Sequence record: OL631257.1
Source of the DNA: Escherichia phage ECCR664
Strand: one strand, 5' to 3'
Length of the DNA stretch: 64,000 bases
Shown here: piece by piece, positions 1 through 64,000 of the stretch
Layout of the letters: each line of letters starts with the position of its first letter
Numbering within the stretch: the first letter of the stretch is position 1
Translations under genes and position numbers: made by a program
The notes under the pieces: generated by a model
What the model was told of the DNA's origin: nothing
Seen by the model: the letters and a program-made list of their open reading frames with translations, nothing else
The model's database searches: none

Positions 1-455
1 TGTAGCAATTTGAATATGTAGCTTGACTGAACGTTGTTATTATAATCAAATATTTCTTGAAGCGCACTAACTTCAACTTTCTTACTGAAATAGTAGATGT
101 TACGTACGTCTTCAGCAAACGACTCTTTAGCTTGTTTGAGACGTCCAATATATTCCCTATAGAAAACTAATGCATCAGCGTCTGATATCTCACCAATCCA
201 TGCGTCTTGGTTAGCAACTAAGTTGCTTATGAATATCAAGGTGAGTTCCTTCAATTTATATTTCTCTGATAGTTTTTCAAAGAAATATTTATCTCGGCGT
301 TTTTGATACGCATTATCTGAAACACGCATGCACCAGTTATATTTGATTACGTCATACCGACCACCAAAGTGGTTTTTGCACATCAAGTATAGTTTATATA
401 CTGATTTACCGTTAATATAACGTTCTCCATCAGGAGGCATACGTATTTTAATCAT
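1..455 (-). CDS. 59: gp59 helicase-loading protein (N-terminal ~151 aa; C-terminus beyond window start)
   Basis: Reverse translation from ATG at 453-455 gives MIKIRMPPDGERYINGKSVYKLYLMCKNHFGG..., T4 gp59-like; start overlaps gene 33 stop (ATGA); synteny 59-33-dsbA-rnh. Confidence 0.8.
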   Translation of the reverse strand, partial: MIKIRMPPDGERYINGKSVYKLYLMCKNHFGGRYDVIKYNWCMRVSDNAYQKRRDKYFFEKLSEKYKLKELTLIFISNLVANQDAWIGEISDADALVFYREYIGRLKQAKESFAEDVRNIYYFSKKVEVSALQEIFDYNNNVQSSYIFKLL

Positions 456-790
456 AATAAGAAATCTAATGTATTAGTTTTTTCACCACGAGCAACTGAT
501 GGGCGAAGCATGTTTTCGTCAATTGCTTCGCTTGTAATTTTTTCAACAATTCCTGTAGGAATAAATTTAGCAAATTGTGTTTCTGGAATAGAATTTTCTT
601 CCAAGAAAGCAGTTGTTGCTTCTAAATAAGACATACCAAATTGTTCAACCATAGATTCGATAATGAATCCGTTTTCTTGACGGTCAAGCAATTTAGCGAT
701 ATCATCTTTATCATGTTTTACTGCTAATTCTTGTTCAGATAAACCGGCCTCATCAACCGGTTTAATATCACTTAGTGAAAACTGTGTCAT
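452..790 (-). CDS. 33: gp33 late transcription accessory protein
   Basis: 112-aa ORF, same length as T4 gp33, acidic C-terminal region; position between 59 and dsbA. Confidence 0.8.
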   Translation of the reverse strand: MTQFSLSDIKPVDEAGLSEQELAVKHDKDDIAKLLDRQENGFIIESMVEQFGMSYLEATTAFLEENSIPETQFAKFIPTGIVEKITSEAIDENMLRPSVARGEKTNTLDFLL

Positions 791-1037
791 AAAGCTCGAC
801 TACCTCTTCGTTTTCAGCTTCAAATTGGTCACGAGCGTCTTTATGATAAAGAGCCAACAAACGATTAAACATTTTTCCATCGACGCCAAGCTCTTCTTTA
901 GCACGAGTACGAATGTCTTTAATCAGTTCATTATAACCAGAAATTTTAAGTTTGTTATCGGAAGCTTCCTTGACTAGTTTAGCCAGTTCTTCACCATGCA
1001 CATCTTGATTAAATTCAACTGCTTCTTTCTTAGCCAT
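768..1037 (-). CDS. dsbA: DsbA double-stranded DNA-binding protein
   Basis: ORF 768-1055; start chosen at internal Met (MAKKEAVEF...) giving 89 aa as in T4 DsbA; synteny. Confidence 0.75.
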   Translation of the reverse strand: MAKKEAVEFNQDVHGEELAKLVKEASDNKLKISGYNELIKDIRTRAKEELGVDGKMFNRLLALYHKDARDQFEAENEEVVELYDTVFTK

Positions 1038-1044
1038 GTTTACC

Positions 1045-1962
1045 TCAGAATTCATTAATTACACTTGTTAATTTAGAAAGACCAGATTTTACAAAGTATG
1101 AATAAATCTTGCCTTTAGGTTGTGGTTTATATGAATTATAATACTCTATAATGGTTGAAGCAATATTATCAGGGATATAATCAAAATCAATGAGAACCAA
1201 ATTTTCTTGGTATCGTTTATATTCTTCTGCACTTAATAGTACTTCAGCTTGAGAACGGTCATTGGCAATTGCTTCAATAATAGTTGTTTTCATGCTCGGA
1301 GTTCGTTCACCATCAACTCTGGTAAACCAGAAGTCGCCACGAACTCGAACAGATGCAACGCCATCTTTACGGTCGCCTTTAAGAATTTTAGTCATGCAAT
1401 CAATTTCAGCAGAACCGTTCTTAATTTTAACCCATTTTTTCTGTGGTGGCGACCATTGTTTAACGTTAGGATATTTGTGTAATTGTGTAAAGTCACCATC
1501 TGATGCAACAATACATACCTTATGTCCAGCTAATGACAAATATTTAGTTAATACACCGATATGGTCATCCGCTTCATACTTGTCAATATCCATTACAACG
1601 TATGGCATGTATTTCTTAATCTCATCAACAACTTTATGGAGTGCAGTAAAATATCCTTCCCAATCCCACTTTGAAGCTTCACGATCGGTTTTACGATTTT
1701 TCTTGTAATAGTAAGCAAAATCACGTCGCCAATAACCTGAAGTAGCATTATCCATACACAATACAAATTTTGTATAGCCTTGCTTACGGAACATCACTAC
1801 GTTTTTACGAATTGAATTCAAGATTACATGGCGAACCATCGGAACAGTAATTTTATCGCCGTCTTCAAAGTTGTTTAATGCGGCTGCCAACGCAATGTTA
1901 CTAAAGTCAGCAAGTGCAATACCTTCTTTGTAATCTTCATCCAACATCATTTCTAAATCCAT
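1045..1962 (-). CDS. rnh: RNase H (5'-3' exonuclease, FEN-1 family)
   Basis: Intact 305-aa ORF, same length and recognisable sequence as T4 RNase H; located immediately upstream of gene 34 as in T4. Confidence 0.9.
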   Translation of the reverse strand: MDLEMMLDEDYKEGIALADFSNIALAAALNNFEDGDKITVPMVRHVILNSIRKNVVMFRKQGYTKFVLCMDNATSGYWRRDFAYYYKKNRKTDREASKWDWEGYFTALHKVVDEIKKYMPYVVMDIDKYEADDHIGVLTKYLSLAGHKVCIVASDGDFTQLHKYPNVKQWSPPQKKWVKIKNGSAEIDCMTKILKGDRKDGVASVRVRGDFWFTRVDGERTPSMKTTIIEAIANDRSQAEVLLSAEEYKRYQENLVLIDFDYIPDNIASTIIEYYNSYKPQPKGKIYSYFVKSGLSKLTSVINEF

Positions 1963-2028
1963 ATGAACCTCTTGTTCAGTTAGTCAACTTGTCTATAGTA
2001 ACACACTCATTTGAAAGCGTAAACTGGT

Positions 2029-2036
2029 ATAAATAA
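2029..2036 (+). promoter_or_regulatory. T4-type late promoter TATAAATA upstream of gene 34
   Basis: Exact TATAAATA at 2029-2036, about 30 nt upstream of the gene 34 ATG at 2066. Confidence 0.7.
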
Positions 2037-2065
2037 GTATTATTGAAACAATAAAGGAAAAACGA

Positions 2066-5000
2066 ATGGCCGACATCAAACGTAAGTTCAGAGCCGAAGA
2101 CGGTCTGGACGCCGGTGGCGACAAGATTGTTAACGTAGCATTAGCCGACCGTACAGTAGGTACTGATGGCGTAAACGTTGACTTCCTGGTACAAGAAAAC
2201 ACCGTTCAAGTATATGATTCTACGCGTGGATATAACAAAGGATTTGTTGTTCTTTATGACAACCGTTTATATCAAGCAATAAATGATATCGTGTCTCCTT
2301 CCGGGGCATTTAACCTTTACAATGGCGTGCAGTTCGTACCGATGCACAATGGATAACTGTCGCTTCTGGGACTTATCAACTTTCTTCAGGTGAATCGATT
2401 TCGGTTAACACTGGTGCCGGCAATGATATGGTTTTCACGTTGCCAAATGCGCCGGTTGATGGTGACACTGTTGTTTTGGCTGATATTGGTGGAAGAACCG
2501 GGGCAGTTAAAGTACAGATTAACGCGTCTGTGCAGAGTATTTTAAACTTTAGAGGCGAACAAGTTCGTACAGTTTTAATGACGCGTCCGCGTTCACAACT
2601 AGTGTTTGTGTTTAGTAATCGTTTGTGGCAGATGTATATCATTGATTACGGTAAAGAATCAATCACTGTTACACCTGCTACACCATATCAAGCGCAAGCA
2701 AACGATTTTATTGTTCTTCGTTTTACTAGTGCAGCACCAATCAACATTACACTTCCACGTAATGCTAACAATGGTGATATAATCAGCCTAGTTGATTTAG
2801 ATAAATTAAACCCACTGTATCATACGATTATTAAAACATTTGATGATACAACGTCTATTGGCGAAGTCGGGACTCATATCGTCGAAGGCAGAACTTCTTC
2901 TGACGCGTTTTTGTTTTGATGCTGCAAATAATTTATGGCGTATATGGGAAGGCGACCAGAAATCACGTCTTCGTATTATCCGTACAGATTCAAATATTCG
3001 CCCAAATGAAGAAGTTCTTATTTTTGGTACAAATAACGCTACAGCAGAAACTATTAACCTTACGCTTCCTACAGGAATTTTGACCGGTGACACTGTTAAA
3101 ATTTCAATGAACTACATGCGTAAAGGCCAAACAGTAAAAATTAAAGCTGCCGAAGGTGATACAATTGCTTCTTCTGTCGCATTACTTCAGTTCCCTAAAC
3201 GTTCTGAATATCCACCTGATGCTCAATGGGTCTCTGTTACTGAACTAGAATTCAATGGCACTACTTCATATGTTCCTGTATTAGAATTAGCGTATATCGA
3301 AGACACCGATTCTGACACTCATTATTGGGTTGTGCAACAGAATGTCCCTACGGTAGAACGTGTTGATGCTGGAACTGATGCTACACGAGCTCGTTTAGGT
3401 GTTATTGCTCTTGCTACTCAAGCGCAAGCAAATGTTGATTTAGAGAATACTCCAGCTAAAGAAGTGGCTATTACTCCTGAAACGTTGGCAAATCGTACAG
3501 CAACTGAAGCTCGACGTGGTATCGCTAAAATTGCTACAACAGCACAAGTTAACCAGAATTCCACAGCAGCATTTGTGGACGATACTATTGTTACGCCTAA
3601 AAATTAAATGAGCGTACAGCAACTGAAACTCGTCGTGGTCTTGCTGAAATTGCTACTCAGGTTGAAACCGATGCTGGTCTTGATGACACAACGATTATTA
3701 CACCTAAGAAATTACAGGCACGTCAGGGTTCTGAAACACTGTCTGGTATAGTTAAATATGTATCAACTACTTCTGCTACTCCTGCTGAAACTCGTGGGGC
3801 TGCAGGCACTAACGTTTATAATAAAACCGTAAATAATTTAACTATTTCTCCTAAAGCCCTTGACCAATATAAAGCAACTTATGCTCAACAAGGTGCAGTA
3901 ATTTTAGCTGTTGATAGTGAAGTAATTGCTGGTCAATCACAAGCAGGTTATTCTCACGCTGTAGTAACTCCTGAAACACTACATAAGAAAACTTCTACTG
4001 ATGGACGTATTGGTTTAATTGAAATTGCTACGCAAGCAGAAACTAATGCTGGGACTGATTATACACGTGCAGTAACGCCTAAGACGTTAAATGATAGGAA
4101 AGCTACGGAAGGATTATCCGGCATAGCCGAACTTGCTACGCAAGTTGAATTTGATACTGGAACTGATGATACTCGTATCTCGACTCCACTGAAAATTAAA
4201 ACTCATTTTGATTCTTCTGACCGTACCAGTGTTAATTCTGATTCCGGACTTATTGAAGAAGGAACCTTGTGGAACCATTATACTCTTGATATTTCTAAAG
4301 CAAATGAAACACAACGTGGTACACTTCGCGTAGCGACTCAGGCAGAATCTAATGCAGGAACTTTAGATGATGTTCTTATTACTCCTAAAAGCTTTTAGGG
4401 ACTAAGTCCACTGAAACGTCTGAAGGTGTAATTAAGGTTGCTACTCGGGCTGAAACTGTAACAGGAACTTCTGCTAATACTGCTGTATCGCCTAAGAATT
4501 TAAAATGGATTGTCCAGAATGAACCAACATGGGCTGCTACTACGGCAATTCGTGGATTCGTTAAAACTTCATCCGGTTCTATTACATTCGTTGGTAATGA
4601 TACAGTTGGTTCAACACAGAACTTAGAGCTATACGAGAAAAATAGCTATGCAGTATCACCGTATGAATTAAACCGTGTATTAACAAATTACTTGCCATTA
4701 AAAGCAAAAGCTGCTGACTCAAATTTATTAGATGGCCTAGATTCATCCCAGTTCATTCGTAGGGACATTGCACAGACGGTTAATGGTTCACTAACCTTAA
4801 CCCAACAAACGAATCTGAGTGCCCCTCTTGTATCATCTAGTACTGCTACGTTTGGTGGGTCAGTTTCGGCAAATAGTACATTAACTATTTCTAATACTGG
4901 AACGGCAACTCGTCTGATTTTTGAGAAAGGACCTCAAACTGGAACTAATCCAGTGCAGACGATGACTATCAGAGTTTGGGGAAATCAGTTTGGTGGCGGA

Positions 5001-5935
5001 TCAGATACAACACGTTCTACTGTATTTGAAGTTGGTGATGAAACGTCTAATCATTTTTATTCTCAACGTAATAAAGATGGGAATATAGCGTTTAGCATTA
5101 ATGGTACTGTGATGCCAATAAATGTTAACGCTTCGGGTTCATTGAATGCGAATGGCGTAGCAACATTTGGTAGTTCAGTTACTGCTAATGGCGAATTCAT
5201 CAGCAAGTCTGCAAATGCTTTCAGAGCAATAAACGGTGATTACGGATTCTTTATTCGTAATGATGCTGCTAATACCTATTTTATGCTCACTGCATCCGGT
5301 GATCAGACTGGCGGATTTAATGGATTACGTCCTTTGGCTATTAATAATGCATCTGGTCAAGTAACGATTGGTGAAAGCTTAATCATTGCCAAAGGTGCTA
5401 CTATAAATTCAGGTGGTTTAACTGTTAACTCGAGAATTCGTTCTCAGGGTTCTAAAACTGCTGATTTATACACTCGTGCTCCTACTGCTGATACAGTCGG
5501 GTTCTGGTCAGTTGACATTAACGATTCAGCCACTTATAACCAATTCCCGGGTTATTTTAAAATGGTTGAAAAAACTAATGAAGTGTCTGGACTTCCGTAC
5601 TTAGAACGTGGTGAAGAAGTTAAATCCCTGGTACTTTGACTCAGTTTGGTAATACGCTTGATTCTCTTTACCAAGATTGGATTACTTATCCAACGACACC
5701 GGAAGCGCGTACCACTCGCTGGACTCGCACATGGCAGAAAACTAAAAATTCTTGGTCAAGTTTTGTTCAGGTATTTGATGGTGGAAACCCTCCCCAACCT
5801 TCTGATATTGGTGCTTTACCTTCTGATAATGCAACAATTGGAAACTTGACGATAAGGGATTTCTTAAGGATTGGTAACGTCCGCATTATTCCAGACCCTG
5901 TGAATAAATCTGTTAAATTCGAGTGGATTGAATAA
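2066..5935 (+). CDS. 34: gp34 long tail fibre proximal subunit (interrupted by several frameshifts/stops)
   Basis: ORF fragments 2066-2356, 2428-2919, 2840-3607, 4692-5639, 5636-5935 all translate to gp34-like sequence; total span 3870 nt = 1289 codons as in T4; repeated motif TPKKL..RTATE..RRG..IAT visible after frame repair. Confidence 0.85.
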
Positions 5936-5943
5936 GAGGTATT

Positions 5944-7069
5944 ATGGAAAAATTTATGGCTAAGTTTGGACAAGGATACGTCCAAACGCCGTTTTTATCG
6001 GAAAGCAATTCAGTACGATTTAAATTAAGCATAGCGGGCTCTTGCCCGCTATCAACATCTCCTGCTTATATTAAGTTCCAGGATAATCCACTTGGGTCTC
6101 AGGTTTTTCCGTTGGATTAAACGTTCGTGTAATAAACCCTACAACAGGTACAGTAGTTGAATCTAAGACATATAATTTCTCTACTGAAAACGACACCACG
6201 TCAAGTGCATTTGTTACTTTCATGGACACATATGCTTCAAATTTTATATTTGCTCTTGTTACTAACGCTAAAACAAACTTTCCACCTGAAGTTCTTGCAT
6301 GGTTTAATAAAGCCGGAAGTTCTGTTATTCCATTAGCTCAACAAGTTTTAAATATAGTGGACATTTCTTATTCGGCATTTTATATTTCTGGTAAGAATGC
6401 TATAGCACTAGAACATATTAAGTATAGTAATAAGAAGACTTCAACCGACTATAGTACACCACTTGATGTTGTGTATGACACGATAGATGATATCGGTGCT
6501 ACGGGCTTCCCTAGTCGTACGTATGAATCGTCAGACACATTTTTATCTGCCGTTGGAGGTACTAATAATGAAATTAAAGGATGCCTACAACATCTCTTAT
6601 TACACCTCTCGCCGGGTATAAATTGAAGCCTGGAGATTTCCTTTATATGAAATTCCAACTAATGGCCGATGTCGATTTGTTAGCACAAGGGACGACACGA
6701 CTTTCTATTCGTTTCTTTAAATCTCCTTCTACTTCACCTATTTCATTTAAGGATACAAACTTTGATGGGGCTGCAGGTGAATGGAAGATATATGAAGACT
6801 ATATAGAAATTCCTGCTGGTGCTGACGGGTTCACGATTTATTGTTATCGTACAGCTCCAGTCGGGCAAGGTGGATTAAGAAACGTTATATTCACTGAAGT
6901 ATCATGTAATGGAAGCGTTTCAAAACCTGCCGAGTTTGGTGTAAATGGTATTCGTGTAAATTATGTTTCAGAATCTTTAAGTGCCCCAGACATAATGACA
7001 TTACCTACTCAATCTTCAACTGATACTGGTAAGGTGTTTGGGCAAGAATTTAAAGAAGCATCAGAATAA
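5944..7069 (+). CDS. 35: gp35 long tail fibre hinge protein (frameshifted)
   Basis: Starts MEKFMAKFGQGYVQTPFLSESNSVRFKLSIAGSCPLS; fragments 6222-6626 and 6581-7069 continue gp35-like sequence; ~374 codons. Confidence 0.8.
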
Positions 7070-7074
7070 ATTTA

Positions 7075-7098
7075 GGGAGACTTCGGTCTCCCATTTTT
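7075..7098 (+). terminator. Intrinsic terminator hairpin with UUCG tetraloop after gene 35
   Basis: gggagac-ttcg-gtctccc perfect 7-bp GC-rich stem followed by atttttg. Confidence 0.7.
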
Positions 7099-7099
7099 G

Positions 7100-7107
7100 T
7101 ATAAATA
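7100..7107 (+). promoter_or_regulatory. T4-type late promoter TATAAATA upstream of gene 36
   Basis: Exact TATAAATA at 7100-7107, followed by RBS aaggag and ATG at 7132. Confidence 0.7.
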
Positions 7108-7131
7108 TGGTATACATATAAGGAGACAACT

Positions 7132-7796
7132 ATGGCCGATTTAAAAGCTGGTAGTACAACTGGCGGTGCTGTCATATGGCATCAAGGTAATTTCCCTTTA
7201 ATGCCAGCAGGTGATGACGTCCTGTATAAAACGTTTAAACTCTATTCAGAATATAATAAGCCACAAGCTGCTGATAACGATTTCGTTTCTAAAGCTAATG
7301 GTGGTACGTATGCCGCTCGAGTAACATTTAATAATGGTGTGCAAGTACCTTATGCTATAAACAATACAAACCCATGTGGTGTTTATCCAGGTAACGGTGA
7401 TAATGCTACTTTTGCTGTAGCAAATATTGACATCGTTTCGTGGAATGGTATTGGTTTTAAATCATCGCAAGGTTCAGCAGGCCGAACTGTTGTAATTAAT
7501 GCACGTAATGGTGATATTAGCACAAAGGCGTTGTATCTGCTTCAGGACAAGTAAGAAGCGATATGACTGCTCCGGTTGCAGCAAATGATCTCACAAGAAA
7601 AGATTATGTTGATGGACGAATAAATATTGTTACGGATAACGCAAATTCCCGTGTATTGCGTAAAGGCGATACCATGACTGGTACTTTAACAGCACCAAAC
7701 TTTTTCTCACAGAATCCGGCGTCTGAGGCTAATCATGTTCCTCGTTTCGACCAGATTGTAATTAAAGATTCTGTTCAAGATTTCGGCTATTATTAA
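7132..7796 (+). CDS. 36: gp36 long tail fibre distal connector (one frameshift near 7550)
   Basis: [23 protein letters not shown]... and C-terminal ...[19 protein letters not shown]4 gp36-like; ~221 codons. Confidence 0.8.
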
Positions 7797-7804
7797 GAGG
7801 ACTT

Positions 7805-10800
7805 ATGGCTACATTAAAACAGATACAATTTAAAAGAAGCAAAGTAGCAGGAGTTAATCCTACTGCAGCACAATTAGCCGAAGGCGAATTAGCGATAAAC
7901 TTAAAAGATCGAACTCTTTTACTAAAGACGACCTCGGTAATATTATTAGCCTAGGCTTTGCTAAGGGCGGGGATATTAACGGTAATGTAACTCAAAATGG
8001 AGATTATTTACAGAACGGTACATATAATCTCAATGGAAATCAGTTTGTTTATGCAGGAAAATATATTGAATTTTTACCTAAAACTGCAGGCAATGGTGCT
8101 TGGGCAAATCAACATCTAAATAAAGCTCCTATCTTTACAGATTTGAGTTCAACTACTTCTGTTTCAGAATATCATCCACTGATTAAACAACGCTATAAAG
8201 ATGGAACTTTTTCTGTTGGTACGTTAGTAAACGAAGGAAGTTTTAAAATTCATTTTATGAATGAATCTGGTGATTCGAAATATTGGACGTTTCGCCGTGA
8301 CGGTGGATTTACTGTTGATGGTGGAGGTTTAGCAGTATCAGGAGGTAGTATAACTACATCTGGAAATATTGCAGCTCTCGGAAATATTACTTCGCCTCAG
8401 ATTAATACTAAAAATATTATTTTAGACACAAAAGCATTTGGACAATACGATTCGCAATCATTAGTTCAATATGTTTATCCTGGAACAGGCGAAGAAAATG
8501 GTGTAAACTATCTTCGTAAAGTTCGCGCTAAATCAGGCGGAACTATTTACCATGAAATCGCTTCAGCTCAAACTGGTAAGAATGATGAAATTTCTTGGTG
8601 GACCGGAAATACACTTACTACTAAATTAATGGGTCTTCGTAATGATGGCGCAATGGTATTACGTCGTTCACTTGCTATTGGCACAATTACTGCTGACGAA
8701 AATACTAACAACTATGGCTCTCCTACTCCAATGGGAGAAAGATATATTGCTTTGGGCGATGCTGCAACTGGTTTAAAATATATTAAGCAAGGCGTTTATG
8801 ATTTAGTAGGTAATTGGAATTCTGTTGCTTCTATTACTCCTGATAGTTTCCGTAGTACTCGTAAAGCATTATTTGGACGCTCAGAAGACCAAGGCGGAAC
8901 CTGGACAATGCCTGGAACCAACGCCGCGCTTTTATCGGTTCAAACCCAGGCTGATACAAACAATGCAGGTGATGGTCAAACCCACATTGGATATAATTCT
9001 GGCGGTAAATTTTCCCATTATTTCCGTGGTACAGGTCAGATGAATATCAATACCCAACAAGGTATGGAAATTAACCCGGGTATTTTGAAATTGGTAACCG
9101 GTGCAAATAATGTGATGTTTTATGCTGATGGCGGTATTACATCCACTAAGCAGCTTTCAATATATAATGGTGTATATTTAGCAGCTAATAATTCTACTGC
9201 CGGGCTAACATTCGCTCCAACTACTACAGTTGATGGCACTAAGCAAATTTTGTGGGAAGGTGGTACTCGTGCTGGGCAGAATAAAAGCTACGTAACTGTT
9301 AAAGCATGGGGTAATTCATTTAACGCATCCGGCGATCGTACTCGTGAAACAGTTTTTGAAGTAGCTGACGGGCAGGGATATTATTTTTATTCTCAGCGCA
9401 TAGCTCCAACCGGTTCAGAAACTGTGGGACCTGTTGTAACCCAGTTCAATGGACAAGTTAATGCTAGAGGAGCATTATCACCGATGGAAGTCTTAGAGTT
9501 AATGGATTAAGTGCATTATCCGGACAAGTTACTATGGATAACGGGCTTGTTTTATCCGGTGGTGGTTCTATTACCGGTCAAGTTAAAATCGGTAATACCG
9601 CAGATGCTTTCCGTATTTACAATGCTGAATATGGAGCTATTTTCCGTCGTTCTGAAGCGTCTTTGCATATTATACCTACACTTAAAGATGCAGGTGAAAG
9701 TGGTGGTATTTCTAACCTTCGCCCATTGAGTGTTTCTCTTAACAACGGTATGGTTCAAATGCGCCATTCTGTTACGTTAGGTGATGATGGTGCTGGCGGT
9801 AATATGGTGACCGTTGATAATGATAATAAACTTGTTGTTATAACTAGTCATAGTCGCATTTCTCCTAATTACCGTATGCAATTAGGACAATCGGCATATA
9901 TCGACGCTGAATGTACTGATACTGCACGACCTGCTGGAGCCGGTTCTTTTGCTTCACAAAATAATGAAAACGTTCGTGCTCCGTTCTATATGAATATTGA
10001 TAGAACAGATACAAGCACTTATGTTCCTATTGTGAAACAAAGATACGTTCAAAATAATAGTTGCTATTCTATTGGTACTTTAATTAATGGTGGTAACTTT
10101 AGAGTTCATTATCACGAAGGTGGTGACGGCGTTTCTACTGGTGCTGTTATAAAGGATCTTGGATGGGAATTTAATAAAAACGGTGATTTTTATTCTCCTG
10201 GTAAATTAGGCGCTGGTAATGTTCGTATTGGTACTGATGGTAATATCACTGGTGGTTCTGGTAATTTTGCTAACTTGAATACCACAATAAATAACCTTAA
10301 GACGGATATTGTCTCGAGTTACCCAATTGGTGCTCCGATTCCTTGGCCTACTGATACACCTCCTGAAGGCTATGCCATAATGGAAGGTCAAACATTTGAT
10401 GCTGGCTTGTATCCTAAGTTAGCTGCAGTGTATCCTTCCGGCACTCTGCCTGATATGCGTGGTCAAACTATCAAGGGTAAACCATCTGGGCGTGCTGTAT
10501 TAAGTACAGAAGCAGACGGTGTTAAGTCACATAGCCATAGTGCAAGTGCATCAAGCACGGATTTGGGTACTAAGACCACATCAAGCTTTGACTATGGTAC
10601 TAAGACGACAAGTAGTTTCGACTATGGTACTAAGACCAGTAATAATACTGGTGCTCATACGCATAGTTTGAGCGGTTCCACAAACACCGCCGGTGCGCAC
10701 AGCCACACAAGCGCTCTTTATGCGGGAAGTAACAACGCTCCTGGTATTGGTTCTATAAGAGGATCCGCCGGTGGTGGTAATACGCTTGGAACTTCTTCTT

Positions 10801-11021
10801 CTGGGGCACATTCGCACTCTATATCTGGTACTGCTGCAAGCGCAGGCGCTCACGCACATACTGTGGGTATTGGTGCTCATACGCATACTGTGGGTATTGG
10901 TGCTCATTCTCATACTGTTGCAATTGGTTCCCATGGACATACAATAACTGTAAATGCCACAGGAAATACAGAAAACACAGTTAAAAACGTTGCTTTTAAC
11001 TATATCGTTCGTTTAGCATAA
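7805..11021 (+). CDS. 37: gp37 long tail fibre distal subunit / receptor-binding tip (frameshifted)
   Basis: Starts [42 protein letters not shown]; C-terminal His-box array ([48 protein letters not shown]) and ending [11 protein letters not shown] as in T4-type gp37. Confidence 0.85.
10566..10640 (+). repeat. About 2.5 tandem copies of a 30-bp repeat inside gene 37 (encodes [10 protein letters not shown] repeats)
   Basis: ggtactaagaccacatcaagctttgactat / ggtactaagacgacaagtagtttcgactat / ggtactaagaccagt... read directly. Confidence 0.8.
10848..10928 (+). repeat. Three tandem 27-bp repeats inside gene 37 encoding His-box units (GAHxHTVxIG)
   Basis: gctcacgcacatactgtgggtattggt / gctcatacgcatactgtgggtattggt / gctcattctcatactgttgcaattggt. 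Confidence 0.8.
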
Positions 11022-11028
11022 GGAGAAG

Positions 11029-11046
11029 GGACTTCTGTCCCTTTTA
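11029..11046 (+). terminator. Hairpin gggac-ttct-gtccc followed by TTTT after gene 37
   Basis: 5-bp GC stem with 4-nt loop plus T-run directly after gene 37 stop at 11019-11021. Confidence 0.55.
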
Positions 11047-11050
11047 TAAT

Positions 11051-11586
11051 ATGAAACTCTATCACTATTATTTTGACACTAAAGAATTTTACAAAGAAGA
11101 AAATTATAAACCATTAAAAGGCGTAGGATTTCCGGCTCATTCAACACCAAAAACCTTTAGACCCTAAAGAAGGCTATGCTGTTATATTTGACGAACGCGA
11201 GCAAGAATGGGTATATGTTGAAGATCATCGTGGAAAAACAGTATGGACTTATGATAAGCAAAAATTGTTATTGACACTCCAGGTGCTCTTCAAAATGTTA
11301 CTACAGAAGAACCTGGTGAATTTGACATTTGGACCGACGACGGGTGGAAGGAAGATGAAGCATATAAACGCGTAGTTCAACGTGATAAGAAAATTCATGA
11401 ACTCTATAAATTATTCAGTGTTTTAAGTTCTCTTATTGACGCAGAGGTTGCTAATAGAGAAGAAAAACGAAAATTTAAAGAGCTCAAAAATTCTTTGCCC
11501 TTTTAGAAAAACACGAACATCTTGGCGGTGAATTCCTAAATTCCTGACCTTGAAAACAAATCTATTGTCAAAGCGATTATAAATAT
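11051..11586 (+). CDS. 38: gp38, T4-type tail fibre assembly chaperone (multiple frameshifts; no fragment >=60 aa)
   Basis: Translation starts MKLYHYYFDTKEFYKEENYKPLKGVGFPAHST, T4 gp38-like; later fragments ...EPGEFDIWTDDGWKEDEAYKRVVQRDKKIHELYK... in shifted frames. Confidence 0.6.
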
Positions 11587-11595
11587 CTTTAAGTA

Positions 11596-12262
11596 AGGAG
11601 GTATTATGGCAACACCAAAAGTATCATTTTCGTTTAGTGATATTCTATTTGGGTTGCTAGATCGTATTTTCAAAGATAACGCTACTGGAAAGGTTTTAAT
11701 GTCCCGAGTAGCGGTAATTATTCTTTGTTCCTAATGGCACTAATATGGTACAAAGGAAGTATTTTGCTGGATTATTATGTAAGAGCTAAGTATGATACTT
11801 ATACTGAAATAATCCAAAAGAACGAGCTTTACGTTTTGAATCTGCGGCTCTAGAACAACTGCAAATAGTTCATATCTCATCTGGTGCAGATTTTAGTGCT
11901 GTGTATTCTTTCAGACCTAAAAACTTAAATTATTTCGTCGACCTTATAGCTTATGAAGGCAAACTACCTAGCACAATTTCTGAAAAGTCCCTTGGCGGAT
12001 TCCCGGTGGATAAAACGGCCAATGAATATATAATTCATTTAAGTGGCCGTCATTTCTCATCTAAATCAGAATTTGCATTTTTGCCTACAAAATCTAAGAC
12101 TGCCGAACTTTCTTATATGTATAGTTGTCCATACTTTAATTTGGATAACATCTACGCTGGAACTGTGACGATGTATTGGTATAAGGGAGTAATATACTTG
12201 AGGAAGACCGCTTAGCGGCTATATGCAACCAAGCGGTCCGAATACTAGGAAGGGCTAAATAA
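11596..12262 (+). CDS. t: Holin t (frameshifted)
   Basis: RBS aaggagg then MATPKVSFSFSDILFGLLDRIFKDNATGKVLMSRVAVIIL; ORF 11901-12215 continues ...NLNYFVDLIAYEGKLPSTISEKSLGGFPVDKT...; T4 holin-like, ~218 codons. Confidence 0.65.
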
Positions 12263-12533
12263 TTAGTTGTTAGAATACATCGCTAAATGACGATAAATAT
12301 TTTCAAAACCTTCATTGAATTCACTAATCAGTGTTTTCTTTTCTTCGGCAGTTAAATTTGTAATTAGTTTTCTGAACGAATTCTGATTTAGCTGCCGACC
12401 ATCTTTTAATTCCAATCTCATTCAAGAATCCGATGAAACTTGCTCGGTCTTCAACAATATCTTCCCTAGAGAATTTAATCAAAATAGAAGCAATAGTAAT
12501 AATTTCACGTACGATTTCAATGTCTTTATTCAT
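12263..12533 (-). CDS. asiA: AsiA anti-sigma70 factor (one frameshift)
   Basis: MNKDIEIVREIITIASILIKFSREDIVEDRASFIGFLNEIG... matches T4 AsiA N-terminus; C-terminus ...EEKKTLISEFNEGFENIYRHLAMYSNN in a shifted frame; ~90 codons. Confidence 0.7.
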
Positions 12534-12535
12534 AA

Positions 12536-13030
12536 CGTTTTATTCATTCCACTTAGTTGATATGGATATAGTACCAATATCAGTGTTGATTGTAAACGGC
12601 TTTTTCTACGCTTTTAACGTAATTGGTATAGTCTTCTTGTTCGTACGAGTGTAAGGCCAAGAACGGAACTAATAGTTCATTATAGACTAAAGCCTCACGC
12701 TCACGTTCGGCCTCTACTACGTTCTGAAGATTATGACTCATATCGTTCCTTATAACTATCAATGTAGTCCTGTATGTCGAAGAATGACATTTCATATTCT
12801 AGGGCATTAAGAGCCCGTTCTTCAGTATAGTCAGAACCAAAGACGATAGTGATTTCACCAGGCTTCATGTGATTGAAATCAACACTAAAAGGAATACGAG
12901 AACATACTTCGTCTGCCATATCTGCAACAACACTACGATATACTTCTCGGTTAACCTGATAAAGCTCTGCAAGTTCTTCACAACGAATAACAAGTTCAGT
13001 GGCAGGATTTTCTTTGATTTTAGTAAGCAT
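12536..13030 (-). CDS. Hypothetical early protein(s) at the position of T4 arn (frameshift or two overlapping genes)
   Basis: ORFs 12731-13030 (99 aa) and 12580-12795 (71 aa) in different frames; no motif recognised; positional only. Confidence 0.3.
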
Positions 13031-13313
13031 AGTCTTTACCCTTATGTTTTTGTTTGCGTTTAGATTGAAGTTCTGATTTCTTCTTGTCCTTATGAACAGA
13101 AGCCTTATTGAAATCGTGTTTTGCTACAAGATTGTTCATAATGATTTATAACCTCATTTAAACATTTATCGGTAAAGAAAACTTTTAGCCACAGAACATT
13201 CGATAATGTGCTCTTTCAAATCTTTAGAGTTGGTATATCCCATCTCAGTAATAAAGTGGCGAATTAAAGCTTTATTCTTATCATTAACAGAATTAAAATA
13301 ATCTACTTTAGAA

Positions 13314-13595
13314 TCAATTATTCTCATCATCTAATTTCCTTAATTGATATTGCAACGAGCTAATAATTTCTTCGTTCATTTTAATATACATGTCACGCAA
13401 GAAAGATTTTAACCCGTCACGAATAATTGCTAACGTATCACCTTTACATAAATTAACCAAATAAGGATGGTCTAAAGCGTCCCAACCAGGCTGATTAGCA
13501 TACATACCATAGTTTTCTTCCATCATATGATTAAGACGTTTGATATCTTGGATACGTGATTCAATAGCATCTTTCTGGAGTTGTTTAATATTCAT
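13314..13595 (-). CDS. Hypothetical early protein (93 aa)
   Basis: Intact ORF, stop/start overlap with next gene at 13595. Confidence 0.4.
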   Translation of the reverse strand: MNIKQLQKDAIESRIQDIKRLNHMMEENYGMYANQPGWDALDHPYLVNLCKGDTLAIIRDGLKSFLRDMYIKMNEEIISSLQYQLRKLDDENN

Positions 13596-14056
13596 TAATA
13601 AAGGTCCTCTGAATAAAGTTCTTTCTCACTTCCGCCACGTTCAATACGTACCTGTCCAGCATATGTTGCAATAATCATTGCTTCTTCACGAGTCCAGTAA
13701 TTAGAGTATTGGTCGATAAAGCCTTGGTCGTCACCACAAACTTGTTGCGAGACTAATTGAGGACCAACTATATCAAGTACTTCAGCCATATCTTTAGAGT
13801 AATGACGAACTCCAGGAATAACCAGAGTTCCACCACTCTTCAATTTAAACCTATTAGCTGCACATACTATAACACGTTGAACTTTTTGGTCATTATTCCA
13901 ATAGCACGTTTGCCAACAGATTTCAGGAACTTCATTCATTATGTCATCAGCAGAATAATTATAACCGTAGGACTGGAATTTTTCTGCTAGACTTTCAGGA
14001 GTCTCACGAGACAAGGCCAAATCTAATAGCTCTAAACGTTCTTTAAATGATTTCAT
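13595..14056 (-). CDS. Hypothetical early protein (153 aa)
   Basis: Intact ORF in operon-like array; no motif recognised. Confidence 0.4.
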
Positions 14057-14397
14057 TTAAACCATTCCTTAATACGTTGCCAAATAGATTTTTGTGCTTG
14101 TTTATTTACACCAATCGAACGAATAACAGGTTGTGACTGCTGATATTCTTTATAATCTTCTTTATAGACTTCGTAAGCGGCATCAACAAATGAACTGATC
14201 GCTGCCATAAAGTTTTTACGTATACCGCCAGGAGCTACTCCATTAGGGAATTCAGAATTTTCGCGAATAATTAAATATAACCCAGCTTTAACTTTAACTA
14301 TAGTTCCAAGATAAGCCCCATGGTACCAAATATCCCATCCTTCCTGAGTAGGTTCTGCACATTTACGAAGTTCGTTAATAATATTCAGCTTATTCAT
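14053..14397 (-). CDS. Hypothetical early protein (114 aa), position of T4 motA.1
   Basis: Intact ORF directly downstream of motA; ATGA overlap with the upstream ORF. Confidence 0.4.
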
Positions 14398-14407
14398 TAT
14401 GTATTCC

Positions 14408-15039
14408 TCACAGTACGTTAGTTACAAGGGTAATGATTTCTTTGGACACATTAGGGAAGTCAATGTAAGTATATTTACCACCAATCTTAATCTTAACATC
14501 ATTTTCAAGAGAAGTAAACAGCTTTGATTCAGTTTCTGACATGTTGTATGCAAATATTCTAAGACAACCATCTCGACGAATTTCGATCTGACGAATACCT
14601 AGAACTCGTTTTGCAAATCGAACTTCCAAGTTACTACGGTTTTCACCGATTTCTTTAACTTCAACTTTATCTTTAATATTTTCAAAAACAAAGTTTGCTA
14701 ATTCATGCATTTCAGGAGTAACTCCACGTGCTTTTCTAGTGTTACGTTTCTGAAGAAGTTCTGGAGCATTTTCTTGGGCAAAGAGGTCTGCAGCTTTTGG
14801 ATAATATCCATTGCTTCGCCTGTTGCTATAAGTCCATCACCAGATTTTTCGACTAAACCTTTCTTAATCAATACACCAATGTTAGAGTTAACAACCGATG
14901 CATTGTATTCCGCTTCCAGAGCTTCACGGACATTGGCAGCAGTGGTGAAGTTGTTCTTAATGATATAAACCATTATTGCAGCAGTTTTTTCATTCAGAGC
15001 GTTTTCGGAAGCTTTGATGATGTAAGTAACTTTAGACAT
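14408..15039 (-). CDS. motA: MotA middle-transcription activator (one frameshift near 14700)
   Basis: N-terminal MSKVTYIIKASENALNEKTA...NSNIGVLIKKGLVEKSGDGLI matches T4 MotA; C-terminal fragment 14408-14710; ~211 codons. Confidence 0.8.
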
Positions 15040-15071
15040 TTTATTTCTCCAAATTAGTATTTGTTTTGATA

Positions 15072-15105
15072 GGTCTATAATATCATGTTTGAAGCAAAAG
15101 TAAAC
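15072..15105 (-). promoter_or_regulatory. T4-type early promoter upstream of motA
   Basis: Minus strand reads GTTTAC-17 nt-TATTAT then RBS GGAG and ATG at 15039. Confidence 0.6.
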
Positions 15106-15150
15106 TTTATTTTGGGCTCTTTTTCAAAAGCCCTGGTAAAATTTACAAAC

Positions 15151-15357
15151 TCATTTCTTTAATAAGGCCAATAAGTTTTGCCTTTTAGAACGAAGCTTTT
15201 CTAAATGATATCCGTTTGAACCGCGAACAACTAAAGAATTGATTTCAACTTCTAAGAAATTTAATTCTTCAACAAGTGCTTTACGGGGAGCATTCATACC
15301 AGGTTTAACTTTACCGAAACGAGTAGTTGTGTTTTGGGTTAATTTCATTTTAGACAT
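15151..15357 (-). CDS. Hypothetical small basic protein (68 aa)
   Basis: Start set at internal Met (MSKMKLTQNTTTRFGKVKPG...) because the longer ORF would run through the promoter at 15392-15426. Confidence 0.4.
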   Translation of the reverse strand: MSKMKLTQNTTTRFGKVKPGMNAPRKALVEELNFLEVEINSLVVRGSNGYHLEKLRSKRQNLLALLKK

Positions 15358-15391
15358 TTTATTTCTCCAATTTGGTTGTTTTGTTTTTGAT

Positions 15392-15426
15392 AGGTCTATA
15401 ATATCACGTTTGAAGCACGTGTAAAC
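15392..15426 (-). promoter_or_regulatory. T4-type early promoter (near-duplicate of the motA promoter)
   Basis: Minus strand GTTTAC...TATTATAGACCTATCAAAA...GGAGAAATAAAATG; about 60 bp nearly identical to 15040-15105. Confidence 0.6.
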
Positions 15427-15593
15427 TGTTTTGTGAGAAAAATGCACAAAAGGGAGCCGAAGCTCCCTAATCGCGATTGTCCAACCAATACAGCCAAATC
15501 ACTAGTGCAGCTATTGCACCGAGAAATCCTAAGGCTAGGGCACTCAAAGTGCCTCCAAGTCTTTAGTGTACTCTGTCACAACATCAGTAGACT

Positions 15594-16865
15594 TCAATAC
15601 TCATTTTCTTCTTTCTTAGCTTTAGCTTCTTCTGCTAGTTTACGTGCTTCATCGGAAGTGATATGGAAGATGTTAAGACCTACCAGTTTATCAACATGTT
15701 CTTTATACATTTCGATTTGTGCTAGCTCTTCAGTCAAAGCTTTACGAGTCTTGCCCTGAATCACAATTTCACCACTGATAACTTTTTTGATGAAGTGTGC
15801 CTTAGCAAAAGCCAGTTTAAATGCTTTTTCAGATTCAAGGATTTTGTTGTCAATACGTTTCTGAACGTAAGTCTTACGGACTTCAACAAAATCTTTGATT
15901 AAGTCCACTACGTTATCGTAGACCGCTAATTTACCTTTTTCATTAATCACTGTGATGTTTTGTGAACGACGTTCGATGAGACTAAAATCTTTCATGATTT
16001 TTTCATGACGTAGCTCTTCGTCATCTGGAAGCGAGTACTCTTTACGGAACTTCACCTTAAACCCAAAGCCGTGTTCACCACAATCATCTTCCCATGAGAT
16101 TAGACCTTTGTCTTCCAACGGGTCAAGAACCTTACTCACATACGTTTCACGGTCGAATTTATATGGTATTTCAGTTATCTGCATTTGAGTACGAGATGTG
16201 AACTTGTATGTTCCGTGAATCTCATAACGCCCATCAACTTCATGCACTTCACCACGGAATTCCGGGAATTCAACTTTTGGCTTAGTGACATTTTTACCTT
16301 GAAGAGCTTGTAATACAGCCTTTTGACCGATTTAAAACTATGAGGCAGAATATTTGTTGCGTAACCGGTTGCAATACCAGAGACACCGTTCAAAAGAACT
16401 GTCGGAATAATAGGAAGATAGAATTTTGGTGGAACGTGTTCTTTATCTTCATGAGCTGGAGCATATTCAGTATCTTTATAGACATTATAGAAATTTTTAC
16501 TTACACGAGCAAAAATATAACGAGATGCTGCAGCTTTTGGACTGTTCTAGAACCAAAGTTGCCTTGACCATCTAACAGTGGATAGTTGTTGTTCCATGTG
16601 TTAGCCATTAATGCACCTGCATCTTGTGCAGAAGATTCACCATGGTGATAACCTAAATCTGCAACACCACCCGCAATTGATGCAAGTTTATGAAATTTTT
16701 CTTTATTACCACGAGCCAAATCTAATGCACGATGAACCACAAAACGTTGAACCGGCTTAAATCCATCAATCATATTTGGGATTGCACGGTTTTCAACGGT
16801 GTACATCGCATATGCTAAGGCTTCGTTATCAATAATACTTTTAGATTACGAGAATTCAATTGCAT
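15594..16865 (-). CDS. 52: gp52 DNA topoisomerase II medium subunit (GyrA-like; several frameshifts)
   Basis: N-terminal MQLN.R.LK... then ...MYTVENRAIPNMIDGFKPVQRFVVHRALDL (ORF 16501-16806) and C-terminal 217-aa fragment 15594-16247. Confidence 0.8.
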
Positions 16866-16869
16866 ATTT

Positions 16870-17010
16870 TCACCATATTAATGAACGAATAACCATTATA
16901 ACATCTGAAATGAAAAGCACTACTTGAATTAGTCCAAACATCACACCGTAGTACAGAACCGTAAGCAACAACAAGAGCCCGAAGGCTCCTGCTAAGATTT
17001 TCTTAATCAT
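16870..17010 (-). CDS. Small hydrophobic protein (46 aa), position of T4 ac
   Basis: MIKKILAGAFGLLLLLTVLYYGVMFGLIQVVLFISDVIMVIRSLIW read from minus strand; below the 60-aa ORF-track cutoff. Confidence 0.35.
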   Translation of the reverse strand: MIKKILAGAFGLLLLLTVLYYGVMFGLIQVVLFISDVIMVIRSLIW

Positions 17011-17020
17011 TACTCGCCTT

Positions 17021-17155
17021 TTAACACGTTAAAAGAGCTAAGACCGCTAAGGTGCCTTGTGATACGGCCTGTTGAAATACCGTTGTTTCGCCTGTAACTA
17101 AAGTGTTAACGAATAAAAACGACCAACACAACAATGCAATAATCCATGATACCAT
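17021..17155 (-). CDS. Small hydrophobic protein (44 aa)
   Basis: MVSWIIALLCWSFLFVNTLVTGETTVFQQAVSQGTLAVLALLTC read from minus strand. Confidence 0.3.
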   Translation of the reverse strand: MVSWIIALLCWSFLFVNTLVTGETTVFQQAVSQGTLAVLALLTC

Positions 17156-17207
17156 TTTAATTACCTCAAAAATAAATTAAAGGCCTAACTTAATAGGCCT
17201 GTATAAA

Positions 17208-17654
17208 TTAGTAACTCTGCAGAATGAATTTGAAATTATCGGCCAGAAGACGGTTCGTTTCAGTGAGTGTTTGATATTCTGATGTATGGTTGCGAGTGAA
17301 TGCTAGAGCCAATTGTCCTTTACCATAACCAGTAGTCAGGGGTTTCATGTTCTTGGCTGAAACAAAGATTACGTCATATTCAATATTATTAGTGCCCATG
17401 GTACGAGCCAGTTGTGAACGGCCTTGACGAATGTGAGAAAGAATTGCATCCAACCCTTGTTTAGAACGTTGACGTCCTACAAAGAATCGTGCTGCTACTT
17501 GACGCCAGTCAGATGAACCTTTAACAAAGAAGTAAAAACCTTCACGAGAACGAAACTCTTTAGAAACTTCAGAACCATATTCGCCATTACGAACTACTGC
17601 AACAACTTCACCGCCAACTGCCAGAAGGTCTTTACGAGTTAAATATTTGGACAT
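17208..17654 (-). CDS. ndd: Ndd nucleoid disruption protein
   Basis: 148-aa ORF with ...[30 protein letters not shown]...[47 protein letters not shown]4 Ndd-like. Confidence 0.8.
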
Positions 17655-17738
17655 GCTAATTTCCTCAATTGATTAATGTTTTTGTAATCCATGAGAGCAT
17701 TATACTCTGCTCTCAAGAGTTTGTACAATTTTATTCGG

Positions 17739-17930
17739 CTATATCAGAACGTTCAAAAGCTCTTCAACAGTTAAACATTCAGTGTCATCTTCAATAAAGA
17801 ATCGAGTCCAACACGTTGGGGCGATACAGTTATGAGTTTGTCCGGCGATAGAAGCTACACGAATAAGCTGCTGACCATTATTCAGAACAAATTTTTCACC
17901 AATTTCAACATCTTTAAAAAGCTTAGCCAT
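17739..17930 (-). CDS. Hypothetical early protein (63 aa)
   Basis: Intact ORF preceded by early promoter. Confidence 0.4.
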   Translation of the reverse strand: MAKLFKDVEIGEKFVLNNGQQLIRVASIAGQTHNCIAPTCWTRFFIEDDTECLTVEELLNVLI

Positions 17931-17949
17931 TTTGTATTCCTCATGTTTT

Positions 17950-17990
17950 GATAGGACTACTATACCATAATCCTACTGTGATGTAAACAA
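17950..17990 (-). promoter_or_regulatory. T4-type early promoter
   Basis: Minus strand GTTTAC-18 nt-TATAGT then RBS GAGGAATACAAAATG. Confidence 0.55.
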
Positions 17991-18180
17991 TTAAATTACG
18001 TTAAAATATGTTAAAGCCAACCATGTTCCAGTGAACGAACATGCAATGTAAAAACCAGTATCACAAATTGTTCTTAGTACAATAAGAAGTGCATTTTTCA
18101 TAAGTACCTCAATGCAATTGAAAATATTATACAAATCATAGGGATACTAAGCAACCATATTCCGATCCACATTTTAGAAC

Positions 18181-18444
18181 TCATATCTCAACTTCCGCGA
18201 GTTCCATATATCCTTTGTTGATAACCTCTTTAAGGTCTTTAGAAAGAATAACACTAAAATGGTCGTTCATATGTCCATTAACCAGACGAGTTATTTCGGC
18301 TTCAGATGACATATAAGGCACGTCCGAGTCCCAATGAGATAGACCTAAATGAGTATAAATCATCCCTTCGTCATCTGCGGTGTTGTACATTGAAACAAAC
18401 TCACCTGTCACTTTATGTTTTGCGTAGAAAAATTTAAATTTCAT
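18181..18444 (-). CDS. Hypothetical early protein (87 aa)
   Basis: Intact ORF preceded by early promoter. Confidence 0.4.
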   Translation of the reverse strand: MKFKFFYAKHKVTGEFVSMYNTADDEGMIYTHLGLSHWDSDVPYMSSEAEITRLVNGHMNDHFSVILSKDLKEVINKGYMELAEVEI

Positions 18445-18460
18445 GATGTTATCCTCTTTT

Positions 18461-18502
18461 AGATAGGACTACTATATCATAGTCCTACTTAGTTGTAAAC
18501 AC
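18461..18502 (-). promoter_or_regulatory. T4-type early promoter
   Basis: Minus strand GTTTAC-18 nt-TATAGT then RBS and ATG at 18444. Confidence 0.55.
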
Positions 18503-18512
18503 TTTTGTGAAA

Positions 18513-19293
18513 TTAAAGATGAAGATACCATCCGTTGTAGTTGCTCTTGCGGACGATTTTCTTTAGGTCTTCATGGTCTCCCACGAACTTTATAGAATAA
18601 GAGAAGACGTCAGGTGAGGTTTCTTTGACATTCAATATAATAATACAGTCTGCAACTCGATGATTCAGGAAGGGCCCTATGTTGATTCCGTTGCCACCCG
18701 GATAATCACCGCTGTATCCTGTGGTAACAGAAATCCATTTAGAATCCATCTGATGTGTCTTGACTTCTACGCGTAGACCACAGTACTTAGGATGAGCTAA
18801 CACGTCCCATGCATACGTGTACGGGTCTTCTACATCTTCAATACCTTTATTAACATATCCGTCTAGCCAATTTGCTACTACATACTCTGCAAAGACTGCA
18901 ACCTTACAACGTCGAACTACGTCTTCTTTTATTTGACCTGGATCTTGTTTCAACGAGTACCGAGCAGTATCAGCGATCTTCACTTTCATTTCACTAGTCA
19001 AAAACTCATTCGACAGGATAAATGTCGGAAGATTCTTCAGTCTCAACAGTCCCAAGTTCGTCTTTACCATAGATACCTCTGATGTGTAGTTCGCCAAAAT
19101 AAATGCGGTCTCCTTCTTCAAGATATTCTGCATCTACCGGTGGGATTTCAATAACAACTTCGTCGCATTCTAACCAGCCGTAGTGTGCATCACCAGGATG
19201 TTTTACCAATTTAGCACAATAAACTGATTTACACTTATGATGACCACGAAGATTAGCAATTTTGGATTCTGATACGTCAAATGGATGAATCAT
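18513..19293 (-). CDS. Hypothetical protein at the position of T4 denB (frameshifted; ~260 aa if one gene)
   Basis: ORFs 19006-19344 and 18513-19133 overlap in different frames; start placed at internal Met 19293 because the upstream codons run through the rIIB terminator hairpin. Confidence 0.3.
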
Positions 19294-19302
19294 AATTACC
19301 CC

Positions 19303-19328
19303 TAAAGAAAAAGGGGACCGAAGTCCCC
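19303..19328 (-). terminator. Intrinsic terminator (UUCG tetraloop hairpin + U-run) after rIIB
   Basis: Minus strand GGGGAC-UUCG-GUCCCC followed by UUUUUCUUU, directly after rIIB stop at 19334. Confidence 0.7.
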
Positions 19329-19333
19329 AATTA

Positions 19334-20281
19334 TTATTCTGCAAATAATTCAGTAACGTCTGAAATTACTTCATAACGACATGTACGCATCTTAGCATCA
19401 CCATAGTCAACCGGGATGGATACAACATCACGTGGATGAACTTTAACTTTCACAACTTTATCTGAGCTTGAACCAAAGTGGCGAATATAAGATTTAGCAC
19501 AAACGTGGAGACCGCGAGAACAGGTTTGAGTATCATCGTCGTTAACTCGAGTACGAGGCATTGAAACAACTTTACCTGGTGAGTTATCAAATGTACCGCT
19601 ATAACAATCTAAATAGTCTTTACGAACTACTTTCCACGCATAGAAATACCCATCTTCAGTGATTTCAATATCATTTGCAACCAAGAAGTCGAATAAACGT
19701 TGTACAGCTTTTTCGCTCGGGTTTTCTAACAGGTTTTCAAGGAACGGCAGATAGAATTTAAAGTCTTCGCCTTTTTCCATGGAATCAATAATACGATTAA
19801 CCAGTCCTGAACGAATTTCTATACCTTGATAAAATAAACTACCACCTTCAATAGTAACATTACCATCAACAAACTTACTAATAGCTTTCTTGATGTTAAT
19901 AAGTTCGACAGCTTTACTAAGGTTTCCTGCGACCAGATTAGCTTTAATTTCTTCAAAATTTGCATGACTTGATGGGGTCGCATTGTATGCTACGCGTCCT
20001 TCAATAATTGAAATAAATTTAGATGACGCGTTCCATATGATTTCAGGACGATGTCCGCCGATAATAGGTTCATCATTTTCTGGAACTTCTTCGATTACAT
20101 AAGAGGCATCGTTTGATTCAGGGACAACGCCTTCTGCTTTAAAATTCTTAACAATCTTACGAAGAGTATCTGTTGAAATGTCGAAGTAATCGGCAATTTC
20201 TTTACGAGTCCATTTGCCTGATTCAACCAGGCCGTAAGCTTCTAACTGTTCTTCTTGGGACAAGCATTTGATATTGTACAT
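19334..20281 (-). CDS. rIIB: rIIB protein
   Basis: Intact 315-aa ORF; MYNIKCL... and C-terminal ...FLVANDIEITEDGYFYAWKVV...QTCSRGLHVC.KSYIRHFGSS, T4 rIIB-like. Confidence 0.9.
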   Translation of the reverse strand: MYNIKCLSQEEQLEAYGLVESGKWTRKEIADYFDISTDTLRKIVKNFKAEGVVPESNDASYVIEEVPENDEPIIGGHRPEIIWNASSKFISIIEGRVAYNATPSSHANFEEIKANLVAGNLSKAVELINIKKAISKFVDGNVTIEGGSLFYQGIEIRSGLVNRIIDSMEKGEDFKFYLPFLENLLENPSEKAVQRLFDFLVANDIEITEDGYFYAWKVVRKDYLDCYSGTFDNSPGKVVSMPRTRVNDDDTQTCSRGLHVCAKSYIRHFGSSSDKVVKVKVHPRDVVSIPVDYGDAKMRTCRYEVISDVTELFAE

Positions 20282-20290
20282 AATGTTTCC

Positions 20291-22504
20291 TTATTTGGCC
20301 GCTTCCACGGCCTTCATGAATTTAACGATTTGAGCGACCTGTTCTTTAGAAAGAGTACCACGTCGTCCCATGTATTCTGACACAATATGATAATTGGTTT
20401 CGAATTCAATAACCATTTTATCATCATTATCGTAAGCATTATCTTTAAGCTTATCGAAAATTTTAGCACACAATTCTAACTTCCTGTTCAGGTCTCTGTT
20501 TTCAGCACCTGCGAATCGATTCCATCCCCAACGATTATTTACTGTTGAGAGTTTTGCAAAGTCTTTACTGATTTCTTTGTTCTTAGAGCTAAAATATTTA
20601 CTAAGGAAATTAAGCTCTTCATTACGAGTAATATGATTCAAATAAGGCTGTGCTCTACGACTTGGTGATACATACTCATCATAATCCACTTTATCGATTA
20701 GCGTAATATAGTCATTAATTGATTTTTCGAACAAGCATTCTACTTCACCAAGTTTACGAACTTTCTTAGCAATCTGCGGACGAACTACAGTGAACTCTTT
20801 AATACCTGACAAATCAGCAATACGGGTCAAGAAATTGGAGTCATAGTTCAACCAACCTTTATCTGCGTCAAGACATTCAGCATTAGAACGATTACGAACT
20901 ATAGCATAACCTTGGATTTCATCTGCTTCACTCGCTGGAATAAAGAGATCTTCTGATACCCAAACATCGTTTTCATTCTTAAAGAATCGATGAGCACTTG
21001 GCGATTTAGGACGAGGCTCATTAGTTCGTTTCCTGACTTCAATCCATGGCTTAACGATTTGTAAAAGCTCTGAAGTCTTGTACATGTTAATGTTGTCGCC
21101 ATCAAAGATAACTTTAAGGCGTTCCAGAAGTTTCATTGCATCTTCGTCTGTAGGGTCAACGAATAGTACGCTTTTACCAAAACCGCGTGGAACTTTACCA
21201 GTTAATTTAACCTCGTCTTTAGACATTTCAATTGAATTAAGAGCTCGCATTAATGGAACGCGTCCCTTAACGTCGTCAATAACAATTTCAACATTTTTAA
21301 TGTTAATGCCAATCAGACTGTTAATTGAAATGGTTGCCGTTGAGCTACCGCTTTCACGAATACGACGAAGACGAGGGGATTCAACGATATCGTATACGAC
21401 ACCAAGATTACACCACTCAGGCCCCATTTTAAAACGTTTATACAACTCAGAATAAGTTAGTTGTTCTTTAGAGTATTTCAGTGATTCAATATTAGACCCG
21501 GCCTTTTCCATGTATTTACGAGCGGTATAGCCAAGAGAATCAATTTCACGGAACACATGACGTGGGTATTTACAATCAATCCATTTCTTAGAATCTTCAG
21601 CGAACAATTTAGCATCGATTTCTGCAACGCGTTTATGGATATTTGCTACTGTACGTTTATCAAATGACAATGCTTCACGAGACGGAGCTACATCTAGTTC
21701 ACCCATAGGGAATTTAATATAAGCTGTAGTGCATCGTGTCATCATCCATGTTTGTTCTTTAATAACACTTCCGATTGGATATACAATACCACCGTAAACA
21801 GCCATGATATTACCGCGTTCACCCCATGGAGCTTCCTTGGCCAAATATACATCGTCAAATTCTGGGAAGTATTTAATATCTTTAACACCACGAACTTCTG
21901 CAATATCACCTAGAGGACGCATAACATAGGCAATTTCGGATGCGAACTTTTCAAAATCTTCTGGGTTAACGGGTACAACTACTTCTACACCTGTACGGTC
22001 GTCAGGACCCATCTTATCTACAAAAGTCGGCTTAATTTGTGGACCTGTGTCATCTTGGTAGATTACGTAACCACGAACTTCACCGTTGTGATAAGACGTA
22101 AGGTTAAACGTATCGGTATATGCTAGCGGAGCTTTAGAACCGAGTCCGAATCCACCAATGAAATCGTTACTAGATGTTTTAGTTGAAGCAAAATATGAGT
22201 TATAGATTCCTGGCTCTTCGTCATTACCTCTAATGGTGAAATCGCTCATACCAGGACCAAAGTCTCGAACTACAAAGCGTGGGTCTAAACGACCTGGAGC
22301 CTGAACAATAAACTTATCAGTGCAACCGTTAAGAATTTGTCCATCAATACAGTTTGTGATTAATTCACGTACACAAGCCAATTCTTTGTTTGTATAAAGG
22401 TCATTAGACAAAATCTTATAAACTTTGCTATTGCCTTGAATAGTGAATGCTGTGCTCTTACCGCCTGAACCAATAATCGTTTCTTTAGCCGTTTCAATAA
22501 TCAT
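20291..22504 (-). CDS. rIIA: rIIA protein
   Basis: Intact ORF; start taken at MIIETAKE (737 aa); N-terminal HATPase-like region; adjacent to rIIB as in T4. Confidence 0.85.
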   Translation of the reverse strand: MIIETAKETIIGSGGKSTAFTIQGNSKVYKILSNDLYTNKELACVRELITNCIDGQILNGCTDKFIVQAPGRLDPRFVVRDFGPGMSDFTIRGNDEEPGIYNSYFASTKTSSNDFIGGFGLGSKAPLAYTDTFNLTSYHNGEVRGYVIYQDDTGPQIKPTFVDKMGPDDRTGVEVVVPVNPEDFEKFASEIAYVMRPLGDIAEVRGVKDIKYFPEFDDVYLAKEAPWGERGNIMAVYGGIVYPIGSVIKEQTWMMTRCTTAYIKFPMGELDVAPSREALSFDKRTVANIHKRVAEIDAKLFAEDSKKWIDCKYPRHVFREIDSLGYTARKYMEKAGSNIESLKYSKEQLTYSELYKRFKMGPEWCNLGVVYDIVESPRLRRIRESGSSTATISINSLIGINIKNVEIVIDDVKGRVPLMRALNSIEMSKDEVKLTGKVPRGFGKSVLFVDPTDEDAMKLLERLKVIFDGDNINMYKTSELLQIVKPWIEVRKRTNEPRPKSPSAHRFFKNENDVWVSEDLFIPASEADEIQGYAIVRNRSNAECLDADKGWLNYDSNFLTRIADLSGIKEFTVVRPQIAKKVRKLGEVECLFEKSINDYITLIDKVDYDEYVSPSRRAQPYLNHITRNEELNFLSKYFSSKNKEISKDFAKLSTVNNRWGWNRFAGAENRDLNRKLELCAKIFDKLKDNAYDNDDKMVIEFETNYHIVSEYMGRRGTLSKEQVAQIVKFMKAVEAAK

Positions 22505-22806
22505 ATTTTCTCTCATCACAAGTTACGTTTAAAAATTTCTGCTACTTCAAGAAGTTCTTCTTTAGTAGCTGTATCGGTTTGTATTTTATATCGAATTTCT
22601 TTAAAGCGTTCTTTAAAGGACTCTGCTGATTCGATATCAAAAATCTTTGGATAAGCCGGAATTCCCGGAGCACTGCTTTATCAAAAGTTCCAAGTCCACG
22701 TTATACGTTCTCATAATATTCTCTTCAGTAGATTCCTAGGGCACTATTACTAAAGACCATATAATCTATCATCTTATGTGTAATAGTGCCTCAGGCGATT
22801 CAGGAT

Positions 22807-23907
22807 TTACGCTGTGAAGATTTTATCCCACATCGCAACAACTGCATCTCGGTTATACTTCTTCCATACTGCTTCAGCACGTTTAACTCGAGCTTCGTAT
22901 GTGTCAGTGAATTCTAATACAGCTTTTGTGTAAAGCGCAACTACTTCTTTCTTAGGAGTAGAAGAATCAATTTCTACACGCACAGTATCTGGGTCGTATT
23001 CGAATGTCGCATGCGGATAATCCTTAAAAACTAACTGGATTACAGGGACACCTTTAGAAATGGCTTCAATAGAACTATTCTCTACCGTACCCGTGTCAGG
23101 ACACGTATTGATAAGTGCTTTAGCTGTTTTAAGACGTTCCATGATTTCACTGTGTGGAGCATCAATAATAACAGGATATTTAGCTGGTGGTGCCCATTTG
23201 CTTGGACAATAACCAATACCATTTTCGCCTAGTGCTTTAATTGCTTCAAGAGCAACATCAGTGCGACGCATCTTAGTGTCATAACGTTGAGCACTAATAA
23301 TCAAATCAGTTGCCGGAAGAACTTCAGGTTTTTCATTCAAACAAATAACCGGGTAGTCATCAGGTTCAAATAATGGATTTTCACGCCAGTAGTCATAATC
23401 AATTTTGTCAGTAAGAGCTGAAGTCATATGACAATATTTACGTTCAAATTCACGGAATGCTTTAGTAGGAGCATAGCTCTTCCCACCGTTCTTGTGAATC
23501 TGGATAGTCTGATCCCAAATTTGAACAATACCACGAGACACCGGTTCAAACGGCGTAGCCATAAAATTCTTATGAACTTTAGAGAGTCCAGCATCTTTAA
23601 TTGCTTGGACGGTTAGTTTAGTCGGTTCCATAGTAACAACAAAATCGTATTCATGGATGCCGGCTAGTTCAACGATCTTACGAGCCATAGTATAACTCAT
23701 ACCTAGACTGAATTTAGTCAGATGACCAACAGGATGGTGTGTAACCTTCCAATCACCAAATGTGTCATTATCAAAACCAATATAATCAATATCAGCACCG
23801 ATGGACACAAGATATTTCAACACATTTAAATGTACTGCTTCAAGACCACCTTGTACACGTTCTGGGTTAAACGGGACTGCGCGAGATGGGATAAACATAA
23901 CTTTCAT
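22807..23907 (-). CDS. GT-B fold glycosyltransferase (candidate DNA hmC sugar transferase)
   Basis: Intact 366-aa ORF; C-terminal region GTVENSSIEAISKGVPVI fits the GT4/GT-B donor-binding motif E-x7-E ...G.PV(V/I); sits immediately after rIIA where T4 has rIIA.1/gene 60. Confidence 0.55.
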   Translation of the reverse strand: MKVMFIPSRAVPFNPERVQGGLEAVHLNVLKYLVSIGADIDYIGFDNDTFGDWKVTHHPVGHLTKFSLGMSYTMARKIVELAGIHEYDFVVTMEPTKLTVQAIKDAGLSKVHKNFMATPFEPVSRGIVQIWDQTIQIHKNGGKSYAPTKAFREFERKYCHMTSALTDKIDYDYWRENPLFEPDDYPVICLNEKPEVLPATDLIISAQRYDTKMRRTDVALEAIKALGENGIGYCPSKWAPPAKYPVIIDAPHSEIMERLKTAKALINTCPDTGTVENSSIEAISKGVPVIQLVFKDYPHATFEYDPDTVRVEIDSSTPKKEVVALYTKAVLEFTDTYEARVKRAEAVWKKYNRDAVVAMWDKIFTA

Positions 23908-23911
23908 AATT

Positions 23912-23940
23912 AAGCCTTATTAAAATTAAAATGAAGCTCC
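23912..23940 (-). terminator. Intrinsic terminator (UUCG tetraloop) after gene 39
   Basis: Minus strand AGCUCC-UUCG-GGAGCU followed by U-rich tract, just after gene 39 stop. Confidence 0.6.
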
Positions 23941-23949
23941 CGAAGGAGC

Positions 23950-25764
23950 TTAGGACATCCATTCTTTACGAAGTTCTGAATCATCACCCAACAACATTTC
24001 AAAGAGTTCTTTCCAATTTTCAGGAAGTTTAACTACGTCGTACACAGGGTTTTGAATCATTTCACGATATTCTGACTTTTCAAGGAGCCCAATCCCTTGA
24101 TGTATCGAATACTATGCTTAGGCAGTGTATCTTTAGCTTCTTCATACTCAGCTACAGTATAAAACCATTTTTGTGTTTTGCCAATTTGTGCAATAATTAC
24201 AGGCGTTTTAACAAAACGAATACGTCCTTGTTCAAACAATTCAGGCCAATTACTAAAGAAAGCAAGCAAAGCCGGATAGATACTTCCAAGACCGTCATGA
24301 TCGGCATCGGTCATAATTGCAATATTACGATAGTTCGTATTCTCTGCCTTTTCACCAAGAATAAGACCCGTGATAGCACAGATATCAAAGAGCTCTTTGT
24401 TCTTCATCATATCAGCATATGACATACCCCAGCTATTCATCACCTTACCACGTAATGGGAATCCACCATGTAGTTCACGGTCACGAACATCAATGAGATA
24501 ACCAATTGCCGAATCACCTTCTGTTAAGAACAATGTCGTATCTGCATCTTTACCACATTGGTTAGCTTTAATATGCTTATGAACCTTAGCTTTAGTTGCC
24601 TTTTTAGCTGCTTTAGTTTCTGCAGCCTTTTCTGCCGCCAATTTACGAGCTAATGCTGCTTCAACAATAGGCATAATCAAGGCTTCGTTTTTAAGAAGTG
24701 CCTGAGCAATTTTCTTAGCATCTAATTGGATATGATTACGAATATCACCATACGTTGACGTTAAACGTTCTTTAGTCTGAGAATCAAAACGCATATTGCT
24801 CATGTCTCTAATAAACATCAACATTGTGAGACATTCTTTAACACGAGCTTTAGTGACTTCAATACCCTTATATTTCTTTTTAATACCTGGCAAAAGATGT
24901 TCGCAGATATCATCCATTACGCATTCAACATGATGACCACCGTTTTTAGTATGGATGTTATTCACATAAGTTAAATGACGGAAGCCATCTGGTGATGTTG
25001 TGAATGCTATAGAGACTTTATCATTTTCTTGAATGATGTTATCTTCACCAAATTGTTTAGCAAATCGTTTAAAATTACCATCAACCTTTTACCGTTAAAT
25101 GTGAACTTGATATCAGGATAAACGACTGCCAATGTTTGAAGTCGGTCTAAAGTAATATCTAAATAAATTTGAGATAAATTATGCTCTTCAAATGAAGTGA
25201 AATCAGGAGTGAAGATTACTTTAGTGCCTTTACCTTTAGATTTCTTAGAAGACCATGATTTGTTTTCCATTCCGTTTGAACAGTTAACAGTGATTTCATT
25301 TTCACCATCTGACGTAATGCCTGTAAACAACGTAGAGAAGATATTAGTTAAACTACTCCCGACGCCGTTCATACCACCAGTCTTGCGTTCAGAGTCGTCA
25401 CCAAAGTTACCACCAGCCTTTGGAATAGTCCAGGCTGCTACAGGCCCAGGAATTTGTTCGCCTGTTTGGTCGGTAACTAAACCTTGAGGAATACCACGTC
25501 CGTTATCTTCCACAGAAACTTGATTATTTTTAATTTGCACATCAATTTTATTTGCAAACTTAAATGATGTACGAATAGCTTCATCAACCGAGTTGTCAAT
25601 AATCTCATCGATTAATTTAACCAGACCAGGAACATATTCAACTTGTTGATATTTACCAAACAAAAACGCTCATGTGCTTCTTTGGCCGAAGAACCAATAT
25701 ACATACCACTACGTTTCTTAATATGTTCTACATCCGACAATACCTTAATTTCATTTTTAATCAT
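23950..25764 (-). CDS. 39: gp39 DNA topoisomerase II large subunit (GyrB-like), unsplit form including the segment encoded by gene 60 in T4 (frameshifted)
   Basis: MIKNEIKVLSDVEHIKKRSGMYIGSS... ATPase domain (25007-25663), TOPRIM region ...IAIMTDADHDGLGSIYPALLAFFSNWPELFEQGRIRFVKTPVIIAQ (24057-24965), C-terminal ...YREMIQNPVYDVVKLPENWKELFEMLLGDDSELRKEWMS after frame repair; ~605 codons. Confidence 0.85.
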
Positions 25765-25827
25765 GTTGTCTCCTCGTTATGAAGGTATTCTATCATCCGA
25801 AATCTAAAGCAAAAGGGCCGGAGCCCT

Positions 25828-26272
25828 TATTTAAATTTAATTTTCTGAAGTGTATCAATTGCAGCTAAACGCCCTTGTTCACTTTTAACCGTAATGACCA
25901 CATCGCCTGATACGATCACCGAACCATCAACAAATTCTATAGAGCCTTTTTGAAATCGACAGCTGTATCTGGTTCCGGAACTTCTTCAAAGAATTTAAAT
26001 TCTGCACCATAAATCAGAATATCACCTTGCATACTATGAATAGTTCGGCCATAATCGCCTACGGCTTCTACAGCAATCACTGAAACACCATAACCAATCA
26101 TCTCTTCCACAATAAAATCTTTAGACAATAAAGTAGTATGCAGATTAGTATTAAGACGTTTACCAGTCGTATTAAGAATTCTCAAGAAATTATCTTCCTG
26201 TCCTTTGATAATACGATATTTCTTACCAACTTCAAAACCTTTAAAACCTTTAAAAGACGTATTAAAAGCCAT
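25828..26272 (-). CDS. Hypothetical early protein (~148 aa, one frameshift)
   Basis: ORF 25937-26272 continues in another frame to a stop near 25828; hairpin aagggc-cgga-gccctt immediately downstream. Confidence 0.35.
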
Positions 26273-26453
26273 AATTAACCCTTCTTAAGTAAGTCGTAAA
26301 ACCACCGTTCACATGTTTAGGAGCAGAAACCCGACGAGTAGACAGACGATGACATTCAGGGCAAACATCGTTTTCTCGTTCAGAAATCCTTTTAATTTTT
26401 TCATATTCATGACCACAATCTTCAGATTGACATTTATAGTCGTATAACGGCAT
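26262..26453 (-). CDS. FmdB-like zinc-ribbon protein (63 aa)
   Basis: [42 protein letters not shown]: two CxxC pairs with the conserved N-terminal YxYxC pattern. Confidence 0.55.
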   Translation of the reverse strand: MPLYDYKCQSEDCGHEYEKIKRISERENDVCPECHRLSTRRVSAPKHVNGGFTTYLRRVNYGF

Positions 26454-26866
26454 TATTGTTCCTTAAAGTGAGCTTTCAACATTTGATACAAAGACCATGC
26501 CTGGTCGTTATTTTTGATAGTAATCGTCATCGCAGGAAATTCAGACAATTCGCCAAGTTCATCAGAATCTTGCTCTTCGGACGCTTGATACGGATTTCCA
26601 ACTTCGTCAAAGAACTCTGCTTCATTCGTGGAGAGCCAGATAAAGTTTTCATCAAGAATATCACCGCCTGTTGCGTATCCAACCATGCCAGTAGATGTCA
26701 CAATTTTAGTAGGACGTCCAAGATGGTCAACATCTAATACTTTAAATGGTTCCATGCCAAGACGTCGTGCATAAATCCCATTATCAGTGTGGTCTTTAAT
26801 AAACTCTTCTTGGGCACGTTTATCTTTAAATTGGTACCATGAGTTAACGCGGAATTTATTAGCCAT
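26453..26866 (-). CDS. Hypothetical early protein (~137 aa)
   Basis: ORF 26453-26884, start taken at [12 protein letters not shown]; acidic central region. Confidence 0.4.
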
Positions 26867-27091
26867 TAGTAAGTTTCCTTCCAATAAGTTGTACCGTTTT
26901 CAGTGATTTCACGGAAGATACCATAGATAGGCATTTCATCGCCGAGTTTTTCGTAAACGTAAACCACTTCGGTGTAGCATAAAAATTCGGTCCAGTTTTT
27001 CTGTACAACAACTAAATCAGGATTAAACAGAACATCTTCAAATTCATCGATATTTGAATCAGTAGTTACGTTTTTAATGATTTGACGTTTC
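26866..27091 (-). CDS. Hypothetical early protein (~75 aa)
   Basis: Start at [12 protein letters not shown] preceded by RBS GAGGAGAA and promoter-like element at 27103-27140. Confidence 0.4.
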
Positions 27092-27150
27092 ATAATATTC
27101 TCCTCTTGTTTTGATAGGTCTATAGTATCATAGACCATAGTTGTTGTACA

Positions 27151-27675
27151 TCATTTTAGCAAAATAAAATCAACTTGTTCTGCCAATGAACGTCTAAACA
27201 TTAATTGACAACTTCCGAGGATGAAATCAGGTGCTTCATAAACAGCGATGTAGTATCCTTTAGCTTTCAAGAGTTCAACATCCACCTGGTCATCAAACCA
27301 TGCATAAACCGCGTCAACACTTTCAAATCCAAAATAGAACCCTTGAGCCCAATCTTCGTTCAATTCAAATGTGTGCTCAATTCTATAGTATCTTAAGATA
27401 TTTTGTTCAAGGAGTTTATCTTCATTTACTGTAGGACGATTAGGGACATTATAGTTGTCGCCGTGATGGTAGAAGTTACCTGAGAGTATTCCATGCTTAT
27501 CAAGGAACTCCCATGTTTCTTCAGAGTTGTCGGTGCCCGACCAACCGTACGGCGAACGAGGTTCTTTATTCCAGGAGGTTTCCCAAATTCTGACGGCTTT
27601 ACCGTCTTCGATAGCAACTCCTGGTAAAGATTCACGTTGAGTGCAAAAACTACGTTCTACGCGGTAAACTAACAT
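27151..27675 (-). CDS. Hypothetical early protein (174 aa)
   Basis: Intact ORF preceded by early promoter 27688-27733 (GTTTAC ... TACTAT). Confidence 0.4.
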   Translation of the reverse strand: MLVYRVERSFCTQRESLPGVAIEDGKAVRIWETSWNKEPRSPYGWSGTDNSEETWEFLDKHGILSGNFYHHGDNYNVPNRPTVNEDKLLEQNILRYYRIEHTFELNEDWAQGFYFGFESVDAVYAWFDDQVDVELLKAKGYYIAVYEAPDFILGSCQLMFRRSLAEQVDFILLK

Positions 27676-27676
27676 A

Positions 27677-28153
27677 TTATTCTCCTCTAGTCGATAGATT
27701 TATAGTATCAAAACTAGAGGAGAAGTAAACAACTTTATGCAAAAGATGCTGGACAATATTTTTGATTTGGAACTCAGGAACTACCATGAACTGTCCAGCG
27801 AAAACGATGTTATAAAGCTTAACACCATCTTCTACCCATTGGTCGCTAATAAATCCGGCGATTTGCTTAGTTTTCCATGGCGTTCCATCAGTTGCAGAAG
27901 CAATAGTAAATTCATGGTCTTTTACAACTAAAACAGACCTGCACAGTTTCCATTTGAACGCTTTTTCTTCTGGTTCAATGAATTGGCTTTTAACGTAACC
28001 AATGTTGCCATCGGCGTCACGAACTTTAACTTCGTTACGTCCAAAAACCGGATCACTTACATAAAGAACTTCAACCAACTTCCCAGCAACTTTAGAGCGA
28101 GAAGCATCTGATACGTGTACATAATCACCAATAGAGAGATTTGCAATATTCAT
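27677..28153 (-). CDS. Paralog family member A (158 aa), unknown function
   Basis: Shares C-terminal motif GFISDQWVEDGVKLYNIVFAGQFMVV with the next two ORFs. Confidence 0.5.
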   Translation of the reverse strand: MNIANLSIGDYVHVSDASRSKVAGKLVEVLYVSDPVFGRNEVKVRDADGNIGYVKSQFIEPEEKAFKWKLCRSVLVVKDHEFTIASATDGTPWKTKQIAGFISDQWVEDGVKLYNIVFAGQFMVVPEFQIKNIVQHLLHKVVYFSSSFDTINLSTRGE

Positions 28154-28162
28154 AATAATTCC

Positions 28163-28660
28163 TTAAGCTTTAAGAGGAGATACATAGCGAGTGATTTCAG
28201 ATTCTTTAACAACTCGGAAGTCACCTAAGAATACGATATTGTATAACTTTTCACCATCTTCAACCCATTGGTCACTAATGAAGCCGCACATAGTATCAGT
28301 TTTGCTTGGATAACCGTATTCGTCGATGTAATCAAATTCTTTATCGGTTATAAATTCAACGCCTTTGCAAAGGGTCCATTTGAACTGTGTAGTAGGCTCA
28401 ACGATATCGTTTGAAGCAAAGTGTGCAGGTGCAACTTCTTCGCTTGAAGCAAATTGGACTCGTATATGTTTTTCCAGGAATTTAGGACTTACGTAAGCAT
28501 ACTGGGCATCTTGTCCGCCAAAACTCGGAATGATTCGAACTTTAACTTCTTTAACACGTCCCATGCCGTTAGTACGAAGCCCTGCTACTTCAACCAGACG
28601 ACCTGCAGCTTTAGAACGAGAAGCAGGAGATACACGAAGGATTTCACCAATAGTAATCAT
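28163..28660 (-). CDS. Paralog family member B (~165 aa), unknown function
   Basis: Motif CGFISDQWVEDGEKLYNIVFLGDFRVV; start set at MITIGEILRV downstream of promoter 28688-28722. Confidence 0.5.
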   Translation of the reverse strand: MITIGEILRVSPASRSKAAGRLVEVAGLRTNGMGRVKEVKVRIIPSFGGQDAQYAYVSPKFLEKHIRVQFASSEEVAPAHFASNDIVEPTTQFKWTLCKGVEFITDKEFDYIDEYGYPSKTDTMCGFISDQWVEDGEKLYNIVFLGDFRVVKESEITRYVSPLKA

Positions 28661-28687
28661 AATTTCTCTCTCTTTGTTTAAATTGAA

Positions 28688-28722
28688 TTCACTATACTCC
28701 ATCCATCCTTGGATGTACAACA
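28688..28722 (-). promoter_or_regulatory. Early promoter with palindromic spacer (CATCCAAGGATGGATGG)
   Basis: Minus strand TTGTAC-spacer-TATAGT; spacer contains a ccaagg-centred palindrome. Confidence 0.5.
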
Positions 28723-29217
28723 TTAATTAAGGATATTAACCACAGCACTACGTGGAACTACACTAAAATCACCTGCATGAACAACGTTCAGAAGTTCAAC
28801 GCCGTCTTCAATCCATTGGTCAGTTACCCATCCACTCACTGGTCCTGCGAACGGACGTCGAATTGAAACAGCTTTACACAACAAATCAGTAGGCTCAATA
28901 GGCTTAATCAGAGTACCGTACATACAAGCGATATCCATATCAAAGTGGAGACCATCTTTAACAGGTGCTTCTTCAATCAACAGTTCAAAGTCTGTGCTTG
29001 GAAGGGCGGTAGTAGAAATTGTACCGTATGAATTTTTAATTTCTAAGAATAACCAAGGGCCTTCAGCTTGTTTGATGAAGTTAACAATAGTGAAACTATT
29101 ACCTTGAGTGGCGCCTAAAATTTCACAAAACTTTTCATAAGCTCGCACTGAAGCACCATACCAGTTGATTTGTTTTTCATCTTTCAGGATGTAAGTAGCC
29201 GTAGTATTGATATTCAT
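28723..29217 (-). CDS. Paralog family member C (164 aa), unknown function
   Basis: Motif SGWVTDQWIEDGVELLNVVHAGDFSVV aligned with members A and B. Confidence 0.5.
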   Translation of the reverse strand: MNINTTATYILKDEKQINWYGASVRAYEKFCEILGATQGNSFTIVNFIKQAEGPWLFLEIKNSYGTISTTALPSTDFELLIEEAPVKDGLHFDMDIACMYGTLIKPIEPTDLLCKAVSIRRPFAGPVSGWVTDQWIEDGVELLNVVHAGDFSVVPRSAVVNILN

Positions 29218-29245
29218 AATGTTTTTCCTGTTTAGTTAAGATAAA

Positions 29246-29278
29246 AGATTATACTACAACCATCCTTGGTTGTAAACT
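29246..29278 (-). promoter_or_regulatory. Early promoter with palindromic spacer (ACAACCAAGGATGGTTGT)
   Basis: Minus strand GTTTAC-ACAACCAAGGATGGTTGT-AG-TATAAT. Confidence 0.55.
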
Positions 29279-29282
29279 GGTT

Positions 29283-29959
29283 TTATCGCTGTTTTACACT
29301 TAACGGGTCAGGATTCTCAGGGACATCTTCAAGGCCAAGCGCATAACGCTGAGCATATTTTAACATCAAAATATCTTTAGCACAATCGTGAATACTATCA
29401 TGGGCAACGAATCCTTTTAGTGTACCCATAGGTAATGGACACATACTTAATCCTCGTGTCAACGAGTAAGCTTCGATTGCCGTACGAATATCGCGTTGAG
29501 CCCAGAATTTAACCGGTTCTAATTTATCAGTATCAATCTCTGGTTCAAGAACACCTTCATCACGATAGAGGTCACGAATCAAATCGACCAATATTGGGAA
29601 GTCAAAGCTCATACCACGGCACCACATCTGTGATTTCCATTGGTCAACTTTATTAGCTCGGCAATAATCTAAAAGATTTTAATGCCTTCAAGCGTAGTGA
29701 CATCGTCTTCAGACGGAGCCAGGTTTTTACGCGCTTCAGCCGATTGTTCTTTCCACCATTTCATAGTGGATTTAGCGAAAACTCGCTTCCCTTTCTGAGA
29801 AGCTAAATTAAATTTAATTCGCTTACCTCGTTGAACAAGTTCTTCAAATGATTCAACAACTTCAGGGTCGGAATTATATGCAATAACCGCAAGGTCAATA
29901 ACAGCCGCTTTTGATGTATTGCCGAATGTTTCAAAATCTATAATAACATCAGTGCTCAT
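29283..29959 (-). CDS. dexA: DexA exonuclease A (one frameshift near 29640)
   Basis: N-terminal ...IIDFETFGNTSKAAVIDLAVIAYNSDPEVVESFEELV and C-terminal WCRGMSFDFPILVDLIRD...GFVAHDSIHDCAKDILMLKYA, T4 DexA-like. Confidence 0.8.
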
Positions 29960-29968
29960 AATTTTCTC

Positions 29969-31281
29969 TCAAATAAAATGGACGTCAAACCGACCACGAG
30001 TTGTGCCAACATATAGTAATTGTTTGGCTAATTCTGAATCGGCATAATGGATACACGGTGTATAAACAAAGGCCGTGTCAACAGACATACCCTGAGCCTT
30101 ATGGAAGGTTGATACCGGTAGTGCCTTCACCTTAGTGAACATACGTTTAGCATCCCAGAATTCACTCCATGGAGCTTTACCACCTTTATTCCAGAATTTG
30201 TATGTTTCTGCAGTCTTAGCCAAAAACAAATTGAATTTATAAAGCTCTTCTTCAGAAGAAATAACCTTTATATCTTCGCGGACGTATTCTTCATCATCGC
30301 CATATGTTTCTACTGTAAGATTCCAGTATCGTATCATATATTCGCCTGAAACACCACGTGCTTTAACAAATGTAGACGTTTCTACGGCATCTCGAATACG
30401 AACGAATTGCCCGTTATTGAAAAGCATTTCAGTCATATTTTTGCCATCTAGCTTGTATGTCTTAGTAAACGGCTCTTGTAGAACAATGACTTCATCTTTA
30501 ATAAACGGCTTTTCTGTTTCGAGAAGTTTTCGGCGAATAATTGAATTCAACTTGTCCACAGACTTATTTGTGAATGCCATCATTCGATTTTCGAAAAGGT
30601 CTTCAGGAGTTTTAACGACATTAAAATAGTTCATCATATACGATTTAAGGTCTGTATATCCATGAACACCATGCCCGTCAACTACTTTATCATAAATCCA
30701 TTTGCCATTACGAATATCGGTCGCAACATCAATAATTGGTGCATTGCTACGTTTAACTTCTGTAAGGTTGCATTGCACGAAGTCTTTGTGAGTGAAGAAA
30801 GGACTTAGATACGCAGTTGATTCGCCTGGGTCGACCGGACGAATCTGGCATCTGTCGCCGATTCCAATTACTGTGCACCATTTAGGGATACTAGCTAACA
30901 TTATTTTAAACAGAGAACGGTCGCACATTGATGCTTCATCAAATAACAGTACACGACACAAGGCTAAGTCGGGAACCTTTTTCTGTTCAAACAATACGTT
31001 TTCTTCGTATGTAGTTGGGTTGATTTTAAGAATGCTATGAATAGTCGATGCTTCTTGACCTGCAAGTTTGCTTAGAACCTTTTAGCAGCATGTGTAGGGG
31101 CTGCTAAAATAATACCTGATTCTCCAGAAGAAATAAGGGCTTCAACGATGAATCTAGTAAGGGTTGTTTTACCTGTACCGGCAGGCCCATTAATAGTTAC
31201 GTGATGTTTCTTTTCTTTAATAGCTTTCATAACAACGTTGAAGGCGTTTTTCTGGCCTTCGGTCAAATCATCAAATGTCAT
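29969..31281 (-). CDS. dda: Dda DNA helicase (SF1; one frameshift near 31030)
   Basis: Walker A TINGPAGTGKTTLT in fragment 31072-31281; 341-aa C-terminal fragment with ...LLFDEASMCD... and ...VSTFHKAQGMSVDTAFVY...LYVGTTRGR. Confidence 0.85.
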
Positions 31282-31590
31282 CGTAAAGTCCCTGCAATTG
31301 GAATACTAACAATACGGCCTGTGTCCAGGATTCGTTGATATAATCTTTGCGTCTCCGCATCTAGTTTAACGTGTTTCATTTCAAGCTTATTAAACCAGAA
31401 CTTACGCGGAGTTTCGACCATTCTTAGAACTCCCATTTTTAAATCTGTTTTATACTGTGTTTTCAAAGTATCGAAAACTTTATCTGCAATATCCTTTCTA
31501 AAAATACTGCAGGACGATGTTCATCAAGTGGAACTGGAACAGTAAATCCTTCCATATCTCGATAAACTATTGCATATACATAAACCATAA
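31278..31590 (-). CDS. Hypothetical protein (dda.1 position; one frameshift)
   Basis: MVYVYAIVYRDMEGFTVPVPLDEHRPAVF... continues after a frame break into ORF 31278-31466. Confidence 0.4.
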
Positions 31591-32335
31591 TTAACCTTTA
31601 ATCAGTTGGAATAATGATGCGCTAAGTGGTAAGCCACGTTTCAATTTTAATTTACCAATGAAACCAATCTTTTCAAAACGTTGCAGACCTTGAATAACTT
31701 TATCATATGTATCGAAAAGCGATTCAGCGTCAGTTAATTTAGTTTTAGTTTTCCAGTCAGAGCCTTTAAGAAGAACGTTGAGTTTAGTAAGTTCATGTCC
31801 TTCCGCTTGATGTGAACCATTAATGCGTGCTTTCAAAGCAACAATTCTAAGTTTAGATTCGTTGGATAAAGGTTGATTTTTCATCATGTTCGCCATATGC
31901 TTAACACGATTTTCACGTTTTGCTCGGATTTTTAAAATAGTACCATAAACCTTTTGATTTGGGCCCATTTCTTCTCATCAAGATTAAGTTTCTCTACTTT
32001 ACGGGCAGAAGGATTAGCGATACGCCTTGCAATGGCATCACGTTTCTCAATAAGTTCTTCTAATGTTAAATCAGAACGAGCAGTGTTATATTTTTCTTAA
32101 CTGGGATAACATTACCTTTAATGTAGCCGATATCGTTATTAAAACGTTCTAAGGATAATTTCTCACCTTCAACAGCGTTATTGAAAGATTCACCTGAGTA
32201 AGCGCAGACCTTTTGATCAAGAATGTTTTTAAGGTAATTAAAGTCTAAGTTAAAATCCTTAGAGCGTCTCTTCGCAGAAGCTCTGGTGTGGTCAAGACGA
32301 CGATTGATTTTGTTAATTTTATTATTTGATAACAT
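31591..32335 (-). CDS. Hypothetical protein (~248 aa with two frame breaks); positional equivalent of T4 srd
   Basis: ORFs 32066-32335 and 31591-31968 are linked by a frame-shifted segment; assignment is positional only. Confidence 0.3.
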
Positions 32336-32562
32336 AATATTTTCCTCTGTCTTACGGACGTTAGGTCATTTAGCTGATAAGCTTATAATATCATGCCCTC
32401 AGATAGTGTACACTCTTTTTCATAAAATGCTTTAATTTTTATGTGTTATAATGGTTCTGAGTTCCATCCGGTTATTCCAATCCAGTCAGTAACCGACAAT
32501 AGACAGATTCCAGATTGTATAACGTCCATCTTGAATAATAGAATCTACACGCAGTGTAGTCC

Positions 32563-33093
32563 CTATAGGGAGCATAAATTCACATTCGTCAGATATAAGT
32601 CTAGCATTAGACCGTCTTGTCGCTTCAGGAAAGCTCCATTGAACTCACAAGATGGCGCAGCCAGAATCATATTAAGCATATGTTCACGGAAGTTGAAAGC
32701 GAATGGTGCATCTTTGACGCAGAACATATTAAATGTTCCGTAAAAATTATACGAAGCAAAGTTACGTGCTACACCGAACACTGGGCTGAAGCTCATTACT
32801 CTATCAAATTTAATAATACTACCAACATCTTTATCATCGAGTGTGGCCATAGTTTTCTTAGAGATTCCACGATACATTGTCTCAGGAACAGAAGACGTCC
32901 AATTTCTACGAACGATTGAACTTAACTCCTGTTGAATACAGTCTGGCTTGTTTTCCATACACTGCCACAGTACACTTTGTTCAATGTCGCTGAATTGACT
33001 ATCAATTTCGTACTGCAATACATCTTGATATTCGGGGTTTTGAGCACGGCGAACCATTTCCTCAATTTCACATTCATTATACGGCATAAACAT
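32563..33093 (-). CDS. modA: Putative ADP-ribosyltransferase ModA-like
   Basis: 176-aa ORF with YRG and SxS-type segments paralogous to the next ORF; T4 order srd-modA-modB. Confidence 0.45.
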   Translation of the reverse strand: MFMPYNECEIEEMVRRAQNPEYQDVLQYEIDSQFSDIEQSVLWQCMENKPDCIQQELSSIVRRNWTSSVPETMYRGISKKTMATLDDKDVGSIIKFDRVMSFSPVFGVARNFASYNFYGTFNMFCVKDAPFAFNFREHMLNMILAAPSCEFNGAFLKRQDGLMLDLYLTNVNLCSL

Positions 33094-33150
33094 TTAGGTT
33101 TCTCCTGTGGTTGATAAAGGTATAGTATCATCGTCGGTAGAGTTTGTACA

Positions 33151-33732
33151 CTAAAAATTCAACATTTTTAAATGAATGATTTTGTATAATCGAGATAAAG
33201 GGTCATATTCTAAGTCTTCAATTTCCACAATCTCAAATCTAGAGATACCCGAGACCATGTACTCTTGTTCAGATTCAATCATATCTAAGACGTCAACACG
33301 TGTTTCTTCCATAACGTGCTTAGGGGTCTTTCCAGCGAGTACAATGTTAACCATGTTTTGGTAGTAATCAAAAATGAATGGAGCATTCCTGAGACTAAGA
33401 ATAGTGTACGTCTGATATTCCCATCTCCCAGAGAATTGACGAGCTGTACTGAAATCAGTTGTGAACGATGTTACTCGTCCAGGAGACCAATGGCATCCAA
33501 CAGAAAGAAGGGAAAGACGTTCTACTTCTTCTGGAGTTACACCACGGTAGAGTTCTACTGGTACTGTAGAAGTCATATGCTTACGAACAAGATGGTCTAA
33601 TTCATAGTGGAAATCCGGGTCTTCCTTAGAATCGGTGCAAGCCCAGAGAATGTTTTGTTCTTGGCGGGTGAATTTGCTATCAATCAGATTTGTTAGGTAT
33701 TCGCGTTCTTGAAGTTCAGATTGACATGTCAT
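33151..33732 (-). CDS. modB: Putative ADP-ribosyltransferase ModB-like
   Basis: 193-aa ORF; ELYRGV (Arg), FSTAR (Ser-Thr), EQEYMVSG (Glu) resemble the R-S-E ART triad; paralog of 32563-33093. Confidence 0.45.
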   Translation of the reverse strand: MTCQSELQEREYLTNLIDSKFTRQEQNILWACTDSKEDPDFHYELDHLVRKHMTSTVPVELYRGVTPEEVERLSLLSVGCHWSPGRVTSFTTDFSTARQFSGRWEYQTYTILSLRNAPFIFDYYQNMVNIVLAGKTPKHVMEETRVDVLDMIESEQEYMVSGISRFEIVEIEDLEYDPLSRLYKIIHLKMLNF

Positions 33733-33947
33733 GATAGACCTCCATTTAAAGATAAGCCTATCATAACACGAGAGGAGGGAATGTAAACTACTTTTTAAGC
33801 TTTCCTACTAAAGGTCCATCAGGACCAGGTTGTTCTAACATGAATAACGATGCTTTAAAAAGCAATGTCAACCCTTTCACCATTCGATACCATATCTCAA
33901 AGTCTTTTCCTTGATTTCTAGTAAGAATTTCTCTTTAAATTTCTCTT

Positions 33948-34136
33948 TCATTTCCAAGGACTCCATGGTGGTGGGTCGTCATAATAAGAGGCAAGGTCTT
34001 TCAGGGCTTCGACAGGTAAACTAAAGCCGTGTCGTTGTATAATACTATCTAGTTCATCAACAAGTTCACTACGATGCACTTTAGGAGCCTCAACTTCAGG
34101 CTCGTCAAACATACTCATAAGGTCCATATTATTCAC
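33948..34136 (-). CDS. Hypothetical small acidic protein (62 aa)
   Basis: Intact ORF. Confidence 0.35.
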   Translation of the reverse strand: MNNMDLMSMFDEPEVEAPKVHRSELVDELDSIIQRHGFSLPVEALKDLASYYDDPPPWSPWK

Positions 34137-34231
34137 CGAGATAAAAACTAGCCGGTTCAGAAAATGTTTCTAGTGCTACACCTTTTGTCTTAAAAATTTC
34201 CAAATAGCTCGTTGCAAATGGATTAAATCTG

Positions 34232-34591
34232 CTAATGATGTAATAAAGTATTTTTGGCAAAATACTTATGGTCCCGCTTTTCAAACAGGTCTAAACGCTT
34301 TTCAGGATTCACATAAACGGCATTTTCCGTAGATTCGTACCCTAAATCCTTTATGCCTTCTTCAAGACTAAACGGAGAATTTTTAGAACGAGTAATAGCT
34401 CCAACTCGCTCTACACGAATTTTGTAACCTTTAGGAATCTGCAATTTGCAGAATTCTTCTACGATATATTGCGGATTATTTAGACTTTTGTTAATGAGAA
34501 TAGCTATTTCTAGTGGAGTCTTATCTTCTACTGGTATATGTTTAAACGACTTGGCTTCAAGCAAATACATTTTAAATAACATAGCATCCAT
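34232..34591 (-). CDS. Hypothetical protein (119 aa)
   Basis: Intact ORF; ATG overlaps upstream ORF stop. Confidence 0.4.
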   Translation of the reverse strand: MDAMLFKMYLLEAKSFKHIPVEDKTPLEIAILINKSLNNPQYIVEEFCKLQIPKGYKIRVERVGAITRSKNSPFSLEEGIKDLGYESTENAVYVNPEKRLDLFEKRDHKYFAKNTLLHH

Positions 34592-34797
34592 TATAATTTC
34601 CTCAATGGTTCACCCATATAAAGTTTTACAATACGTTCGCCTTCAAGTTCGACGAGCTTTTCTTCATGTTTCTGGAATTCTTTAGCCATATTCTCTTCAA
34701 GAACATCCAGCCAATCTTCTGGACCGACACCATCGTCCCAGCTTTTAAACCATTTAACTATCTTGTTCATTCGCAGCTCCCTGAGCTTGAACCACAA
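34591..34797 (-). CDS. Hypothetical protein (68 aa or shorter from MNKIVKWF)
   Basis: Intact ORF. Confidence 0.35.
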   Translation of the reverse strand: MWFKLRELRMNKIVKWFKSWDDGVGPEDWLDVLEENMAKEFQKHEEKLVELEGERIVKLYMGEPLRKL

Positions 34798-34979
34798 TCA
34801 GAATAACTTGACCCGGAATCACCAGGCCAAGACGATACGTATGAATGATTATAACTTGAAGAGCTTGAAGCATTAACCTGTTTTGTTTTTGGACGAACAA
34901 CTTCTTCCATCATTCCATCACCAATGTATTCCCAACTTTTTCGTGTGTATCAGGAATAGGCATCATACCTTCGCCTGGT

Positions 34980-35207
34980 TTAACAGCAAATAACTTCTTC
35001 AGTATCGTAAGCATTAATTGTTCCTCGAACAAAACGAACGCCACCGTCATCCCAGCGGATTTCGGCATTAAATTTGACGTCTTCACCATCCATCATGAAT
35101 GAGTGTACGACTACATCATCATAATATCCAAGACCGTATTTCAACGAAACTTCTTGAGCAATCAAAGCACCTAATGTGTTATTAGGTTTAATCCAACGAT
35201 TTAACAT
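34980..35207 (-). CDS. Hypothetical protein (75 aa)
   Basis: Intact ORF. Confidence 0.35.
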   Translation of the reverse strand: MLNRWIKPNNTLGALIAQEVSLKYGLGYYDDVVVHSFMMDGEDVKFNAEIRWDDGGVRFVRGTINAYDTEEVICC

Positions 35208-35270
35208 ATTGTTCTCCTCTTGAGTAAGTAAGAATATCTTAACACAGTTTTTAGTGGATGTAAACTATAG

Positions 35271-35298
35271 AAACGAAAAAGGAATCCCGAAGGATTCC
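35271..35298 (-). terminator. Intrinsic terminator (UUCG tetraloop) after soc
   Basis: Minus strand GGAAUCC-UUCG-GGAUUCC followed by UUUUUCGUUU. Confidence 0.7.
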
Positions 35299-35307
35299 TT
35301 AAATTAT

Positions 35308-35544
35308 TTAACCACTTACTGGTGTAGGGGTAAACATTGCAGCGTTCTTAGTACGCCAATCTGCTGCGTCAGTCACCACAGTAGTGTAAGCAGCTTTTTC
35401 AGACGGGAAAGTCTGATAATGAGAATCTGCAATCCGATGTTCGTTTGAATAAATCTCAAACGGTACAGAAACTTCCATACCTTTAACTTCTTTGCCTTCA
35501 CCAGCAGGATGCGTAAAGGTTTTGATGTTTACATAACCACCCAT
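35308..35544 (-). CDS. soc: Soc small outer capsid protein
   Basis: ...GYVNIKTF...HYQTFPSEKAAYTTV... matches T4 Soc; late promoter TATAAATA (minus) at 35576-35583. Confidence 0.8.
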   Translation of the reverse strand: MGGYVNIKTFTHPAGEGKEVKGMEVSVPFEIYSNEHRIADSHYQTFPSEKAAYTTVVTDAADWRTKNAAMFTPTPVSG

Positions 35545-35575
35545 AATTAACTCCTTTGTTGTTTAATTACAGGTG

Positions 35576-35583
35576 TATTTATA
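35576..35583 (-). promoter_or_regulatory. T4-type late promoter TATAAATA (minus strand) upstream of soc
   Basis: Plus-strand tatttata = minus-strand TATAAATA, about 30 nt upstream of soc ATG. Confidence 0.6.
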
Positions 35584-35589
35584 ACTTAA

Positions 35590-36108
35590 TTAGTAACCAT
35601 TATCCTGACGTTCAAAGTTGTGTTGATTTTTCAAGTAGTAAAGTTTAAAGATTTCTTCTGCTGTAAGACCAAGACCTTGGAACATGTTCAGAACGAAATG
35701 CAGAATATCAATCATTTCAAACTTAATTTCAAGCTGGTCTTCAGGAGACAGTTCATCGATACGACGATTTCGATATTCAGCATGTTGTGCTTTCCATGGC
35801 TTCCATACACTGCTGGCGGCTTTTTCACCATTGCTCATACCACCAAGTGAAGTCAGCAGTTCACGGAATTCATCATCAATATAATCTTTCTGATTACGCA
35901 GCCAATCAACAACATCACCAGCAGTAGCCAATTCATCAGGATGTTTGTTATGTTCAGGCTTGTCATTTGCCAGACGAACCTGTAAAGATTTCTGCATATC
36001 AAGCATTACCTGAAGTGGGTCTTTATCTTCGTGAATCAGAGCATTAAAATAAGCTTCTTCTGCTTTATCAACACCAGAAATAAGTTGTGAACATTCGTTA
36101 AAGTGTGC
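35590..36108 (-). CDS. 56: gp56 dCTPase/dUTPase (MazG-like)
   Basis: Start at MAHFNECSQL...; ...WLRNQKDYIDDEFRELL...EIKFEMIDILHFVLNMFQGLGLTAEEIFKLYYLKNQ, T4 gp56-like. Confidence 0.8.
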   Translation of the reverse strand, partial: AHFNECSQLISGVDKAEEAYFNALIHEDKDPLQVMLDMQKSLQVRLANDKPEHNKHPDELATAGDVVDWLRNQKDYIDDEFRELLTSLGGMSNGEKAASSVWKPWKAQHAEYRNRRIDELSPEDQLEIKFEMIDILHFVLNMFQGLGLTAEEIFKLYYLKNQHNFERQDNGY

Positions 36109-36199
36109 CATTATTTTTCCTTTCAATTCAGTATAAGAGAGTTAATTCTAACATTAATTTTATAAAGCGTAATAAATAATAGGTAACTAAGGAGATATT

Positions 36200-36396
36200 A
36201 TGTTTAAACTTACATCGTTAATCAACGCTATTAAAGGCAATAAAAGAAAACTGCTATCGCCGCAATAGTTGTAGGTGGCATTATTTCATGGAACTTCGGG
36301 ATTGCACCATTGTTAGTTGCCCATGGTATTATAGTTCCTTCTGTTCCATTGGATACTGTAGTTGATTTGGCCTTTGCTATTATAGGACTTGTTTAA
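36200..36396 (+). CDS. Possible small membrane protein on the plus strand (one frameshift in an A-run)
   Basis: RBS taaggagatatt then ATG; MFKLTSLINAIKGNK... then after frame repair ...TAIAAIVVGGIISWNFGIAPLLVAHGIIVPSVPLDTVVDLAFAIIGLV. Confidence 0.3.
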
Positions 36397-37415
36397 ATCT
36401 TCGAATAACGAGATAATCTCATTTTAGCATGCAACCCACTTGAAATATTCTGTTTCATATATTCTAAAATTTCTTGTGGTGTTGCATTTTCTTTCATTAC
36501 CATATCATTCACATCCTTTGATCTCCATGGAGCTCGGTCCCAGAACATAACACGTTCGCCTGCATCAACTAATCGCTTCATGCGAGCTATAGTATCCGGA
36601 TGCCTAGGTTCATTATCCATTACCCATACCCGACGTTCTTTAAATGGTACCACATCTAAATCTATTGAGCCGCCTGTGATAGCGATTGCATTGGGTATGA
36701 ATAAACTATCAATAGGGCCTTCCATTACCCAGACGTCTCCTTCCTTAACACGTTCAACACCATAAATTTTTGTTGCAGACTCAAAAGCTTTAATAGTGAT
36801 ATATTTTTGAGGAGCATCTTTGCGAAGTGCACGTCCTTGGAATGACTCGGCCTTCCCGTCTTTATTAAAAATAGGAATCACTAAACGCGGTTCGGGAATC
36901 TCTTTCTTATACGTACCAGGTTGAATCTTGTTGACCAATTTGGGCCATTCTAATGTGAACCATAATCTATTCCACGATTCTTTAGGAATACACCGAGACT
37001 TAACATATTTCACAATAGGATGCTCTTCAGGCAGCTTGTCCAGACGAGAACAAGACGGCAAAGAATTTATAGTCTTTTTCTCCGGTTCTGGTTTATGTTC
37101 AGGAACCTTTTCAATCTTTGGTTCCATTCTAGCTTTTTCTTTACGAACTTCCATTAGATACTCGCGATAAAGCTCTTCATCATACTCTTTTAAGTATCCG
37201 GAAATTGTATTGTGGTATTGACAGTTATAGCAATGTACATTACCAGGAGTACCGCCATAATACCATCCGCGAGCTTTCATTGCATCTGTCTGAGAGTCGC
37301 CACAAACTGGACAACGAAACGTTAATTTAAATGTGCTTGAATTATTGATTTGTCTAAAACGAGGTAGGTGAGAAAACGCACGATAAGCAAATTCATTATC
37401 TATCCATTCAGCCAT
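36393..37415 (-). CDS. 61: gp61 DNA primase
   Basis: Intact 340-aa ORF; zinc-binding CPVCGDS...CYNC and TOPRIM-like VMEGPIDSLF; T4 gp61-like throughout. Confidence 0.9.
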   Translation of the reverse strand: MAEWIDNEFAYRAFSHLPRFRQINNSSTFKLTFRCPVCGDSQTDAMKARGWYYGGTPGNVHCYNCQYHNTISGYLKEYDEELYREYLMEVRKEKARMEPKIEKVPEHKPEPEKKTINSLPSCSRLDKLPEEHPIVKYVKSRCIPKESWNRLWFTLEWPKLVNKIQPGTYKKEIPEPRLVIPIFNKDGKAESFQGRALRKDAPQKYITIKAFESATKIYGVERVKEGDVWVMEGPIDSLFIPNAIAITGGSIDLDVVPFKERRVWVMDNEPRHPDTIARMKRLVDAGERVMFWDRAPWRSKDVNDMVMKENATPQEILEYMKQNISSGLHAKMRLSRYSKI

Positions 37416-37454
37416 AGTATTCTCCAGAGGCCTTAAATTAATAAGGCCATCATA

Positions 37455-37949
37455 TCACAACTTATTGATATTTACTTTAATTCGCTTTCTTTTCTTGGAA
37501 GGAATTTGTTCTGGACCTTTATTTACGACTGCACCTGTAGTTGTTCCTGATGCAATAGCTTGAGGGCTGCCACCTGAATCACCAGCAACCATATCCTCAA
37601 ATAAAGGGAGTTCTTTAAATATTTCTTTCTGTTGTTCTTCAGTAATGTTATAGCGTGAAGCTACAGCGCTCCAAGCAGACATCATTGAGGCCATTCCATT
37701 AAGACCCGGAACAGTGCTCATCATTCGCTTCATTGAACGAACTGAAGCATGAAAAGGTGTATAAGCCGCTTTCTCTTCAGGAGTGGAAGGACGTTTAAGA
37801 ACACTTCCACGTTCGTCGATTATTTTGGCTTCGTACGCTTTCCATTCTGTAAAAGGTTTTTGCATTAGTCGAATAAACTTATATGCGTAAACAGAATCTA
37901 TTGCAGTGTTAATAATACCCATAGGTACCTCCTGAGTATATTTAATCAA
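37455..37949 (-). CDS. Hypothetical protein (164 aa; 61.1 position)
   Basis: Intact ORF. Confidence 0.4.
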   Translation of the reverse strand: MIKYTQEVPMGIINTAIDSVYAYKFIRLMQKPFTEWKAYEAKIIDERGSVLKRPSTPEEKAAYTPFHASVRSMKRMMSTVPGLNGMASMMSAWSAVASRYNITEEQQKEIFKELPLFEDMVAGDSGGSPQAIASGTTTGAVVNKGPEQIPSKKRKRIKVNINKL

Positions 37950-38139
37950 TCACAAAGATCGCTTTATCACCGTTCGCATCTGTGACTTCATATGTAGTGT
38001 CTTCATAGTGTGGAATATTCCAAATTACACCATCATTAGCTTTTACGCTAATATGGCATTGGTGTTTTGAAACAACTTCATAATCTTCAAAACTTGTAAA
38101 AACACTAATTTTAGAACCAGTGCAAATTGCAGTAGTCAT
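37942..38139 (-). CDS. Hypothetical protein (65 aa)
   Basis: Intact ORF. Confidence 0.35.
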   Translation of the reverse strand: MTTAICTGSKISVFTSFEDYEVVSKHQCHISVKANDGVIWNIPHYEDTTYEVTDANGDKAIFVID

Positions 38140-38247
38140 TTTAACCTCGATTCATAAATGCATTAAATATTTGGTCATCAACAGAAATTTCTAATTCGAC
38201 TTCAATTGCTTCAGCCTTTTCTTCAGGTGGTAATTCGTATCCACACA

Positions 38248-38799
38248 CTACAATTTTTCATCGATATCAAAATATACAGAAGCAATACGATTAATGTTAC
38301 TTTCAGTTAAGTCTAAATCAACATCAACATCTTTTTGACCTACACTTAAAGGATAACTAATACGGGTTATTTTATTATCTTTAACAAAGAGTCCACCAAC
38401 ATACTCTGTACTACGTTTGAAGTTTACACGTTTCCGAATTGAAAGATATGATACATCTTTACCGTGAGCTCGGCTCATAGGACATAATGAATAACTAGAA
38501 TAAGAGATATCAAATCCTACGCCTTCAACATGTGCCAGAGTATCATGAGTAAACCAATTATAGTCGTATGCCAAATCCATTATATTGTAATATGTGAAAG
38601 GCACAGGATTAACATCATATGTTGTACCTTTAAAATCTGCCCAGGCAACGATTTCGTTATCTTTAACAATTACAAAAATTACACCAATATGGTATCCATT
38701 ATTATTTTCATTCGGCGTTATATTATAACATTGTGCATTAGGAAATTTACCATATTTAAACGGCGCGTTTTTGTGCATATAATAAATCATATTATTCAC
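38248..38799 (-). CDS. Hypothetical protein (183 aa; 61.2 position)
   Basis: Intact ORF. Confidence 0.4.
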   Translation of the reverse strand: MNNMIYYMHKNAPFKYGKFPNAQCYNITPNENNNGYHIGVIFVIVKDNEIVAWADFKGTTYDVNPVPFTYYNIMDLAYDYNWFTHDTLAHVEGVGFDISYSSYSLCPMSRAHGKDVSYLSIRKRVNFKRSTEYVGGLFVKDNKITRISYPLSVGQKDVDVDLDLTESNINRIASVYFDIDEKL

Positions 38800-39085
38800 C
38801 TGTGATTTCGGTTACGATATCTTTGTTATCGAAATTAGGGTCACAATACAAAACATAGTTGTACTGCATGATACCGCCAGACTTAAGTTGTTCAACAACT
38901 TTATTAACCATATTAGGACGGTCTCGTTTAGTAATGTTCATGATATCAGCGAAGATTTGATGTTCAACATCTTCTTGATTTGCAGTCATTGACCACTCAC
39001 AGAGGTCTTTATCATAACCTGCCGTAACTGGAGCTGGTGCACACGATACTGCAAGTAAGATTGCTGCCAATGATAACTTTTTCAT
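38792..39085 (-). CDS. sp: Spackle (periplasmic superinfection-exclusion protein)
   Basis: 97-aa ORF with signal peptide MKKLSLAAILLAVSCAPAPVTA and ...GYDKDLCEWSMTANQEDVEHQIFADIMNI...SGGIMQYNYVLYCD, T4 Sp-like. Confidence 0.75.
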   Translation of the reverse strand: MKKLSLAAILLAVSCAPAPVTAGYDKDLCEWSMTANQEDVEHQIFADIMNITKRDRPNMVNKVVEQLKSGGIMQYNYVLYCDPNFDNKDIVTEITGE

Positions 39086-39111
39086 TTTAACTCCTTAGTT
39101 GATTTGATAGG

Positions 39112-39146
39112 ACTACTATACTATAGTCCATCTATAATGTAAACAA
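39112..39146 (-). promoter_or_regulatory. T4-type early promoter upstream of sp
   Basis: Minus strand GTTTAC-18 nt-TATAGT then RBS AGGAG and ATG at 39085. Confidence 0.55.
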
Positions 39147-39148
39147 GT

Positions 39149-39396
39149 TTATTCTTTTTCGCGAATAATAATTACTTGTTGAGGCTGCTGAGCAGATTTC
39201 TTTTCGGCAACGATAGACCAAATTAAAGTTCCAATCCAACCAATCATCGTCCAGTTAAAGAGTAAAGATACAAAGAAGATTGCTGTTGTGCTTTTGTGCC
39301 ACGAATAAGTGCGATTACCCAAGGCAACATGTAAATGATGATTGAACCAATACCTGCGATTAAAACTGCTACTGAACTAGCTACGAATAATTCCAT
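39149..39396 (-). CDS. Small inner-membrane protein (~80 aa, one frameshift)
   Basis: MELFVASSVAVLIAGIGSIIIYMLPWVIALIRGTKAQQQ... and after frame repair ...LLFNWTMIGWIGTLIWSIVAEKKSAQQPQQ. Confidence 0.35.
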
Positions 39397-39457
39397 GTTA
39401 ATTTCCTCTTGATTTGTTATGTTTATAATATCTTGTTTTAACTTTGGCGTAAACCAA

Positions 39458-39826
39458 TTAATTAAATTTGTTTAAACGTTCAACACACTGGACGTAGTTA
39501 TTCGCGATTTGTTTCTGGGTAGGCTCTTTACCAGTTGTTTCAACATAGCGAATGAATGCGATTTCAGTAGCCTGTAAGCAATGTTCTTTAACGCGTTGTT
39601 CTTTTGACAATGCTACAGTATCAGAGTCACGATAACGTTGAGCATGGGCATCAGCTTGAATCATTCGATTACCTACAGTAACCGGGTCTTCTACTTCAAC
39701 TTTAGGTTGGTTGTACTGTTTAACATTCGGGTTATAAATCAATTGACCAACATTATTAGGGATAAAGCCGTGAGCACCACATCCAGTTAATCCGAATACC
39801 ATTGCTAGAGCGATTAATTTTTTCAT
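39458..39826 (-). CDS. Predicted lipoprotein (122 aa)
   Basis: Signal peptide MKKLIALAMVFGLTGC with lipobox L-T-G-C. Confidence 0.5.
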   Translation of the reverse strand: MKKLIALAMVFGLTGCGAHGFIPNNVGQLIYNPNVKQYNQPKVEVEDPVTVGNRMIQADAHAQRYRDSDTVALSKEQRVKEHCLQATEIAFIRYVETTGKEPTQKQIANNYVQCVERLNKFN

Positions 39827-39886
39827 TTCAATTTCCTCTGTAGTTGATAAAAAGATAGTAACACAGTATGTGGTGCTTGTAAACAG

Positions 39887-40099
39887 CTATTTTAAACTTT
39901 TGCGAAATTTGCGTTTTTCTTGACGAATCTGACGTTTAGTCGGACGTACAGCAAATTTAACGAAGTCCACTTTGCCGTGAGGAAACTTTTCAGATGCTTC
40001 ACAGTCCATCATTAGTTCCCATCCTTCCAGAATAAGAGCTTTCCATTGTGTAGTTGATGCAAATTCGTATGTTGATGGTTTAAACACAGTTGAGTACAT
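39887..40099 (-). CDS. Hypothetical basic protein (~70 aa)
   Basis: ORF 39887-40138, start set at MYSTVFKPSTYEF. Confidence 0.3.
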   Translation of the reverse strand: MYSTVFKPSTYEFASTTQWKALILEGWELMMDCEASEKFPHGKVDFVKFAVRPTKRQIRQEKRKFRKSLK

Positions 40100-40100
40100 A

Positions 40101-40292
40101 TTATCCTCTGAAATCAGCTTCAAAAACTTTCTCGTCATTAATAAATGCTTTAACTAATGCATTGTTCACTTCAGCAAGTTGTACCGCAACCCACTCGATT
40201 TCTTCACGATCACCTGATAACATGATATCTTTAGTGAACATCTCGCCGCTTTTAAACCAGCCAATAAAAGTAACTTTAGTTAATTTGCCCAT
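40101..40292 (-). CDS. Hypothetical small protein (~63 aa); dmd is expected in this interval but cannot be assigned
   Basis: ORF 40101-40313, start set at MGKLTKVTFIGWFK. Confidence 0.3.
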   Translation of the reverse strand: MGKLTKVTFIGWFKSGEMFTKDIMLSGDREEIEWVAVQLAEVNNALVKAFINDEKVFEADFRG

Positions 40293-40596
40293 ATTTCCTC
40301 GCAAAATGCCCATTCAGCGTGATAAACTGTAGCACCTTTAGTATCATTCATTTGAACTACGTCTACCGGAGAAATTACTCGATAGAGACGTGGTTCACCT
40401 CCATAAGAGCGTGCTGCTCGTCCTGCATAAATCTTTGCTAAACCGATATCTTCAGTAAAGAATACACGATTCAAGTTTTTCTTACGTCCAATTTCAGACA
40501 GAACTCCTGTTTCTTCAGGAGGACAAAGCATATTTTCGATGTTAGCTGAACTACTTGAACCATGATAAAAATCTTAAATTCTGCTTTACAATCGAT
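40280..40596 (-). CDS. Hypothetical protein (~105 aa, one frameshift) with YHG(S) motif
   Basis: MKTIDCKAEFKIF..YHGSSSSANIE then ORF 40280-40531; preceded by early promoter at about 40620-40660. Confidence 0.3.
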
Positions 40597-40660
40597 GGTT
40601 TTCATTTTGTTCTCCAGTAGTTGATAGGTCTATAATAACACAACTACTGGAGAAGTAAAC

Positions 40661-41068
40661 TTAAAAATGTAATTTAGATATATCTGCGTTGATTTCGTTT
40701 TGGTTTGCGTCGTATGCAATTAAACGAACCGCTTTAGATGGGTCATTCAATGCATAGAAATGATGGAACATTGCTCGAACGATATCGCCATTTACAAGTT
40801 CTACCTGGATAGGAGAACCTTTTTCGAGTTGGAAATGTTCATAAGCTTTGATGGTTCGCAGATAATCAAGTTTTTGATTTCCGGCTCCAACAATTTGTAC
40901 GATACGTTTGCCCATGTTTTCCATACGAGATACAATAGTTTTAGGAGCAAGAATAACGTAGGTTGCCAGCGGAGAAACTACTTCAACAGTTGTGTTTTCG
41001 GTGATTGCAGTAAAATTGCTTGAGACATATTCATAATGTTTTCCTCTTGGTTGGTGTAAGTACATCAT
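40661..41068 (-). CDS. Hypothetical protein (135 aa)
   Basis: Intact ORF directly downstream of gene 41. Confidence 0.4.
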   Translation of the reverse strand: MMYLHQPRGKHYEYVSSNFTAITENTTVEVVSPLATYVILAPKTIVSRMENMGKRIVQIVGAGNQKLDYLRTIKAYEHFQLEKGSPIQVELVNGDIVRAMFHHFYALNDPSKAVRLIAYDANQNEINADISKLHF

Positions 41069-41090
41069 ATCATGCCTAGAGGAAGATGTA

Positions 41091-41106
41091 AACCCCGAAA
41101 GGAGAC
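41091..41106 (-). terminator. UUCG-tetraloop hairpin downstream of gene 41
   Basis: ggagac-cgaa-gtctcc; minus strand reads GGAGAC-UUCG-GUCUCC with a weak U tract. Confidence 0.45.
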
Positions 41107-41121
41107 CGAAGTCTCCTTTTA

Positions 41122-42562
41122 TTAAAATTTTAACTCATTGGCTAAGCTATCTAGGTCAGCACGTGTTGCTTTGGCTTTACCTACGCGTTCCGTACGATTC
41201 ACCTCTGCCTGACGCATCTGAGCACCTGCGTTTTCATTTACTGTGTTAGGTGTGTTCATGCCTTCTTGCTCAATCTCAACCCATTTCTGATTGCCTTTAC
41301 GTACACCCATCAAGAACTTGTTCCACTTATTCTTATCACCATATCGTGATTTGATTTGTTTGATAAGTTGTTGTTCAGCTTGTGCAAGTTCTTCAGTTTC
41401 AATTACAGCCAACATGAAATCTGCCGTTGCTGGTAAACCTGCTGATTCTGCAATATCGCTCATGTTCATGTCTGAAGCATCCCATGCTGCACGTCCTACT
41501 TGAGCTGCAGTCCATAGAACTGTTTCAGATTCTACTGCTAATGCACGAAGTTCTTCTGCGATAGCTTTAACTAATGTGTAACTATTTTCAGTGTAAACTC
41601 TGATACGACAAGACCCACAAATACCTAAGTAATCGACTATAATTACAGACGGCACAAAGTTCTTCTTGAGTTTCAATTCATTAAGCAATGCACGGAATGT
41701 ATTAGCATTAGCTCCGCCAGTAGGATACTGTTTGACTACTAAACGTCCTAATGTGGATTTTGAACGCCATTTTTCCATCTTGGCTTTATATTCAGCATAA
41801 GATACGTTACCATCATCGATATCATCAAGTGATACGTCAAGCATGTTTGCATCTATACGCTTAGCACAAACTTCTTCAGCCATTTCCATGGAAATATAAA
41901 GAACATTATGTCCTGTTTGAAGATAATCTGCAGCAAGTGAACAAAGGCCTAAAGATTTACCAACGTTAACACCTGCCATTAAAACATTCAGTGTACCGGT
42001 TTCAGCACCACCTTTGGTGATTTTATTCAGAATGTTTAATTTGAACGGGACCTTACGTGCTTTATTTAGATAAGAAAGCCAGCGTGCTTCATAGTCTTCC
42101 ATCCAGTCATGACCAACATAACTATCAAACGAAATTGAAAGTGCTTGACGCATAATATCAGGAATAGCTCCTACGTCAGGCATTTTCTTGTTACGTTGTT
42201 CTGGAGGTAGTTCAGCATTAGACTGAATCTCAATGATTTTGGATGTAGCATTATACATCGCTTTTGCTGGACATATTTCTCAGTTTCTTTAACCAACCAT
42301 TCGTGGTCTTCAGGAGTGTCAGCCAATTTTTCAATTAGGTCTGAAGTTCCTTTATATTCGGCTTCAGTTAAAGAACTGTTATCTAAAGCCACCTTTAATG
42401 CATTGATAGATGGCATTGCATTATATTCGTTAACGTGGCTCTTTATAATTTTAAAGACATTTTTGCCGGTCCACGCTCAAAATACTCAGAATCCATATAA
42501 GGCCAGACCTTAGAAAAATAAGCCTGGTCGTATACGAGATGAGACAAAATAATTTCTACCAC
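41122..42562 (-). CDS. 41: gp41 replicative DNA helicase (DnaB-like; frameshifted near N-terminus)
   Basis: N-terminal VVEIILSHLVYDQAYFSKVWPYMDSEYFE.GPAK; 378-aa fragment with Walker A GVNVGKS and ...IIVDYLGICGSCRIRVY...; ends ...DSLANELKF as in T4. Confidence 0.85.
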
Positions 42563-42911
42563 GATAACTCCTTAAAAGAATTTAAATTTTTCTTGGTTCG
42601 TTCATTAAAAGCTTGTTGTACCTGCATTGTAACACATTTTTCAACATGTGGTGCAAGTTCTGCTTTTCTGTCCTGGTCAAGAACTGCAAAGTCCATTACG
42701 ATTTTACCATCAACCCAGTCTAGTTTTGTAATATAGACTATATGATGGGAACCGTCTTCAAGTGTAATCAGAATCTCTTGAATGACATTTTCCATTGCTG
42801 AACGGATAATTTTAAGAGATTCATTAAACACTCGTTCTTTGCGAATGTCTTCCCTTCCGAAGAAGGGGATTCATCAACGATTTCTAGATTTAAATCATCG
42901 AGATTATTCAT
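42556..42911 (-). CDS. 40: gp40 head vertex assembly chaperone (one frameshift)
   Basis: Starts MNNLDDLNLEIVDESPSSEGKTFAKNE then continues as ORF 42556-42831; position between uvsX and 41. Confidence 0.55.
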
Positions 42912-44074
42912 CGAAATCTTCCATTTCGTCAAGGTCGTTTTCAATATCTGCTGCAGACGGAGCATCAGAAGCTTTAACCGGAACTTTAGTTGTTGCTTTG
43001 CAATTAATAAGGTCGTTAACAGCGTCATCAACTTCTTTAATAGAAGAGATAGCACCTAGTTTATATTTAGTTTCAATTGCATCTCGGAAAGGTTTGTGTT
43101 TAAACAACGGCCCCCAGAATTCTACGCAATCAGTAGCTTTAGCACGCCATGATTTCTCTTCACGAATCATTTCACCTGTTTCTTCGTCAAGGAATTCACG
43201 AGCATACCAACCAGCTTTAGGTTTAACCACAAAACCAATTTCAGTTGCCATTTCTAACAAGCCACTGAATGGGTCAATACCGCCATCAAAATTAACCGTG
43301 ATTGGGAAAGTAGATTTCTCTTTAACTGTACGAGATTTTTCTGCTTTCAACGTGAAGTCATAACCGGTCAATTCTGTACCTTCTTTAACCTGACGTTTAG
43401 AGATAAAAATACTGTGTTAGCAGAATAAAGAATACCTGTACCACCGCCCATAATCTCTTTAGGATATAGTCCGCCGATTTCCATTGCTGTATGGTTGATT
43501 GCAACACATGGAATATCTTTAATAGTCAGATACGGGGTTACAATACGGAAAAGAGATTTAAGTGCCTTAGCACGAGACATATCACCTACGACTTTCTCGT
43601 TCAATGCATCTTCGGTTTCTTTCTTAGATGCAGTGTTACCGATTGAATCGATAAAGATAATAACTTTATCACCGCGTTCAATCGCGTCAAGCTGATTAGT
43701 CATATCAACTTTAAGTTGTTCGACGGACTGAATTGGTGTATGAACTACACGGTCTAAATCAACACCCATTGAACGGAAGTAAGATTCTGAAGCACCGAAT
43801 TCTGAGTCATAGAACAAACAGATTGCATCTTTATATTTCTTCATATACGCTGCAACCATAGTTAGTCCAAACAATGTTTTAAAATGTTTAGAAGGTGCAG
43901 CAAAATAGTCAAGCCTGATTGCAATCCTGCATTCAGAGCACCACCTAGTGCAATATTCAACATCGGAATACGAGTAGGGACTTCATCACGATTATTAAAC
44001 AGCTTAGACTTAGTCAAGTCTGCAGTCATTTTAGAAGTAGAAGCTTTAATCAGACGAGATTTTAAATCAGACAT
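42904..44074 (-). CDS. uvsX: UvsX recombinase (RecA-like; two frameshifts)
   Basis: Three consecutive fragments (43862-44074, 43368-43874, 42904-43371) giving ~390 codons; acidic C-terminus DLDEMEDFDE. Confidence 0.85.
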
Positions 44075-44173
44075 TGTATTTTTCCATAGGCATCATTATA
44101 TTTTACTCATGTTTAAAAGATAAGATGATTATATACTAAGAGTTATACAGCATTTAAAACTTTAAACAGGCTC

Positions 44174-44722
44174 TTAACGAGCCCATTTGATAATTTCTGT
44201 AATCAAATTATTACGTTCGCTTGCATTAAATCCTATAACTTTGTTAGCACCATCATGATTAAGTAATTGATACGTTTGGATTTTGTTATGAATTGCAAAC
44301 TCTTCAAAATGTGAAATGACTGTATTAAAACCGAATGAAGACAAAGTAATAAGATCGTCTTCAAAACTTTCAGTCATTTCGTTACGTGTTAAAATAATTG
44401 TGAACACATCATGGTTTTGGCAAAGACGAATATAATCCTGTTCATAAACGTCAAGAACCGAGTCCGCATCTTGTCGAATACGTCCATAAACCCAGTTACT
44501 AATATATCCACGGTCTAACAGATAAATCTTAGTAGGGTCTAAATAATTCAACATCGTTTCGAAACAGCCAACTTCATTTCGAGACTTAACATCGAAACGT
44601 CCATCAACTGTTCGTTTAGGGAAATCAATCTTTACATATCTTTCACTAATTTCCATTATGTCATTAATGAAAGTTGTTTTACCAGCATTATCCGGTCCGT
44701 CTACTAAAATAATTTTAGCCAT
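44174..44722 (-). CDS. P-loop nucleotide kinase (thymidylate-kinase-like)
   Basis: Walker A VDGPDNAGKTT at N-terminus and LLDRGYISNWVYG (DR motif); occupies the site of beta-gt in T4. Confidence 0.55.
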   Translation of the reverse strand: MAKIILVDGPDNAGKTTFINDIMEISERYVKIDFPKRTVDGRFDVKSRNEVGCFETMLNYLDPTKIYLLDRGYISNWVYGRIRQDADSVLDVYEQDYIRLCQNHDVFTIILTRNEMTESFEDDLITLSSFGFNTVISHFEEFAIHNKIQTYQLLNHDGANKVIGFNASERNNLITEIIKWAR

Positions 44723-44723
44723 T

Positions 44724-45623
44724 TTATTCCTCGATTACGACATCTTCGTATTTAGGTATATTATACGGTGAAGAAATTAAAGCATTAAAGTAGATGAACT
44801 CACCAAGACCTGGATGGAATACTTCTTCAGGATTTTCGAAATATTGAATCTTCGGACGTCCTTTAAGAATTTGATAGTACTCAGTTTTAGTTGGATTAAA
44901 AATTCGAATCAGCGCTTCTTCGGGATACTTATTTCTGTCGAAACTATTATTTGGATCAGTTATATAAAGCGGTTGACCTAATTGAATTGCGCATTCAACC
45001 ACTTGTTCAAAACGATAGCATGGGTCACTAATTCGAAATGGATGAAAAATACCATCTAGATGAATAGGAGCCAAATCACCTACAAGACGCTGCATGACGG
45101 AAGGACGTATAACTTTCTGCGTTACGATAATCTTATTACCATCTGCACCTGCGTTAACCAGCACTTCTTTTTGACGTTCATTCAACACAGTAGTTTGAAG
45201 TGAACGATTAACCGACAACATATCGGTTTTTAAGAATTCGTCAATATAAAAACGTGGTTTATTAGGGTCTGCAGTGATATTGAAATTGAATTCCACATCA
45301 AAAGCGCCGTCATATCCGGTGATATCTGTGATTAGAAAATCACAATCATAATAAGCAATTAATGAATCAACCACAAATTCATTTTCAGACCAGAAATATT
45401 TACGAGTGTTATACGCGTTATCTTTATACCATAATGGAACAAACTTAAATTCTGGGAAAAGACGTTCACATTCTTTAATATCGGATGCATTACGTGGATA
45501 TGTAATCACATCACCTGGATTAGCACGGTGCAAATGAAGTTGGAAGTTGCCATCCTTAAGGATAGCATACTGTCCAGTTTCATAAGACCGCATACTCAAG
45601 ATTGGTACGCGGAAAATAGCCAT
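44724..45623 (-). CDS. Hypothetical protein (299 aa) in the gene-42 operon
   Basis: Intact ORF, tightly packed between the kinase and gene 42 (1-nt spacers/overlaps); no motif recognised. Confidence 0.4.
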   Translation of the reverse strand: MAIFRVPILSMRSYETGQYAILKDGNFQLHLHRANPGDVITYPRNASDIKECERLFPEFKFVPLWYKDNAYNTRKYFWSENEFVVDSLIAYYDCDFLITDITGYDGAFDVEFNFNITADPNKPRFYIDEFLKTDMLSVNRSLQTTVLNERQKEVLVNAGADGNKIIVTQKVIRPSVMQRLVGDLAPIHLDGIFHPFRISDPCYRFEQVVECAIQLGQPLYITDPNNSFDRNKYPEEALIRIFNPTKTEYYQILKGRPKIQYFENPEEVFHPGLGEFIYFNALISSPYNIPKYEDVVIEE

Positions 45624-46339
45624 TAGTCAAGGAATCCTTTAACATAATCAAAATCACGTTCAAACACATGGGCACTTACCATGGTATGAGTATAATCACC
45701 AACTTCTACACCACATTCGTTAGCGATATAATGAAGTAATTTTCCTTGGAGATAAAAATCCAACTGCATAACAACAGCACAGTTCTGAGAACGCATATGA
45801 CAGTGGGTATAAAGCTTACCATCACGAATATAATAAGTCACTGAGTCAGTACATGGATATTCAAGTGTTTCGTCCGAATCAAGCAAAGCCTGATCAGAAC
45901 TTTCTAGAATTTGGAACACAACTCTTCGAGAGTTAGGTTTCTCTTTAAGTTCTTTTAGAAGAGCTGGTAATTGGGCCACAATGCGAGGACCGTAGAAAGT
46001 GTTGAAGTTCGCCGGCAAAACATCTGATTTTGGTTTAGAAATAAATTTAGCGACATTAGGATATGCCTTAAACGCTTCTTCTGCGTTGGTACCACCAGAA
46101 ATCATAAACTTCCAGAAGTCTTCGGCATATTCATAAGAGATGCGGTTAATACGTGGGTCGGTCATTTTGAATGATGATGGAGTGTCAACAACTACTGTCA
46201 TGGACCCGATTTCATTACAACGTCCAATACGAGAATCAGTTACGAATTCGGGGTTTTCTAAAATTTCACGATTGACTGCTTTAAATGCGGCTTGAAAATC
46301 TGCGGCTTTGATATATTTCATTGTGTTATGTTTTCCCAT
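45623..46339 (-). CDS. 42: gp42 dCMP hydroxymethylase (thymidylate-synthase family)
   Basis: ...YPCTDSVTYYIRDGKLYTHCHMRSQNCAVVMQLDFYLQ... aligns with the T4 gp42 active-site region (CT..V.Y.IRD......MRS.D). Confidence 0.7.
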   Translation of the reverse strand: MGKHNTMKYIKAADFQAAFKAVNREILENPEFVTDSRIGRCNEIGSMTVVVDTPSSFKMTDPRINRISYEYAEDFWKFMISGGTNAEEAFKAYPNVAKFISKPKSDVLPANFNTFYGPRIVAQLPALLKELKEKPNSRRVVFQILESSDQALLDSDETLEYPCTDSVTYYIRDGKLYTHCHMRSQNCAVVMQLDFYLQGKLLHYIANECGVEVGDYTHTMVSAHVFERDFDYVKGFLD

Positions 46340-46621
46340 GTTTACCTCAATACAATTTATTATATACTCAATTCGTAAAGCTTATTTGAATTTCTTGGCA
46401 ATGTTGATATAACGTAAAGCTTCAGAATCTATACTTCCAAGAACACTATGAAGGAATGCATCAGTGTAGTATTCCAATTGAACAGGTTCTTTAATCACTT
46501 TAGCCGCTTTGGTTTCAAACAGGCCCATAAGGGCCTTTTAAGAATTTGTTCGTTAGTGTTCAGTTTTATAGTCAAAATCTCTTCATTAAGTTTATAATTA
46601 AAAGTTTTTCTAGAAATCATT

Positions 46622-47774
46622 CCGGGTACCTCAAAGCGTCATCAGAGTTAGTTATATCAATAATAGATATAGAGTTTTCTGATAACCCATTTTTAGATAA
46701 CTGACGTTTATAATATCTTTCACAATATGTACACGTCGTCCCGCAGATTTCATTAGCACAATCGAAATCTGGATGTCTGAACCACCTTTTTCTAAAAAGC
46801 CATCTAACAAAGAGGTTTCAATATTTACTGTATGTGAAAACTCAGTCTCATTTTCAAGAGTGAAAATAGTCTCTAAAGGCTTCCACAGTTCTAACAAATT
46901 ACCTTCAAACTTTTCAGAAGCGTATGCTTCAAGAACTTTCAAAATGTAGTCGGTGCTACCTGTACGTCCTGAAACTTTGAATTGAGTGATACCAATATCA
47001 TTATAAAGTTTCAAATCTTGAGGACGAACAAAACGAGTTCTCAACCAGTTAAATGGGTCTGTATCACGAGCTTTAATACAGTGCTGCATAGGATATCCGT
47101 TTAAGGATTTAGCATCATCAGCTGTAACATCAGTACTATGGAAAATATAGCAAGAGTCACGATAGCTACAATGTGTTGTATACCCTTTACCAGCATTAGA
47201 ACAGAACTCATTTACAAGAACTTCAAATATTATATTGTTCTTATTGCAAAACTCTGCTGCACGCTTCAGGAAAGAAACTGAACGGTTCTTATGAATTCCG
47301 CAGCAGACTTTTTTGATGTTATATTGGTCGTGCAAGTATTTGATTTGAGTTACAGCATCAACATGTAGAATTGTTGAAACTTCAATCTCAATGTCTTTAT
47401 TGACTTCACGAACAATTTCCATAACAACAGGGTTAGCGATAGTAATACGCCATACGCCTATTGACCAAAGATACTGAACATAATCCTGAATAGCTTTCTT
47501 CTTCCACTCAACTAGTTCTCTTTTGAACCAGGATTTATCGTGTTGAGTGTATAGTTAAAGCAAATACCTAATTCGTTACAACGTTTAACGTAGTCTTCTA
47601 ACATCTTTTGTCAACGTCAGGAAGCCTAAAATCAGGTCTGGCTGCTACAAAAGCCATTTCTCTTGTAGAACCATATACTTCGTTTATCAAGCTATTAGGA
47701 TAGGTTTTATTGAGCTCTACGATTTTATCAAGAAGAGCTAAATCAAAATTCGTTCCGATTTTAAAAGTATTCAT
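46622..47774 (-). CDS. Hypothetical protein (~380 aa, at least two frame breaks); Cys-rich C-terminal segment
   Basis: N-terminal MNTFKIGTNFDLALLDKIVELNK...; 256-aa fragment 46652-47422; an alternative frame near the 3' end encodes ...FDCANEICGTTCTYCERYYK (CxxxCxxC). Confidence 0.35.
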
Positions 47775-47828
47775 TTTTGCATCTCGCGTTAATTGATGCG
47801 ATGGTTTTTGCAGGTCTTACTTAAATTA

Positions 47829-48230
47829 TTATAGATTCGGTTTATACGATTTAAATGTTTCGAATTCGCCTTTATTCATAAGAGCTTTGAATTCGTCAGG
47901 ACGCATAGCTTTGTCGTCGATAATCCAATCATATACTGGTTTATGTGTTAGCAAATTATGGTACTTCAAACCAATGTTTTCCAAGTTCTGAATCAGACTT
48001 GGGAGAATGTCAATTGCTATACGACCAGGACCTACCGACTTCATACCACGAGCCGTGTAAAGCGTTATGGTATGCCCTGCATCATACAGGGCATTAATGG
48101 CGGACACCATTTCGACGTCTGGTTTGAAGTTCACGTAATCACGATTGTTATTCCACTCTGTTATACAATCATCGACATCAAAACAAAGATTAAGCATGTT
48201 TTCTACACGGTGCATTAGATTCGTTCCCAT
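47829..48230 (-). CDS. HAD-superfamily phosphatase
   Basis: Motif I LCFDVDDCIT, motif II ...TLYTARG, motif IV WIIDDK; true start probably the internal Met MLNLCFDVDD. Confidence 0.55.
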   Translation of the reverse strand: MGTNLMHRVENMLNLCFDVDDCITEWNNNRDYVNFKPDVEMVSAINALYDAGHTITLYTARGMKSVGPGRIAIDILPSLIQNLENIGLKYHNLLTHKPVYDWIIDDKAMRPDEFKALMNKGEFETFKSYKPNL

Positions 48231-48285
48231 TGATGAGTGATATCGCCACCGATTGGACGATAGGAAACACCAGTTTCTTTATCAG

Positions 48286-49104
48286 TTAGTACCCATTTAC
48301 CAGGATTTTTGTAATCAGAGTAGCCGTTACAGGTTCTGCTACGTCATAACTAATAGAGCCGTCCTGAAGTACACGGCCCATGTTACGTAATTGCTTAGTC
48401 AGAAGTTCCATGCCTTTATAATATGCGGCTACCGCTTTAAGTGGATTATTCTTGAAATAACCACCTAATGCAATCCAGATAATTGCTACTGCCAAATGAT
48501 GATACTCGTTAAACGAACTCATCTTTCCATATTTGTAAACTAGTGGATTGATGTTAATAGTCACATTACAAGTTGTTTCATCAATAATAAACTGGCCCCA
48601 GGTCGGATTAGCGTTGAATTCATCATAACCTGAAACAGCATAAAGCACTTTAGCTTCATCATACAATTTTGGCCCGTAAATCTTGGTTTCACCAAAATAT
48701 CCACGAGGGTCGATAAACTTGACTTCGCCGTTATCAGTAATCATGGTATTACTGAAGTTCGGGTCACCGTGAATAACAGAGTACTGTCCCTGAGAACGGT
48801 TATGATAACGAATAAGGTGTTCTAAAGCTTGTTTCAACATTGGCTTCAGACGTCCAATCTTAGTGTAGTTCACACGTGTGATTTTACCAAATGAATCAAT
48901 CAATGGTTGAATGCTTTCACAACGATCAATAACTTTCGTATAGAATTCTTTAGTGAAATCACGACGAACAGTTTCAGGACTTACAAAATAAGCGTCTGTG
49001 CTGAATTTCAGTGCATCTAAAATTGCATCAACAATTTGTGGACGAGCAAGACTTGATTTGGATTTAATATATTCAAATGCTGGCTTACCTTTAATACGTT
49101 CCAT
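48286..49104 (-). CDS. Kinase of the aminoglycoside-phosphotransferase / choline-kinase fold (putative sugar kinase)
   Basis: Brenner-type catalytic motif VIHGDPNFSNTMI followed by KFIDPRGYFGE. Confidence 0.55.
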   Translation of the reverse strand: MERIKGKPAFEYIKSKSSLARPQIVDAILDALKFSTDAYFVSPETVRRDFTKEFYTKVIDRCESIQPLIDSFGKITRVNYTKIGRLKPMLKQALEHLIRYHNRSQGQYSVIHGDPNFSNTMITDNGEVKFIDPRGYFGETKIYGPKLYDEAKVLYAVSGYDEFNANPTWGQFIIDETTCNVTININPLVYKYGKMSSFNEYHHLAVAIIWIALGGYFKNNPLKAVAAYYKGMELLTKQLRNMGRVLQDGSISYDVAEPVTATLITKILVNGY

Positions 49105-49130
49105 AATAAAGTGGCCGCCAGGATGATAAC

Positions 49131-49900
49131 TTACAATCCGTGGAACTGAATCTGATTTAACTTTCTTATACCAATTGACTTCATCTTTTGAAGTGCAACG
49201 CCCTGTTCTGTTAAAGCAATCTTTGTTACCGTTTCTTCGCCAATTTCAACTGCATTAAAACTACGATTAAGTTCACGAACTTCATGAGCTTTTTCAAGTT
49301 TAGGCATATCACCAAGGTCGATGATATTCATAAGCTCTGATTTATTGAATGCGCCGCTGTAAAGGAATTCTACAAAATCACGTCCTTTGCAGTATTCGTG
49401 AATTTCCTCATCAGTAGAACCCATGTAGAATTCCCAGTCTTTGAACTGATAAATTCCTACAACATTACCGCCTGTTGAACCTACGTTAGTGATATTTTCA
49501 CCATCGAAATTATATCGACATTCATCACCTTTAACATAGATTGCGTTAACATTCCAAGACCATGAACCAAAATCAGGAATAATATCACACCAGTTAACAA
49601 CTACGTTATGGCCGTCTAAATCTTTATGTAATTTAGCAAGAGCATAAGCAGAACCATACGCTTCATCAACTGTACGAATAGTCACATTGAACCCTTCTTG
49701 CTCACAATAAGCTCGAACGGTTTCAGCAAATTTTGAATGAACTACTACAATAATTTCATCTGCGCCAAGGTCAGAATAAATTGTGTACAAATTGCTCAGA
49801 ATAGTGTCTTGTTTATAGTTCACAAGAACTTTTGGAATATGGTGAGTAATTGGATATAAACGAGTTGCCAATCCAGCACCAAGAATAACAGCTTTTTCAT
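49131..49900 (-). CDS. Sugar-phosphate nucleotidyltransferase (frameshifted near N-terminus)
   Basis: After frame repair N-terminus reads MKKAVILGAGLATRLYPIT, the G-x-G-T-R-L-x-P-x-T nucleotidyltransferase signature; 246-aa fragment 49131-49871. Confidence 0.6.
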
Positions 49901-49941
49901 GTTGAAGTCCTCATTGGTAAGTAGGTGTATTGTACACTATT

Positions 49942-50085
49942 CTAGTTAAAGCATTCATACTTTGCCTGTAGACCAATCATAATCCATCCAATTACAAGTG
50001 TTGGAATCATTACTGGAGCCGTTAAGCTCCAGTAGATAGTCATGACAAGCATCAATAGTAAAAGTCCTATTGTTATTGCTTTCAT
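49942..50085 (-). CDS. Small membrane protein (47 aa), position of T4 imm
   Basis: MKAITIGLLLLMLVMTIYWSLTAPVMIPTLVIGWIMIGLQAKYECFN; ATGA overlap with the SIS gene stop. Confidence 0.35.
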   Translation of the reverse strand: MKAITIGLLLLMLVMTIYWSLTAPVMIPTLVIGWIMIGLQAKYECFN

Positions 50086-50716
50086 TGTTCGCCTCGTAAC
50101 ATGGCACCTAGTGCACCGCCAGGGTGGAACTTAAGGAAGTCATTAGAGGTAAATCCACGTTCAGACGAAAGGTTGATAGCGAACGTATCGATAAGCGCTA
50201 ACAACAATGTAGTGGACATTGTCGGAGCTAAAGAGTTCTCGTCGACTTCCACCGCGATACCGGTACAGAACGTATAATCAAAAGAGCTTCGTATTCTTGC
50301 GGAATGTCAGGGTTACAATGTAACAGAATCTGTTTAACCTGAGGACGAATCATACGAAGATGTTTAGCAACACCTATCATTTCTTCAGTCTTACCAGAAC
50401 GACTAATATGAATCAACACATCATTAGGCGCAATGAATCCTGCATCACCGTGAGAATAATGCCCGGTGTTCAAGTACATACTCGGGATACCGAGTGAAGC
50501 AAATGTCTCAGAAGCTTTAGTTGCGATATTAGCGTTCTTACCAACACCTGTAATAATTACACGACTTTCATAATTACTCAGTCCAGGGCGTCGAAGAGTT
50601 TCTAGAATAGCATTATAACGAGCAGGGTTTTGACTAATTACTTTAGCCATGGTGGCAAGAGATGAAGCTTGTTTTACGATTGCGTCAATAGCGATAGTGA
50701 TTGGTGTAGTTTTCAT
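50082..50716 (-). CDS. SIS-domain sugar-phosphate isomerase (KdsD/GutQ-like; one frameshift)
   Basis: ...ITGVGKNANIATKASETFASLGIPSMYLN...VLIHISRSGKTEEM and, after frame repair, C-terminal ...FHPGGALGAML. Confidence 0.6.
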
Positions 50717-50756
50717 ATTTCTCTCATTTAATTAGTTGGCCGTCCTTGGCATTATA

Positions 50757-53466
50757 TCAAAAATCGAACATATCGAACAGAGATGCTTTCTTCTCGTAAT
50801 CGAGTTTCGCTGCTGATGTGAATCCTTCAAGTGGTTTAATAAATGTCTTCTCAAGGAGAACCGTGTAGTCCATCCAATGAAGTACGTCGTCTTTAATTAA
50901 ATCTGTGATTTCAGTACCAGAAGGCCATGCGATACATTTATCACCGAATGGGTTTCCTTCACGTAAAGGCAGAACATATACTTTTTCACCTTCTACAACT
51001 TGTGGTGCATCAATATTACCTTTAATAGCCCGGTTATACGTCAGAATTCCACGAATATGGAACGGGCATTTGGGACCAGGGAATCCACCAACGTCATATT
51101 TAGCAATGTTATTCGCAGAAGATACCGACGCAATGCTAATATAATTCAATTGACGGAATTCTTTTTCAAACTCTTTAAAATATTCTTGTAATGATTCTTC
51201 ACCTTCTTGAAGCATACGACGAATACATTCTTTAAGAGCTTTCTGTACCGCTTTAGGAGTTGAAGATTTCTGTGTTTCGAGACCCATGATTTTGAGTTTA
51301 GGCTCAGCGTAACGAGTACCTTCCATATCCCACACGTTTAATGCATAACGTTTCTTACCAGTCCAGAATCCGCCAATACCTTTAGAACCGAGCGGAGGAC
51401 CAGCGATAGCTTCTCGGTCCATGAACATCAAATGTTGCTTATTATTCATGTATTCGCACATTTCACGGAAACCTCTATCAATAGCTGGTTCCATACGTTC
51501 ACGTGCAAACTTATCTAAGAAGTCTACCCAATGGTTGGTATCACGGAATTTAGATTCACCAACCTTATCAATAATTTTATCAGCAGATACGTAAATAGAG
51601 TCTGTATCACCATAAAGAACGAAAGCTTCACCTTCTGTACCACAAACTTCATTCAGATATTCATTAACTTTACGTTCAATCCACTGTAAAGCCATTTGAC
51701 CAAATGTTGTGATTGCAGTAGCATTACGCAAATCGTAATAACGGAACCAAACGTTGCCAAGTGCACCATAAAGTGAGTTGATAAGCAATTTACGGTTAAT
51801 TTGTGCAGTCATACCTGCAACTTCAGTACGTTGAGCTCTAAACAACATTTCATTAAGAGATTTAGCAGACAACTTTTTAATCTTTTCTTTAATCTCATCA
51901 GTGAAGTCGAAACGATAATCAACATCTAATGGTTCGTCAACAGAAAGATTAGGATTATGCAATGCCTCTTTAATTATTTCACCATTACGTTGAGCTGCAA
52001 GCATGTAACCTTTATGTTCTTTACGTTGATTAAAGACCTTAGTGATTTCAGTTGGAACTACACCGTCACGGTCTTTATAATACATCATGCCGTTAGGAGA
52101 GCAACTGTACACATCAGAAGGACGTTCAGCAACAGCGTTAATATAATCATGCAGTGGAGCTACTTTAAACGTTCCTGCTATTGTTTCTGGGCTAATATTC
52201 ACTTGGCGAATAATACTTGGATACAGAGATGTAAGGTCGAAACTCATTACATATTTGTATCGATTTGGAATAGGTTCCTTAACAAAAGCGCCAGGATAAG
52301 GTTGAACCGGGTGAGAACGACCTTGTGGAATCACCTTGTTTTGTTCTTTAAGGCTATTAAAAATAATAGCATCCCATGTTTTAATTGGGCTAAACACAGA
52401 TTGAATCTGTATCTTAGCATAATAACCCATGTCCAAACTCAAGTTGATGAACTGACGCTTAGCATCAATTTGCAATACACGATACACGTCGATAATGTTA
52501 TAAGAAATATATCGTTGGTGATTGCTTTCACGAAGCTTAGAAATAGGACCGTCATATTTCAGTTTACCGACATTCAATTCAAATTCTGAAATGTAATCCA
52601 GAGAATACGACGGTTGATTGGTAAAGAGAATTTTTGTAAAGGTCAATGTAATCAAGAACAGAGATACCGAACAATGTAATGATTTCACGAGAACCATACA
52701 TGTTTTCGATAACTTTAACACGAGTTTTACGATGTGGTGATAAACGTTTCGCAGTAGATTCGCCAAAAATATTTTTGATTCGGTTATACACATATGGAAT
52801 ATCAAATGACTCAACGTTCCATCCAGTCAAAATGACAGGAGTTTTCTGTTGCCAGAAGTTGAGATATTCCATCAACAATTCTTTTTCGTTATCGAACGGC
52901 ATATAAATGATTTTATCAATAATTTCGGATGGAACTTCATCACCACCTTGTTCTTGAAGCTTAGCTGCAATTTCGATAGACCATTCTTCTACATTACCAT
53001 ATGGAGAATTCAATAGATCAAATACGTAGAACCTGTCGTCAATTGAGTCATAATGGGTGATAGCATCAATCGGATGTTTTGCTTGTGACGGCTCAGGAAA
53101 CCCATCCGGAGATGTTACTTCGATGTCGAAGTTAGCCACACGAATTTTTGTATGGACGTATTTGATTTCATAGTTATAAGTGTCAGACAAATACGCTAAT
53201 TTGAAATCGTCCATGCCAAGTGCTTCAAGTCCGATATCTTCCATGCGTTTAATCCATTGGGAGGCATCACGCATATTAGCGAACAACTTACGAGTACATG
53301 GCTTACCGTAGATATCGAAATATTTCGTAGCCTGACTTTCCGGACAATGAGCAAACAGTGATGGTTTATATTCTACTTCACGAGTACGTTCACGGCCATT
53401 AGAATCGATGTAACGTTCAAAAATTGAATCACCAATCTGTTCAACCGTTAAGTAAAATTCTTTCAT
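50757..53466 (-). CDS. 43: gp43 DNA polymerase (family B; one frameshift near 52600)
   Basis: N-terminal exonuclease fragment 52579-53466 (MKEFYLTVEQIGDSIFERYIDSNG...FDIEV...) and polymerase fragment 50757-52814 (...SLYPSII..., ...YGDTDS..., ends ...KKASLFDMFDF); ~903 codons. Confidence 0.9.
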
Positions 53467-53524
53467 TTAATTTCCTTTAGACGAGTTATTGTCTTTTGTT
53501 TGTTGATGAACTTATTATACTCCA

Positions 53525-53544
53525 AATGGGACCGAAGTCCCATT
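53525..53544 (-). terminator. UUCG-tetraloop hairpin between regA and gene 43
   Basis: aatgggac-cgaa-gtcccatt (8-bp stem); weak U tract, so it may be an RNA structure rather than a strong terminator. Confidence 0.4.
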
Positions 53545-53547
53545 GCT

Positions 53548-53916
53548 TTAATTACCAATTGTATATTTTGCTTTCAAAGTCCAGTCATCTTTCTGTTTAA
53601 AAGAGATAACACGGAAGTTATTAGTCAAGCCAAACAGATCTTCACGAGCAGAGTCTTCAATAACAATTAATCCCCAGTCTTCAAGCAACTGAGCGATCGA
53701 ATCACGTCGCTGATAGTCTTCACCATCGATATCAACTTGTCGTCCGTCCATACGCAGCATTTCTTTAAAGTGGACGATGTAGTATTTACCTTGCTTTTGG
53801 AGGATATGACAGGACTGATAAAGAACTTTATCCTTGTTATTAGCGATGCCCATACGGGTCAAAGTCTCTTTGACTTTCAGAAAATCTTCAGGGTTCTTCA
53901 ATTTAATTTCAATCAT
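53548..53916 (-). CDS. regA: RegA translational repressor
   Basis: Start at MIEIKLKNPEDFLKVKETLTRMGIANNKDKVLYQSCHILQK; 122 aa as in T4. Confidence 0.85.
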   Translation of the reverse strand: MIEIKLKNPEDFLKVKETLTRMGIANNKDKVLYQSCHILQKQGKYYIVHFKEMLRMDGRQVDIDGEDYQRRDSIAQLLEDWGLIVIEDSAREDLFGLTNNFRVISFKQKDDWTLKAKYTIGN

Positions 53917-54480
53917 TTTTACCATTCCAATGCTAATTTTTAAATTGTTTTTGTTCTTTTACGTTTTTAGTAACTTCTTTGAGAAACTCATCAGTGACCA
54001 TGGCCTTCAGTTCTTTAAGGACTATTGGCAACTTGTTATTTTTTCAAGGAGCCGCTTATACTCGGTAGCATCATTCATGTTGATTGTGTAATGTTTCATC
54101 AACAGTTTGATAACTAGTAACTCTGAAGTGTCTTCGACTAGTTTAGCCCATTTAGAGAATCGACGACCACGCGGAATTGCCGCCATCATATAGTTGAAGT
54201 GCGCTTCATCACTTAATTCAGAACCGACTAAGTTCATCATGTAAACGGCTGGCATACATTCTGGGAACTGGGATAGTGAGTTCTCAACCATAAATTTTGA
54301 GTAGTCGACCTGAGCAATTGACATAGATTTCTTTTCATTAATAGCATTAATGATTTTAAAGAATTCATTCTCAGGTTTTTCTTTAAACATATCAGCACAT
54401 TTTTGAATCGCATCAGCGTCATTAGACTTCCATGCAATTTGGTGCTCGTTAAGCTGGACGTCATCATCGAATAAGTTCAT
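53917..54480 (-). CDS. 62: gp62 clamp-loader small subunit (one frameshift near 54030; 3' end approximate)
   Basis: [35 protein letters not shown]...[30 protein letters not shown]..., T4 gp62-like. Confidence 0.75.
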
Positions 54481-54481
54481 A

Positions 54482-55444
54482 TTATTTCCAAGTCAGTTCG
54501 CAGGTCAGTTGAAGAAGCATATACATAACATGTAATTCAATATTACTTGCTAGTCCATGAAACTTATTATTTTCGCCTGCAATTTCGTAAAGCGAAATAA
54601 TACTTTTACCAGGTGCAACTTGGTCATAACATTCTGAAACTAATTTATCGATGAACCACGAATAATCTGCAGCATATTTTGGAGCTAATGCACGAAGCTG
54701 TTTGATATCTTTGTTCTTCATTGCTTCGATAACATCAGAGACTGTTCCACGGTCATTAGTTACGATAGACAGAATACCTGCATCAAGAACACCTTTAGAC
54801 GAGTACTGGTCTAATTGGCCAATTGTACGACGAAAGTCTGGGAAGTTCTTTTTAACCAGAGCTGCAACAACTTTCATATCAGCGATTTCGATATTTTCGT
54901 TCTTACAGATTTCAACCATACGATGAATCATTTTCTTCATCATCGAGATTTTATCTTCTTCAGTCGGACGACCGAATTCGATAACTCGACAACGGCTACG
55001 TAATGGTTCAATAATTCCGTCAATGTTGTTAGCAGTGATAATAATAGAGCAGTTACTAGAGAATTCTTCCATAAACGTACGAAGGTGACGTTGTGATTCG
55101 GCGAGGCCACTACGGTCAAATTCATCAATAACAATAACTTTAGGCTTGCCTTCCATTGAGACTGAACGAGCGAATGCAGTTAACGGACCACGCACAAAAT
55201 CAATCTTACAATCAGAACCGTTGACGAACATCATTTCGGCATTGATATCATTACATAATGCTTTTGCTACGGTTGTTTTACCTGTACCAGGAGAAGGAGA
55301 GTGCAAAATAATATGAGGAAGTTTTCCTTTAGATACTAAAGACTTGAATGTTTCGTGGTCATACGCAGGCAGAATACATTCGTCAATGGAAGAAGGACGA
55401 TATTTTTGTTCTAGAATGTGTTCTTTGGAATTGATAGTAATCAT
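54482..55444 (-). CDS. 44: gp44 clamp-loader large subunit (AAA+ ATPase)
   Basis: Intact 320-aa ORF; Walker [15 protein letters not shown] box, SRC motif [10 protein letters not shown]. Confidence 0.9.
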
Positions 55445-55519
55445 GTAATTTTCCTCATTATCATTAAACTGGAGGATTTCTCCTCCATAATCGTACTACA
55501 TTAAACGTAAAGCTTTGAC

Positions 55520-56206
55520 TTAGAAGTCGTGAGTAGAATCGGCTTCCATTGCAATAACATAACTTACTTGAGAGCTTTCAAACTTGGCTGCAACTTTATC
55601 ACCAGCTCCCCACAACATTACTTTATAGTTACCTGGCTGGATTTTCATATTAGCCATATTGATTACAAAGTTAAAGTTATTAGAACCATCATAATCGGTA
55701 AGAGTCAAAGAATACTTAGGACGAGTCAAGCCAGAATCTTCAACTTTATTGTAACCATTGATAACAATTTTACCATCTTTATTTGTAATAGCAATTGTAT
55801 CAATCTGGAGACCACGTGAAACTCGAAGCAATTGTTGAAGGTCTTCAGCTTTAATTTCAGTAATCACAGAAGCCACTGGGAATTGAATTGGCTTATTAGG
55901 AAAAACAATGGTGCTCTTGTCGGCGGCAGGCCAATAAACCGTGGAACGTGTATCTGCAATTTTAATATTGCCATCAGTGTGCATTGAAATTTCAGCATCA
56001 TCAGACACTAGACTCAAAATGCTTAAGAAGCTATTCAAATCATAAAGTGCTACGTCAAAATCAATTTCATCAGAGATATTTGCTTCCGCATAAGTGGTGC
56101 CATTAACTGCACGAGTCATAATAAATTTACCTTGACTCAGCAGAATACCGGAGTTAATAGAGGCAAAGTTTTTCAGAATAGCGATAGTATCTTTAGACAG
56201 TTTCAT
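55520..56206 (-). CDS. 45: gp45 sliding clamp
   Basis: Start at MKLSKDTIAILKNFASINSGILL...; 228 aa; T4 gp45-like throughout. Confidence 0.9.
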   Translation of the reverse strand: MKLSKDTIAILKNFASINSGILLSQGKFIMTRAVNGTTYAEANISDEIDFDVALYDLNSFLSILSLVSDDAEISMHTDGNIKIADTRSTVYWPAADKSTIVFPNKPIQFPVASVITEIKAEDLQQLLRVSRGLQIDTIAITNKDGKIVINGYNKVEDSGLTRPKYSLTLTDYDGSNNFNFVINMANMKIQPGNYKVMLWGAGDKVAAKFESSQVSYVIAMEADSTHDF

Positions 56207-56248
56207 TTTATTTCCTTTCAAGACAATTCAAAGTTTATAACAAATTTA

Positions 56249-56670
56249 TTATGCAGCAACCATCTGCTTTTTAATAGCTTCAGGCAGTGATTCAATATAT
56301 TCTGGAATTTTAGAAGCAACAATTTCGCCAGCTGCAATTAATTGTTCGTCGGCATCAACACAGTATAAATCTTCCAGACGCTCAGAACCATCTTTATCAA
56401 GAACGATTTTTCCACCTGCTTCAATAGAATCTTTATAGTGCTTACGCATCAGATGAATCCACATATCAGATACATCGTTATCAATAAAACCATAAATCAT
56501 AAAACGAGTTTCTTGTGGCAAAGATTGAAGCTTTTAGCACTTGCGTCATCACAATGCAGGACCCATGCTTTACGAACACGATTATGGTTATGCGGGTTAG
56601 CGTCAGTACGGATAGAAGTAACTTTCAGATCAGCAGCAGTGAAACCTTTAGCAGTAGTAAACATATTATT
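56249..56670 (-). CDS. rpbA: RpbA-like RNA polymerase-binding protein (positional; one frameshift)
   Basis: MFTTAKGFTAADLKVTSIRTDANPHNHNRVRKAWVLHCDDASAKS... then ORF 56249-56521; lies between 46 and 45 as rpbA does in T4. Confidence 0.45.
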
Positions 56671-56683
56671 TCTCTCTTATTCG

Positions 56684-56864
56684 TAGAAGTCAGTAACTGT
56701 CCATGCGGAATTGCGATTAGACATTATTTTATTATACTCATCTTTAAAAGCAGATTTGAGCATTTGTTCAGTAACAATATGTTCTTCACCTGAAAACGTA
56801 TTGGTCAAAACATATTTTTAATTTCAGGGACAACAAGAAGATGTTGTCCGGTTGAATACTCCAT
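56684..56864 (-). CDS. Hypothetical small protein (~60 aa, one frameshift; 45.2 position)
   Basis: RBS GGAG then MEYSTGQHLLVVPEIKNMF...; second frame ...EEHIVTEQMLKSAFKDEYNKIMSNRNSAWTVTDFYE. Confidence 0.3.
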
Positions 56865-56914
56865 GTTGTTCTCCATTTAATTTGATGTGGTCATTATAAC
56901 CACATCGTGTTAAA

Positions 56915-58603
56915 GCGTTTATGAAACAGTCATCACAGTAAATCGTCCAACTTTACTCATCTGAAGATGTTGTCCATAACGTTGAGGGTCATGGTCTCGA
57001 TGAGAGATAATAAACACATTAGTATTTTGTAAACTTCCAAGAATGGTATCTATAGCCTTAACAGCCTCAGAATCGACAGCCCCATCAAAACCTCATCAAG
57101 AATCAACGTGTTGATTTTAACACCAGAAACTTTTTCAGCAATATCTCGCCATGTAAACAACAATGCGATATCGATACGTGCCTTTTCACCTTGACTAAAT
57201 GAAGCATAACTAAAATCTTCACGACCACGTGATTTTATAGATTCATTGAATTCTTCGTCAATAGAAAACACATAATCAGCTTCCATGATTTTAAGGTAAT
57301 GGTTAATCTGCTTGTTGAACAGAGGCACATATTTTTAATGATAGCACCTTTAATACCAGAATCTTTTAACATATCTGTTATAATACCACGATGGTATTTT
57401 TCAAGAACGATATCCGATTTTGTTTTAATGATTTTATCAAGTTCTTTTGAAGCAAAGCTATCTCATCGGCATGGTCGATAAATTCCGCCGAGGCTTGTTC
57501 TATTGCAGCTTTAACTTTCTTAGCTTTATCAATAGTGGCAATCATTGCTTGTTTCTTGGTACGAATATCAGATGCAAGGTCCTGTTTAGTCTTAACATTA
57601 GCTCTATATTCGTCCACTAGGACACTCAGATTATCTCTGTGACAGGTAAGTTGCTCGAATGAGTGATTACATTCATGAAGCTTATCGGTAATCTTAGAGA
57701 CAATAGGATCACCCTGGTGCAACTGTGATGCACAAGTAGGACATGTGCCACCGTCATGATACATCTTAATAACTTTGTTATATGAGTCAATTTTAGATTT
57801 AATCAAGAATGCTTCTTGACCGATCTTGTTGAATGCCTCAGTAGGGTCTTCGTCAAGAACGATATTAAGTAGACGCTCGTTAGCTTCTTCAATTTCTGCT
57901 TTTAATGAACGAGCTTCTTTGGCTAGGTCGTCATACATATTCTGTAGACGCGCTACATTATCGCCAGATAATTTCTTTTGACGTTCGATATTCTCGTTAT
58001 AAATCTTAATTTGTTGGATAATACCATCTTTCTTGGCATCGAGAACTTGTCCCTGGGAATTAAGTTCTCGAACTTGAGACTTATTGATTTTATCCATTTC
58101 AGCGAGTGTTCCAACTTCTAATAAGTCTTCAACAAGCTTTCTGCGAGCAGGGGTGCTAAGAGCCATGAAAGGGGTATACCCTGCCGTCCCAAGCACAACG
58201 ATCTGTTTAAAAGACGCGTATGACATTCCGATGCTACGTTCAAATTCTTCTTGGAAGTCACGACTGCTGGCAGATTCATCAAGACGAACACCGTCAACGG
58301 AGATTTCGAAAATATTGGGCTTTTGGCCACGTTTAATGAAGTATTTTTATCATCGAATTCCATCCAAAGCTCAACTAAGAGCTCTTTCTTGTTCGTGCTA
58401 TTAATGATTTGTCCTTTCTTAACATCACGAAATGGTTTACCGAAAAGTCCGAAAGTAATGGCTTCTAACATCGTAGATTTACCACCGCCATTTTTACCAG
58501 TGATTAATGTCTTTTGGACTTTATCTAATTGGATATCGATAGGATTCCCACCTACCGACATGATATTTTGATAACGAACACGATTTAATTTAAATGATTT
58601 CAT
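56915..58603 (-). CDS. 46: gp46 recombination endonuclease subunit (Rad50/SbcC-like; frameshifted)
   Basis: N-terminal MKSFKLNRVRYQNIMSVGGNPIDIQLDKVQKTLITGKNGGGKSTMLEAITFGLFGKPFRDVKKGQ (Walker A); coiled-coil and CPTC zinc hook in 57378-58226; C-terminal ...ILDEV... and ...VFIISHRDHD. Confidence 0.85.
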
Positions 58604-58848
58604 ATGTATTCTCTTCGAATGAAGTCCTCTACATATTTTAACATGTCATCTCTATCAGCAAAATACTCATCTAGTTCTGCATACATAACAACACCCGGTG
58701 CGTACTCACAGGTAACATACATTGTTCCAAAGAAACGAGGAGTTGATTCCTCGTAATTCTCAGTCCATTCAACGATACCAATATAACCGTCACCAATACT
58801 AAATTCATGACGATGGATTTCATAATCAGTCTTCGTCATTATACGCAT
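58600..58848 (-). CDS. Hypothetical acidic protein (82 aa; 46.1 position)
   Basis: Intact ORF between 47 and 46 with stop/start overlaps. Confidence 0.4.
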   Translation of the reverse strand: MRIMTKTDYEIHRHEFSIGDGYIGIVEWTENYEESTPRFFGTMYVTCEYAPGVVMYAELDEYFADRDDMLKYVEDFIRREYI

Positions 58849-59083
58849 CCTCGATACATGCTTCAGTCATTTTAAGAATAGAGCCAGGAGTATCGTTGTC
58901 CATTATATTAAAGCTAAATTCAATAGCCCAGTCGGTACAGACATGAACAGCTTTAACTTCGTTGCCTTCAACGCGTAATGGCTCAATCCAATACTTGATA
59001 GTGTTCTCGAATCCATCATCATCTTTAACATCTATTTCAACTTCAAGACCGAGCCCAGCATTGTTAAATTCATCTAAAGTCAT
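58826..59083 (-). CDS. Hypothetical acidic protein (85 aa; 46.2 position)
   Basis: Intact ORF; overlaps gene 47 stop. Confidence 0.4.
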   Translation of the reverse strand: MTLDEFNNAGLGLEVEIDVKDDDGFENTIKYWIEPLRVEGNEVKAVHVCTDWAIEFSFNIMDNDTPGSILKMTEACIEDAYNDED

Positions 59084-60099
59084 TGTGTTGCCTCAATATA
59101 AAGTTCGTTGGAATATTTGACCAGCGCTTCTCTGTCTTCGTCTGAGATATCTGGAATCGCGTCAATATATTCTTTAATGATATCTTGAAGTGATTTAATC
59201 TCGATTTCCTGGTCGTCATCAGATTCAACACTGTTATCAACTTTAGAAACCATACGAAGAGAGTGAACTACTTTTTCAAGTTCAGATTCAAACTTAGTCA
59301 ACTCTGAATCAATTTCTGATACTATAACACGTACGGCTAGATTAGTATAATCAGAATAATTGATTTTGCCTTTAAATGGATAAGTGATTCGTCGATGCCA
59401 TGTTGTTTCATTAGGAATAAATTCCATACGTTCAACATCAGTGTCAAATACCCAGAATCCGCGAGGGTCGTTCTCATCGCCTGCAGTAAGGGTCCACGGT
59501 GTCCCAATATATTTGACGTTAGCAGCTTCAGAGATTGTGTGGAAGTGGCCGGACCAGACTTGTTTATAGGTCTTTAAGAAATCAGGTTCAAGCCCGTGAG
59601 ACTTCATTCCTTTATAGAAATAGAAGCCATTTAATTCCCAGTGCCCAACACAATACGATGCAGAAGAAGTCTTGATATGCTCTAAGATTTCACCTGTATT
59701 TTCTTCACACATCCATGGAACGATATCAATCAGACATCCGTCAAAATCTACAGTAGTTGGATGTTCGTAAATAGTAAAGTTTTCAAATTGAGTTAACAAT
59801 TCAGAAACAGTGTTAGGTGTTATTGTATTCTTAAACGCCATGTCATGGTTTCCTATCGTGACATGAACGTGAATGCCTGCTTTAGAAATCATATCAACGA
59901 TTTCACGATTGAATTCCATCGTACGATGTGTAATTGCTTTACGGACGTCAAACCAATCACCGTATTGAATCCAAGTTTTAATCCCGTGTTTCTTAGAGTA
60001 TTCAATTGCTTGACGAATACCATCACGTTGAATATCTTGAACCCATGGGTCGTCTTGTTTGACTCCGATATGGAAGTCTCCTAAGTGCAAAATTTTCAT
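59080..60099 (-). CDS. 47: gp47 recombination endonuclease subunit (Mre11/SbcD-like phosphoesterase)
   Basis: Intact 339-aa ORF; MKILHLGDFHIG (motif I), ...GNHD..., ...GHWEL..., ...GHFH...; same length as T4 gp47. Confidence 0.9.
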   Translation of the reverse strand: MKILHLGDFHIGVKQDDPWVQDIQRDGIRQAIEYSKKHGIKTWIQYGDWFDVRKAITHRTMEFNREIVDMISKAGIHVHVTIGNHDMAFKNTITPNTVSELLTQFENFTIYEHPTTVDFDGCLIDIVPWMCEENTGEILEHIKTSSASYCVGHWELNGFYFYKGMKSHGLEPDFLKTYKQVWSGHFHTISEAANVKYIGTPWTLTAGDENDPRGFWVFDTDVERMEFIPNETTWHRRITYPFKGKINYSDYTNLAVRVIVSEIDSELTKFESELEKVVHSLRMVSKVDNSVESDDDQEIEIKSLQDIIKEYIDAIPDISDEDREALVKYSNELYIEATQ

Positions 60100-60140
60100 A
60101 TTATTTCCTCATTAGTTAATTCATTCTATCATCCGTTTAT

Positions 60141-60167
60141 AAAGCAAAAAGGAACTCCGAAGAGTTC
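60141..60167 (-). terminator. Intrinsic terminator (UUCG tetraloop) upstream of gene 47
   Basis: Minus strand GGAACUC-UUCG-GAGUUCC followed by UUUUUGCUUU. Confidence 0.65.
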
Positions 60168-60380
60168 CTATCCACATAGTACACCGTACAGAGGCTCATT
60201 TGAACTTTTAAATCGAATGGGCTTGTACGTAATAGTTCCTTCGGCTTTAGCTTTATCATAAGACTCTTTAAAACGTCTCATTCTTTCTGCTTTGCCTTTA
60301 CGGATTTTATCGAAATTTTCAGAAGTCGGGATGTTCGTCATGCATAAGCACCTCTCAGAAAATGCCTAAATCGATTTCTC

Positions 60381-60602
60381 TCATCGTTTCCACCATTTCT
60401 TAACTTGAAATGAATCAACCCACACGAGTTGTTTTGGGTCTGCCTTTACAATAGGCGGACAAATTTCTGTAATAGAACCGTCGTGATATTCCTTTTCAGA
60501 AATTTTAACACAAAGAGGACCTCCCAATTTAAGGGTGAACCCTGCGTTCAGATTCAGACGTTTAAACTTTGTTTGAACTAGCGCCATTAATAATGTCCTC
60601 AA
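60381..60602 (-). CDS. Hypothetical protein (73 aa)
   Basis: Intact ORF in the interval where T4 carries alpha-gt. Confidence 0.35.
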   Translation of the reverse strand: MRTLLMALVQTKFKRLNLNAGFTLKLGGPLCVKISEKEYHDGSITEICPPIVKADPKQLVWVDSFQVKKWWKR

Positions 60603-60679
60603 TAGCCTGACGAGTAGTAACCCACTGGATTTTAATTAACTTGTCATTATATGGTTGTCGTAGAATATCCCGAGATTTC

Positions 60680-60883
60680 TTAATAGCATATTCGTAAGCT
60701 TCGAAGTTGTTTTGAATTGCTGCTTCTTGAGCATGAGCATAAAGTCGATTTAGTTCGAAACGATTCTTTTAAGAATCTTTTCAGATTTTTACGTGCTTCA
60801 GCTTCATTTTTCTTTTGTATTTCTTGTAGCATTTTAGCTACTGCATCTTCTGCTTCTTTATTTTCAATAATCTCGGTAGTCAT
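60680..60883 (-). CDS. Hypothetical protein (67 aa)
   Basis: Intact ORF. Confidence 0.3.
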   Translation of the reverse strand: MTTEIIENKEAEDAVAKMLQEIQKKNEAEARKNLKRFLKESFRTKSTLCSCSRSSNSKQLRSLRICY

Positions 60884-60884
60884 A

Positions 60885-61100
60885 TTATCTCATTAAATTA
60901 AAATAAAAACGTCCGTCCTCTTCAATACAGAACTCGTACTCAACTGGAGTCCCATTTATTGAAAATGACACGTCATGTGGGTTCAAAGGGTCGATGTCAA
61001 AATTAATTTTAAATTCTCGACCCAACAGTTTTACCAAATAAGGGATTGCTTCGTCAAAAGGTTCTTCTAAGTAGTTAGAGATGTCAATTGTCATCCTCAT
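60885..61100 (-). CDS. Hypothetical protein (~70 aa; overlaps the frame-shifted 3' end of gene 55)
   Basis: ORF 60885-61235 begins with gp55-derived sequence then continues as an unrelated peptide; boundary uncertain. Confidence 0.25.
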
Positions 61101-61639
61101 ATAAAAATCCAAACTAGGTGAATCGCTAACAACTTCCTTCTTTTCAGCCCCAGGAGCTTTATAAGCGGATTCTTCATAATGCGTCATTTTATCGTAGATG
61201 TCTTGAATAAACGTTTCATCTACCAACGCTACCATATCATCGTCATGACTGTCGTAGACGTTATGAACGAAGTAACTATATTTCTTTGCAACTTCCTTAC
61301 GTTCTTTTTGATACGTTGGACAAAAGCATTAAAACAAGCTCGAGTTATGTATGCATGTGGGTTATTGTACTTAGTTTCGTCGAAATTATGAAGTCCCTTA
61401 ATAGAGGCTTCAATCCCATCTGCAATCATCTCCTGCTTCCAAGACTGGGTATATCCTGAAAAGTTGAAACGTTTGGACAGGCCTTCGGCGATAAGCATAA
61501 TTGCTAAACCGATGGTATCATTCTGACGAATAATTTTGTTTGGGTCTTTATTATTTAAGAGCTCCTTTTTCCACTCGATTATAGCAGCGAGAAGCTCTTT
61601 ATTATTCACATAGTTATTTTTAGGTTTTTGTTCAGTCAT
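61082..61639 (-). CDS. 55: gp55 late-promoter sigma factor (one frameshift; 3' end approximate)
   Basis: [91 protein letters not shown]..., T4 gp55-like; C-terminal part ...[22 protein letters not shown]... in a second frame. Confidence 0.8.
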
Positions 61640-61975
61640 AAGTACCTCTTAGCTCAATTCATAGGTCTATTATATCATAATATTTAGAGACCTATCTTAA
61701 AGCACGAGATACTATCGGAGCAAACAATACGCCTGGAATACTTTTTCCATTAAACGTTTGAACTCATGGATATCGATATAAAGCTCAGTAAGACCGGCAT
61801 TATAAAGAAAATCTAAAAGTTCTCATGTGTTTCGTTATAGTCGCCTTCGTTTAATTGAGATACATGAGTTTCCCAAAACCGACACCTTTAACGAATGGAA
61901 AATACGTAACTTTCATAAAGTTGTCGACGTAAAATTCGCCCAGCTTTTCTTCAGTTATACTGATTCGAGTTAATT

Positions 61976-62203
61976 TCATTCTAGTTCCTTTGCCGCTTCA
62001 AGAGCAGCATCCAGCGAATCAAATTGGTCAACGAAATCAATATTCAACGCATCGTCATCCGTAGCATATAACCACCATTGTTTGAATTCGTATTCTAGAA
62101 TAAATCCAAGCCCTTCAATCTGAGAAAGACCTAGACTATTTGTACCAACTTCGTAACCAGCTAGACGCAGGTCATTAATCAAAGCTTCTGTTAATACGCT
62201 CAT
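61976..62203 (-). CDS. Hypothetical acidic protein (75 aa)
   Basis: Intact ORF. Confidence 0.35.
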   Translation of the reverse strand: MSVLTEALINDLRLAGYEVGTNSLGLSQIEGLGFILEYEFKQWWLYATDDDALNIDFVDQFDSLDAALEAAKELE

Positions 62204-62222
62204 TTTACCGCCTTAACAATTT

Positions 62223-62531
62223 TCAGGTCAACGAATTTTTCTTACGTTGATTTTTCATACGACGGATAGTCTTTTCAGAGATTTCATGTTTCTGATAAGC
62301 TTTAGATTCAACACCAAATGCAGCAACGTCAAATTCAGAAAGAATATATTGTACTAGAATTTCACGAATAGAATTACGTCCAATTTTCTGGTCGTGTTTT
62401 TGCATGATTTCATAAAGATGGAATTCCCAGGCGTCAAGAACTTGAGGAGTAACAATATTGCCAGATTCCAGAAGAGCAACAACTTTATCGAAAGCGAAAG
62501 AATTAACTACGTTTTTGATTTTAGTAGACAT
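62223..62531 (-). CDS. Hypothetical protein (~102 aa)
   Basis: ORF 62223-62579; start set at MSTKIKNV with RBS GAGGAAAATAAT, because the longer ORF would run through the promoter element at 62571-62596. Confidence 0.35.
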   Translation of the reverse strand: MSTKIKNVVNSFAFDKVVALLESGNIVTPQVLDAWEFHLYEIMQKHDQKIGRNSIREILVQYILSEFDVAAFGVESKAYQKHEISEKTIRRMKNQRKKNSLT

Positions 62532-63182
62532 ATTATTTTCCTCGGTTATTTTATTATCCAACGAGAGAATTATACTCATCTCTCAAGAGTTTGTATATTA
62601 TTTTTAAGCATGAAAAGTAAGTAATTTGTATCACGTGGAGTAATATCAACACCCATATCAAAGATGCCTTTATAGATTGGGTATTTGTTTTCGGTTGTAT
62701 CGAAGCTGAAACTATTTCCATCACAACTAACAGTAATAGCATCTGTTAAAATGTCATACTCAATCCTAACGGTTGAATCGCCAATTTTAACGTCGAGGTG
62801 TTTTTGAATTTGATAAAATCTAATTCTTGGGCCATGATATTTTCCTCATTTTAAGACGATAGGAAGATAATAACATGTCTTCCTATCGTTGTACATTATT
62901 AACCGAACTTTTAGCGCCTTTCCAGCCTTCGTACATAGCTGCACAAGTCAGTAGTACAGCGTGCTGGCATTCTTTGTATTTGTAAATCCAGAACCAGCGT
63001 AAAAGTCTTCGTCCTCAACGCCGTTGAGTTTCATGTTGGCAAAGAATTTGGCACGTTCTTCACGAAGTTGCCATGACACAATATTTTCAGGATTCATTTT
63101 GTGTTCCACGCCCCATTTTCATCGATGAACTTAATCCAGTCATTTACGGACCATTTAGTTGTATCGCCCTTTGGATTAACAT

Positions 63183-63554
63183 TTAAAGTATATAATCCCT
63201 GCTTAAAAGCATTCGTTTAATATTCATAATTTCCTCAACTGTAACGATAACATTCGTTAGCTTTACGTTTGGCTTCAGTATGAGAAGTATTATAATCATA
63301 CTCTTCTTTACTGTAAACATCTTTTTCAACTTACGAACTTCTTTGCGGAGTTGTCGATTCATTTCGTTCTTGACTTCAGAATCAACACCTTTCATACGTT
63401 TCCATTTATCTGAGCGGAAGATGTTTTCAACCATGTCTTTGTGGCTAACACCATCAGGAGCTTTACGCTTACCAAAATAGTCGTAATCGCGAACTTTCAA
63501 ATCTTTACGACGATATGTTTTACCCATAAGTACCTCAGAGGTTGATTGATACAA
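63183..63554 (-). CDS. Hypothetical basic protein (123 aa)
   Basis: Intact ORF. Confidence 0.3.
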   Translation of the reverse strand: MYQSTSEVLMGKTYRRKDLKVRDYDYFGKRKAPDGVSHKDMVENIFRSDKWKRMKGVDSEVKNEMNRQLRKEVRKLKKMFTVKKSMIIILLILKPNVKLTNVIVTVEEIMNIKRMLLSRDYIL

Positions 63555-63783
63555 TGCGTTTGATAAAATTCACTTCACTTACTGAAAGGTCTTTAAGACC
63601 GATTGATTCTAAACGCTGAGTAAGCGTCAACATCGGGATATAGTCCCAATGAGTTTTATTTGCTTGATAAGTACGAACGCCATTAGCAATTTCAACATGC
63701 AAATCTGAAATGGTAACGAATACCAGACGCTCATCATTAACTTTAAGGGTTAGAACAACTTTCTTTGAATCTAAACTAATCAT
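63535..63783 (-). CDS. Hypothetical protein (82 aa)
   Basis: Intact ORF with overlapping stop/start. Confidence 0.35.
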   Translation of the reverse strand: MISLDSKKVVLTLKVNDERLVFVTISDLHVEIANGVRTYQANKTHWDYIPMLTLTQRLESIGLKDLSVSEVNFIKRIVSINL

Positions 63784-63962
63784 AGTTTAATTTCCTTCGC
63801 GATTGAACAGAAGATACCACGGTCACAAAGCATTTCACCAATTTCTGGATATTTGATTGAACGATACCAAACATCTAGGCTTGAAACTCTGGTTATCCGT
63901 ACTGCATTACCGTTGACAGAATAGTACTGGTCGATATTAATTTCTTTATCTTCAATTGTCAT
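63780..63962 (-). CDS. Hypothetical protein (60 aa)
   Basis: Intact ORF, ATGA overlap with the downstream gene. Confidence 0.3.
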   Translation of the reverse strand: MTIEDKEINIDQYYSVNGNAVRITRVSSLDVWYRSIKYPEIGEMLCDRGIFCSIAKEIKL

Positions 63963-64000
63963 TTTATTTTCCTCTATAGCAGTTTGTTTAATCTTAACAC

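Follow-up and report, generated by a model that had tools for sequence, protein, structure and literature searches.

Frameshifted genes in the sequence of the RB69-like Escherichia phage ECCR664 are probably explained by homopolymer under-calling

We analyzed a 64,000-nucleotide stretch of the Escherichia phage ECCR664 record OL631257.1 (hereafter, the window), in which about half of the genes are split by frameshifts. These splits almost certainly reflect systematic under-calling of homopolymers in the sequence of an ordinary, functional RB69-like phage. The case was built on comparison with intact relatives: the indels are private to the window, nearly all deletions, dependent on run length, blind to coding status and reversible by refilling. 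During base-calling or consensus building, A/T runs of ≥5 would usually have lost one base, now and then two, and occasional losses would also have struck short runs of G/C and A/T runs lying next to each other. Since every lost base shifts the reading frame, mechanical ORF calling would then split roughly half of the genes.

The window is collinear with numerous intact Mosigvirus genomes at 95-97.5% nucleotide identity. Phages ATK47/ATK48, p000y, mar005P1 and G53, whose records are classed as Mosigvirus, matched it at 95-97.5% identity across 93-100% of each query block, and on this identity and the collinear gene order we assign the window to the genus Mosigvirus (Straboviridae, Tevenvirinae; RB69-like). 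Five intact Mosigvirus genomes served for comparison: Enterobacteria phage ATK48 (KT184310), Escherichia phage p000y (MK047718), vB_EQ1 (PQ516281), PNJ-6 (OQ076693) and vB_EcoM_G53 (MK327943). They share with the window the order gp59, gp34-38, rII, gp39, dda, gp41, uvsX, gp43, gp46/47 and gp55, and the substitution divergence between window and relative equals that between relatives (35-36 mismatches per kb for window versus reference, 34-39 for reference versus reference). In contrast, gap opens reach 2.1 per kb between window and reference and only 0.6-0.9 per kb between references. What sets the window apart is the loss of one base from most A/T runs of ≥6 and from one fifth of A/T5 runs, besides the ordinary mosaic differences that occur at the tip of gp37 and among small accessory ORFs. 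The distal part of gp37 (9567-10850) is hypervariable by nature.

Depending on whether only strictly private sites are counted or the window is compared with vB_EQ1, 50 or 52 of the 104 complete CDSs are broken (Table 1), and nine private sites are intergenic. A preliminary description of this DNA had listed at least 20 conserved genes as split into 2-6 fragments each; all 20 that it named carry frameshifting indels, in numbers that agree with such fragmentation, and the damage extends well beyond them. Essential genes are among those hit (gp43, gp41, gp62 and gp55). One of its two examples in gp34, the A5 run at 3599-3603, was exact: all relatives have A6 there, and adding one A yields PKKLNERTATETRRGLAEIATQ. 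The other, given as an A5 run near 4388, was slightly misplaced, being A4 at 4387-4390 in the window and A5 in the relatives. Gene lengths, said to be those of T4, do match the relatives, which are however RB69-like Mosigvirus and not T4 itself, and the match holds only because 1-6 nt are lost per gene. In the region of the hypothetical gene and the U32-like peptidase, a further site, 47773, falls within the T run that directly precedes the start codon.

Table 1. Broken genes and private indel sites in the window. Position(-n) denotes n bases missing after that window base; the last column gives frameshifting indels relative to intact orthologues.
Gene or region	Coordinates	Strand	Sites	Frameshifting indels
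gp34 long tail fibre proximal subunit, 6 fragments	2066..5935	+	2315(-1), 2912(-2), 3598(-1), 4386(-1), 5626(-1)	5
gp35	5944..7069	+	6103(-1, T6->T5), 6575(-1)	2
gp36	7132..7796	+	7523(-1)	1
gp37 distal tail fibre	7805..11021	+	7916-7920(-1, T5->T4), ~9470(-1, GGG->GG vs p000y)	2
gp38/tail fibre assembly	11051..11596	+	11148(-2, A7->A5), 11259(-1), 11485(-1), 11537(-2)	4
t holin	11606..12262	+	11723(-1), 11815(-1), 12187(-1)	3
asiA	12263..12533	-	12404(-2, T6->T4)	1
arn-like anti-restriction gene	13114..13327	-	13181(-2; neighbouring A and T runs both shortened)	
motA	14408..15039	-	14796(-1, T5->T4)	1
Two small hypothetical ORFs (EQ1 CDS0182/0183)	15143..15474	-	T5->T4 near 15195; insertion 15384 (T4->T5)	
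gp52 topoisomerase II medium subunit	15544..16865	-	15594, 16320, 16534, 16839 (each -1)	4
ac	17010..17155	-	17032(-1)	
ndd.1-like hypothetical	17731..17930	-	17754(-1, A5->A4)	
rIIA.1	22516..22714	-	22638(-1, A6->A5), 22682(-1); intergenic 22507	
gp39 topoisomerase II large subunit	23950..25764	-	24083(-1, GGG->GG), 25086(-1), 25661(-1)	3
Two small ORFs (EQ1 CDS0199, FmdB-like)	25827..26453	-	25946(-1), 26297(-1); intergenic 25810	
motB-like	27735..28153	-	27759(-1)	
dexA	29283..29959	-	29670(-1, A5->A4); intergenic 29243	1
dda helicase	29969..31281	-	31081(-1, T5->T4)	1
Hypothetical and srd	31278..32335	-	hypothetical 31499, srd 31951, 32090 (each -1); intergenic 32362, 32415, 32435	
modA	32486..33093	-	32627(-1, GGG->GG)	
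Hypothetical, mrh, hypothetical	33788..35014	-	33904; mrh 34191, 34250; 34936 (each -1); intergenic 35275	
Small hypothetical ORF	36200..36396	+	36241(-1)	
Hypothetical and imm	38141..39396	-	hypothetical 38253(-1, T6->T5); imm 39291(-1)	
Two hypothetical ORFs	40289..41034	-	40566(-1, A6->A5), 41011(-1); intergenic 41116	
gp41 replicative helicase	41122..42496	-	42261(-1), 42459(-1)	2
gp40	42572..42911	-	42586(-1), 42851(-1, C4->C3)	2
uvsX	42904..44074	-	43407(-1), 43901(-1)	2
Hypothetical and U32-like peptidase	46382..47773	-	hypothetical 46535; peptidase 46786, 47520, 47605	
561-aa hypothetical	48215..49900	-	48307, 49188, 49892 (each -1)	
Arabinose-5-phosphate isomerase-like	50082..50716	-	50279(-1)	
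gp43 DNA polymerase, 2 fragments	50757..53466	-	52630(-2; A3T6->A2T5)	1
gp62 clamp loader	53919..54480	-	53936(-1, T6->T5), 54038(-1, T7->T6)	2
rpbA and adjacent hypothetical	56249..56864	-	rpbA 56531(-1); hypothetical 56814(-1)	rpbA 1
gp46 recombination nuclease subunit	56919..58603	-	57086, 57333, 57444, 58343 (each -1)	4
Hypothetical	60562..60883	-	60766, 60787 (each -1); intergenic 60145	
gp55 late sigma factor	61084..61639	-	61102(-1, A6->A5), 61304(-1, T6->T5)	2
Six small gp55.x-region ORFs	61712..63527	-	61814, 61874, 62235, 62600, 62800, 62908, 63002, 63204, 63321 (each -1)	

A six-way alignment of the window with the five references revealed 86 1-nt deletions, six 2-nt deletions and a single 1-nt insertion (at 15384) private to the window, while each reference had 0-2 private 1-nt deletions in the same region. 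Deletions thus make up 92 of 93 short private indels (92:1, p ~1e-22 for the excess over insertions), so that the indels cannot be called compensating, as had been proposed. In a four-way alignment the private deletions amounted to 94 sites (88 of 1 nt and 6 of 2 nt). The missing bases correspond to ~1.6 per kb (~Q28), with about 100 absent from the 64 kb. None of the shift sites is shared with any of the five relatives, whose genes are simple and in frame, and even stretches free of substitutions relative to a reference (400-630 bp) hold 1-3 single-base deletions.

Tabulating the indels against homopolymer runs after alignment to close relatives, the check that the preliminary description had proposed, showed that these private deletions rise steeply with run length. 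Counts of shortened runs among the conserved A/T runs of 3, 4, 5, 6 and 7 nt were 0/1861, 3/519, 32/163, 32/42 and 2/2, giving rates of 0% (≤3), 0.6%, 19.6%, 76% and 100%, respectively. The window has 11 A/T6 runs versus 49-54 in the relatives and no A/T run of ≥7 versus 4-5, the longest in the window being 6. In the window, an A/T run of ≥4 adjoins 82 of the 94 sites, compared with 8.9% of random positions (p ~1e-72). The other 12, among them GGG->GG in gp39 and modA as well as CC->C in gp52, are harder to reconcile with a model of long homopolymers alone; deletions in short runs or in adjacent runs are known error modes too.

The shortening takes no account of function. A/T5 runs were shortened in 20% of coding and 22% of non-coding cases, and A/T6 runs in 74% and 100%, respectively (Fisher p = 1). 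From per-gene run content 64.0 shortened runs were expected and 63 were observed, and the genes that stay intact are poor in long runs, such as rIIA, with two A/T5 runs and no A/T6. Window-private substitutions were 86% synonymous with 0 nonsense changes, identical to the references; 3' of the first frameshift, read in the reference frame, 213 were synonymous and 26 non-synonymous (89% synonymous). The reference reading frames in the window therefore remain under purifying selection, and the indels show no sign of selection.

With only the 94 deletions filled back, 98 of the 104 CDSs were intact, compared with 52 before, and the resulting ORF lengths reproduced the reference spectrum (1302, 903, 740, 609, 576 aa and so on). 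The CDSs still broken are attributable to alignment ambiguity or natural variation. The earlier suspicion of homopolymer errors is thus upheld by private, run-length-dependent deletions that fall equally on coding and non-coding runs and can be refilled; its warning that ORF-length gene calling is unreliable here was also justified, with 50-52 of the 104 CDSs broken by probable under-calling.

As to the platform, the error profile comes closest to that of a nanopore assembly (R9-era or earlier) left unpolished or built from long reads only, and 454, Ion Torrent and low-coverage PacBio CLR resemble it less. Homopolymer indels in nanopore consensus sequences lead to frameshifts and fragmented gene calls and can be corrected with short reads or homologous genomes (PMC9262707; PMC8011154), and phage DNA polymerase and tail-fibre genes are also affected (PMC10438801). 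R9-type consensus errors and those of the window have in common the concentration in homopolymers and the split ORFs. R9.4 drafts polished with Racon alone reach Q23-Q33, with deletions predominating (PMC8011154); the window lies inside this range and is likewise dominated by deletions. However, its deletion-to-insertion ratio and the onset at run length 5 place it at the severe end, which suggests an old base-caller or no polishing.

An origin in software, whether partial homopolymer compression, over-aggressive polishing with false deletions or simulated long-read-like errors, is very unlikely. The profile is very clean, insertions being nearly absent and substitutions no more frequent than normal, which could stem from polishing or simulation, and the polishers Racon, MarginPolish and HELEN can raise deletion errors (PMC8011154); but the graded length dependence and the occasional double deletions in adjacent runs resemble signal-level under-calling, not rule-based compression. 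It is extremely unlikely that the deletions are genuine and the phage defective or heavily pseudogenised, be it a decaying remnant, a population of non-viable particles, or a genome altered by a frameshift mutator or by acridine-type mutagenesis. The breaks are undeniably there in the sequence as given, and replication slippage likewise prefers homopolymers and increases with run length. Natural slippage, however, would give both signs and could not saturate runs without other damage, whereas here 76-100% of A/T runs of ≥6 are hit with hardly any insertion, and deletions lie inside substitution-free stretches. The breaks affect half of the CDSs, among them those for the polymerase, the helicases, the clamp loader, the late sigma factor and the tail fibres. 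Pseudogenisation is further contradicted by the lack of relaxed selection (mostly synonymous changes 3' of frameshifts, no nonsense changes, a normal substitution rate) and by a gene order fully collinear with the Mosigvirus relatives, with no large deletions, rearrangements or gene loss in the window.

That the frameshifts are real and that recoding at the A/T runs, by transcriptional slippage or by programmed ribosomal frameshifting, still yields full-length proteins has a vanishingly small probability. A/T runs are the type of sequence where RNA polymerase slips, and in endosymbionts slippage at long poly(A) tracts rescues frameshifted genes. Efficient slippage nevertheless needs a run of about 8-9 or more, whereas the runs at the window's sites are only 4-5 nt, with a maximum of 6 anywhere. 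Known programmed frameshift and slippage sites in phage genes are conserved among relatives; here none of the five relatives has any site, 50 genes and nine intergenic runs are hit, and non-coding runs are shortened at an equal rate. A phage annotation guide names programmed frameshifts only at single sites, in tail-assembly genes of lambda and in the capsid gene of T7 (PMC8785237). Like the genes of the window, the lambda G/GT tail chaperone and T7 gene 10A/10B seem split over two frames at a short repetitive site, but they have one site in a specific gene, whereas the window has ~85 independent -1 sites in 50 genes, each of which would require efficient +1 correction.

That the ~94 deletions genuinely exist in the phage DNA, either in a non-viable hypermutated population or in a phage that expresses half of its genes via slippage-based recoding at short A/T runs, is scarcely credible. 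Homopolymer under-calling and an origin in software would alike make the feature an artefact. The gene breaks thus appear to be a matter of sequence quality and to hold no biological novelty.

Megablast searches of three blocks of the window against INPHARED placed it among the Mosigvirus phages (RB69-like Tevenvirinae) of Escherichia and Shigella, many of which are collinear with all 64 kb. Top identities were 95-97.5%, covering 93-100% of each block, and no INPHARED record exceeded 97.5% in any of the three blocks queried. Gene order was read from the annotations of three intact references, ATK48 (KT184310), p000y (MK047718) and vB_EQ1 (PQ516281). The window begins within gp59 and continues with gp33, dsbA and rnh. 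The + strand carries gp34-35-36-37-38-t, and the - strand carries asiA, motA, gp52, ndd, denB, rIIB, rIIA, gp39, dexA, dda, srd, modA/B, soc, gp56, gp61, imm, gp41, gp40, uvsX, gp42, gp43, regA, gp62, gp44, gp45, rpbA, gp46, gp47, gp55 and small gp55.x ORFs. Neither Rfam (at gathering thresholds) nor a tRNA scan gave any hit across the entire window.

Large genes already appeared in pieces in a mechanical listing of ORFs. We projected the 104 complete CDS of vB_EQ1 onto the window through a four-way MAFFT alignment with the three references. Relative to vB_EQ1, 52 of the 104 contain indels whose length is not divisible by three, and in 50 of these 52 such indels are private to the window, that is, seen in none of the references. 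The preliminary description had named 20 conserved genes as broken; all of them carry 1-5 shifts each and fall into 2-6 fragments, and the breakage is wider than it stated, reaching about half of all CDS. Of its two examples in gp34, the first was borne out exactly, while the second is indeed a shortened run but not the A5 run described (see the table). An exact 52-nt pattern across the gp34 A5 site had no matches in IMG/VR, JGI metagenome contigs or GTDB genome contigs, and an exact-protein look-up found neither the N-terminal gp43 fragment nor the intact rIIA on record.

In pairwise BLAST comparisons, mismatches between the window and the references (35-36/kb) were as frequent as among the references themselves (34-39/kb), whereas gap openings were about three times as frequent (2.1/kb versus 0.6-0.9/kb). 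The four-way alignment yielded 110 window-private indels, including 88 1-nt deletions, six 2-nt deletions and only three 1-nt insertions, against 0-3 private 1-nt deletions in each reference. When PNJ-6 (OQ076693) and vB_EcoM_G53 (G53, MK327943) were added, 86 + 6 private short deletions remained in the window, a single private 1-nt insertion was left, and each of the five references had 0-2 private 1-nt deletions. The bias of deletions over insertions is strong (p ~1e-22), and the total loss is ~100 bases, roughly 1.6 per kb or ~Q28. The earlier suggestion that the indels compensate one another has to be dropped, because 92 of the 93 short private indels are deletions, running in one direction rather than in pairs. 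Among the references, vB_EQ1 had 23-25 private indels and ATK48 and p000y 9-12. The PNJ-6 record, labelled 'partial genome', annotates srd as two overlapping CDS (L007 32257-33004), which suggests a frameshift in this public reference, possibly also a sequence error.

The preliminary description had proposed tabulating indels against homopolymer runs in an alignment to relatives, and this tabulation shows that the deletions track A/T run length. Scored on runs identical in all three references, A/T runs of length 3 were never shortened (0/1861) and those of length 4 rarely (3/519, 0.6%); the proportion was 32/163 (19.6%) for length 5 and 32/42 (76%) for length 6, and both runs of length 7 were affected (2/2). 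Among G/C runs, 3/282 of length 3 and 1/25 of length 4 were shortened. Only 11 A/T6 runs and none longer are left in the window, compared with 49-54 plus 4-5 longer ones in the relatives. An A/T run of at least 4 in the window adjoins 82 of the 94 deletion sites; for random positions the figure is 8.9% (p ~1e-72). Some of the seemingly non-homopolymer sites also fit the pattern, because the run is present in one relative (site 63002, for example) or would be made by a window-private substitution. Four of the six 2-nt events consist of one base lost at once from each of two adjacent runs, such as A3T6 to A2T5 in gp43. The difference between A runs and T runs, examined for strand or base asymmetry, was not significant.

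With the 94 private deletions alone refilled, 98 of the 104 CDS are intact instead of 52, and the refilled ORFs reproduce the long-ORF spectrum of the references (1302, 903, 740, 609, 576, 574, 483, 445 and 445 aa). Each of the six unrepaired CDS was inspected. Alignment placement explains arn and the peptidase start region; hyp182 lies in a region missing from one reference, so that its deletion was not scored as private; hyp183 holds the window's one private 1-nt insertion; gp37 is hypervariable and has two shifts; and the CDS at 40289-40605 is lengthened by a stop-codon substitution, either natural or a rare substitution error.

Sites and regions in window coordinates (a single deletion site is the base before the missing base or bases)
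Position	Feature	Observation in the window	Relatives
3599-3603	gp34	A5; one A added gives PKKLNERTATETRRGLAEIATQ	A6 in every relative
4387-4390	gp34	A4	A5
~7920	gp37	T5 to T4	
~9470	gp37	GGG to GG	versus p000y
9567-10850	gp37 distal part, receptor-binding end		only ~81-83% identical to ATK48, vB_EQ1
10700-10850	gp37, ~150 nt		aligns to none of the three references
14053-14397	small arn-region ORF	+15 nt, in frame	versus vB_EQ1
~15143-15357 (listed under 15114-15349)	71-aa ORF region	present	missing from p000y
15384	small hypothetical ORF	private 1-nt insertion, T4 to T5	
19334-20281	rIIB	+12 nt, in frame	versus vB_EQ1
28163-28723	motB-like ORF	+33 nt, in frame	versus vB_EQ1
39887-40099	70-aa ORF	present	in vB_EQ1, PNJ-6, G53; not in ATK48, p000y
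40280-40292	stop of 105-aa hypothetical	TGA to TGG (Trp), few codons added, new stop 40280	
40289-40605	105-aa hypothetical, - strand		
63002	deletion site		A5 in p000y

The gene breaks fit systematic under-calling of homopolymer length in an otherwise accurate assembly, as the preliminary description had supposed in attributing them to homopolymer errors; the loss would have arisen at base-calling or consensus building, from a normal, viable Mosigvirus. Homopolymer indels are known to persist in unpolished nanopore consensus sequences and to cause frameshifts and split gene calls (PMC9262707; PMC8011154), phage assemblies built from long reads alone have had a doubly frameshifted DNA polymerase and interrupted tail-fibre genes (PMC10438801), and a guide to phage annotation puts errors of sequencing or assembly first among the kinds of frameshift to be excluded (PMC8785237). 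The ~Q28 density and the dominance of deletions resemble R9.4 drafts polished with Racon-type tools only (PMC8011154). From this profile we infer a nanopore-like platform; alternative origins may be a software step or another platform (454, Ion Torrent, low-coverage PacBio CLR). A software or simulated source of the same errors is very unlikely, would still be an artefact and could be separated from base-calling only with reads.

Genuine pseudogenisation or mutagenesis, a shade less probable again, is contradicted on several counts. The substitution pattern is normal and strongly purifying: of the substitutions private to the window, 86% are synonymous and 86% fall at third codon positions, none is a nonsense change, and they are indistinguishable from those private to the three intact references (85% synonymous). 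Past the first shift of the frameshifted genes, 213 substitutions are synonymous and 26 non-synonymous in the reference frame, so the ~3.5% lineage divergence built up while the unshifted frame was translated. Stretches of 400-630 bp free of substitutions relative to a reference still contain 1-3 single-base deletions. Also against this reading are the near saturation of A/T runs of at least 6, the 92:1 excess of deletions over insertions and the lack of lesions of any other kind. Coding and non-coding runs were shortened at equal rates (19.5% and 22% for length 5, 74% and 100% for length 6, with a Fisher p = 1), so selection has not seen these changes. Run content alone predicts which genes are affected (64.0 shortened runs expected, 63 observed), and long genes that stayed intact, rIIA, rIIB, gp44 and gp47 among them, each carry two A/T5 runs or fewer and no A/T6. 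Recoding through transcriptional or ribosomal slippage can be practically discounted, as the runs are now no more than 4-5 nt long, the sites are shared with no relative, and non-coding runs are hit equally. Excess substitution errors, such as glucosyl-hydroxymethylcytosine disturbing base-calling, were considered separately and rejected, the private count, spectrum and synonymous fraction all matching the references.

Some variation stands apart from the homopolymer under-calling. The divergence of the distal part of gp37, which is closer to p000y and ST0 (96-97% over ~90%), is ordinary mosaicism of the tail-fibre tip. The 70-aa and 71-aa ORFs are small accessory genes whose presence varies among relatives, and the three in-frame length differences look natural, since all are multiples of three. 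The insertion at 15384 has the opposite sign to the ~92 other short private indels.

The phage beneath the errors appears to be an ordinary Mosigvirus, and its frameshifts hold no biological novelty. As the preliminary description had warned, ORF length is an unreliable guide to genes here: ~50 genes would be mis-called as 2-6 fragments, creating spurious small "hypothetical proteins", and any claim that genes in this sequence are truncated or novel would be wrong, as would protein clustering or annotation based on its ORFs. Polishing with short reads or homology-based methods (e.g. Homopolish) is needed before use. The relevance is therefore to data handling only, and findings from the window that depend on frame, gene length or homopolymer tracts are to be discounted.

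Follow-up and report, generated by a model that had tools for sequence, protein, structure and literature searches.

Gene 37 of Escherichia phage ECCR664 (sequence record OL631257.1) encodes the distal subunit of the long tail fiber, and its 3' end carries two short tandem arrays in the part that codes for the fiber tip. This raises the question of whether the arrays form an unstable tract that alters host range or belong to the regular build of the fiber. We addressed it in a 64,000-nt stretch of the record, hereafter the window, to whose positions all coordinates refer (Table 1). Internal repeats and His boxes are textbook features of T4-type gp37 tips. We consider it very likely that the arrays are ordinary, old stem rungs of the T4-type gp37 receptor-binding needle and that the split reading frame of the gene is a homopolymer sequencing artifact.

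Gene 37 and its reading frame

The gene lies in a tail-fiber cluster at 5.5-12.6 kb with the order g34 (3' end), g35, g36, g37, g38, t and asiA. The closest genome overall is that of ST0 (Mosigvirus JS09, NC_041990), with which the window is colinear over 5.5-12.6 kb; nucleotide identity is ~94% over g36-g38 and 96.6% for the backbone in the next 24 kb. No phage record in the collection searched matched the whole of g36-g38 above ~94%, and a look-up of the exact 495-aa product of the ORF at 9534-11021 in public assemblies gave no match. Directly downstream of gene 37, tblastn with T4 gp38 gave 51% identity at 11051-11593 (E = 4e-46), and residues 1-183 of ST0 gp38 ('tail fiber assembly') matched with E = 2e-82. 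A scan for terminators between g37 and g38 found none, and the window yielded no matches in searches for tRNA genes and Rfam families.

Table 1 Features of gene 37 and its surroundings in the window.
Feature	Position	Strand	Basis and remarks
Gene 37 (long tail fiber distal subunit)	7805-11021	+	Three frames as read; ATG at 7805; 1072 aa after two single-base restorations
Frame break 1	7917-7920	+	Run of four T; ST0, PNJ-9, GiZh and T4 all have five (T5)
Frame break 2	9468-9469	+	GG in the window; GGG in ST0 and PNJ-9, GGA in GiZh
C-terminal ORF as read, 495 aa	9534-11021	+	Opens at an internal Met just 3' of frame break 2
Phage tail collar domain (knob, D10-type)	10329-10472	+	PF07484, restored residues 843-890, E = 8e-11, above curated cut-off; aligns to 2XGF
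His box 1 (HSH), base of ascending limb	10530-10538	+	Motif reading
30-bp tandem array	10566-10640	+	Two full 10-aa units and a partial GTKTS; ascending-limb rungs; TRF, 2XGF alignment
His boxes 2 (HTH, 10656-10664) and 3 (HSH, 10698-10706), ascending 14-aa module	10656-10706	+	Motif reading, 2XGF alignment
Head (tip) subdomain, 34 aa, presumed receptor-binding surface	10707-10808	+	2XGF alignment
His box 4 (HSH), start of descending limb, 14-aa module	10809-10817	+	Motif reading
27-bp tandem array	10848-10928	+	Three A-HxH-TVGIG units, descending-limb rungs; TRF, 2XGF alignment
His boxes 5-7	10851-10859, 10878-10886, 10905-10913	+	In the 27-bp array
His box 8 (HGH), degenerate fourth unit, bottom of descending limb	10932-10940	+	Motif reading
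Gene 38, T4-type tail-fiber assembly chaperone, not a T2-type adhesin	11051-11596	+	tblastn

As read, gene 37 has no single uninterrupted frame. Three-frame translation and alignment to ST0, T4, PNJ-9 (PQ100635, Mosigvirus) and GiZh (NC_054903, Tequatrovirus) placed frame shifts at about 7916-7920 and about 9468-9470. Adding one T and one G yielded an uninterrupted 1072-aa gp37 without an internal stop. Across the whole gene, every other length difference from ST0 and GiZh is a multiple of three; these two 1-nt homopolymer deletions are the exceptions. A first-pass annotation of the same DNA had proposed a protein of ~1071 aa, longer than T4 gp37. The comparison with T4 stands for the restored protein (1072 versus 1026 aa), although no single ORF encodes it as read, and its length is inside the range of the relatives (GiZh, 1073 aa; ST0, 1090 aa; PNJ-9, 1078 aa as computed from the annotated coding-sequence length). 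The frame breaks had gone unmentioned in that annotation.

Losses of the same kind are spread over the neighboring genes. Compared with ST0, nearly all indels at 5.5-12.6 kb were homopolymer deletions of 1-2 nt, located in g35, g36, g38, t and the asiA region, and gene 38 alone was broken at five such sites (six missing bases). Over 12-36 kb we counted 40 deletions and five insertions relative to ST0; 33 of the 40 deletions fell in homopolymers, and of the 17 six-base runs in ST0, 12 are shorter in the window. The window has 0.17 homopolymer runs of at least six bases per kb, whereas relatives have 0.4-0.8, a depletion of about threefold.

These data bear on the idea that the disruption of gene 37 is genuine. 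The gene would then be a pseudogene, or it would be expressed by way of programmed frameshifting at the runs of T and G, and the ORF at 9534-11021 would give a separate product. Such a reading could appeal to the three frames as read and to the ATG at 9534 that opens the last piece, but we regard it as very improbable: both breaks are 1-nt homopolymer losses at runs that are intact in four relatives, similar losses interrupt g35, g36, g38 and t as well as many genes in another 24 kb, the depletion of long runs is window-wide, and no phage could survive frameshifts in nearly all of its essential genes. Because under-called homopolymers of this kind interrupt nearly all genes of the window, the frame breaks of gene 37 are a sequencing artifact of classic homopolymer under-calling and not the result of pseudogenization or programmed frameshifting. 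Given these systematic deletions, ORF-based reading of any gene in the window is unreliable.

Architecture of the fiber tip

The T4 gp37 needle is an interwoven trimer with iron ions along its axis, each bound by six His residues from the three chains. In a phmmer search, the last 276 aa of gp37 matched chain A of PDB entry 2XGF, the T4 gp37 tip (Bartual et al. 2010), with an E value of 1.9e-96, query residues 17-276 aligning to residues 2-242 of 242. This homology settles membership of the T4-type gp37 needle family. It upholds two proposals of the first-pass annotation, namely that the region forms the receptor-binding C-terminus of a T4-type gp37 and, with homology running across the whole 2XGF chain, that the 27-bp units encode His-x-His (HxH) boxes of a T4-type metal-binding needle. 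Pfam analysis of restored gp37 found the Collar and Phage_fiber families. The T4 tip has the same collar, stem, head and stem architecture as the window. In T4, too, both limbs bear HxH boxes, the head has 34 aa and gene 37 is followed by a gene for a T4-type gp38 chaperone. In the T4 D11 needle, stem residues 882-931 run up and 960-1009 run down, with the tip or head at 932-959 (PMC6957217; PMC9603124), and seven iron atoms are placed along the needle (PMC6957217).

We next to this alignment set the tandem repeats found at the DNA level. TRF reported a 30-bp unit at 10566-10638 (2.4 copies, 83% matches, score 104) and, at 10848-10918, a 27-bp unit (2.3-2.6 copies, 88-94% matches, scores 107-110), and a separate repeat search recovered the same two families. 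When the codons of 9534-11021 were shuffled 200 times, the top-scoring tandem repeat with a period of at least 9 averaged 11 and never exceeded 74, compared with 110 in the real sequence; none of the 200 shuffles reached a TRF score of 100. Together, these three analyses confirm the 30-bp (~2.5 copies) and 27-bp repeats that had been reported for the region. Gly, Ser, Thr and His are abundant in the tip, and the repeats could in theory reflect chance similarity or low-complexity composition devoid of structural meaning. This explanation is refuted by the codon shuffles and by the alignment of the units to ordered stem residues of the solved 2XGF structure, and we assign it a negligible probability.

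The window encodes three ascending and five descending HxH boxes around its 34-aa head (3 + 5, eight in all), compared with 3 + 4 (seven) in T4. Only two differences in stem length separate it from 2XGF: a 10-aa ascending insertion, which is the second copy of the peptide encoded by the 30-bp array, and a 9-aa descending insertion (an extra HTHTVGIGA). We propose that the gp37 C-terminus would lead from the collar domain through the ascending stem limb to the head and back along the descending limb to the collar. The DNA arrays would then be the coding imprint of stem periodicity, with 10-aa GTKxxSSFDY rungs ascending and 9-aa HxH-TVGIG rungs descending. By homology to 2XGF, the HxH pairs of three chains may hold metal ions on the fiber axis. 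With one more rung per limb than T4, the needle would have eight predicted metal sites versus seven, that is, a stem one rung longer than that of T4 and bearing a putative eighth metal layer. The repeats, the homology, the copy numbers in relatives, the mosaicism and the error signature are direct observations, whereas metal binding, the trimeric fold, the pairing of rungs and the role of the head in receptor recognition are inferred.

Age of the arrays and mosaicism of gene 37

In PNJ-9 and GiZh, the 30-bp array is identical to that of the window at 75 of 75 nt. Their 27-bp arrays have the same copy number and are identical at 75/81 nt (PNJ-9) and 70/81 nt (GiZh), and their head regions are 99-100% identical to the head of the window. 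ST0 equals the window in its numbers of 10-aa units, 9-aa units and HxH boxes, but the identity of its arrays falls to 58/75 and 62/81 nt and its head is different and longer (52 versus 34 aa). In eleven phage records, a single piece of essentially unchanged length covered 80% or more of the tip query; in most other matches listed for this query, the head alone differs. No copy-number variation of the arrays was seen among the close relatives examined (PNJ-9, GiZh and ST0), and the copy-number polymorphism expected of a slippage-prone repeat did not appear in these three phages or in the single-piece tip matches. The first-pass annotation had presented the repeats as substrates for slippage and recombination and had suggested a copy-number comparison with relatives, naming identical number and sequence as the outcome that would speak against it. 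The numbers proved to be the same and the 30-bp array identical in PNJ-9 and GiZh, and the repeats are thus not a distinguishing or unstable feature.

The repeat copies themselves also carry information on age. Both full 30-bp units encode identical 10-aa peptides, while their DNA is identical at 24/30 nt (80%); the six differences are synonymous throughout and include TCA and AGT serine codons. The 27-bp units are identical to one another at 21-24 of 27 nt (78-89%). The same state of 2.5 GTK units and 3 + 1 descending units is found in tail-fiber proteins from E. coli genome assemblies, for example P0007, the N-terminal parts of which are unrelated to that of gp37; judging by their Pfam families and the names of their sources, these proteins are probably side tail fibers (Stf) of lambdoid prophages. 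Because the copies have diverged synonymously and the arrangement is common to Mosigvirus, Tequatrovirus and the tail-fiber proteins of E. coli assemblies, the duplication is old and does not stem from recent slippage. Judged from its sequence, the repeat duplication in the gp37 tip is fixed, without an active slippage tract.

The contrary reading is that the arrays constitute an active hypervariable tract, in which slippage or unequal recombination often alters copy number and hence host range. Its precedent is Tetart et al. 1996, who reportedly described host-range duplications in T4 gp37, and the title of that paper points in this direction. Further in its favor, the 27-bp array contains a perfect 24-nt direct repeat (10857-10880 and 10884-10907) with copies 27 nt apart, and occasional unequal recombination at this array is in principle physically possible. 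Against it stand the single copy number shared by PNJ-9, GiZh and ST0, the 11 records with tips of conserved length and the synonymous divergence of the units. A recent duplication of the Tetart 1996 type would be recognized by near-identical copies that are missing from relatives, a pattern that the gp37 arrays do not show. We therefore judge an active hypervariable tract to be unlikely and retain the interpretation of the arrays as old stem rungs. Among T4-like gp37 proteins, 7-9 HxH repeats have been described, with a predicted 2XGF-like structure (Korf et al. 2019, PMC6563267). The tip repeats and His boxes are thus already known and ordinary, and the tip allele is present in published phage genomes. 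With a number already known to vary (7-9), the tip repeats matter little.

Sliding-window identity divided gene 37 into segments of different affinity. Positions 7805-8160 are PNJ-9-like, and 8570-10535 are ~100% ST0-like, with 37-60% identity to PNJ-9 and 77-97% to GiZh over the same interval. From 10536 through the head, the gene is 99-100% PNJ-9/GiZh-like, a stretch that spans 10536-10880, and the head region is only 32-43% identical to ST0. The junction between the ST0-like and the PNJ-9/GiZh-like segments maps to 10535-10555, at the first His box. At the nucleotide level, 11 phage records from Mosigvirus and Tequatrovirus share the head cassette with at least 94% identity, two of these records being RefSeq/GenBank duplicates of phages already counted. 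At the level of these alignments, gp37 of the window is a new mosaic of known segments. It very likely arose through recombination at the first His box that joined a GiZh/PNJ-9-type head cassette to an ST0-like shaft. According to the summary in PMC3157838 of Tetart 1998, adhesin specificity is swapped by recombination at conserved motifs, and the mosaicism of g37 fits this picture.

Host specificity would accordingly be sought between the arrays, mainly in the head cassette. The view that the repeats determine host range is not supported: the receptor-contacting residues of T4 gp37 are located in the tip or head at 932-959, between the arrays and outside the repeats (PMC6957217). The T4 head also has 34 aa, but its sequence is unrelated to that of the window, and the residues described as critical in T4 (I933, N937, G938 and others; PMC6957217) are not recognizably conserved. 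Because the head is of the GiZh/PNJ-9 type, unlike that of T4, OmpC/LPS specificity should not be assumed, and the receptor specificity of the fiber is to be deduced from the GiZh/PNJ-9-type head cassette. A literature search for phage GiZh found no paper and so provided no receptor link for this head type.

Coupled lengths of the two stem limbs

We compared stem lengths across 117 complete tips, drawn from 115 of the 120 search matches listed (of roughly 2300 homologues) together with the window, T4, ST0, GiZh and PNJ-9. For each tip, we measured how far apart the first and last HxH boxes lie on the ascending limb and likewise on the descending limb. Expressed as (ascending, descending), 90 of the 117 tips fell into the T4 class (46,32) and 20 into the class of the window (56,41), with one near-variant of the latter at (55,41). 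PNJ-9, GiZh, ST0 and many tail-fiber proteins of enterobacterial genomes belong to the same length class as the window. Rarer classes were (42,27) with three tips and (66,50) and (70,55) with one tip each. Ascending and descending lengths had a Spearman coefficient of 0.98 over the 117 tips, a descriptive value because the tips are cluster representatives and not phylogenetically independent. One seemingly uncoupled tip, P0026 at (32,32), was a parsing artifact attributable to a degenerate third box (GAHTYV).

The several stem length classes in nature could be taken as a further sign of active hypervariability at the arrays, but both limbs change together. Coupled lengths are consistent with an up-and-back stem kept in register. 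Because the limbs always change length together and a hairpin-like stem would lose register, slippage on a single limb is probably deleterious, which again speaks against a hypervariable tract.

Two module pairings were observed, a 10-aa ascending with a 9-aa descending module and a 14-aa ascending with a 14-aa descending module. Four distinct length transitions were each mirrored on both limbs within one residue, and the alleles in the sampled tips carry 6 to 10 HxH boxes. We tentatively suggest, as a possibility that we hold to be rather less than even, that the stem might be a combinatorial set of paired modules (10-aa GTK with 9-aa HxH; 14-aa GxHxH-SG with 14-aa), with length classes quantized at 6, 7, 8, 9 or 10 predicted metal layers. 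If this pairing rule is true, it would explain the absence of single-array slippage variants; if it is structurally true and was previously unstated, it would offer a rule for designing longer or shorter T4-type fiber tips. The coupled change of the limbs is in any case a useful constraint for engineering fiber-tip length. The module compositions represented were [3,0] in P0105, [2,1] in T4, [3,1] in the window, [4,1] in P0019 and [3,2] in P0022.

Homopolymer deletions and broken tail-fibre genes

Relative to the closest genome overall, Escherichia phage ST0 (Mosigvirus JS09, NC_041990), homopolymer runs of the whole window carry systematic 1–2-nt deletions, with example sites listed in the table. 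Between 12 and 36 kb, 40 deletions compared with 5 insertions were counted in the window relative to ST0, and 12 of the 17 six-base runs were shortened. Within the long-tail-fibre cluster, one such deletion (A4 to A3 at 7526) splits gene 36, encoding the distal hinge connector, into two open reading frames (ORFs); gene 35 is likewise broken at 6110 and 6578, and gene 34 near its end, at 5626. Fragmentation of this kind affects nearly all genes of the window. Together, the deletions and the pervasive fragmentation point to error-prone long-read or flow-chemistry sequencing as their source, and annotation of the window from ORFs is unreliable.

Features of the tail-fibre region and example homopolymer deletions
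Feature	Position	Description
Gene 36	7132-7796	Two ORFs, 140 aa + 77 aa
Gene 37 segment 1	7805-8160	PNJ-9-like
Gene 37 segment 2	8570-10535	ST0-like, about 100%
Gene 37 segment 3	10536-11021	PNJ-9/GiZh-like
g37-g38 junction	11012-11056	g37 stop TAA 11019-11021; g38 ATG 11051
Example deletion sites	5626, 6110, 6578, 7526, 7916-7920, 9468-9470, 11153, 11264	vs ST0
Further example deletion sites	11490, 11536, 11544, 11726, 11819, 12184, 12403	vs ST0

Mosaic structure of gene 37

Gene 37 (7805-11021) is a mosaic of three parts, related to ST0 or to the Escherichia phages PNJ-9 (PQ100635) and GiZh (NC_054903). Its distal junction lies at 10535-10555, at the first His box at the base of the ascending limb of the needle stem.

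In the tandem array encoding His-x-His boxes 5–7, the second 27-bp unit (10875-10901) shows five clustered differences from PNJ-9, at 10877-10892. It matches the first unit of the window at 24 of 27 positions, compared with only 20–23 of 27 between the paralogous units of relatives. This pattern may reflect a small gene-conversion patch between adjacent units.

The g37-g38 junction and RNA gene scans

Upstream of g38, the gene for the T4-type assembly chaperone, lies a Shine-Dalgarno sequence, GGAG, that overlaps the stop codon of g37. A hairpin with a GGGAC/GTCCC core (11028-11041) stands between this sequence and the g38 ATG. The hairpin is stable (minimum free energy -15.1 kcal/mol, z -3.3) and is retained in T4, GiZh, ST0 and PNJ-9, the differences being confined to GU/GC changes. 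This arrangement resembles the hairpin-bridged 'split' ribosome-binding site known from gene 38 of T4. Scans of the entire 64-kb window (1-64000) returned no tRNA genes and zero Rfam matches at gathering thresholds.

Larger length differences from ST0 were also observed: the alignment is interrupted at 28400-28413, where the window has 12 nt and ST0 about 45 nt, and one 21-nt insertion in the window falls somewhere within 12000-36000.

Follow-up and report, generated by a model that had tools for sequence, protein, structure and literature searches.

Arabinosylated 5-hydroxycytosine is a recently defined hypermodification of phage DNA, and acts as a barrier to restriction enzymes, to glycosylase-based defences and to certain CRISPR systems. 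In RB69, MS/MS and NMR have established that 5-hydroxycytosine bearing one or two arabinoses stands in place of cytosine (Lee et al., NAR 2026, PMC13326640). The nucleoside with two arabinoses is beta-D-Araf-(1-3)-alpha-D-Araf-5-hydroxy-dC; its sugar is held on C5 via oxygen, in an ether link, and the product of the gene-42 homolog is 5-hydroxy-dCMP, not hydroxymethyl-dCMP (PMC13326640). The same bases are found in Mosigvirus NP, at a mono:di ratio of about 1:4, and the earlier hmC assignment has been called wrong (PMC13390438). Double arabinosylation has been described for Bas46 and Bas47 (PMC12923530), and arabinosylated 5-hydroxy-dC has also been reported in Serratia phages; the DNA of Thanatos carries a single pentose on hydroxylated cytosine (PMC12838424), that of DLP3 a tri-arabinose.

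Some of the enzymes that build these chains have been proposed. RB69 ORF003c, or gp3, was put forward as an arabinosyltransferase in 2018 by Thomas et al., who relied on matches to GT-B enzymes obtained with HMMs and HHpred; among these was the AGT structure 1XV5, to which the likeness was that of the GT-B fold in general (PMC6024577). The authors of the NAR study hypothesize that RB69 gp46:47 is the first transferase and gp3 a "beta-arabinosyltransferase 2" (PMC13326640); the same two-step idea, with the gene lying between rIIA and topoisomerase at the second step, is found in the Durham paper (PMC13390438). In vitro, DLP3 gp76 and gp77, supplied with UDP-Araf, act on arabinosylated DNA and add further arabinose to that of RB69; individual DLP3 transferases were inactive alone, the third arabinose requiring gp76 and gp77 together (PMC13326640). 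Bas46 devoid of an arabinosyltransferase named Aat is reported to be sensitised to a defence system, which implies that the mutant is viable (PMC13216743).

We analyzed a stretch of 64,000 nucleotides (the window) of Escherichia phage ECCR664 (OL631257.1), an RB69-like Mosigvirus, whose sequence in the region of interest is about 97.6% identical to that of Mosigvirus phages such as AlbertHofmann (Bas47). The 366-aa ORF under study occupies positions 22807..23907, exactly as given in the first-pass annotation, which did not mention its strand: it lies on the minus strand, starts with ATG and is intact. It is flanked by gene 39, encoding a topoisomerase (stop near 23951), and by rIIA (20291..22519); in the order of transcription, gene 39 is followed by a hairpin, by the 366-aa ORF, by a small rIIA.1-like ORF (22532-22732, minus strand) and by rIIA. 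The ORF had been described as directly following rIIA; the neighbourhood is right, but the gene is transcriptionally upstream of rIIA, and the rIIA.1-like ORF is interposed. At the equivalent position T4 features rIIA.1, 60, 60.1, mobA and 39 and, in agreement with the first-pass annotation, no glycosyltransferase.

The hairpin (AAGCTCC-TTCG-GGAGCTT, 23934..23951, minus strand) consists of a perfect 7-bp stem closed by a UUCG tetraloop, is followed by a T-rich tract, and is located between the stop of gene 39 and the transferase gene's own Shine-Dalgarno sequence (AAGG), which precedes the ATG. Its role may be that of a terminator or of an element stabilising the mRNA, of a kind common in T4 early regions; the scan for terminator-like sites returned this one site, against 1.0 expected by chance, and the match taken alone thus carries little weight.

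By sequence homology, the 366-aa protein is a member of the family which includes RB69 gp3, the HY126 glycosyltransferase and DLP3 gp76-77, corresponding to PHROG 8302 (E 2e-221). It is 97.5% identical to RB69 ORF003c and 98% identical to the protein in PDB entries 9iqz and 9ir0, the latter entitled "phage HY126 glycosyltransferase with UDP". The orthologs of RB69, Bas46, Bas47 (Bas47_0105) and HY126, ranging from 97 to 99.7% in amino acid identity, share with it both the length of 366 aa and the position between rIIA and gene 39, and no difference of substance separates them. DLP3 gp77 and gp76 are, respectively, 43% and 41% identical to it over the full length and have the same invariant residues in common; unlike the Mosigvirus protein, encoded by a single gene distant from the cassette, they are a tandem pair within the cassette and build a third arabinose, which Mosigvirus DNA lacks. 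The enzyme is, in short, not new: its prediction dates from 2018 and its crystal structure from 2025 at the latest, and its place in the pathway was assigned in 2025-2026. The Bas46 and Bas47 orthologs are annotated as "putative hmC-arabinosyltransferase", a name overtaken by the finding of 5-hydroxycytosine as the modified base in both RB69 and NP (PMC13326640, PMC13390438); for the same reason hmC, the acceptor named in the first-pass annotation, has to be abandoned.

The GT-B fold and the binding of a nucleotide-sugar, both proposed at first reading, are borne out, with UDP as the nucleotide, by the HY126 ortholog, crystallised with UDP according to the title of the PDB entry, and by the structural neighbours of the protein, the nearest of which are retaining GT4 enzymes. 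Two Rossmann-like domains are present, with the nucleotide-sugar placed in the cleft and held by the C-terminal domain. The AlphaFold model of the 366-aa protein itself is poor (pLDDT 57, from a six-sequence alignment) and was used solely beside the solved structure of the ortholog. The family is tiny, 5 clusters having been found among 5.8 billion proteins and 11 representatives among 1.84 billion, and a deeper alignment is therefore impossible.

The segment GTVENSSIEAISKGVPVI, quoted in the first-pass annotation as a nucleotide-sugar binding motif, is found in the C-terminal domain at residues 273-290 (23038..23091, minus strand). Within the family alignment, E281-A282, G286, P288 and V289 of this segment are invariant and E276 is nearly so; at a level short of significance, the segment also aligns with the E-A-x-x-x-G-x-P-V stretch of other GT-B chains. 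Residues conserved throughout the family include G20-G21, R208, R214 and E281, which we consider similar to those by which GT4 enzymes bind the donor; in the N-terminal domain, D88 and E94 are conserved as well and are candidates for a base. The GT4 motif known as EX7E comprises two glutamates in the C-terminal domain. When GT4 enzymes are aligned by this motif, rather than by superposition, E281 corresponds to the second glutamate and Gly273, eight residues before it, falls where the first would be expected, the conserved E276 lying between the two.

Profile and structure comparison with T4 and GT4 enzymes, which had been indicated as a way of checking the assignment, gave a divided answer. 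Cellular retaining GT-B enzymes of the GT4 type (PimA, PimB', BshA, MshA, WaaB/WaaG and sucrose-phosphate synthase) are closest in structure, but just 10-14% identical in sequence, and the Pfam GT4 models (PF00534 Glycos_transf_1 and Glyco_transf_4) miss the 366-aa ORF. Neither Pfam nor NCBIfam contains a model that matches the ORF, even at E <= 10; when the family profile was compared to PDB sequences, the HY126 structure alone rose above noise, and the most divergent family members are the only ones to give Pfam matches, at sub-threshold levels (PF13692, E 0.013; PF20706, E 0.003). The proposed activity differs as well, the acceptor being a sugar carried by DNA and the product being a beta-linkage, whereas GT4 enzymes retain the configuration of the donor.

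With T4 alpha-gt (GT72) and beta-gt (GT63), hhalign gave to the 366-aa ORF a probability below 1% in both cases. When the same two T4 proteins were used as queries in blastp and tblastn, all matches in the whole window had E > 1, confirming that neither gene is present, as had been asserted. The 366-aa ORF is therefore outside both T4 families; its biological role is analogous, since in both systems a GT-B enzyme, using a UDP-sugar, decorates after replication a modified cytosine in phage DNA and counteracts host defences.

The whole arabinose cassette is present in the window, on the minus strand, at about 44.2-50.7 kb, between DNA polymerase and uvsX. Proceeding from high to low coordinates, it begins with the arabinose-5-phosphate isomerase, recognized by its SIS domain (Pfam SIS; 50082..50716, the low coordinate being approximate) and equivalent to RB69 gp55, which is truncated by a homopolymer deletion near 50279, the LF82-2 ortholog being intact (636 nt). 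It is followed by the bifunctional nucleotidyltransferase/kinase leading to UDP-Araf (approximately 48215..49900), equivalent to RB69 gp52:53 and HY126 AfhE, with a Pfam NTP_transferase match at 49131..49871 and kinase-like matches at 48286..49104; this gene, too, is split by homopolymer deletions and intact, with 561 aa, in LF82-2. The next ORF (47829..48230) encodes a HAD-like phosphatase, equivalent to RB69 gp51 and HY126 AfhF, whose role, as relayed by PMC13326640 from He et al. 2026, is to convert Araf-1,5-bisphosphate to Araf-1-phosphate. A peptidase-U32-like gene (approximately 46610..47775; RB69 gp50 equivalent) is recognized by Pfam PF01136 on the 46652..47422 fragment, with homopolymer deletions at about 47609, 47524 and 46791 and an intact LF82-2 ortholog of 386 aa. 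The thymidylate-synthase homolog located at the gene 42 position (45623..46339; PF00303, E 1.3e-15) is orthologous to RB69 gp48, for which synthesis of 5-hydroxy-dCMP, and hence of the acceptor base, has been demonstrated (PMC13326640). The two last members are a 299-aa ORF (44724..45623) and a nucleotide-kinase-like protein of 182 aa (44174..44722), the latter being the equivalent of RB69 gp45 and DLP3 gp78, annotated as thymidylate kinase in LF82-2 and included in Table 1 of PMC13326640.

The 299-aa ORF, overlooked in the first-pass annotation, encodes a second GT-B protein, orthologous to RB69 gp46:47, DLP3 gp79 and Thanatos TH1_063. No Pfam and PDB sequence matches were found for it, and its AlphaFold2 model (pLDDT 93.6, from a 29-sequence alignment) features a GT-B fold, for which Foldseek ranks first the retaining glycosyltransferase MshA (3c4q) and, after it, further GT-B proteins, UDP-GlcNAc 2-epimerases included. 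Profile comparison between the 366-aa and the 299-aa proteins gave no match. The 299-aa ORF abuts the thymidylate-synthase homolog, just as T4 beta-gt abuts gene 42, and is likely to encode the base-proximal arabinosyltransferase, which would attach the first, alpha-linked sugar. The 366-aa ORF had been taken as the transferase acting on the base because it appeared to be the sole candidate; this reasoning by elimination fails, since the window contains two GT-B candidates, and both distribution and published proposals place the 366-aa ORF second.

The Thanatos homolog has been assigned a different function: TH1_063 (4995-5897 of the Thanatos piece compared) has been published as a UDP-xylose pyrophosphorylase, an assignment unexpected for a GT-B fold and at odds with the one proposed for the RB69 and DLP3 transferases. 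In vitro, it was reported to form UDP-xylose and to be unable to glycosylate DNA, a result which counts against the 299-aa family as first transferase; its weight is reduced by the fact that the DNA and nucleotides offered carried cytosine, not 5-hydroxycytosine.

The distribution of the two families is quite different. By tblastn, the 366-aa family was found in 211 phage records, which comprise Escherichia/Shigella Mosigvirus, with one copy each, and 55 Acinetobacter T4-like phages; each of the Acinetobacter records among the matches listed contains two copies. A single record labelled "Tegunavirus" also appeared among the matches; its label may be wrong, or the extending transferase may be present in one more lineage. 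The 299-aa family is much broader, with at least 138 clusters of proteins and with matches in 348 phage records. In addition to Mosigvirus and Acinetobacter phages, it extends to phages of Klebsiella, Enterobacter, Edwardsiella, Yersinia, Serratia, Proteus, Providencia, Pectobacterium, Erwinia and Shewanella, and to Dhakavirus, and none of the arabinose-cassette phages found lacks it; in the Klebsiella, Enterobacter, Serratia, Yersinia and Shewanella phages the 366-aa family was not found. As judged on Mosigvirus and Acinetobacter T4-like phages, the divergent members lying on short contigs, the 366-aa family is restricted to phages bearing the cassette. In DLP3 it is found inside the cassette, in the order isomerase, pyrophosphorylase/kinase, HAD, thymidylate-synthase homolog, gp79 (299-aa family), kinase, gp77 and gp76. 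Both these observations argue for participation of the 366-aa family in the DNA-sugar pathway served by the cassette, in accordance with the first-pass annotation.

The number of copies of the 366-aa family parallels the length of the sugar chain in the handful of phages which have been chemically characterised: none in Thanatos, where a single pentose is found, one in RB69, NP, Bas46 and Bas47, where mono- and di-arabinose are found, and two in DLP3, with its tri-arabinose. In the Thanatos cassette, TH1_063 is the sole GT-B candidate. Thanatos TH1_065 (378 aa), which occupies a position similar to that of gp77, was considered as a hidden member of the 366-aa family, in which case the copy-number argument would have been broken; it turned out to be a peptidase-U32 homolog and was ruled out.

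Taken together, the broader distribution of the 299-aa family, the correlation of copy number with chain length, the activity of the DLP3 homologs and the published assignments argue for a second, rather than a first, step. The 366-aa ORF probably encodes a soluble, UDP-sugar-dependent GT-B DNA arabinosyltransferase, which extends the chain by adding a second arabinose to arabinosylated 5-hydroxycytosine; that it acts second rather than first is the most likely reading of its homology and phyletic pattern. According to this scheme, the cassette (about 44-50.7 kb) would produce both 5-hydroxy-dCMP, through the thymidylate-synthase homolog, and UDP-D-arabinofuranose, through isomerase, kinase/uridylyltransferase and phosphatase; 5-hydroxycytosine would enter phage DNA at replication, in place of cytosine, and the 299-aa enzyme of the cassette would join the first alpha-Araf to its 5-hydroxyl. 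The 366-aa enzyme would bind UDP-Araf in its C-terminal domain, through R208, R214, E281 and the G-x-P-V segment, with the contribution of the N-terminal G20-G21 loop, and would transfer beta-Araf to the DNA polymer, onto O3 of the arabinose already in place, to give the beta-(1-3) linkage of the di-arabinosylated cytosines dominant in Mosigvirus DNA. The extra arabinose may serve as an added layer of protection against host defences targeting DNA. Enzymes called Aat have reportedly been defined by the addition of further arabinoses to mono-arabinosylated hydroxycytosine, in a study which included a Bas46 aat deletion. We infer that Bas46 Aat is the ortholog of the 366-aa ORF; since its deletion is viable, Aat may be regarded as accessory.

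The reverse assignment, by which the 366-aa ORF would be the base-proximal enzyme, adding the first arabinose to 5-hydroxycytosine, and the 299-aa protein some other GT-B-like protein, such as an enzyme handling UDP-sugars, is favoured by the fact that the 366-aa family is the only transferase recognized in 2018 and in the BASEL annotations, and the one crystallised with UDP. The model of the 299-aa protein, moreover, also matches UDP-GlcNAc 2-epimerases, which share the fold, and the published behaviour of its Thanatos homolog, which made UDP-xylose and transferred nothing to DNA, points in the same direction. Many cassette phages, however, do without the 366-aa family, Thanatos and the Serratia phages with arabinosylated 5-hydroxy-dC among them; the 299-aa homolog is the one GT-B candidate available in Thanatos, the closely homologous DLP3 gp76 and gp77 act on DNA which is already arabinosylated, and RB69 gp3 has been placed second in the published assignments. 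We consequently regard the reverse assignment as unlikely. The joint requirement for gp76 and gp77 in DLP3, where single transferases are inactive (PMC13326640), indicates that a model with one enzyme per step may be too simple, and is in keeping with a further possibility, in which the two GT-B proteins do not act in sequence, but form an obligate complex or activate each other, neither of them mapping cleanly to one sugar. In Mosigvirus, however, about 21 kb separate the two genes, and the 299-aa family is found alone in many phages, where it must therefore function without a 366-aa partner; such an arrangement also seems improbable for the pair described here.

An acceptor other than DNA, either a component of the host envelope or a protein, would make the 366-aa enzyme unrelated to DNA modification. 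This might be suggested by its closest structural relatives, which act on lipids, small molecules and polysaccharides, and by one GenBank record, in which an ortholog is named phosphatidylinositol mannosyltransferase. It is hardly credible, given that the family does not extend beyond phages endowed with the arabinose/5-hydroxycytosine cassette and lies inside the cassette in Acinetobacter phages, that the DLP3 homologs modify DNA in vitro, and that the 366-aa sequence, on reading, shows no evident signal peptide or membrane segment.

The stereochemistry of the two linkages raises a further point. Both proteins encoded in the window resemble retaining GT4 enzymes, yet of the linkages proposed for them one is alpha and the other beta; if both use the same UDP-Araf donor, one of the two must invert, a point which weighs against the scheme. 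As a tentative and rather doubtful suggestion, the 366-aa family might represent an unrecognised inverting branch of GT4-like enzymes, devoid of the canonical first glutamate of EX7E, which forms beta-(1-3) Araf on a sugar borne by duplex DNA, possibly with the need for a partner transferase.

For the window as such, the outcome is a corrected annotation and the identification of an overlooked gene, likely to encode the first transferase, rather than a discovery. RB69-like phages are common in coliphage collections and among the candidates for phage therapy; if the assignment of genes to sugars is true, the presence of 0, 1 or 2 copies of the 366-aa family would predict from the genome 1, 2 or 3 arabinoses, and phages with a defined DNA chemistry could be engineered.

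Comparison with Bas47 and LF82-2 over two intervals of the window (18000-28000 and 40000-52600) revealed systematic one-base deletions in homopolymers of A or T, occasionally of G; examples are found at 22505, 22638, 22682, 24083, 25086, 25661, 43905, 47609, 48310, 49897 and 50279. As a result, DNA polymerase, uvsX, gene 39, genes 40/41, the isomerase, the AfhE-like and U32-like genes and rIIA.1 are split, all of them being intact in LF82-2; the rIIA.1-like ORF, 66 aa long in Bas47, is shortened here by the deletions at about 22638 and 22682. A biological origin of the split genes was rejected, since one-base homopolymer deletions are seen relative to two close relatives, and the deletions look like a sequencing or assembly artefact. 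Nanopore basecalling has been published to be poor on arabinosylated DNA. Within the 366-aa ORF no indels are found in comparison to Bas47, whereas many adjoining genes contain them.

Members of the 366-aa family were encountered at three different positions in T4-like phages: inside the cassette, as in DLP3 (6001-8296 of the piece analyzed), in the gap between rIIA and gene 39, as in Mosigvirus, and beside dsbA and DNA ligase genes, in a JGI metagenomic T4-like contig (3040-4224). This variety of locations suggests that the transferase gene has moved as an accessory module.

Follow-up and report, generated by a model that had tools for sequence, protein, structure and literature searches.

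An unsplit topoisomerase gene 39 with an empty MobA/bypass site, and homopolymer-associated frame breaks, in the sequence of an RB69-like Escherichia phage

Introduction

The topoisomerase of phage T4 is an exception in that it has three subunits, while those of T2 and T6 have two and are encoded with an unsplit gene 39 (PMC11461880). The split in T4 was attributed to the insertion of the homing endonuclease gene mobA (PMC2988022), and mobA together with the bypass sequence was described as a mobile cassette (Bonocora et al. 2011, PNAS, as cited in bioRxiv 10.1101/2022.08.31.505936). The MobA/bypass cassette has been described as a mobile element that entered a formerly uninterrupted gene on separate occasions in several clades (bioRxiv 10.1101/2022.08.31.505936; PMC2988022). 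A survey found it in just 28 genomes from 6 clades, and each clade had relatives of 96-99% identity that lacked the cassette (bioRxiv 10.1101/2022.08.31.505936). The unsplit gene 39 is the usual T-even state, as already published, and the split arrangement of T4 is the exception.

In the phage collection, the T4-type element, at a coverage of at least 80%, was present in 41 of 50,697 records, all of them close to T4; very close relatives of T4 also occurred without it. Phage T6 matched the T4 element through the unrelated mobE alone. Diverged copies were found in Salmonella S16-like, Proteus and Acinetobacter phages. Among the 40 matches listed, which were sampled across a ranking of 136, there was no RB69-like (Mosigvirus) phage with a T4-type element.

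Relatives of the Phage and Surroundings of Gene 39

The window, that is, the whole stretch of 64,000 nucleotides analysed here (Escherichia phage ECCR664, OL631257.1), comes from an RB69-like T-even phage of the genus Mosigvirus and is 96-99% identical to phages ST0, vB_EQ1 and PhAPEC2. In the phage collection, the closest relative over 24 kb was ST0 (96.6%). Megablast analysis of the gene 39 region returned more than 140 phage records with 95-99% identity (98-98.8% over the full 1941 nt), all of them from Mosigvirus; region identity was 98.8% for vB_EQ1 and 98.6% for PhAPEC2. In the relatives, a hypothetical protein is annotated after the "DNA topoisomerase II large subunit". The gene order of the window (rIIB, rIIA, rIIA.1, RB69-ORF003c homolog, 39, ORF005c and onwards) was that of RB69-type phages.

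A first-pass annotation had taken the unsplit gene 39 as a mark of a genome of ancestral type at this locus and outside the immediate T4 lineage. The former was a fair description, since the cassette is a mobile insertion into a continuous gene (bioRxiv 10.1101/2022.08.31.505936; PMC2988022). The latter is true by overall nucleotide similarity, which places the phage in Mosigvirus, but the locus itself does not show it: T2, T6 and many other Tequatrovirus genomes are unsplit as well (PMC11461880).

Several features were observed around the locus. Directly 3' of gene 39, an intact ORF of 366 aa (22807-23907, minus strand) was the homolog of RB69 ORF003c; it had no Pfam match and fell into PHROG 8302, "unknown function". 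RB69 ORF003c has been proposed as an arabinosyltransferase making arabinosyl-hydroxymethylcytosine DNA (PMC6024577). Homologs of the ST0 "arabinose 5-phosphate isomerase" (~50.0-50.6 kb) and "phosphoheptose isomerase" (~47.9-48.3 kb) were also found in the window, and the two are consistent with an ara-hmC modification module. In the ORF005c homolog (25937-26272, minus strand), a 21-nt in-frame insertion at 26241-26261 produced an FKGFKGF repeat near the N-terminus. This insertion was common to vB_EQ1 and was not in ST0 or PhAPEC2; it is a genuine length polymorphism, unlike the one-base deletions described below.

Further away, short patches of dense substitutions with compensating indels were seen against the otherwise ~96%-identical relatives, at 8031-8160 (gp37), ~5205 (gp34), 49121-49221, 57032-57086 (gp46) and 59683-60028 (gp47), and one at 21019-21530 (rIIA) against PhAPEC2 only. 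These patches look like mosaic or recombinational divergence of the kind usual in the tail-fibre and recombination genes of T-even phages. The alignment also broke in a MotB-like region (28400-28413 in the window, 28404-28450 in ST0), where the window was about 37 nt shorter; the number of annotated MotB-like ORFs in that region varies between relatives.

Organization of Gene 39 and Its Predicted Product

The topoisomerase II large-subunit gene (gene 39) was located on the minus strand at 25764..23950, with the ATG at 25764-25762 and the TAA at 23952-23950. The limits given in the first-pass annotation (23950-25764) were therefore the exact start and stop of the gene. The features of the locus were as follows.

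23950..25764, minus strand: gene 39, unsplit T2/T6/RB69 type, from ORF pieces, three-frame translation and alignments
25770..25775, minus strand: Shine-Dalgarno-like GAGGAG, 5 nt 5' of the gene 39 ATG, from reading of the sequence
25813..25828, minus strand: terminator-like hairpin 5' of gene 39, closing the preceding transcription unit
23934..23951, minus strand: terminator-like hairpin AAGCTCC-TTCG-GGAGCTT with a T-rich tail, overlapping the gene 39 stop codon

Terminators are annotated in PhAPEC2 at positions homologous to both hairpins flanking gene 39. As written, the gene measured 1815 nt; once 3 missing bases were put back, its length was 1818 nt (605 codons). The protein translated from the repaired gene was identical to PhAPEC2 gp39 at 604 of 605 aa and to ST0 gp39 at 600 of 605, and most nucleotide differences between gene 39 and its relatives were silent.

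Pfam analysis of the repaired protein showed a GHKL ATPase domain (HATPase_c) at aa 47-190 (44.2 bits, cut-off 26.4) and a GyrB-type transducer domain (DNA_gyraseB) at aa 249-385 (53.4 bits, cut-off 27); TOPRIM_C at aa 520-604 scored 27.5 bits, slightly below the cut-off of 29. The sequences LTEGDSA (aa ~414-420) and TDADHDG (aa 482-488) stood in one chain, within the single frame segment 24965-24057. They contain EGDSA and DxDxD, the motifs of TOPRIM domains. Homology to the T4 proteins was far beyond chance (E = 0 to gp39; 1e-87 to gp60). The gene of the partner subunit, gp52, was recognised at ~15.5-16.9 kb of the window, where the "DNA topoisomerase II" CDS of ST0 (15551-16876) aligned.

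According to these assignments, the product of gene 39 would be a single-chain, GyrB-like subunit of 605 residues with GHKL ATPase, transducer and TOPRIM domains. By homology with T6, for which this has been established by structures, it would pair with gp52 to form an A2B2 type IIA topoisomerase (PMC11461880). The protein is probably an active topoisomerase subunit, judging from its 79-99% identity to its counterparts in T4, T6 and Mosigvirus phages; biochemical work on the T4 and T6 enzymes has been published (PMC11461880).

Three Frame Breaks in Gene 39

Gene 39 of the window, as written, did not form an intact open reading frame. It had three frame breaks, with stop codons shortly after each. 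The ORF pieces 25764-25612, 25663-25007 and 24965-24057 lay in three frames, and the last ~36 codons were back in the first frame. The breaks were positioned as follows.

25662..25666, minus strand: frame break 1, T5 in the gene sense (A5 on the plus strand), T6 in relatives; between Phe34 and Leu35, HERF|LFGK
25087..25090, minus strand: frame break 2, A4 in the gene sense, A5 in relatives; FNGK|KVDG, codons ~225-226
24084..24085, minus strand: frame break 3, CC in the gene sense, CCC in relatives; GLGS|LEKSEY, codons ~561-562

All three relatives compared (PhAPEC2, vB_EQ1 and ST0; 98-99% nucleotide identity) had an intact CDS of 1818 nt and 605 codons. The gene in the window was exactly 3 bases shorter than theirs, and every missing base fell in a homopolymer. 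The first-pass annotation had described a single gene of ~605 codons after one frame error. The codon count stands for the repaired gene, but the number of breaks is three; the error noted there was the one near 24084, and those near 25662 and 25087 were not included.

The three frame breaks almost certainly represent homopolymer under-calls, that is, an artefact of sequencing or assembly. This reading of the sequence follows from the behaviour of the rest of the window, where the same deletions occurred throughout, were biased toward deletion, depended on run length and affected essential genes.

Homopolymer Deletions Across the Window

Over the 47.8 kb of the window that aligned to ST0, one-base deletions outnumbered one-base insertions by 80 to 10. 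Among the 80 deletions, 60 fell in homopolymers of at least 3 bases, 48 of them in homopolymers of 5-6, overwhelmingly of A or T. In the first 48 kb, 34 of the 74 ST0 CDSs were affected, and runs of 6 or more numbered 10 in the window versus 35 in ST0. The same pattern continued from 48 to 64 kb, with two deletions each in the genes of gp43 DNA polymerase and gp62 clamp loader, and others in those of gp46 and the late sigma factor gp55. Deletions were also found in the genes of the tail-fibre proteins gp34 and gp37, in the gp38 region, in rIIA.1 and dda, and in the gp52 gene (15595, 16321, 16535 and 16839). Example positions across the window were 2316, 11260, 15595, 16321, 22639, 31080, 42262, 52626, 52631 and 61103.

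The total over the 64-kb window was about 100 single-base homopolymer deletions relative to ST0; with every one-base deletion in the window included, the rate was about 1 per 0.7 kb. In the stretch of 20-28 kb, the three relatives concurred at every deletion site. Insertions in the relatives instead of deletions in the window were rejected as a source of the differences: three independent genomes agreed with one another, their CDSs were intact, and the window was poor in runs of 6 or more.

Homopolymer error that depends on run length and is biased toward deletion is the classic signature of a sequencing or assembly fault. In addition, a phage with gp43, gp55, gp34/gp37 and gp62 all broken could not exist, and the deletions are almost certainly not biological. 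Any call of a frameshift, a pseudogene or a split gene from the window should be regarded as an artefact until it has been checked against relatives or reads.

Biological Explanations of the Frame Breaks

Three explanations in which the breaks are real were weighed against the artefact. The first is that gene 39 has become a pseudogene and that the phage relies on host gyrase in place of its own large subunit. The sequence as written, with three frame breaks and a stop soon after each, has the appearance of such a gene. The T4 topoisomerase genes are moreover conditionally dispensable: mutants in genes 39, 52 and 60 are viable under some conditions and show the "DNA-delay" phenotype, so a true loss of just gene 39 would be conceivable. 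However, the 3 bases aside, purifying selection on the gene is obvious, in that the repaired protein differs from that of PhAPEC2 at one residue and the differences are mostly silent. The same kind of deletion affected nearly half of the reference genes within the first 48 kb and further genes past that point, indispensable ones among them, and its direction and dependence on run length are technical in character. We consider decay of gene 39 very improbable.

The second explanation takes the breaks as real and has them bridged by programmed -1 ribosomal frameshifting or by transcriptional slippage at the runs. All three breaks would need a -1 shift, and two of them lie in T5 and A4 runs, where slippage is conceivable. 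However, the third site is merely CC, and no heptanucleotide slippery site with downstream structure was seen. The arrangement is also not conserved, as every close relative has an in-frame run one base longer at all three sites. About 100 sites of this sort occur both between genes and in genes that have nothing to do with one another, a distribution which no recoding mechanism would explain. Decoding of this kind in gene 39 is even harder to credit than its decay.

The third, that the short runs are real throughout the phage, with many genes expressed by frequent -1 slippage at T or A runs or with loss of the topoisomerase tolerated, is scarcely believable, for dozens of essential genes would need the same rescue.

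The Empty MobA/Bypass Site

Gene 39 was compared with the split genes of T4. Window 25764-24346 aligned to T4 5328-3911, and window 24282-23956 aligned to T4 2794-2467. Between these two blocks, T4 carries 1116 nt, which comprise the C-terminal extension (CTE) of gp39, the mobA pseudogene with 60.1, the N-terminal extension (NTE) of gp60 and the coding gap of 50 nt. The window has 63 nt at this place. Two features were defined here.

24283..24345, minus strand: empty site, uninterrupted coding sequence over 63 nt (..KAENTNYRNIAIMTDADHDGLGS..), where T4 has the 1116-nt MobA element
24288..24293, minus strand: counterpart of the codons for take-off and landing in T4 gene 60, Gly488 GGT followed directly by Leu489 CTT

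The first-pass annotation had quoted the peptide ...MTDADHDG|LGSIYPALLAFF... as colinear, and this peptide was indeed contiguous in one frame, with Gly488 (GGT) at 24293-24291 and Leu489 (CTT) at 24290-24288. At the take-off and landing position, the window reads GAC GGT CTT GGA AGT (D-G-L-G-S) without interruption (24296-24282), whereas T4 reads GAT GGA TAG CCTTCGGGCTATC...ATT GGA TTA with 50 nt between. No GGA-UAG take-off, hairpin, 50-nt gap or matching landing codon was present at the homologous place in the window. A search of gene 39 for GGA followed by a stop codon found one such string, at 24915, out of frame.

Between the T4 homology blocks there was no HNH endonuclease gene (mobA) or remnant of one, only the 63 nt. 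The T4 MobA element was also compared with the whole 64-kb window by blastn (word size 7) and by tblastn with all its ORF pieces, and the sole match was to HomR, the element's own copy of ..NY.N.AIMTDADHDG... This match covered 45 nt (24336-24292), with E values of 0.017 by blastn and 1.4e-6 by tblastn; other matches were noise. The protein had no residues beyond those of T6 or PhAPEC2 gp39, and extensions of the CTE or NTE type were not found. The 63 nt fit the 55-75 nt of the parental gene that the element removes and replaces on insertion (bioRxiv 10.1101/2022.08.31.505936).

We also considered an element, or a CTE/NTE remnant of one, that is present but too diverged to be seen. Nothing found in the window points to it; it was raised because the preprint describes Aeromonas and Campylobacter clades that keep the CTE and NTE alone (bioRxiv 10.1101/2022.08.31.505936). 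The length of the gene, however, equals that of unsplit relatives and of T6 gp39, with which the protein aligns in one stretch (1-605 to 1-604), and leaves no space for a CTE of ~44 aa and an NTE of ~30-45 aa. What the 63 nt encode is conserved parental sequence, and the ORF pieces of the T4 element matched HomR only by tblastn. The protein, T6 and DNA alignments and the tblastn search together rule out a diverged element or remnant at the site, and its presence there has next to no probability.

The site of the MobA cassette in the window is empty and parental; it lies within TOPRIM, starting shortly ahead of the DxDxD motif and running through it. With the site empty, the large subunit would be made as one chain of 605 residues, like that of T2, T6 and RB69. 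The description of the gene as unsplit, without bypass element or mobile gene, was correct, and a take-off/landing pair, a hairpin and a mobA-like insert, named in the first-pass annotation as what would speak against it, were looked for and none was found. Its statement that the C-terminus of T4 gp60 corresponds to the 3' end of gene 39 was borne out by the protein alignment (aa 27-159).

Taken as a whole, the locus is very likely an ordinary uninterrupted gene 39 of an RB69-like phage, with its MobA/bypass site empty and with frame breaks that are not biological. The unsplit state here has little biological weight, and the practical value of the locus is as a warning about homopolymer deletions.

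Comparison of Gene 39 with T4, T6, T2 and Mosigvirus Phages

The repaired protein shared 79% identity with T4 gp39 over aa 1-473 and 87% identity with T4 gp60 over aa 27-159, and the two alignments abutted at window residues 473-474. The tail of T4 gp39 (aa 474-516) and the head of gp60 (aa 1-26) had no counterpart in the window. In T4, the MobA element interrupts the TOPRIM domain at a point that lies between its EGDSA and DxDxD motifs. The flanking coding sequence was homologous between T4 and the window, and ..NYRNIAIMTDADHDG.. of the window corresponded to ..NYANVAIMTDADHDG.. of the element-encoded HomR. Unlike T4, the window was without the 1116-nt insert, CTE, NTE, mobA, 60.1, take-off, hairpin, gap and GGA landing codon.

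Phages T6 and T2 belong to a different genus (Tequatrovirus), and the similarity of their gp39 to that of the window was at about the T4 level (79-87%). Their gp39 is nevertheless an unsplit single chain with GHKL, transducer and TOPRIM domains, as in the window. The window protein aligned to T6 gp39 (8ylu_C, cryo-EM) end to end in a single stretch (window 1-605 to T6 1-604, 1161.9 bits), whereas it aligned in two stretches to an artificial fusion of T4 gp39 and gp60.

The gp39 proteins of the Mosigvirus phages PhAPEC2 (AHV82713.1), ST0 (YP_009608398.1) and vB_EQ1 (XPQ48414.1) were like that of the window in position and, after repair, in their 605 codons, with protein identity of 99.2-99.8% and nucleotide identity of 98-98.8%. 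The window gene differed from these three copies by one base fewer in each of the 3 homopolymer runs, and alignment to PhAPEC2 and vB_EQ1 showed 10 substitutions specific to it.

Follow-up and report, generated by a model that had tools for sequence, protein, structure and literature searches.

The locus examined here raises the question of what three adjacent open reading frames (ORF) ending in the same motif are, and what their proteins would do. It was studied within a stretch of 64,000 nucleotides of Escherichia phage ECCR664 (record OL631257.1), called the window hereafter. The three ORF were arranged head to tail on the minus strand:

28723..29217, minus strand: ORF3, 164 aa, MotB.1 orthologue (phrog_2333, E = 1.5e-81 over residues 1-164)
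28163..28660, minus strand: ORF2, 165 aa, MotB orthologue (Pfam motB over residues 1-163; phrog_1671, E = 1.9e-62)
27677..28153, minus strand: ORF1, 158 aa as written, second MotB copy (Pfam motB, 80 bits; phrog_1671, E = 1.1e-50)

The motif G(F/W)(I/V)(S/T)DQW(V/I)EDG.(K/E)L.N(I/V)V..G.F.VV was common to all three proteins. Pairwise BLASTP aligned ORF1 with ORF2 over the full length (E = 1e-31; 42% identity), and ORF3 with ORF1 (E = 2e-12) and with ORF2 (E = 4e-10) over the last 36-38 residues only. The initial annotation had described a tandem of three ORF with a common C-terminal motif, and these alignments established their paralogy far past chance. The motif was not a frame artefact, and the frameshift found in ORF1 falls downstream of it. 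Divergence of the N-terminal halves, proposed for the three ORF, was confirmed for ORF3 only; ORF1 and ORF2 were homologous end to end, and the N-terminal domains of both carried IG..(V/I)..VS.ASRSK.AG.LVEV.

The window genome was that of a T-even phage of Mosigvirus (RB69-like), and ORF3-ORF2-ORF1 were the motB.1 - motB - second-motB cluster of the MotB/MotB.1 family of T4-like early proteins. All three ORF exceeded the gathering threshold of Pfam motB (PF17613; 25 bits), with 128 bits for ORF2, 80 bits for ORF1 and 36.8 bits for ORF3. In PHROG, ORF1 and ORF2 were MotB-like and ORF3 belonged to phrog_2333. The cluster was placed between dexA and motB.2/cef, i.e., in the dexA-cef interval of a Tevenvirinae genome, and the gene order dexA-motB.1-motB-MotB-like-motB.2-cef was identical in the window, RB69, HX01, PNJ-6 and three IMG/VR contigs. 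In RB69 (NC_004928, Mosigvirus) the MotB-like gene is RB69p010 and cef is followed by goF, as in the window. The order in T4 is dexA-motB.2-motB.1-motB-cef; T4 has no second motB copy, unlike the window with ORF1, and its motB.1 follows motB.2, whereas ORF3 lies immediately after dexA under a promoter of its own.

The cluster was widespread in Tevenvirinae (771 phage records), with 1 to 3 family members per genome; across them, four or more N-terminal architectures were combined with a single C-terminal domain. Patterson-West et al. (2021; PMC7827196) reported that T4 MotB and MotB.1 have a common C-terminal domain and different N-terminal domains, and that RB69 carries two motB and one motB.1. 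Because the cluster is named, Tevenvirinae-wide and identical in layout to that of RB69, it was not an uncharacterised lineage-specific expansion, as had been supposed. The observation of the triplet was correct but not new, and its discovery value is small since the RB69-type triplet, like the family and its two-domain logic, was already in print.

When 1.84 billion representatives were searched exhaustively by HMM, only 41 clusters were retrieved. Occurrence of the family outside T-even phages was rejected, since the weakest ~10 of the 41 clusters had no profile match beyond short, repeated stretches; three of these, examined individually, were translated CRISPR repeats (VSTHSRPKAAG). One weak tblastn match to the family was observed in the 141-kb phage DCP80. 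A MAFFT alignment hinted that the 174-aa product of the downstream gene, MotB.2, carries a comparable GF.S...W motif. The candidacy of MotB.2 as a fourth member was rejected, with a profile-profile probability of 0.35% and no match of Pfam motB to it. No solved structure was related by sequence to these proteins, and nothing reached the gathering score of Rfam within 25000-32000.

ORF3 consisted of a distinct N-terminal beta-rich domain, a linker and a MotB.1-type C-terminal domain, and Pfam motB covered its residues 88-159 only. It aligned with T4 MotB.1, which is the 'Category 2' of Patterson-West 2021, and over the full length with MotB.1-type proteins, and it had the invariant MotB.1 C-terminal string PTDLL..V.I...F...GWV(T/S)DQW.E..(V/I)ELLNVVH (alignment A4). 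It lacked the KOW-like N-terminal domain with VS..SRSK.AG.LVEV, and was therefore assigned to the MotB.1 branch. Identity between ORF3 and T4-type MotB.1 was about 81-85% in the C-terminal domain but only about 32-36% in the N-terminal domain, and ORF3 had an extra linker segment of roughly 20 aa (DMDIACMYGTLIKP) compared with T4 MotB.1. The motB.1 of the RB69 record is interrupted by two extra T bases, giving ORF of 132 aa and 29 aa, whereas in the window it was intact (164 aa).

Both ORF2 and ORF1 had a KOW-like N-terminal domain with VS..SRSK.AG.LVEV followed by a MotB C-terminal domain. In ORF2 the N-terminal domain was basic and was joined to the C-terminal domain by a disordered, variable linker (residues 66-89). 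An alternative ATG at 28723 would extend ORF2 to 186 aa; the start at 28660 was preferred because homologues begin with MI(T/N)IGE and because the -10 hexamer (28696..28691) is downstream of that ATG. T4 MotB resembled ORF2 in its KOW-like N-terminal domain, linker, C-terminal domain, position upstream of cef and possession of an early-type promoter of its own. Identity of ORF2 was 44-46% with the T4-type MotB cluster (P0209), 51-54% domain by domain with T4 MotB, and 95.9% (protein) with RB69 in the C-terminal domain.

ORF1 was a shorter second MotB copy that lacked the long linker. Its 9-nt gap from ORF2 and an AAGGA ribosome-binding site overlapping the ORF2 stop codon indicated that it is translationally coupled to ORF2. 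Alignments with close relatives located a lesion near its 3' end:

27761..27767, minus strand: one-base deletion in an A-run at ~27764 (ATCAAAAAT here; ATTAAAAAAT in relatives)

The deletion was specific to the window and shifted the last residues of ORF1 into a 27-aa tail (..NIVQHLLHKVVYFSSSFDTINLSTRGE). The counterpart had 139 aa and ended in ..PEFQIKKYSPAAFA in 6/6 relatives examined (HX01, PNJ-6, RB69 with RB69p010, and three metagenomic relatives). Seven such one-base homopolymer deletions were found in about 6 kb of the window, at 31084, 29675, 29244, 27764, 26302, 25952 and 25815; with the runs restored, dexA and dda would be intact as well. The true end of ORF1 is probably the TAA at 27737..27735 (139 aa); of the lengths first given (158, ~165 and 164 aa), which agreed with the coordinates, that of 158 aa would then be a homopolymer-deletion artefact.

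Two early-type promoters with inverted-repeat spacers, also pointed out by the initial annotation, were present and were conserved in the Mosigvirus relatives examined:

29248..29276, minus strand: early-type sigma-70 promoter of ORF3 (TTTACA-17-TATAAT, 11/12 consensus; kept in four Mosigvirus relatives)
29255..29274, minus strand: inverted repeat in the ORF3 promoter spacer, overlapping the -35 hexamer (TACAACCA-AGGA-TGGTTGTA)
28691..28719, minus strand: early-type promoter of ORF2-ORF1 (TGTACA-17-TATAGT, 9/12 consensus positions)
28700..28715, minus strand: inverted repeat in the ORF2 promoter spacer (CATCCA-AGGA-TGGATG)

The ORF2-ORF1 promoter began 3 nt past the stop codon of ORF3, had TATAAT as its -10 hexamer in HX01 and L004, and was identical to the ORF3 promoter at 26/30 core positions. 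A generic promoter scan was not enriched over shuffles (15 sites; 16.5 expected), and support for the two promoters therefore came from their conservation and from their positions, both equivalent to T4 sites. The ORF3 repeat had an RNA fold of -9.5 kcal/mol (z = -2.2), and relatives kept CAACCA/TGGTTG. The ORF2 repeat differed from it by one stem pair swapped on both sides (A-T to T-A), folded weakly as RNA (-7.6 kcal/mol; z = -0.7), and had its innermost pair broken in PNJ-6. The cluster promoters lie inside conserved hairpins with co-varying pairs, which were previously unannotated. A third candidate early promoter was placed near 27705, and hairpin stems were also assigned to the motB.2 promoter.

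CCAAGGATGG was exact in both spacers, with no other exact copy in the 64 kb, and was absent from T4-type motB promoters. It was rejected as a general motif: with one mismatch, 4 matches were obtained vs. 1.9 expected, and 9/100 shuffles equalled that count. The spacer palindromes were also rejected as intrinsic terminators; although flagged by the scan, that of ORF3 contained 3 G-C pairs with a poor T tract, and that of ORF2 lacked a T tract.

The C-terminal domains were delimited as follows:

28726..28893, minus strand: ORF3 C-terminal domain, residues 109-164 (PTDLLCKAVSIRRPF..GWVTDQWIEDGVELLNVVHAGDFSVVPRSAVVNILN; invariant columns in alignment A4)
28166..28384, minus strand: ORF2 C-terminal domain, residues 93-165 (alignments)
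27761..27958, minus strand: ORF1 C-terminal domain, residues 66-131 (motif, BLASTP and alignment)

This common domain was predicted to be a five-stranded SH3/Tudor/KOW-like barrel carrying GW/F-x-(T/S)DQW-x-EDG...L-x-N-V-V...G-x-F-x-VV. The AF2 model of ORF3 (pLDDT 82.8) had five C-terminal strands, the last of them preceded by a short helix. That of ORF2 (pLDDT 78.4; <50 at residues 66-89) had C-terminal strands at 100-112, 118-134, 137-144 and 147-152, a short helix, and a strand at 156-160 (pLDDT 86-95). Foldseek with ORF3 found T4 P39415. The resemblance to SH3-like Tudor/chromo/PWWP/KOW barrels was one of fold only (10-18% sequence identity) and does not imply homology, nor methyl-lysine or nucleic-acid binding. 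The authors of the T4 work assigned the C-terminal domain to the OB-fold (cold-shock DNA-binding type) by HHpred, and considered that either domain could bind DNA. An OB-fold, taken as a five-stranded barrel in which a helix separates strands 3 and 4 and which has OB-fold structural neighbours, was rejected, as the models did not support it.

Charge was unevenly distributed in ORF2, with a pI of 10.4 (net +6) in the N-terminal domain, 4.5 (net -5) in the C-terminal domain and 5.8 in the whole protein. ORF3 was acidic throughout (pI 4.65), and the N-terminal domain of ORF1 was not basic (pI 5.7). The predicted fold, together with the acidic charge in the Mosigvirus copies, likely shifts the DNA-binding surface to the N-terminal domain, and the barrel, being acidic in ORF2 and ORF3, is read as a docking or oligomerisation module rather than a DNA-binding surface. 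The argument from acidity fails family-wide because the C-terminal domain of T4 MotB is mildly basic (pI 8.6), in contrast to that of ORF2.

T4 MotB is an early, toxic protein with nonspecific DNA binding; H-NS and StpA co-purify with it, and it increases burst size twofold (PMC6070864). By analogy, the three proteins probably act early in host takeover, associating with the nucleoid and modulating H-NS. Taken as a whole, the explanation by which the motB cluster is transcribed early and yields two-module proteins with a T4-MotB-like nucleoid mechanism is considered probable. Early transcription would start at the two sigma-70-type promoters, the first serving ORF3 and the second the coupled ORF2-ORF1, and in each protein a flexible linker would connect the conserved C-terminal barrel to a variable N-terminal beta-domain. 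As extrapolated from T4 MotB, ORF2 would bind DNA without sequence specificity, chiefly through its strongly basic KOW-like N-terminal domain, and on the nucleoid it would reshape or compete with H-NS/StpA filaments, resulting in a better phage yield. Its affinity for DNA may differ from that of T4 MotB because of their 44-46% identity and of the difference in overall pI (5.8 vs. 9.23). The barrel would serve as the common docking or oligomerisation module, and through it ORF1 and ORF3 would deliver different N-terminal activities to one and the same partner. The slight effect of T4 motB knock-down on the phage transcriptome and the absence of a burst phenotype upon T4 motB.1 deletion count against this explanation.

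A narrower version, tentative and unlikely, is that the conserved acidic SH3/Tudor-like barrel docks onto one conserved partner, and that Tevenvirinae shuffle N-terminal effectors onto it. For example, the partner could be a polymerase subunit of phage or host, or H-NS/StpA through its basic linker or DNA-binding region. The N-terminal effectors would be the KOW-like domain, the predicted LSm-like domain, and at least two more of about 120 and 190 residues. If this version were true, the 1-3 genes per genome would constitute a modular toolkit against xenogeneic silencing, and the negative results with T4 MotB.1 would need to be repeated with the full-length 143-aa protein.

It is distinctly unlikely that the proteins are RNA- or transcription-elongation-associated factors instead of nucleoid proteins. 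On that reading, the KOW-like or LSm-like N-terminal domains and the Tudor/KOW-like C-terminal domain would target RNA polymerase, Rho, ribosomes or mRNA, much as Hfq or the C-terminal domains of NusG, Spt5 or RfaH do, and so tune early expression or mRNA stability. The N-terminal domain of MotB.1 was predicted to be LSm-like and grouped with GoF and Frd.2 (Kim 2025; PMC12152347), the neighbours goF and cef are annotated with mRNA metabolism and tRNA processing, and MotB was historically isolated in an RNA polymerase-containing complex (PMC6070864). However, T4 motB knock-down barely altered the phage transcriptome, with no significant change in T4 RNA levels (PMC7827196), and purified MotB binds double-stranded DNA tightly (PMC7827196, PMC6070864). 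Wild-type GoF and MotB.1 left reporter RNA stability unchanged (PMC12152347), the MotB.1 construct being probably truncated to 119 aa.

The cluster had been proposed as a candidate diversifying module, possibly with an anti-defence function. Among genomes ~97-98% identical in dda, dexA, motB.2 and cef, identity decreased to 63-89%, with indels, in the N-terminal domain and linker of ORF2, and to 84-92% in ORF1. Chimeras were also found (P0155, P0217), in which a MotB N-terminal domain is fused to a C-terminal domain of the ORF1 type. Conversely, the MotB.1-type C-terminal domain was 72-88% identical across genera in which dda was ~57% identical. Diversification was thus supported to some extent for the N-terminal domains and linker, but not for the common C-terminal domain, which was the most conserved part. 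An anti-defence module under diversifying selection, with N-terminal domains tracking host immunity proteins and a C-terminal domain of common function, is very unlikely: the N-terminal domains and linker as the most variable segments, the chimeric alleles, the varying copy number and architectures, the dispensable, mosaic early region and the lack of a burst phenotype of T4 motB.1 deletion on laboratory strains (PMC12152347), which fits a host-specific role, agree with it, but nothing in the analysis tied the genes to anti-defence, no link to any defence system was present in the literature searched, what MotB is known to do (DNA binding, H-NS) suggests host takeover in general, and the variation resembles recombinational allele exchange between genera rather than a point-mutation arms race.

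A frameshift truncating MotB.1 inside its C-terminal domain was found in the T4 reference sequence alone. A 13.8 kDa MotB.1 made from this frameshifted reference has served in experiments. The frameshift, the predicted fold of the common domain and the promoter hairpins may be of use in work on T4 early proteins.

The minus-strand interval 27677-29217 held three head-to-tail ORFs, which the initial annotation had presented as tandem paralogues with a common C-terminal motif and divergent N-terminal halves.

Features of the triplet and of the gene downstream
29276..29248, minus strand: ORF3 promoter, TTTACA-17-TATAAT
29217..28723, minus strand: ORF3, 164 aa
28719..28691, minus strand: ORF2 promoter, TGTACA-17-TATAGT
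28660..28163, minus strand: ORF2, 165 aa (an in-frame ATG upstream, at 28723, would make 186 aa)
28153..27677, minus strand: ORF1, 158 aa as written
27673-27740, minus strand: early-type promoter of the motB.2 homologue, GTTTAC-17-TACTAT, within a 13-bp hairpin
27675..27151, minus strand: motB.2 homologue

The motif was found in all three ORFs, and pairwise BLASTP aligned ORF1 with ORF2 over the whole length (E = 1e-31, 42% identity) and ORF3 with ORF1 (E = 2e-12) and ORF2 (E = 4e-10) over the last 36-38 residues only. Judged from these alignments the paralogy is real, as had been proposed. Divergence of the N-terminal halves held for ORF3 only, as ORF1 and ORF2 had homologous N-terminal domains with IG..VS.ASRSK.AG.LVEV in common.

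All three ORFs passed the gathering score of Pfam motB PF17613 (25 bits) with 128, 80 and 36.8 bits, and PHROGs placed ORF1 and ORF2 in phrog_1671 ('MotB-like transcriptional regulator') and ORF3 in phrog_2333. Mosigvirus genomes such as NBG1, HX01, ST0 and PNJ-6 were 95-97% identical to the window, and the corresponding genes in Mosigvirus relatives were annotated MotB-like. On the same strand, dda and dexA lay upstream; downstream came a homologue of T4 motB.2 (174 aa), followed by cef and goF. This was exactly the order of RB69, the type Mosigvirus (dexA-motB.1-motB-MotB-like-motB.2-cef-goF), whereas the T4 order was dexA-motB.2-motB.1-motB-cef. By alignment, the assignment of ORF3 as the MotB.1 orthologue, ORF2 as the MotB orthologue and ORF1 as an extra MotB copy is secure. 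MotB.2, despite its name, was rejected as a MotB relative (hhalign probability 0.35%). The gene family and its arrangement were both previously described, so that the triplet was a correct re-discovery: MotB homologues were reported to be restricted to Tevenvirinae, with the MotB.1-like C-terminal domain also carrying other N-terminal domains in further categories (Patterson-West et al., 2021; PMC7827196).

By tblastn, the ORF2 C-terminal domain matched 1462 places in 771 phage records (one to three places per genome in the records listed; hosts almost all enterobacteria), and an ORF1-type copy at an identity of at least 80% occurred in 207 records. Searched exhaustively by HMM, 1.84 billion cluster representatives gave 41 clusters only, and in the weakest ~10 the match was confined to repeated short stretches. 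The weak matches to the MotB N-terminal motif (P0244-P0254) were of this kind, and the three that were read were translated CRISPR repeat arrays (VSTHSRPKAAG, six to nine times), a database artefact without homology. A weak tblastn match to the C-terminal motif was also seen in phage DCP80 (match H70; PQ671644, 141 kb) at 68651-68758 (44% over 36 aa, E = 9e-5); this genome is much shorter than the T4-like records (~165-172 kb), and the domain could occur outside the T-even group.

The dexA-cef interval always contained one to three genes with the shared C-terminal domain (23 IMG/VR loci, T4 and Mosigvirus records).

Layouts of the dexA-cef interval
Mosigvirus: MotB.1, MotB, second MotB, then motB.2
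T4-type: motB.2, MotB.1, MotB
Other layouts: motB.2, a 180- or 250-aa protein (other N-terminal domain, MotB.1-type C-terminal domain), MotB
Single gene with motB.2: motB.2 followed by one 151-164-aa gene
Single gene only: ~126 aa, KOW-like N-terminal domain and MotB.1-type C-terminal domain

The MotB.1-type C-terminal domain was 72-88% identical across genera where dda was ~57%, and is thus the conserved and not the diversifying part of the family. Against five close relatives, identity was 97-98% for dda, dexA, motB.2 and cef, 71 to 99% for the ORF2 N-terminal domain, 63 to 100% for the ORF2 linker (with indels of 12-33 nt) and 84 to 100% for ORF1. In two chimeric proteins (P0155, P0217) a MotB N-terminal domain was joined to an ORF1-type C-terminal domain. 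Variation and chimeras together suggest that recombination has occurred among the copies as well as across genera. The proposal of a diversifying module had some support from the N-terminal domains and linkers, which were mosaic, but none from the shared C-terminal domain, the most conserved segment.

AlphaFold2 models from family alignments gave two confident domains for ORF3 (pLDDT 82.8) and for ORF2 (pLDDT 78.4; linker residues 66-89 below 50). In both, the shared C-terminal domain was modelled as a barrel of five strands, with a short helix separating the fourth from the fifth, a predicted topology that is SH3-like; in the textbook OB-fold, the helix is flanked by strands three and four.

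Computed pI and net charge
ORF2 N-terminal domain: 10.4, +6
ORF2 C-terminal domain: 4.5, -5
ORF2 overall: 5.8, -2
ORF3 overall: 4.65, -8
ORF1 N-terminal domain: 5.7, -1
T4 MotB overall: 9.23, +6
T4 MotB C-terminal domain: 8.6, +2

T4 MotB is made early, is toxic to E. coli and binds DNA tightly without sequence specificity; H-NS and StpA co-purify with it, it changes the footprints of H-NS, and it raises burst size twofold (PMC6070864, PMC7827196). The MotB.1 N-terminal domain is predicted to be LSm-like, and deletion of T4 motB.1 had no phenotype (Kim et al., 2025; PMC12152347). Of the initial interpretation, the paralogy, the early type of the genes and the link to host takeover held up. The family identification is secure; the mechanism we infer combines identity, architecture and synteny from this analysis with biochemistry borrowed from T4. 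ORF2 would bind the nucleoid early in infection, touching DNA chiefly with the basic KOW-like N-terminal domain and disturbing the complexes of H-NS and StpA with DNA. The C-terminal barrel, acidic in two of three copies and yet better conserved than any other segment, may for these reasons serve all three proteins as a module for docking or self-association, to which ORF1 and ORF3 would tether other N-terminal activities. The KOW and LSm resemblances, with goF and cef as neighbours, would also fit an RNA or elongation-factor role for MotB-family proteins, but motB knock-down leaves the T4 transcriptome unchanged (PMC7827196), which weakens this less probable alternative. The anti-defence function raised initially found no direct support in the literature searched and appears more doubtful still.

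An early-type promoter sequence of their own with a palindromic spacer, as noted for two of the genes, was confirmed for ORF3 and ORF2. ORF1 had no promoter of its own; its ribosome-binding site is AAGGA, and its start lies 9 nt past the stop codon of ORF2. The ORF3 and ORF2 promoter cores were identical at 26/30 positions and had CCAAGGATGG in common, which occurred in the window as two exact copies only, one per promoter. Their spacers carried inverted repeats with a 4-nt centre (CAACCA-AGGA-TGGTTG and CATCCA-AGGA-TGGATG, respectively), differing by one change compensated on both arms and kept in all Mosigvirus relatives examined except PNJ-6 (one broken pair). Folded as RNA, the ORF3 repeat gave -9.5 kcal/mol (z -2.2) and the ORF2 repeat -7.6 kcal/mol (z -0.7), both modest hairpins. 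Other strong early-type promoters at 17987, 18499 and 39143 (minus strand; TTTACA-17-TATAGT) had an inverted repeat across the -10 hexamer, TAGGACTAT..ATAGTCCTA, and promoter-embedded palindromes may be general among early promoters of ECCR664.

In T4-type and other genera, a 7-bp inverted repeat flanked the -10 hexamer of the early motB promoter (GGGACC-agagTATAAT-GGTCCC), 40-60 nt upstream of motB (loci L003, L007-L020; columns 19-42 of alignment A9). Every cell paired (84/84; 12 distinct sequences), 5/7 pairs changed on both sides, and shuffled and slid controls all fell far short. G-U intermediates were present, which argues for RNA structure on the sense strand; this hairpin would form only in read-through transcripts from upstream. 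Rfam matched nothing in the corresponding part of the window. In Mosigvirus, the spacer palindromes may be the counterpart of this hairpin.

The hairpin at the motB.2 homologue (-20.2 kcal/mol, z = -4.8; equalled by 0/200 shuffles) included the GAGGAG ribosome-binding site of motB.2 in its 3' arm, and from genus to genus its stem varied in both arms (CTCTAGT/ACTAGAG, CTCTGGT/ACCAGAG, CTCATG/CATGAG). In T4 lysozyme and soc, a hairpin hides the ribosome-binding site in read-through transcripts. The motB.2 hairpin may resemble these cases: read-through transcripts would hide the site, and transcripts begun in the loop would expose it. With its promoter and hairpin, the motB.2 homologue follows the MotB genes in Mosigvirus, whereas T4 motB.2 (L003 2162-2662) lies directly after dexA; gene and promoter seem to have been relocated together, as a cassette.

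Aligned with three relatives, the window had seven single-base deletions in ~6 kb, each window-specific and each within a run of five or six A or T.

Window-specific deletions (all positions approximate)
~31084: dda, N-terminus cut off
29675: dexA, 677 nt vs 678, split into 96-aa and 114-aa ORFs
29244
27764: ORF1, last eight residues swapped for a 27-residue tail running through the next promoter
26302
25952
25815

The 39.2/FmdB-like gene and another ORF were also frameshifted by window deletions. The pattern looks like systematic homopolymer under-calling, a sequencing error rather than biology, and the true ORF1 should be 139 aa, ending at TAA 27737..27735. The shared motif lay upstream of the ORF1 shift and was thus no artefact of frame errors.

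The T4 reference AF158101/NC_000866 (L003 1700-1850, minus strand) had an extra G (ATTGGAAGATGG) peculiar to it, which cuts MotB.1 short within the conserved C-terminal domain, at 119 aa. Another 13 T4 records matched with a one-base gap there; the one translated, MT984581 (L028 106-537), gave a MotB.1 of 143 aa ending ..DQWIEDGVELLNVVHAGEYSVVPRSAVVAILN. Kim et al. (2025; PMC12152347) obtained motB.1 by gene synthesis, cited NC_000866.4 for T4 sequences and reported 13.8 kDa; the protein in their heterologous assays was thus probably the truncated MotB.1. In RB69, too, motB.1 and the '29-aa peptide' were parts of one gene, which two extra T bases had split.
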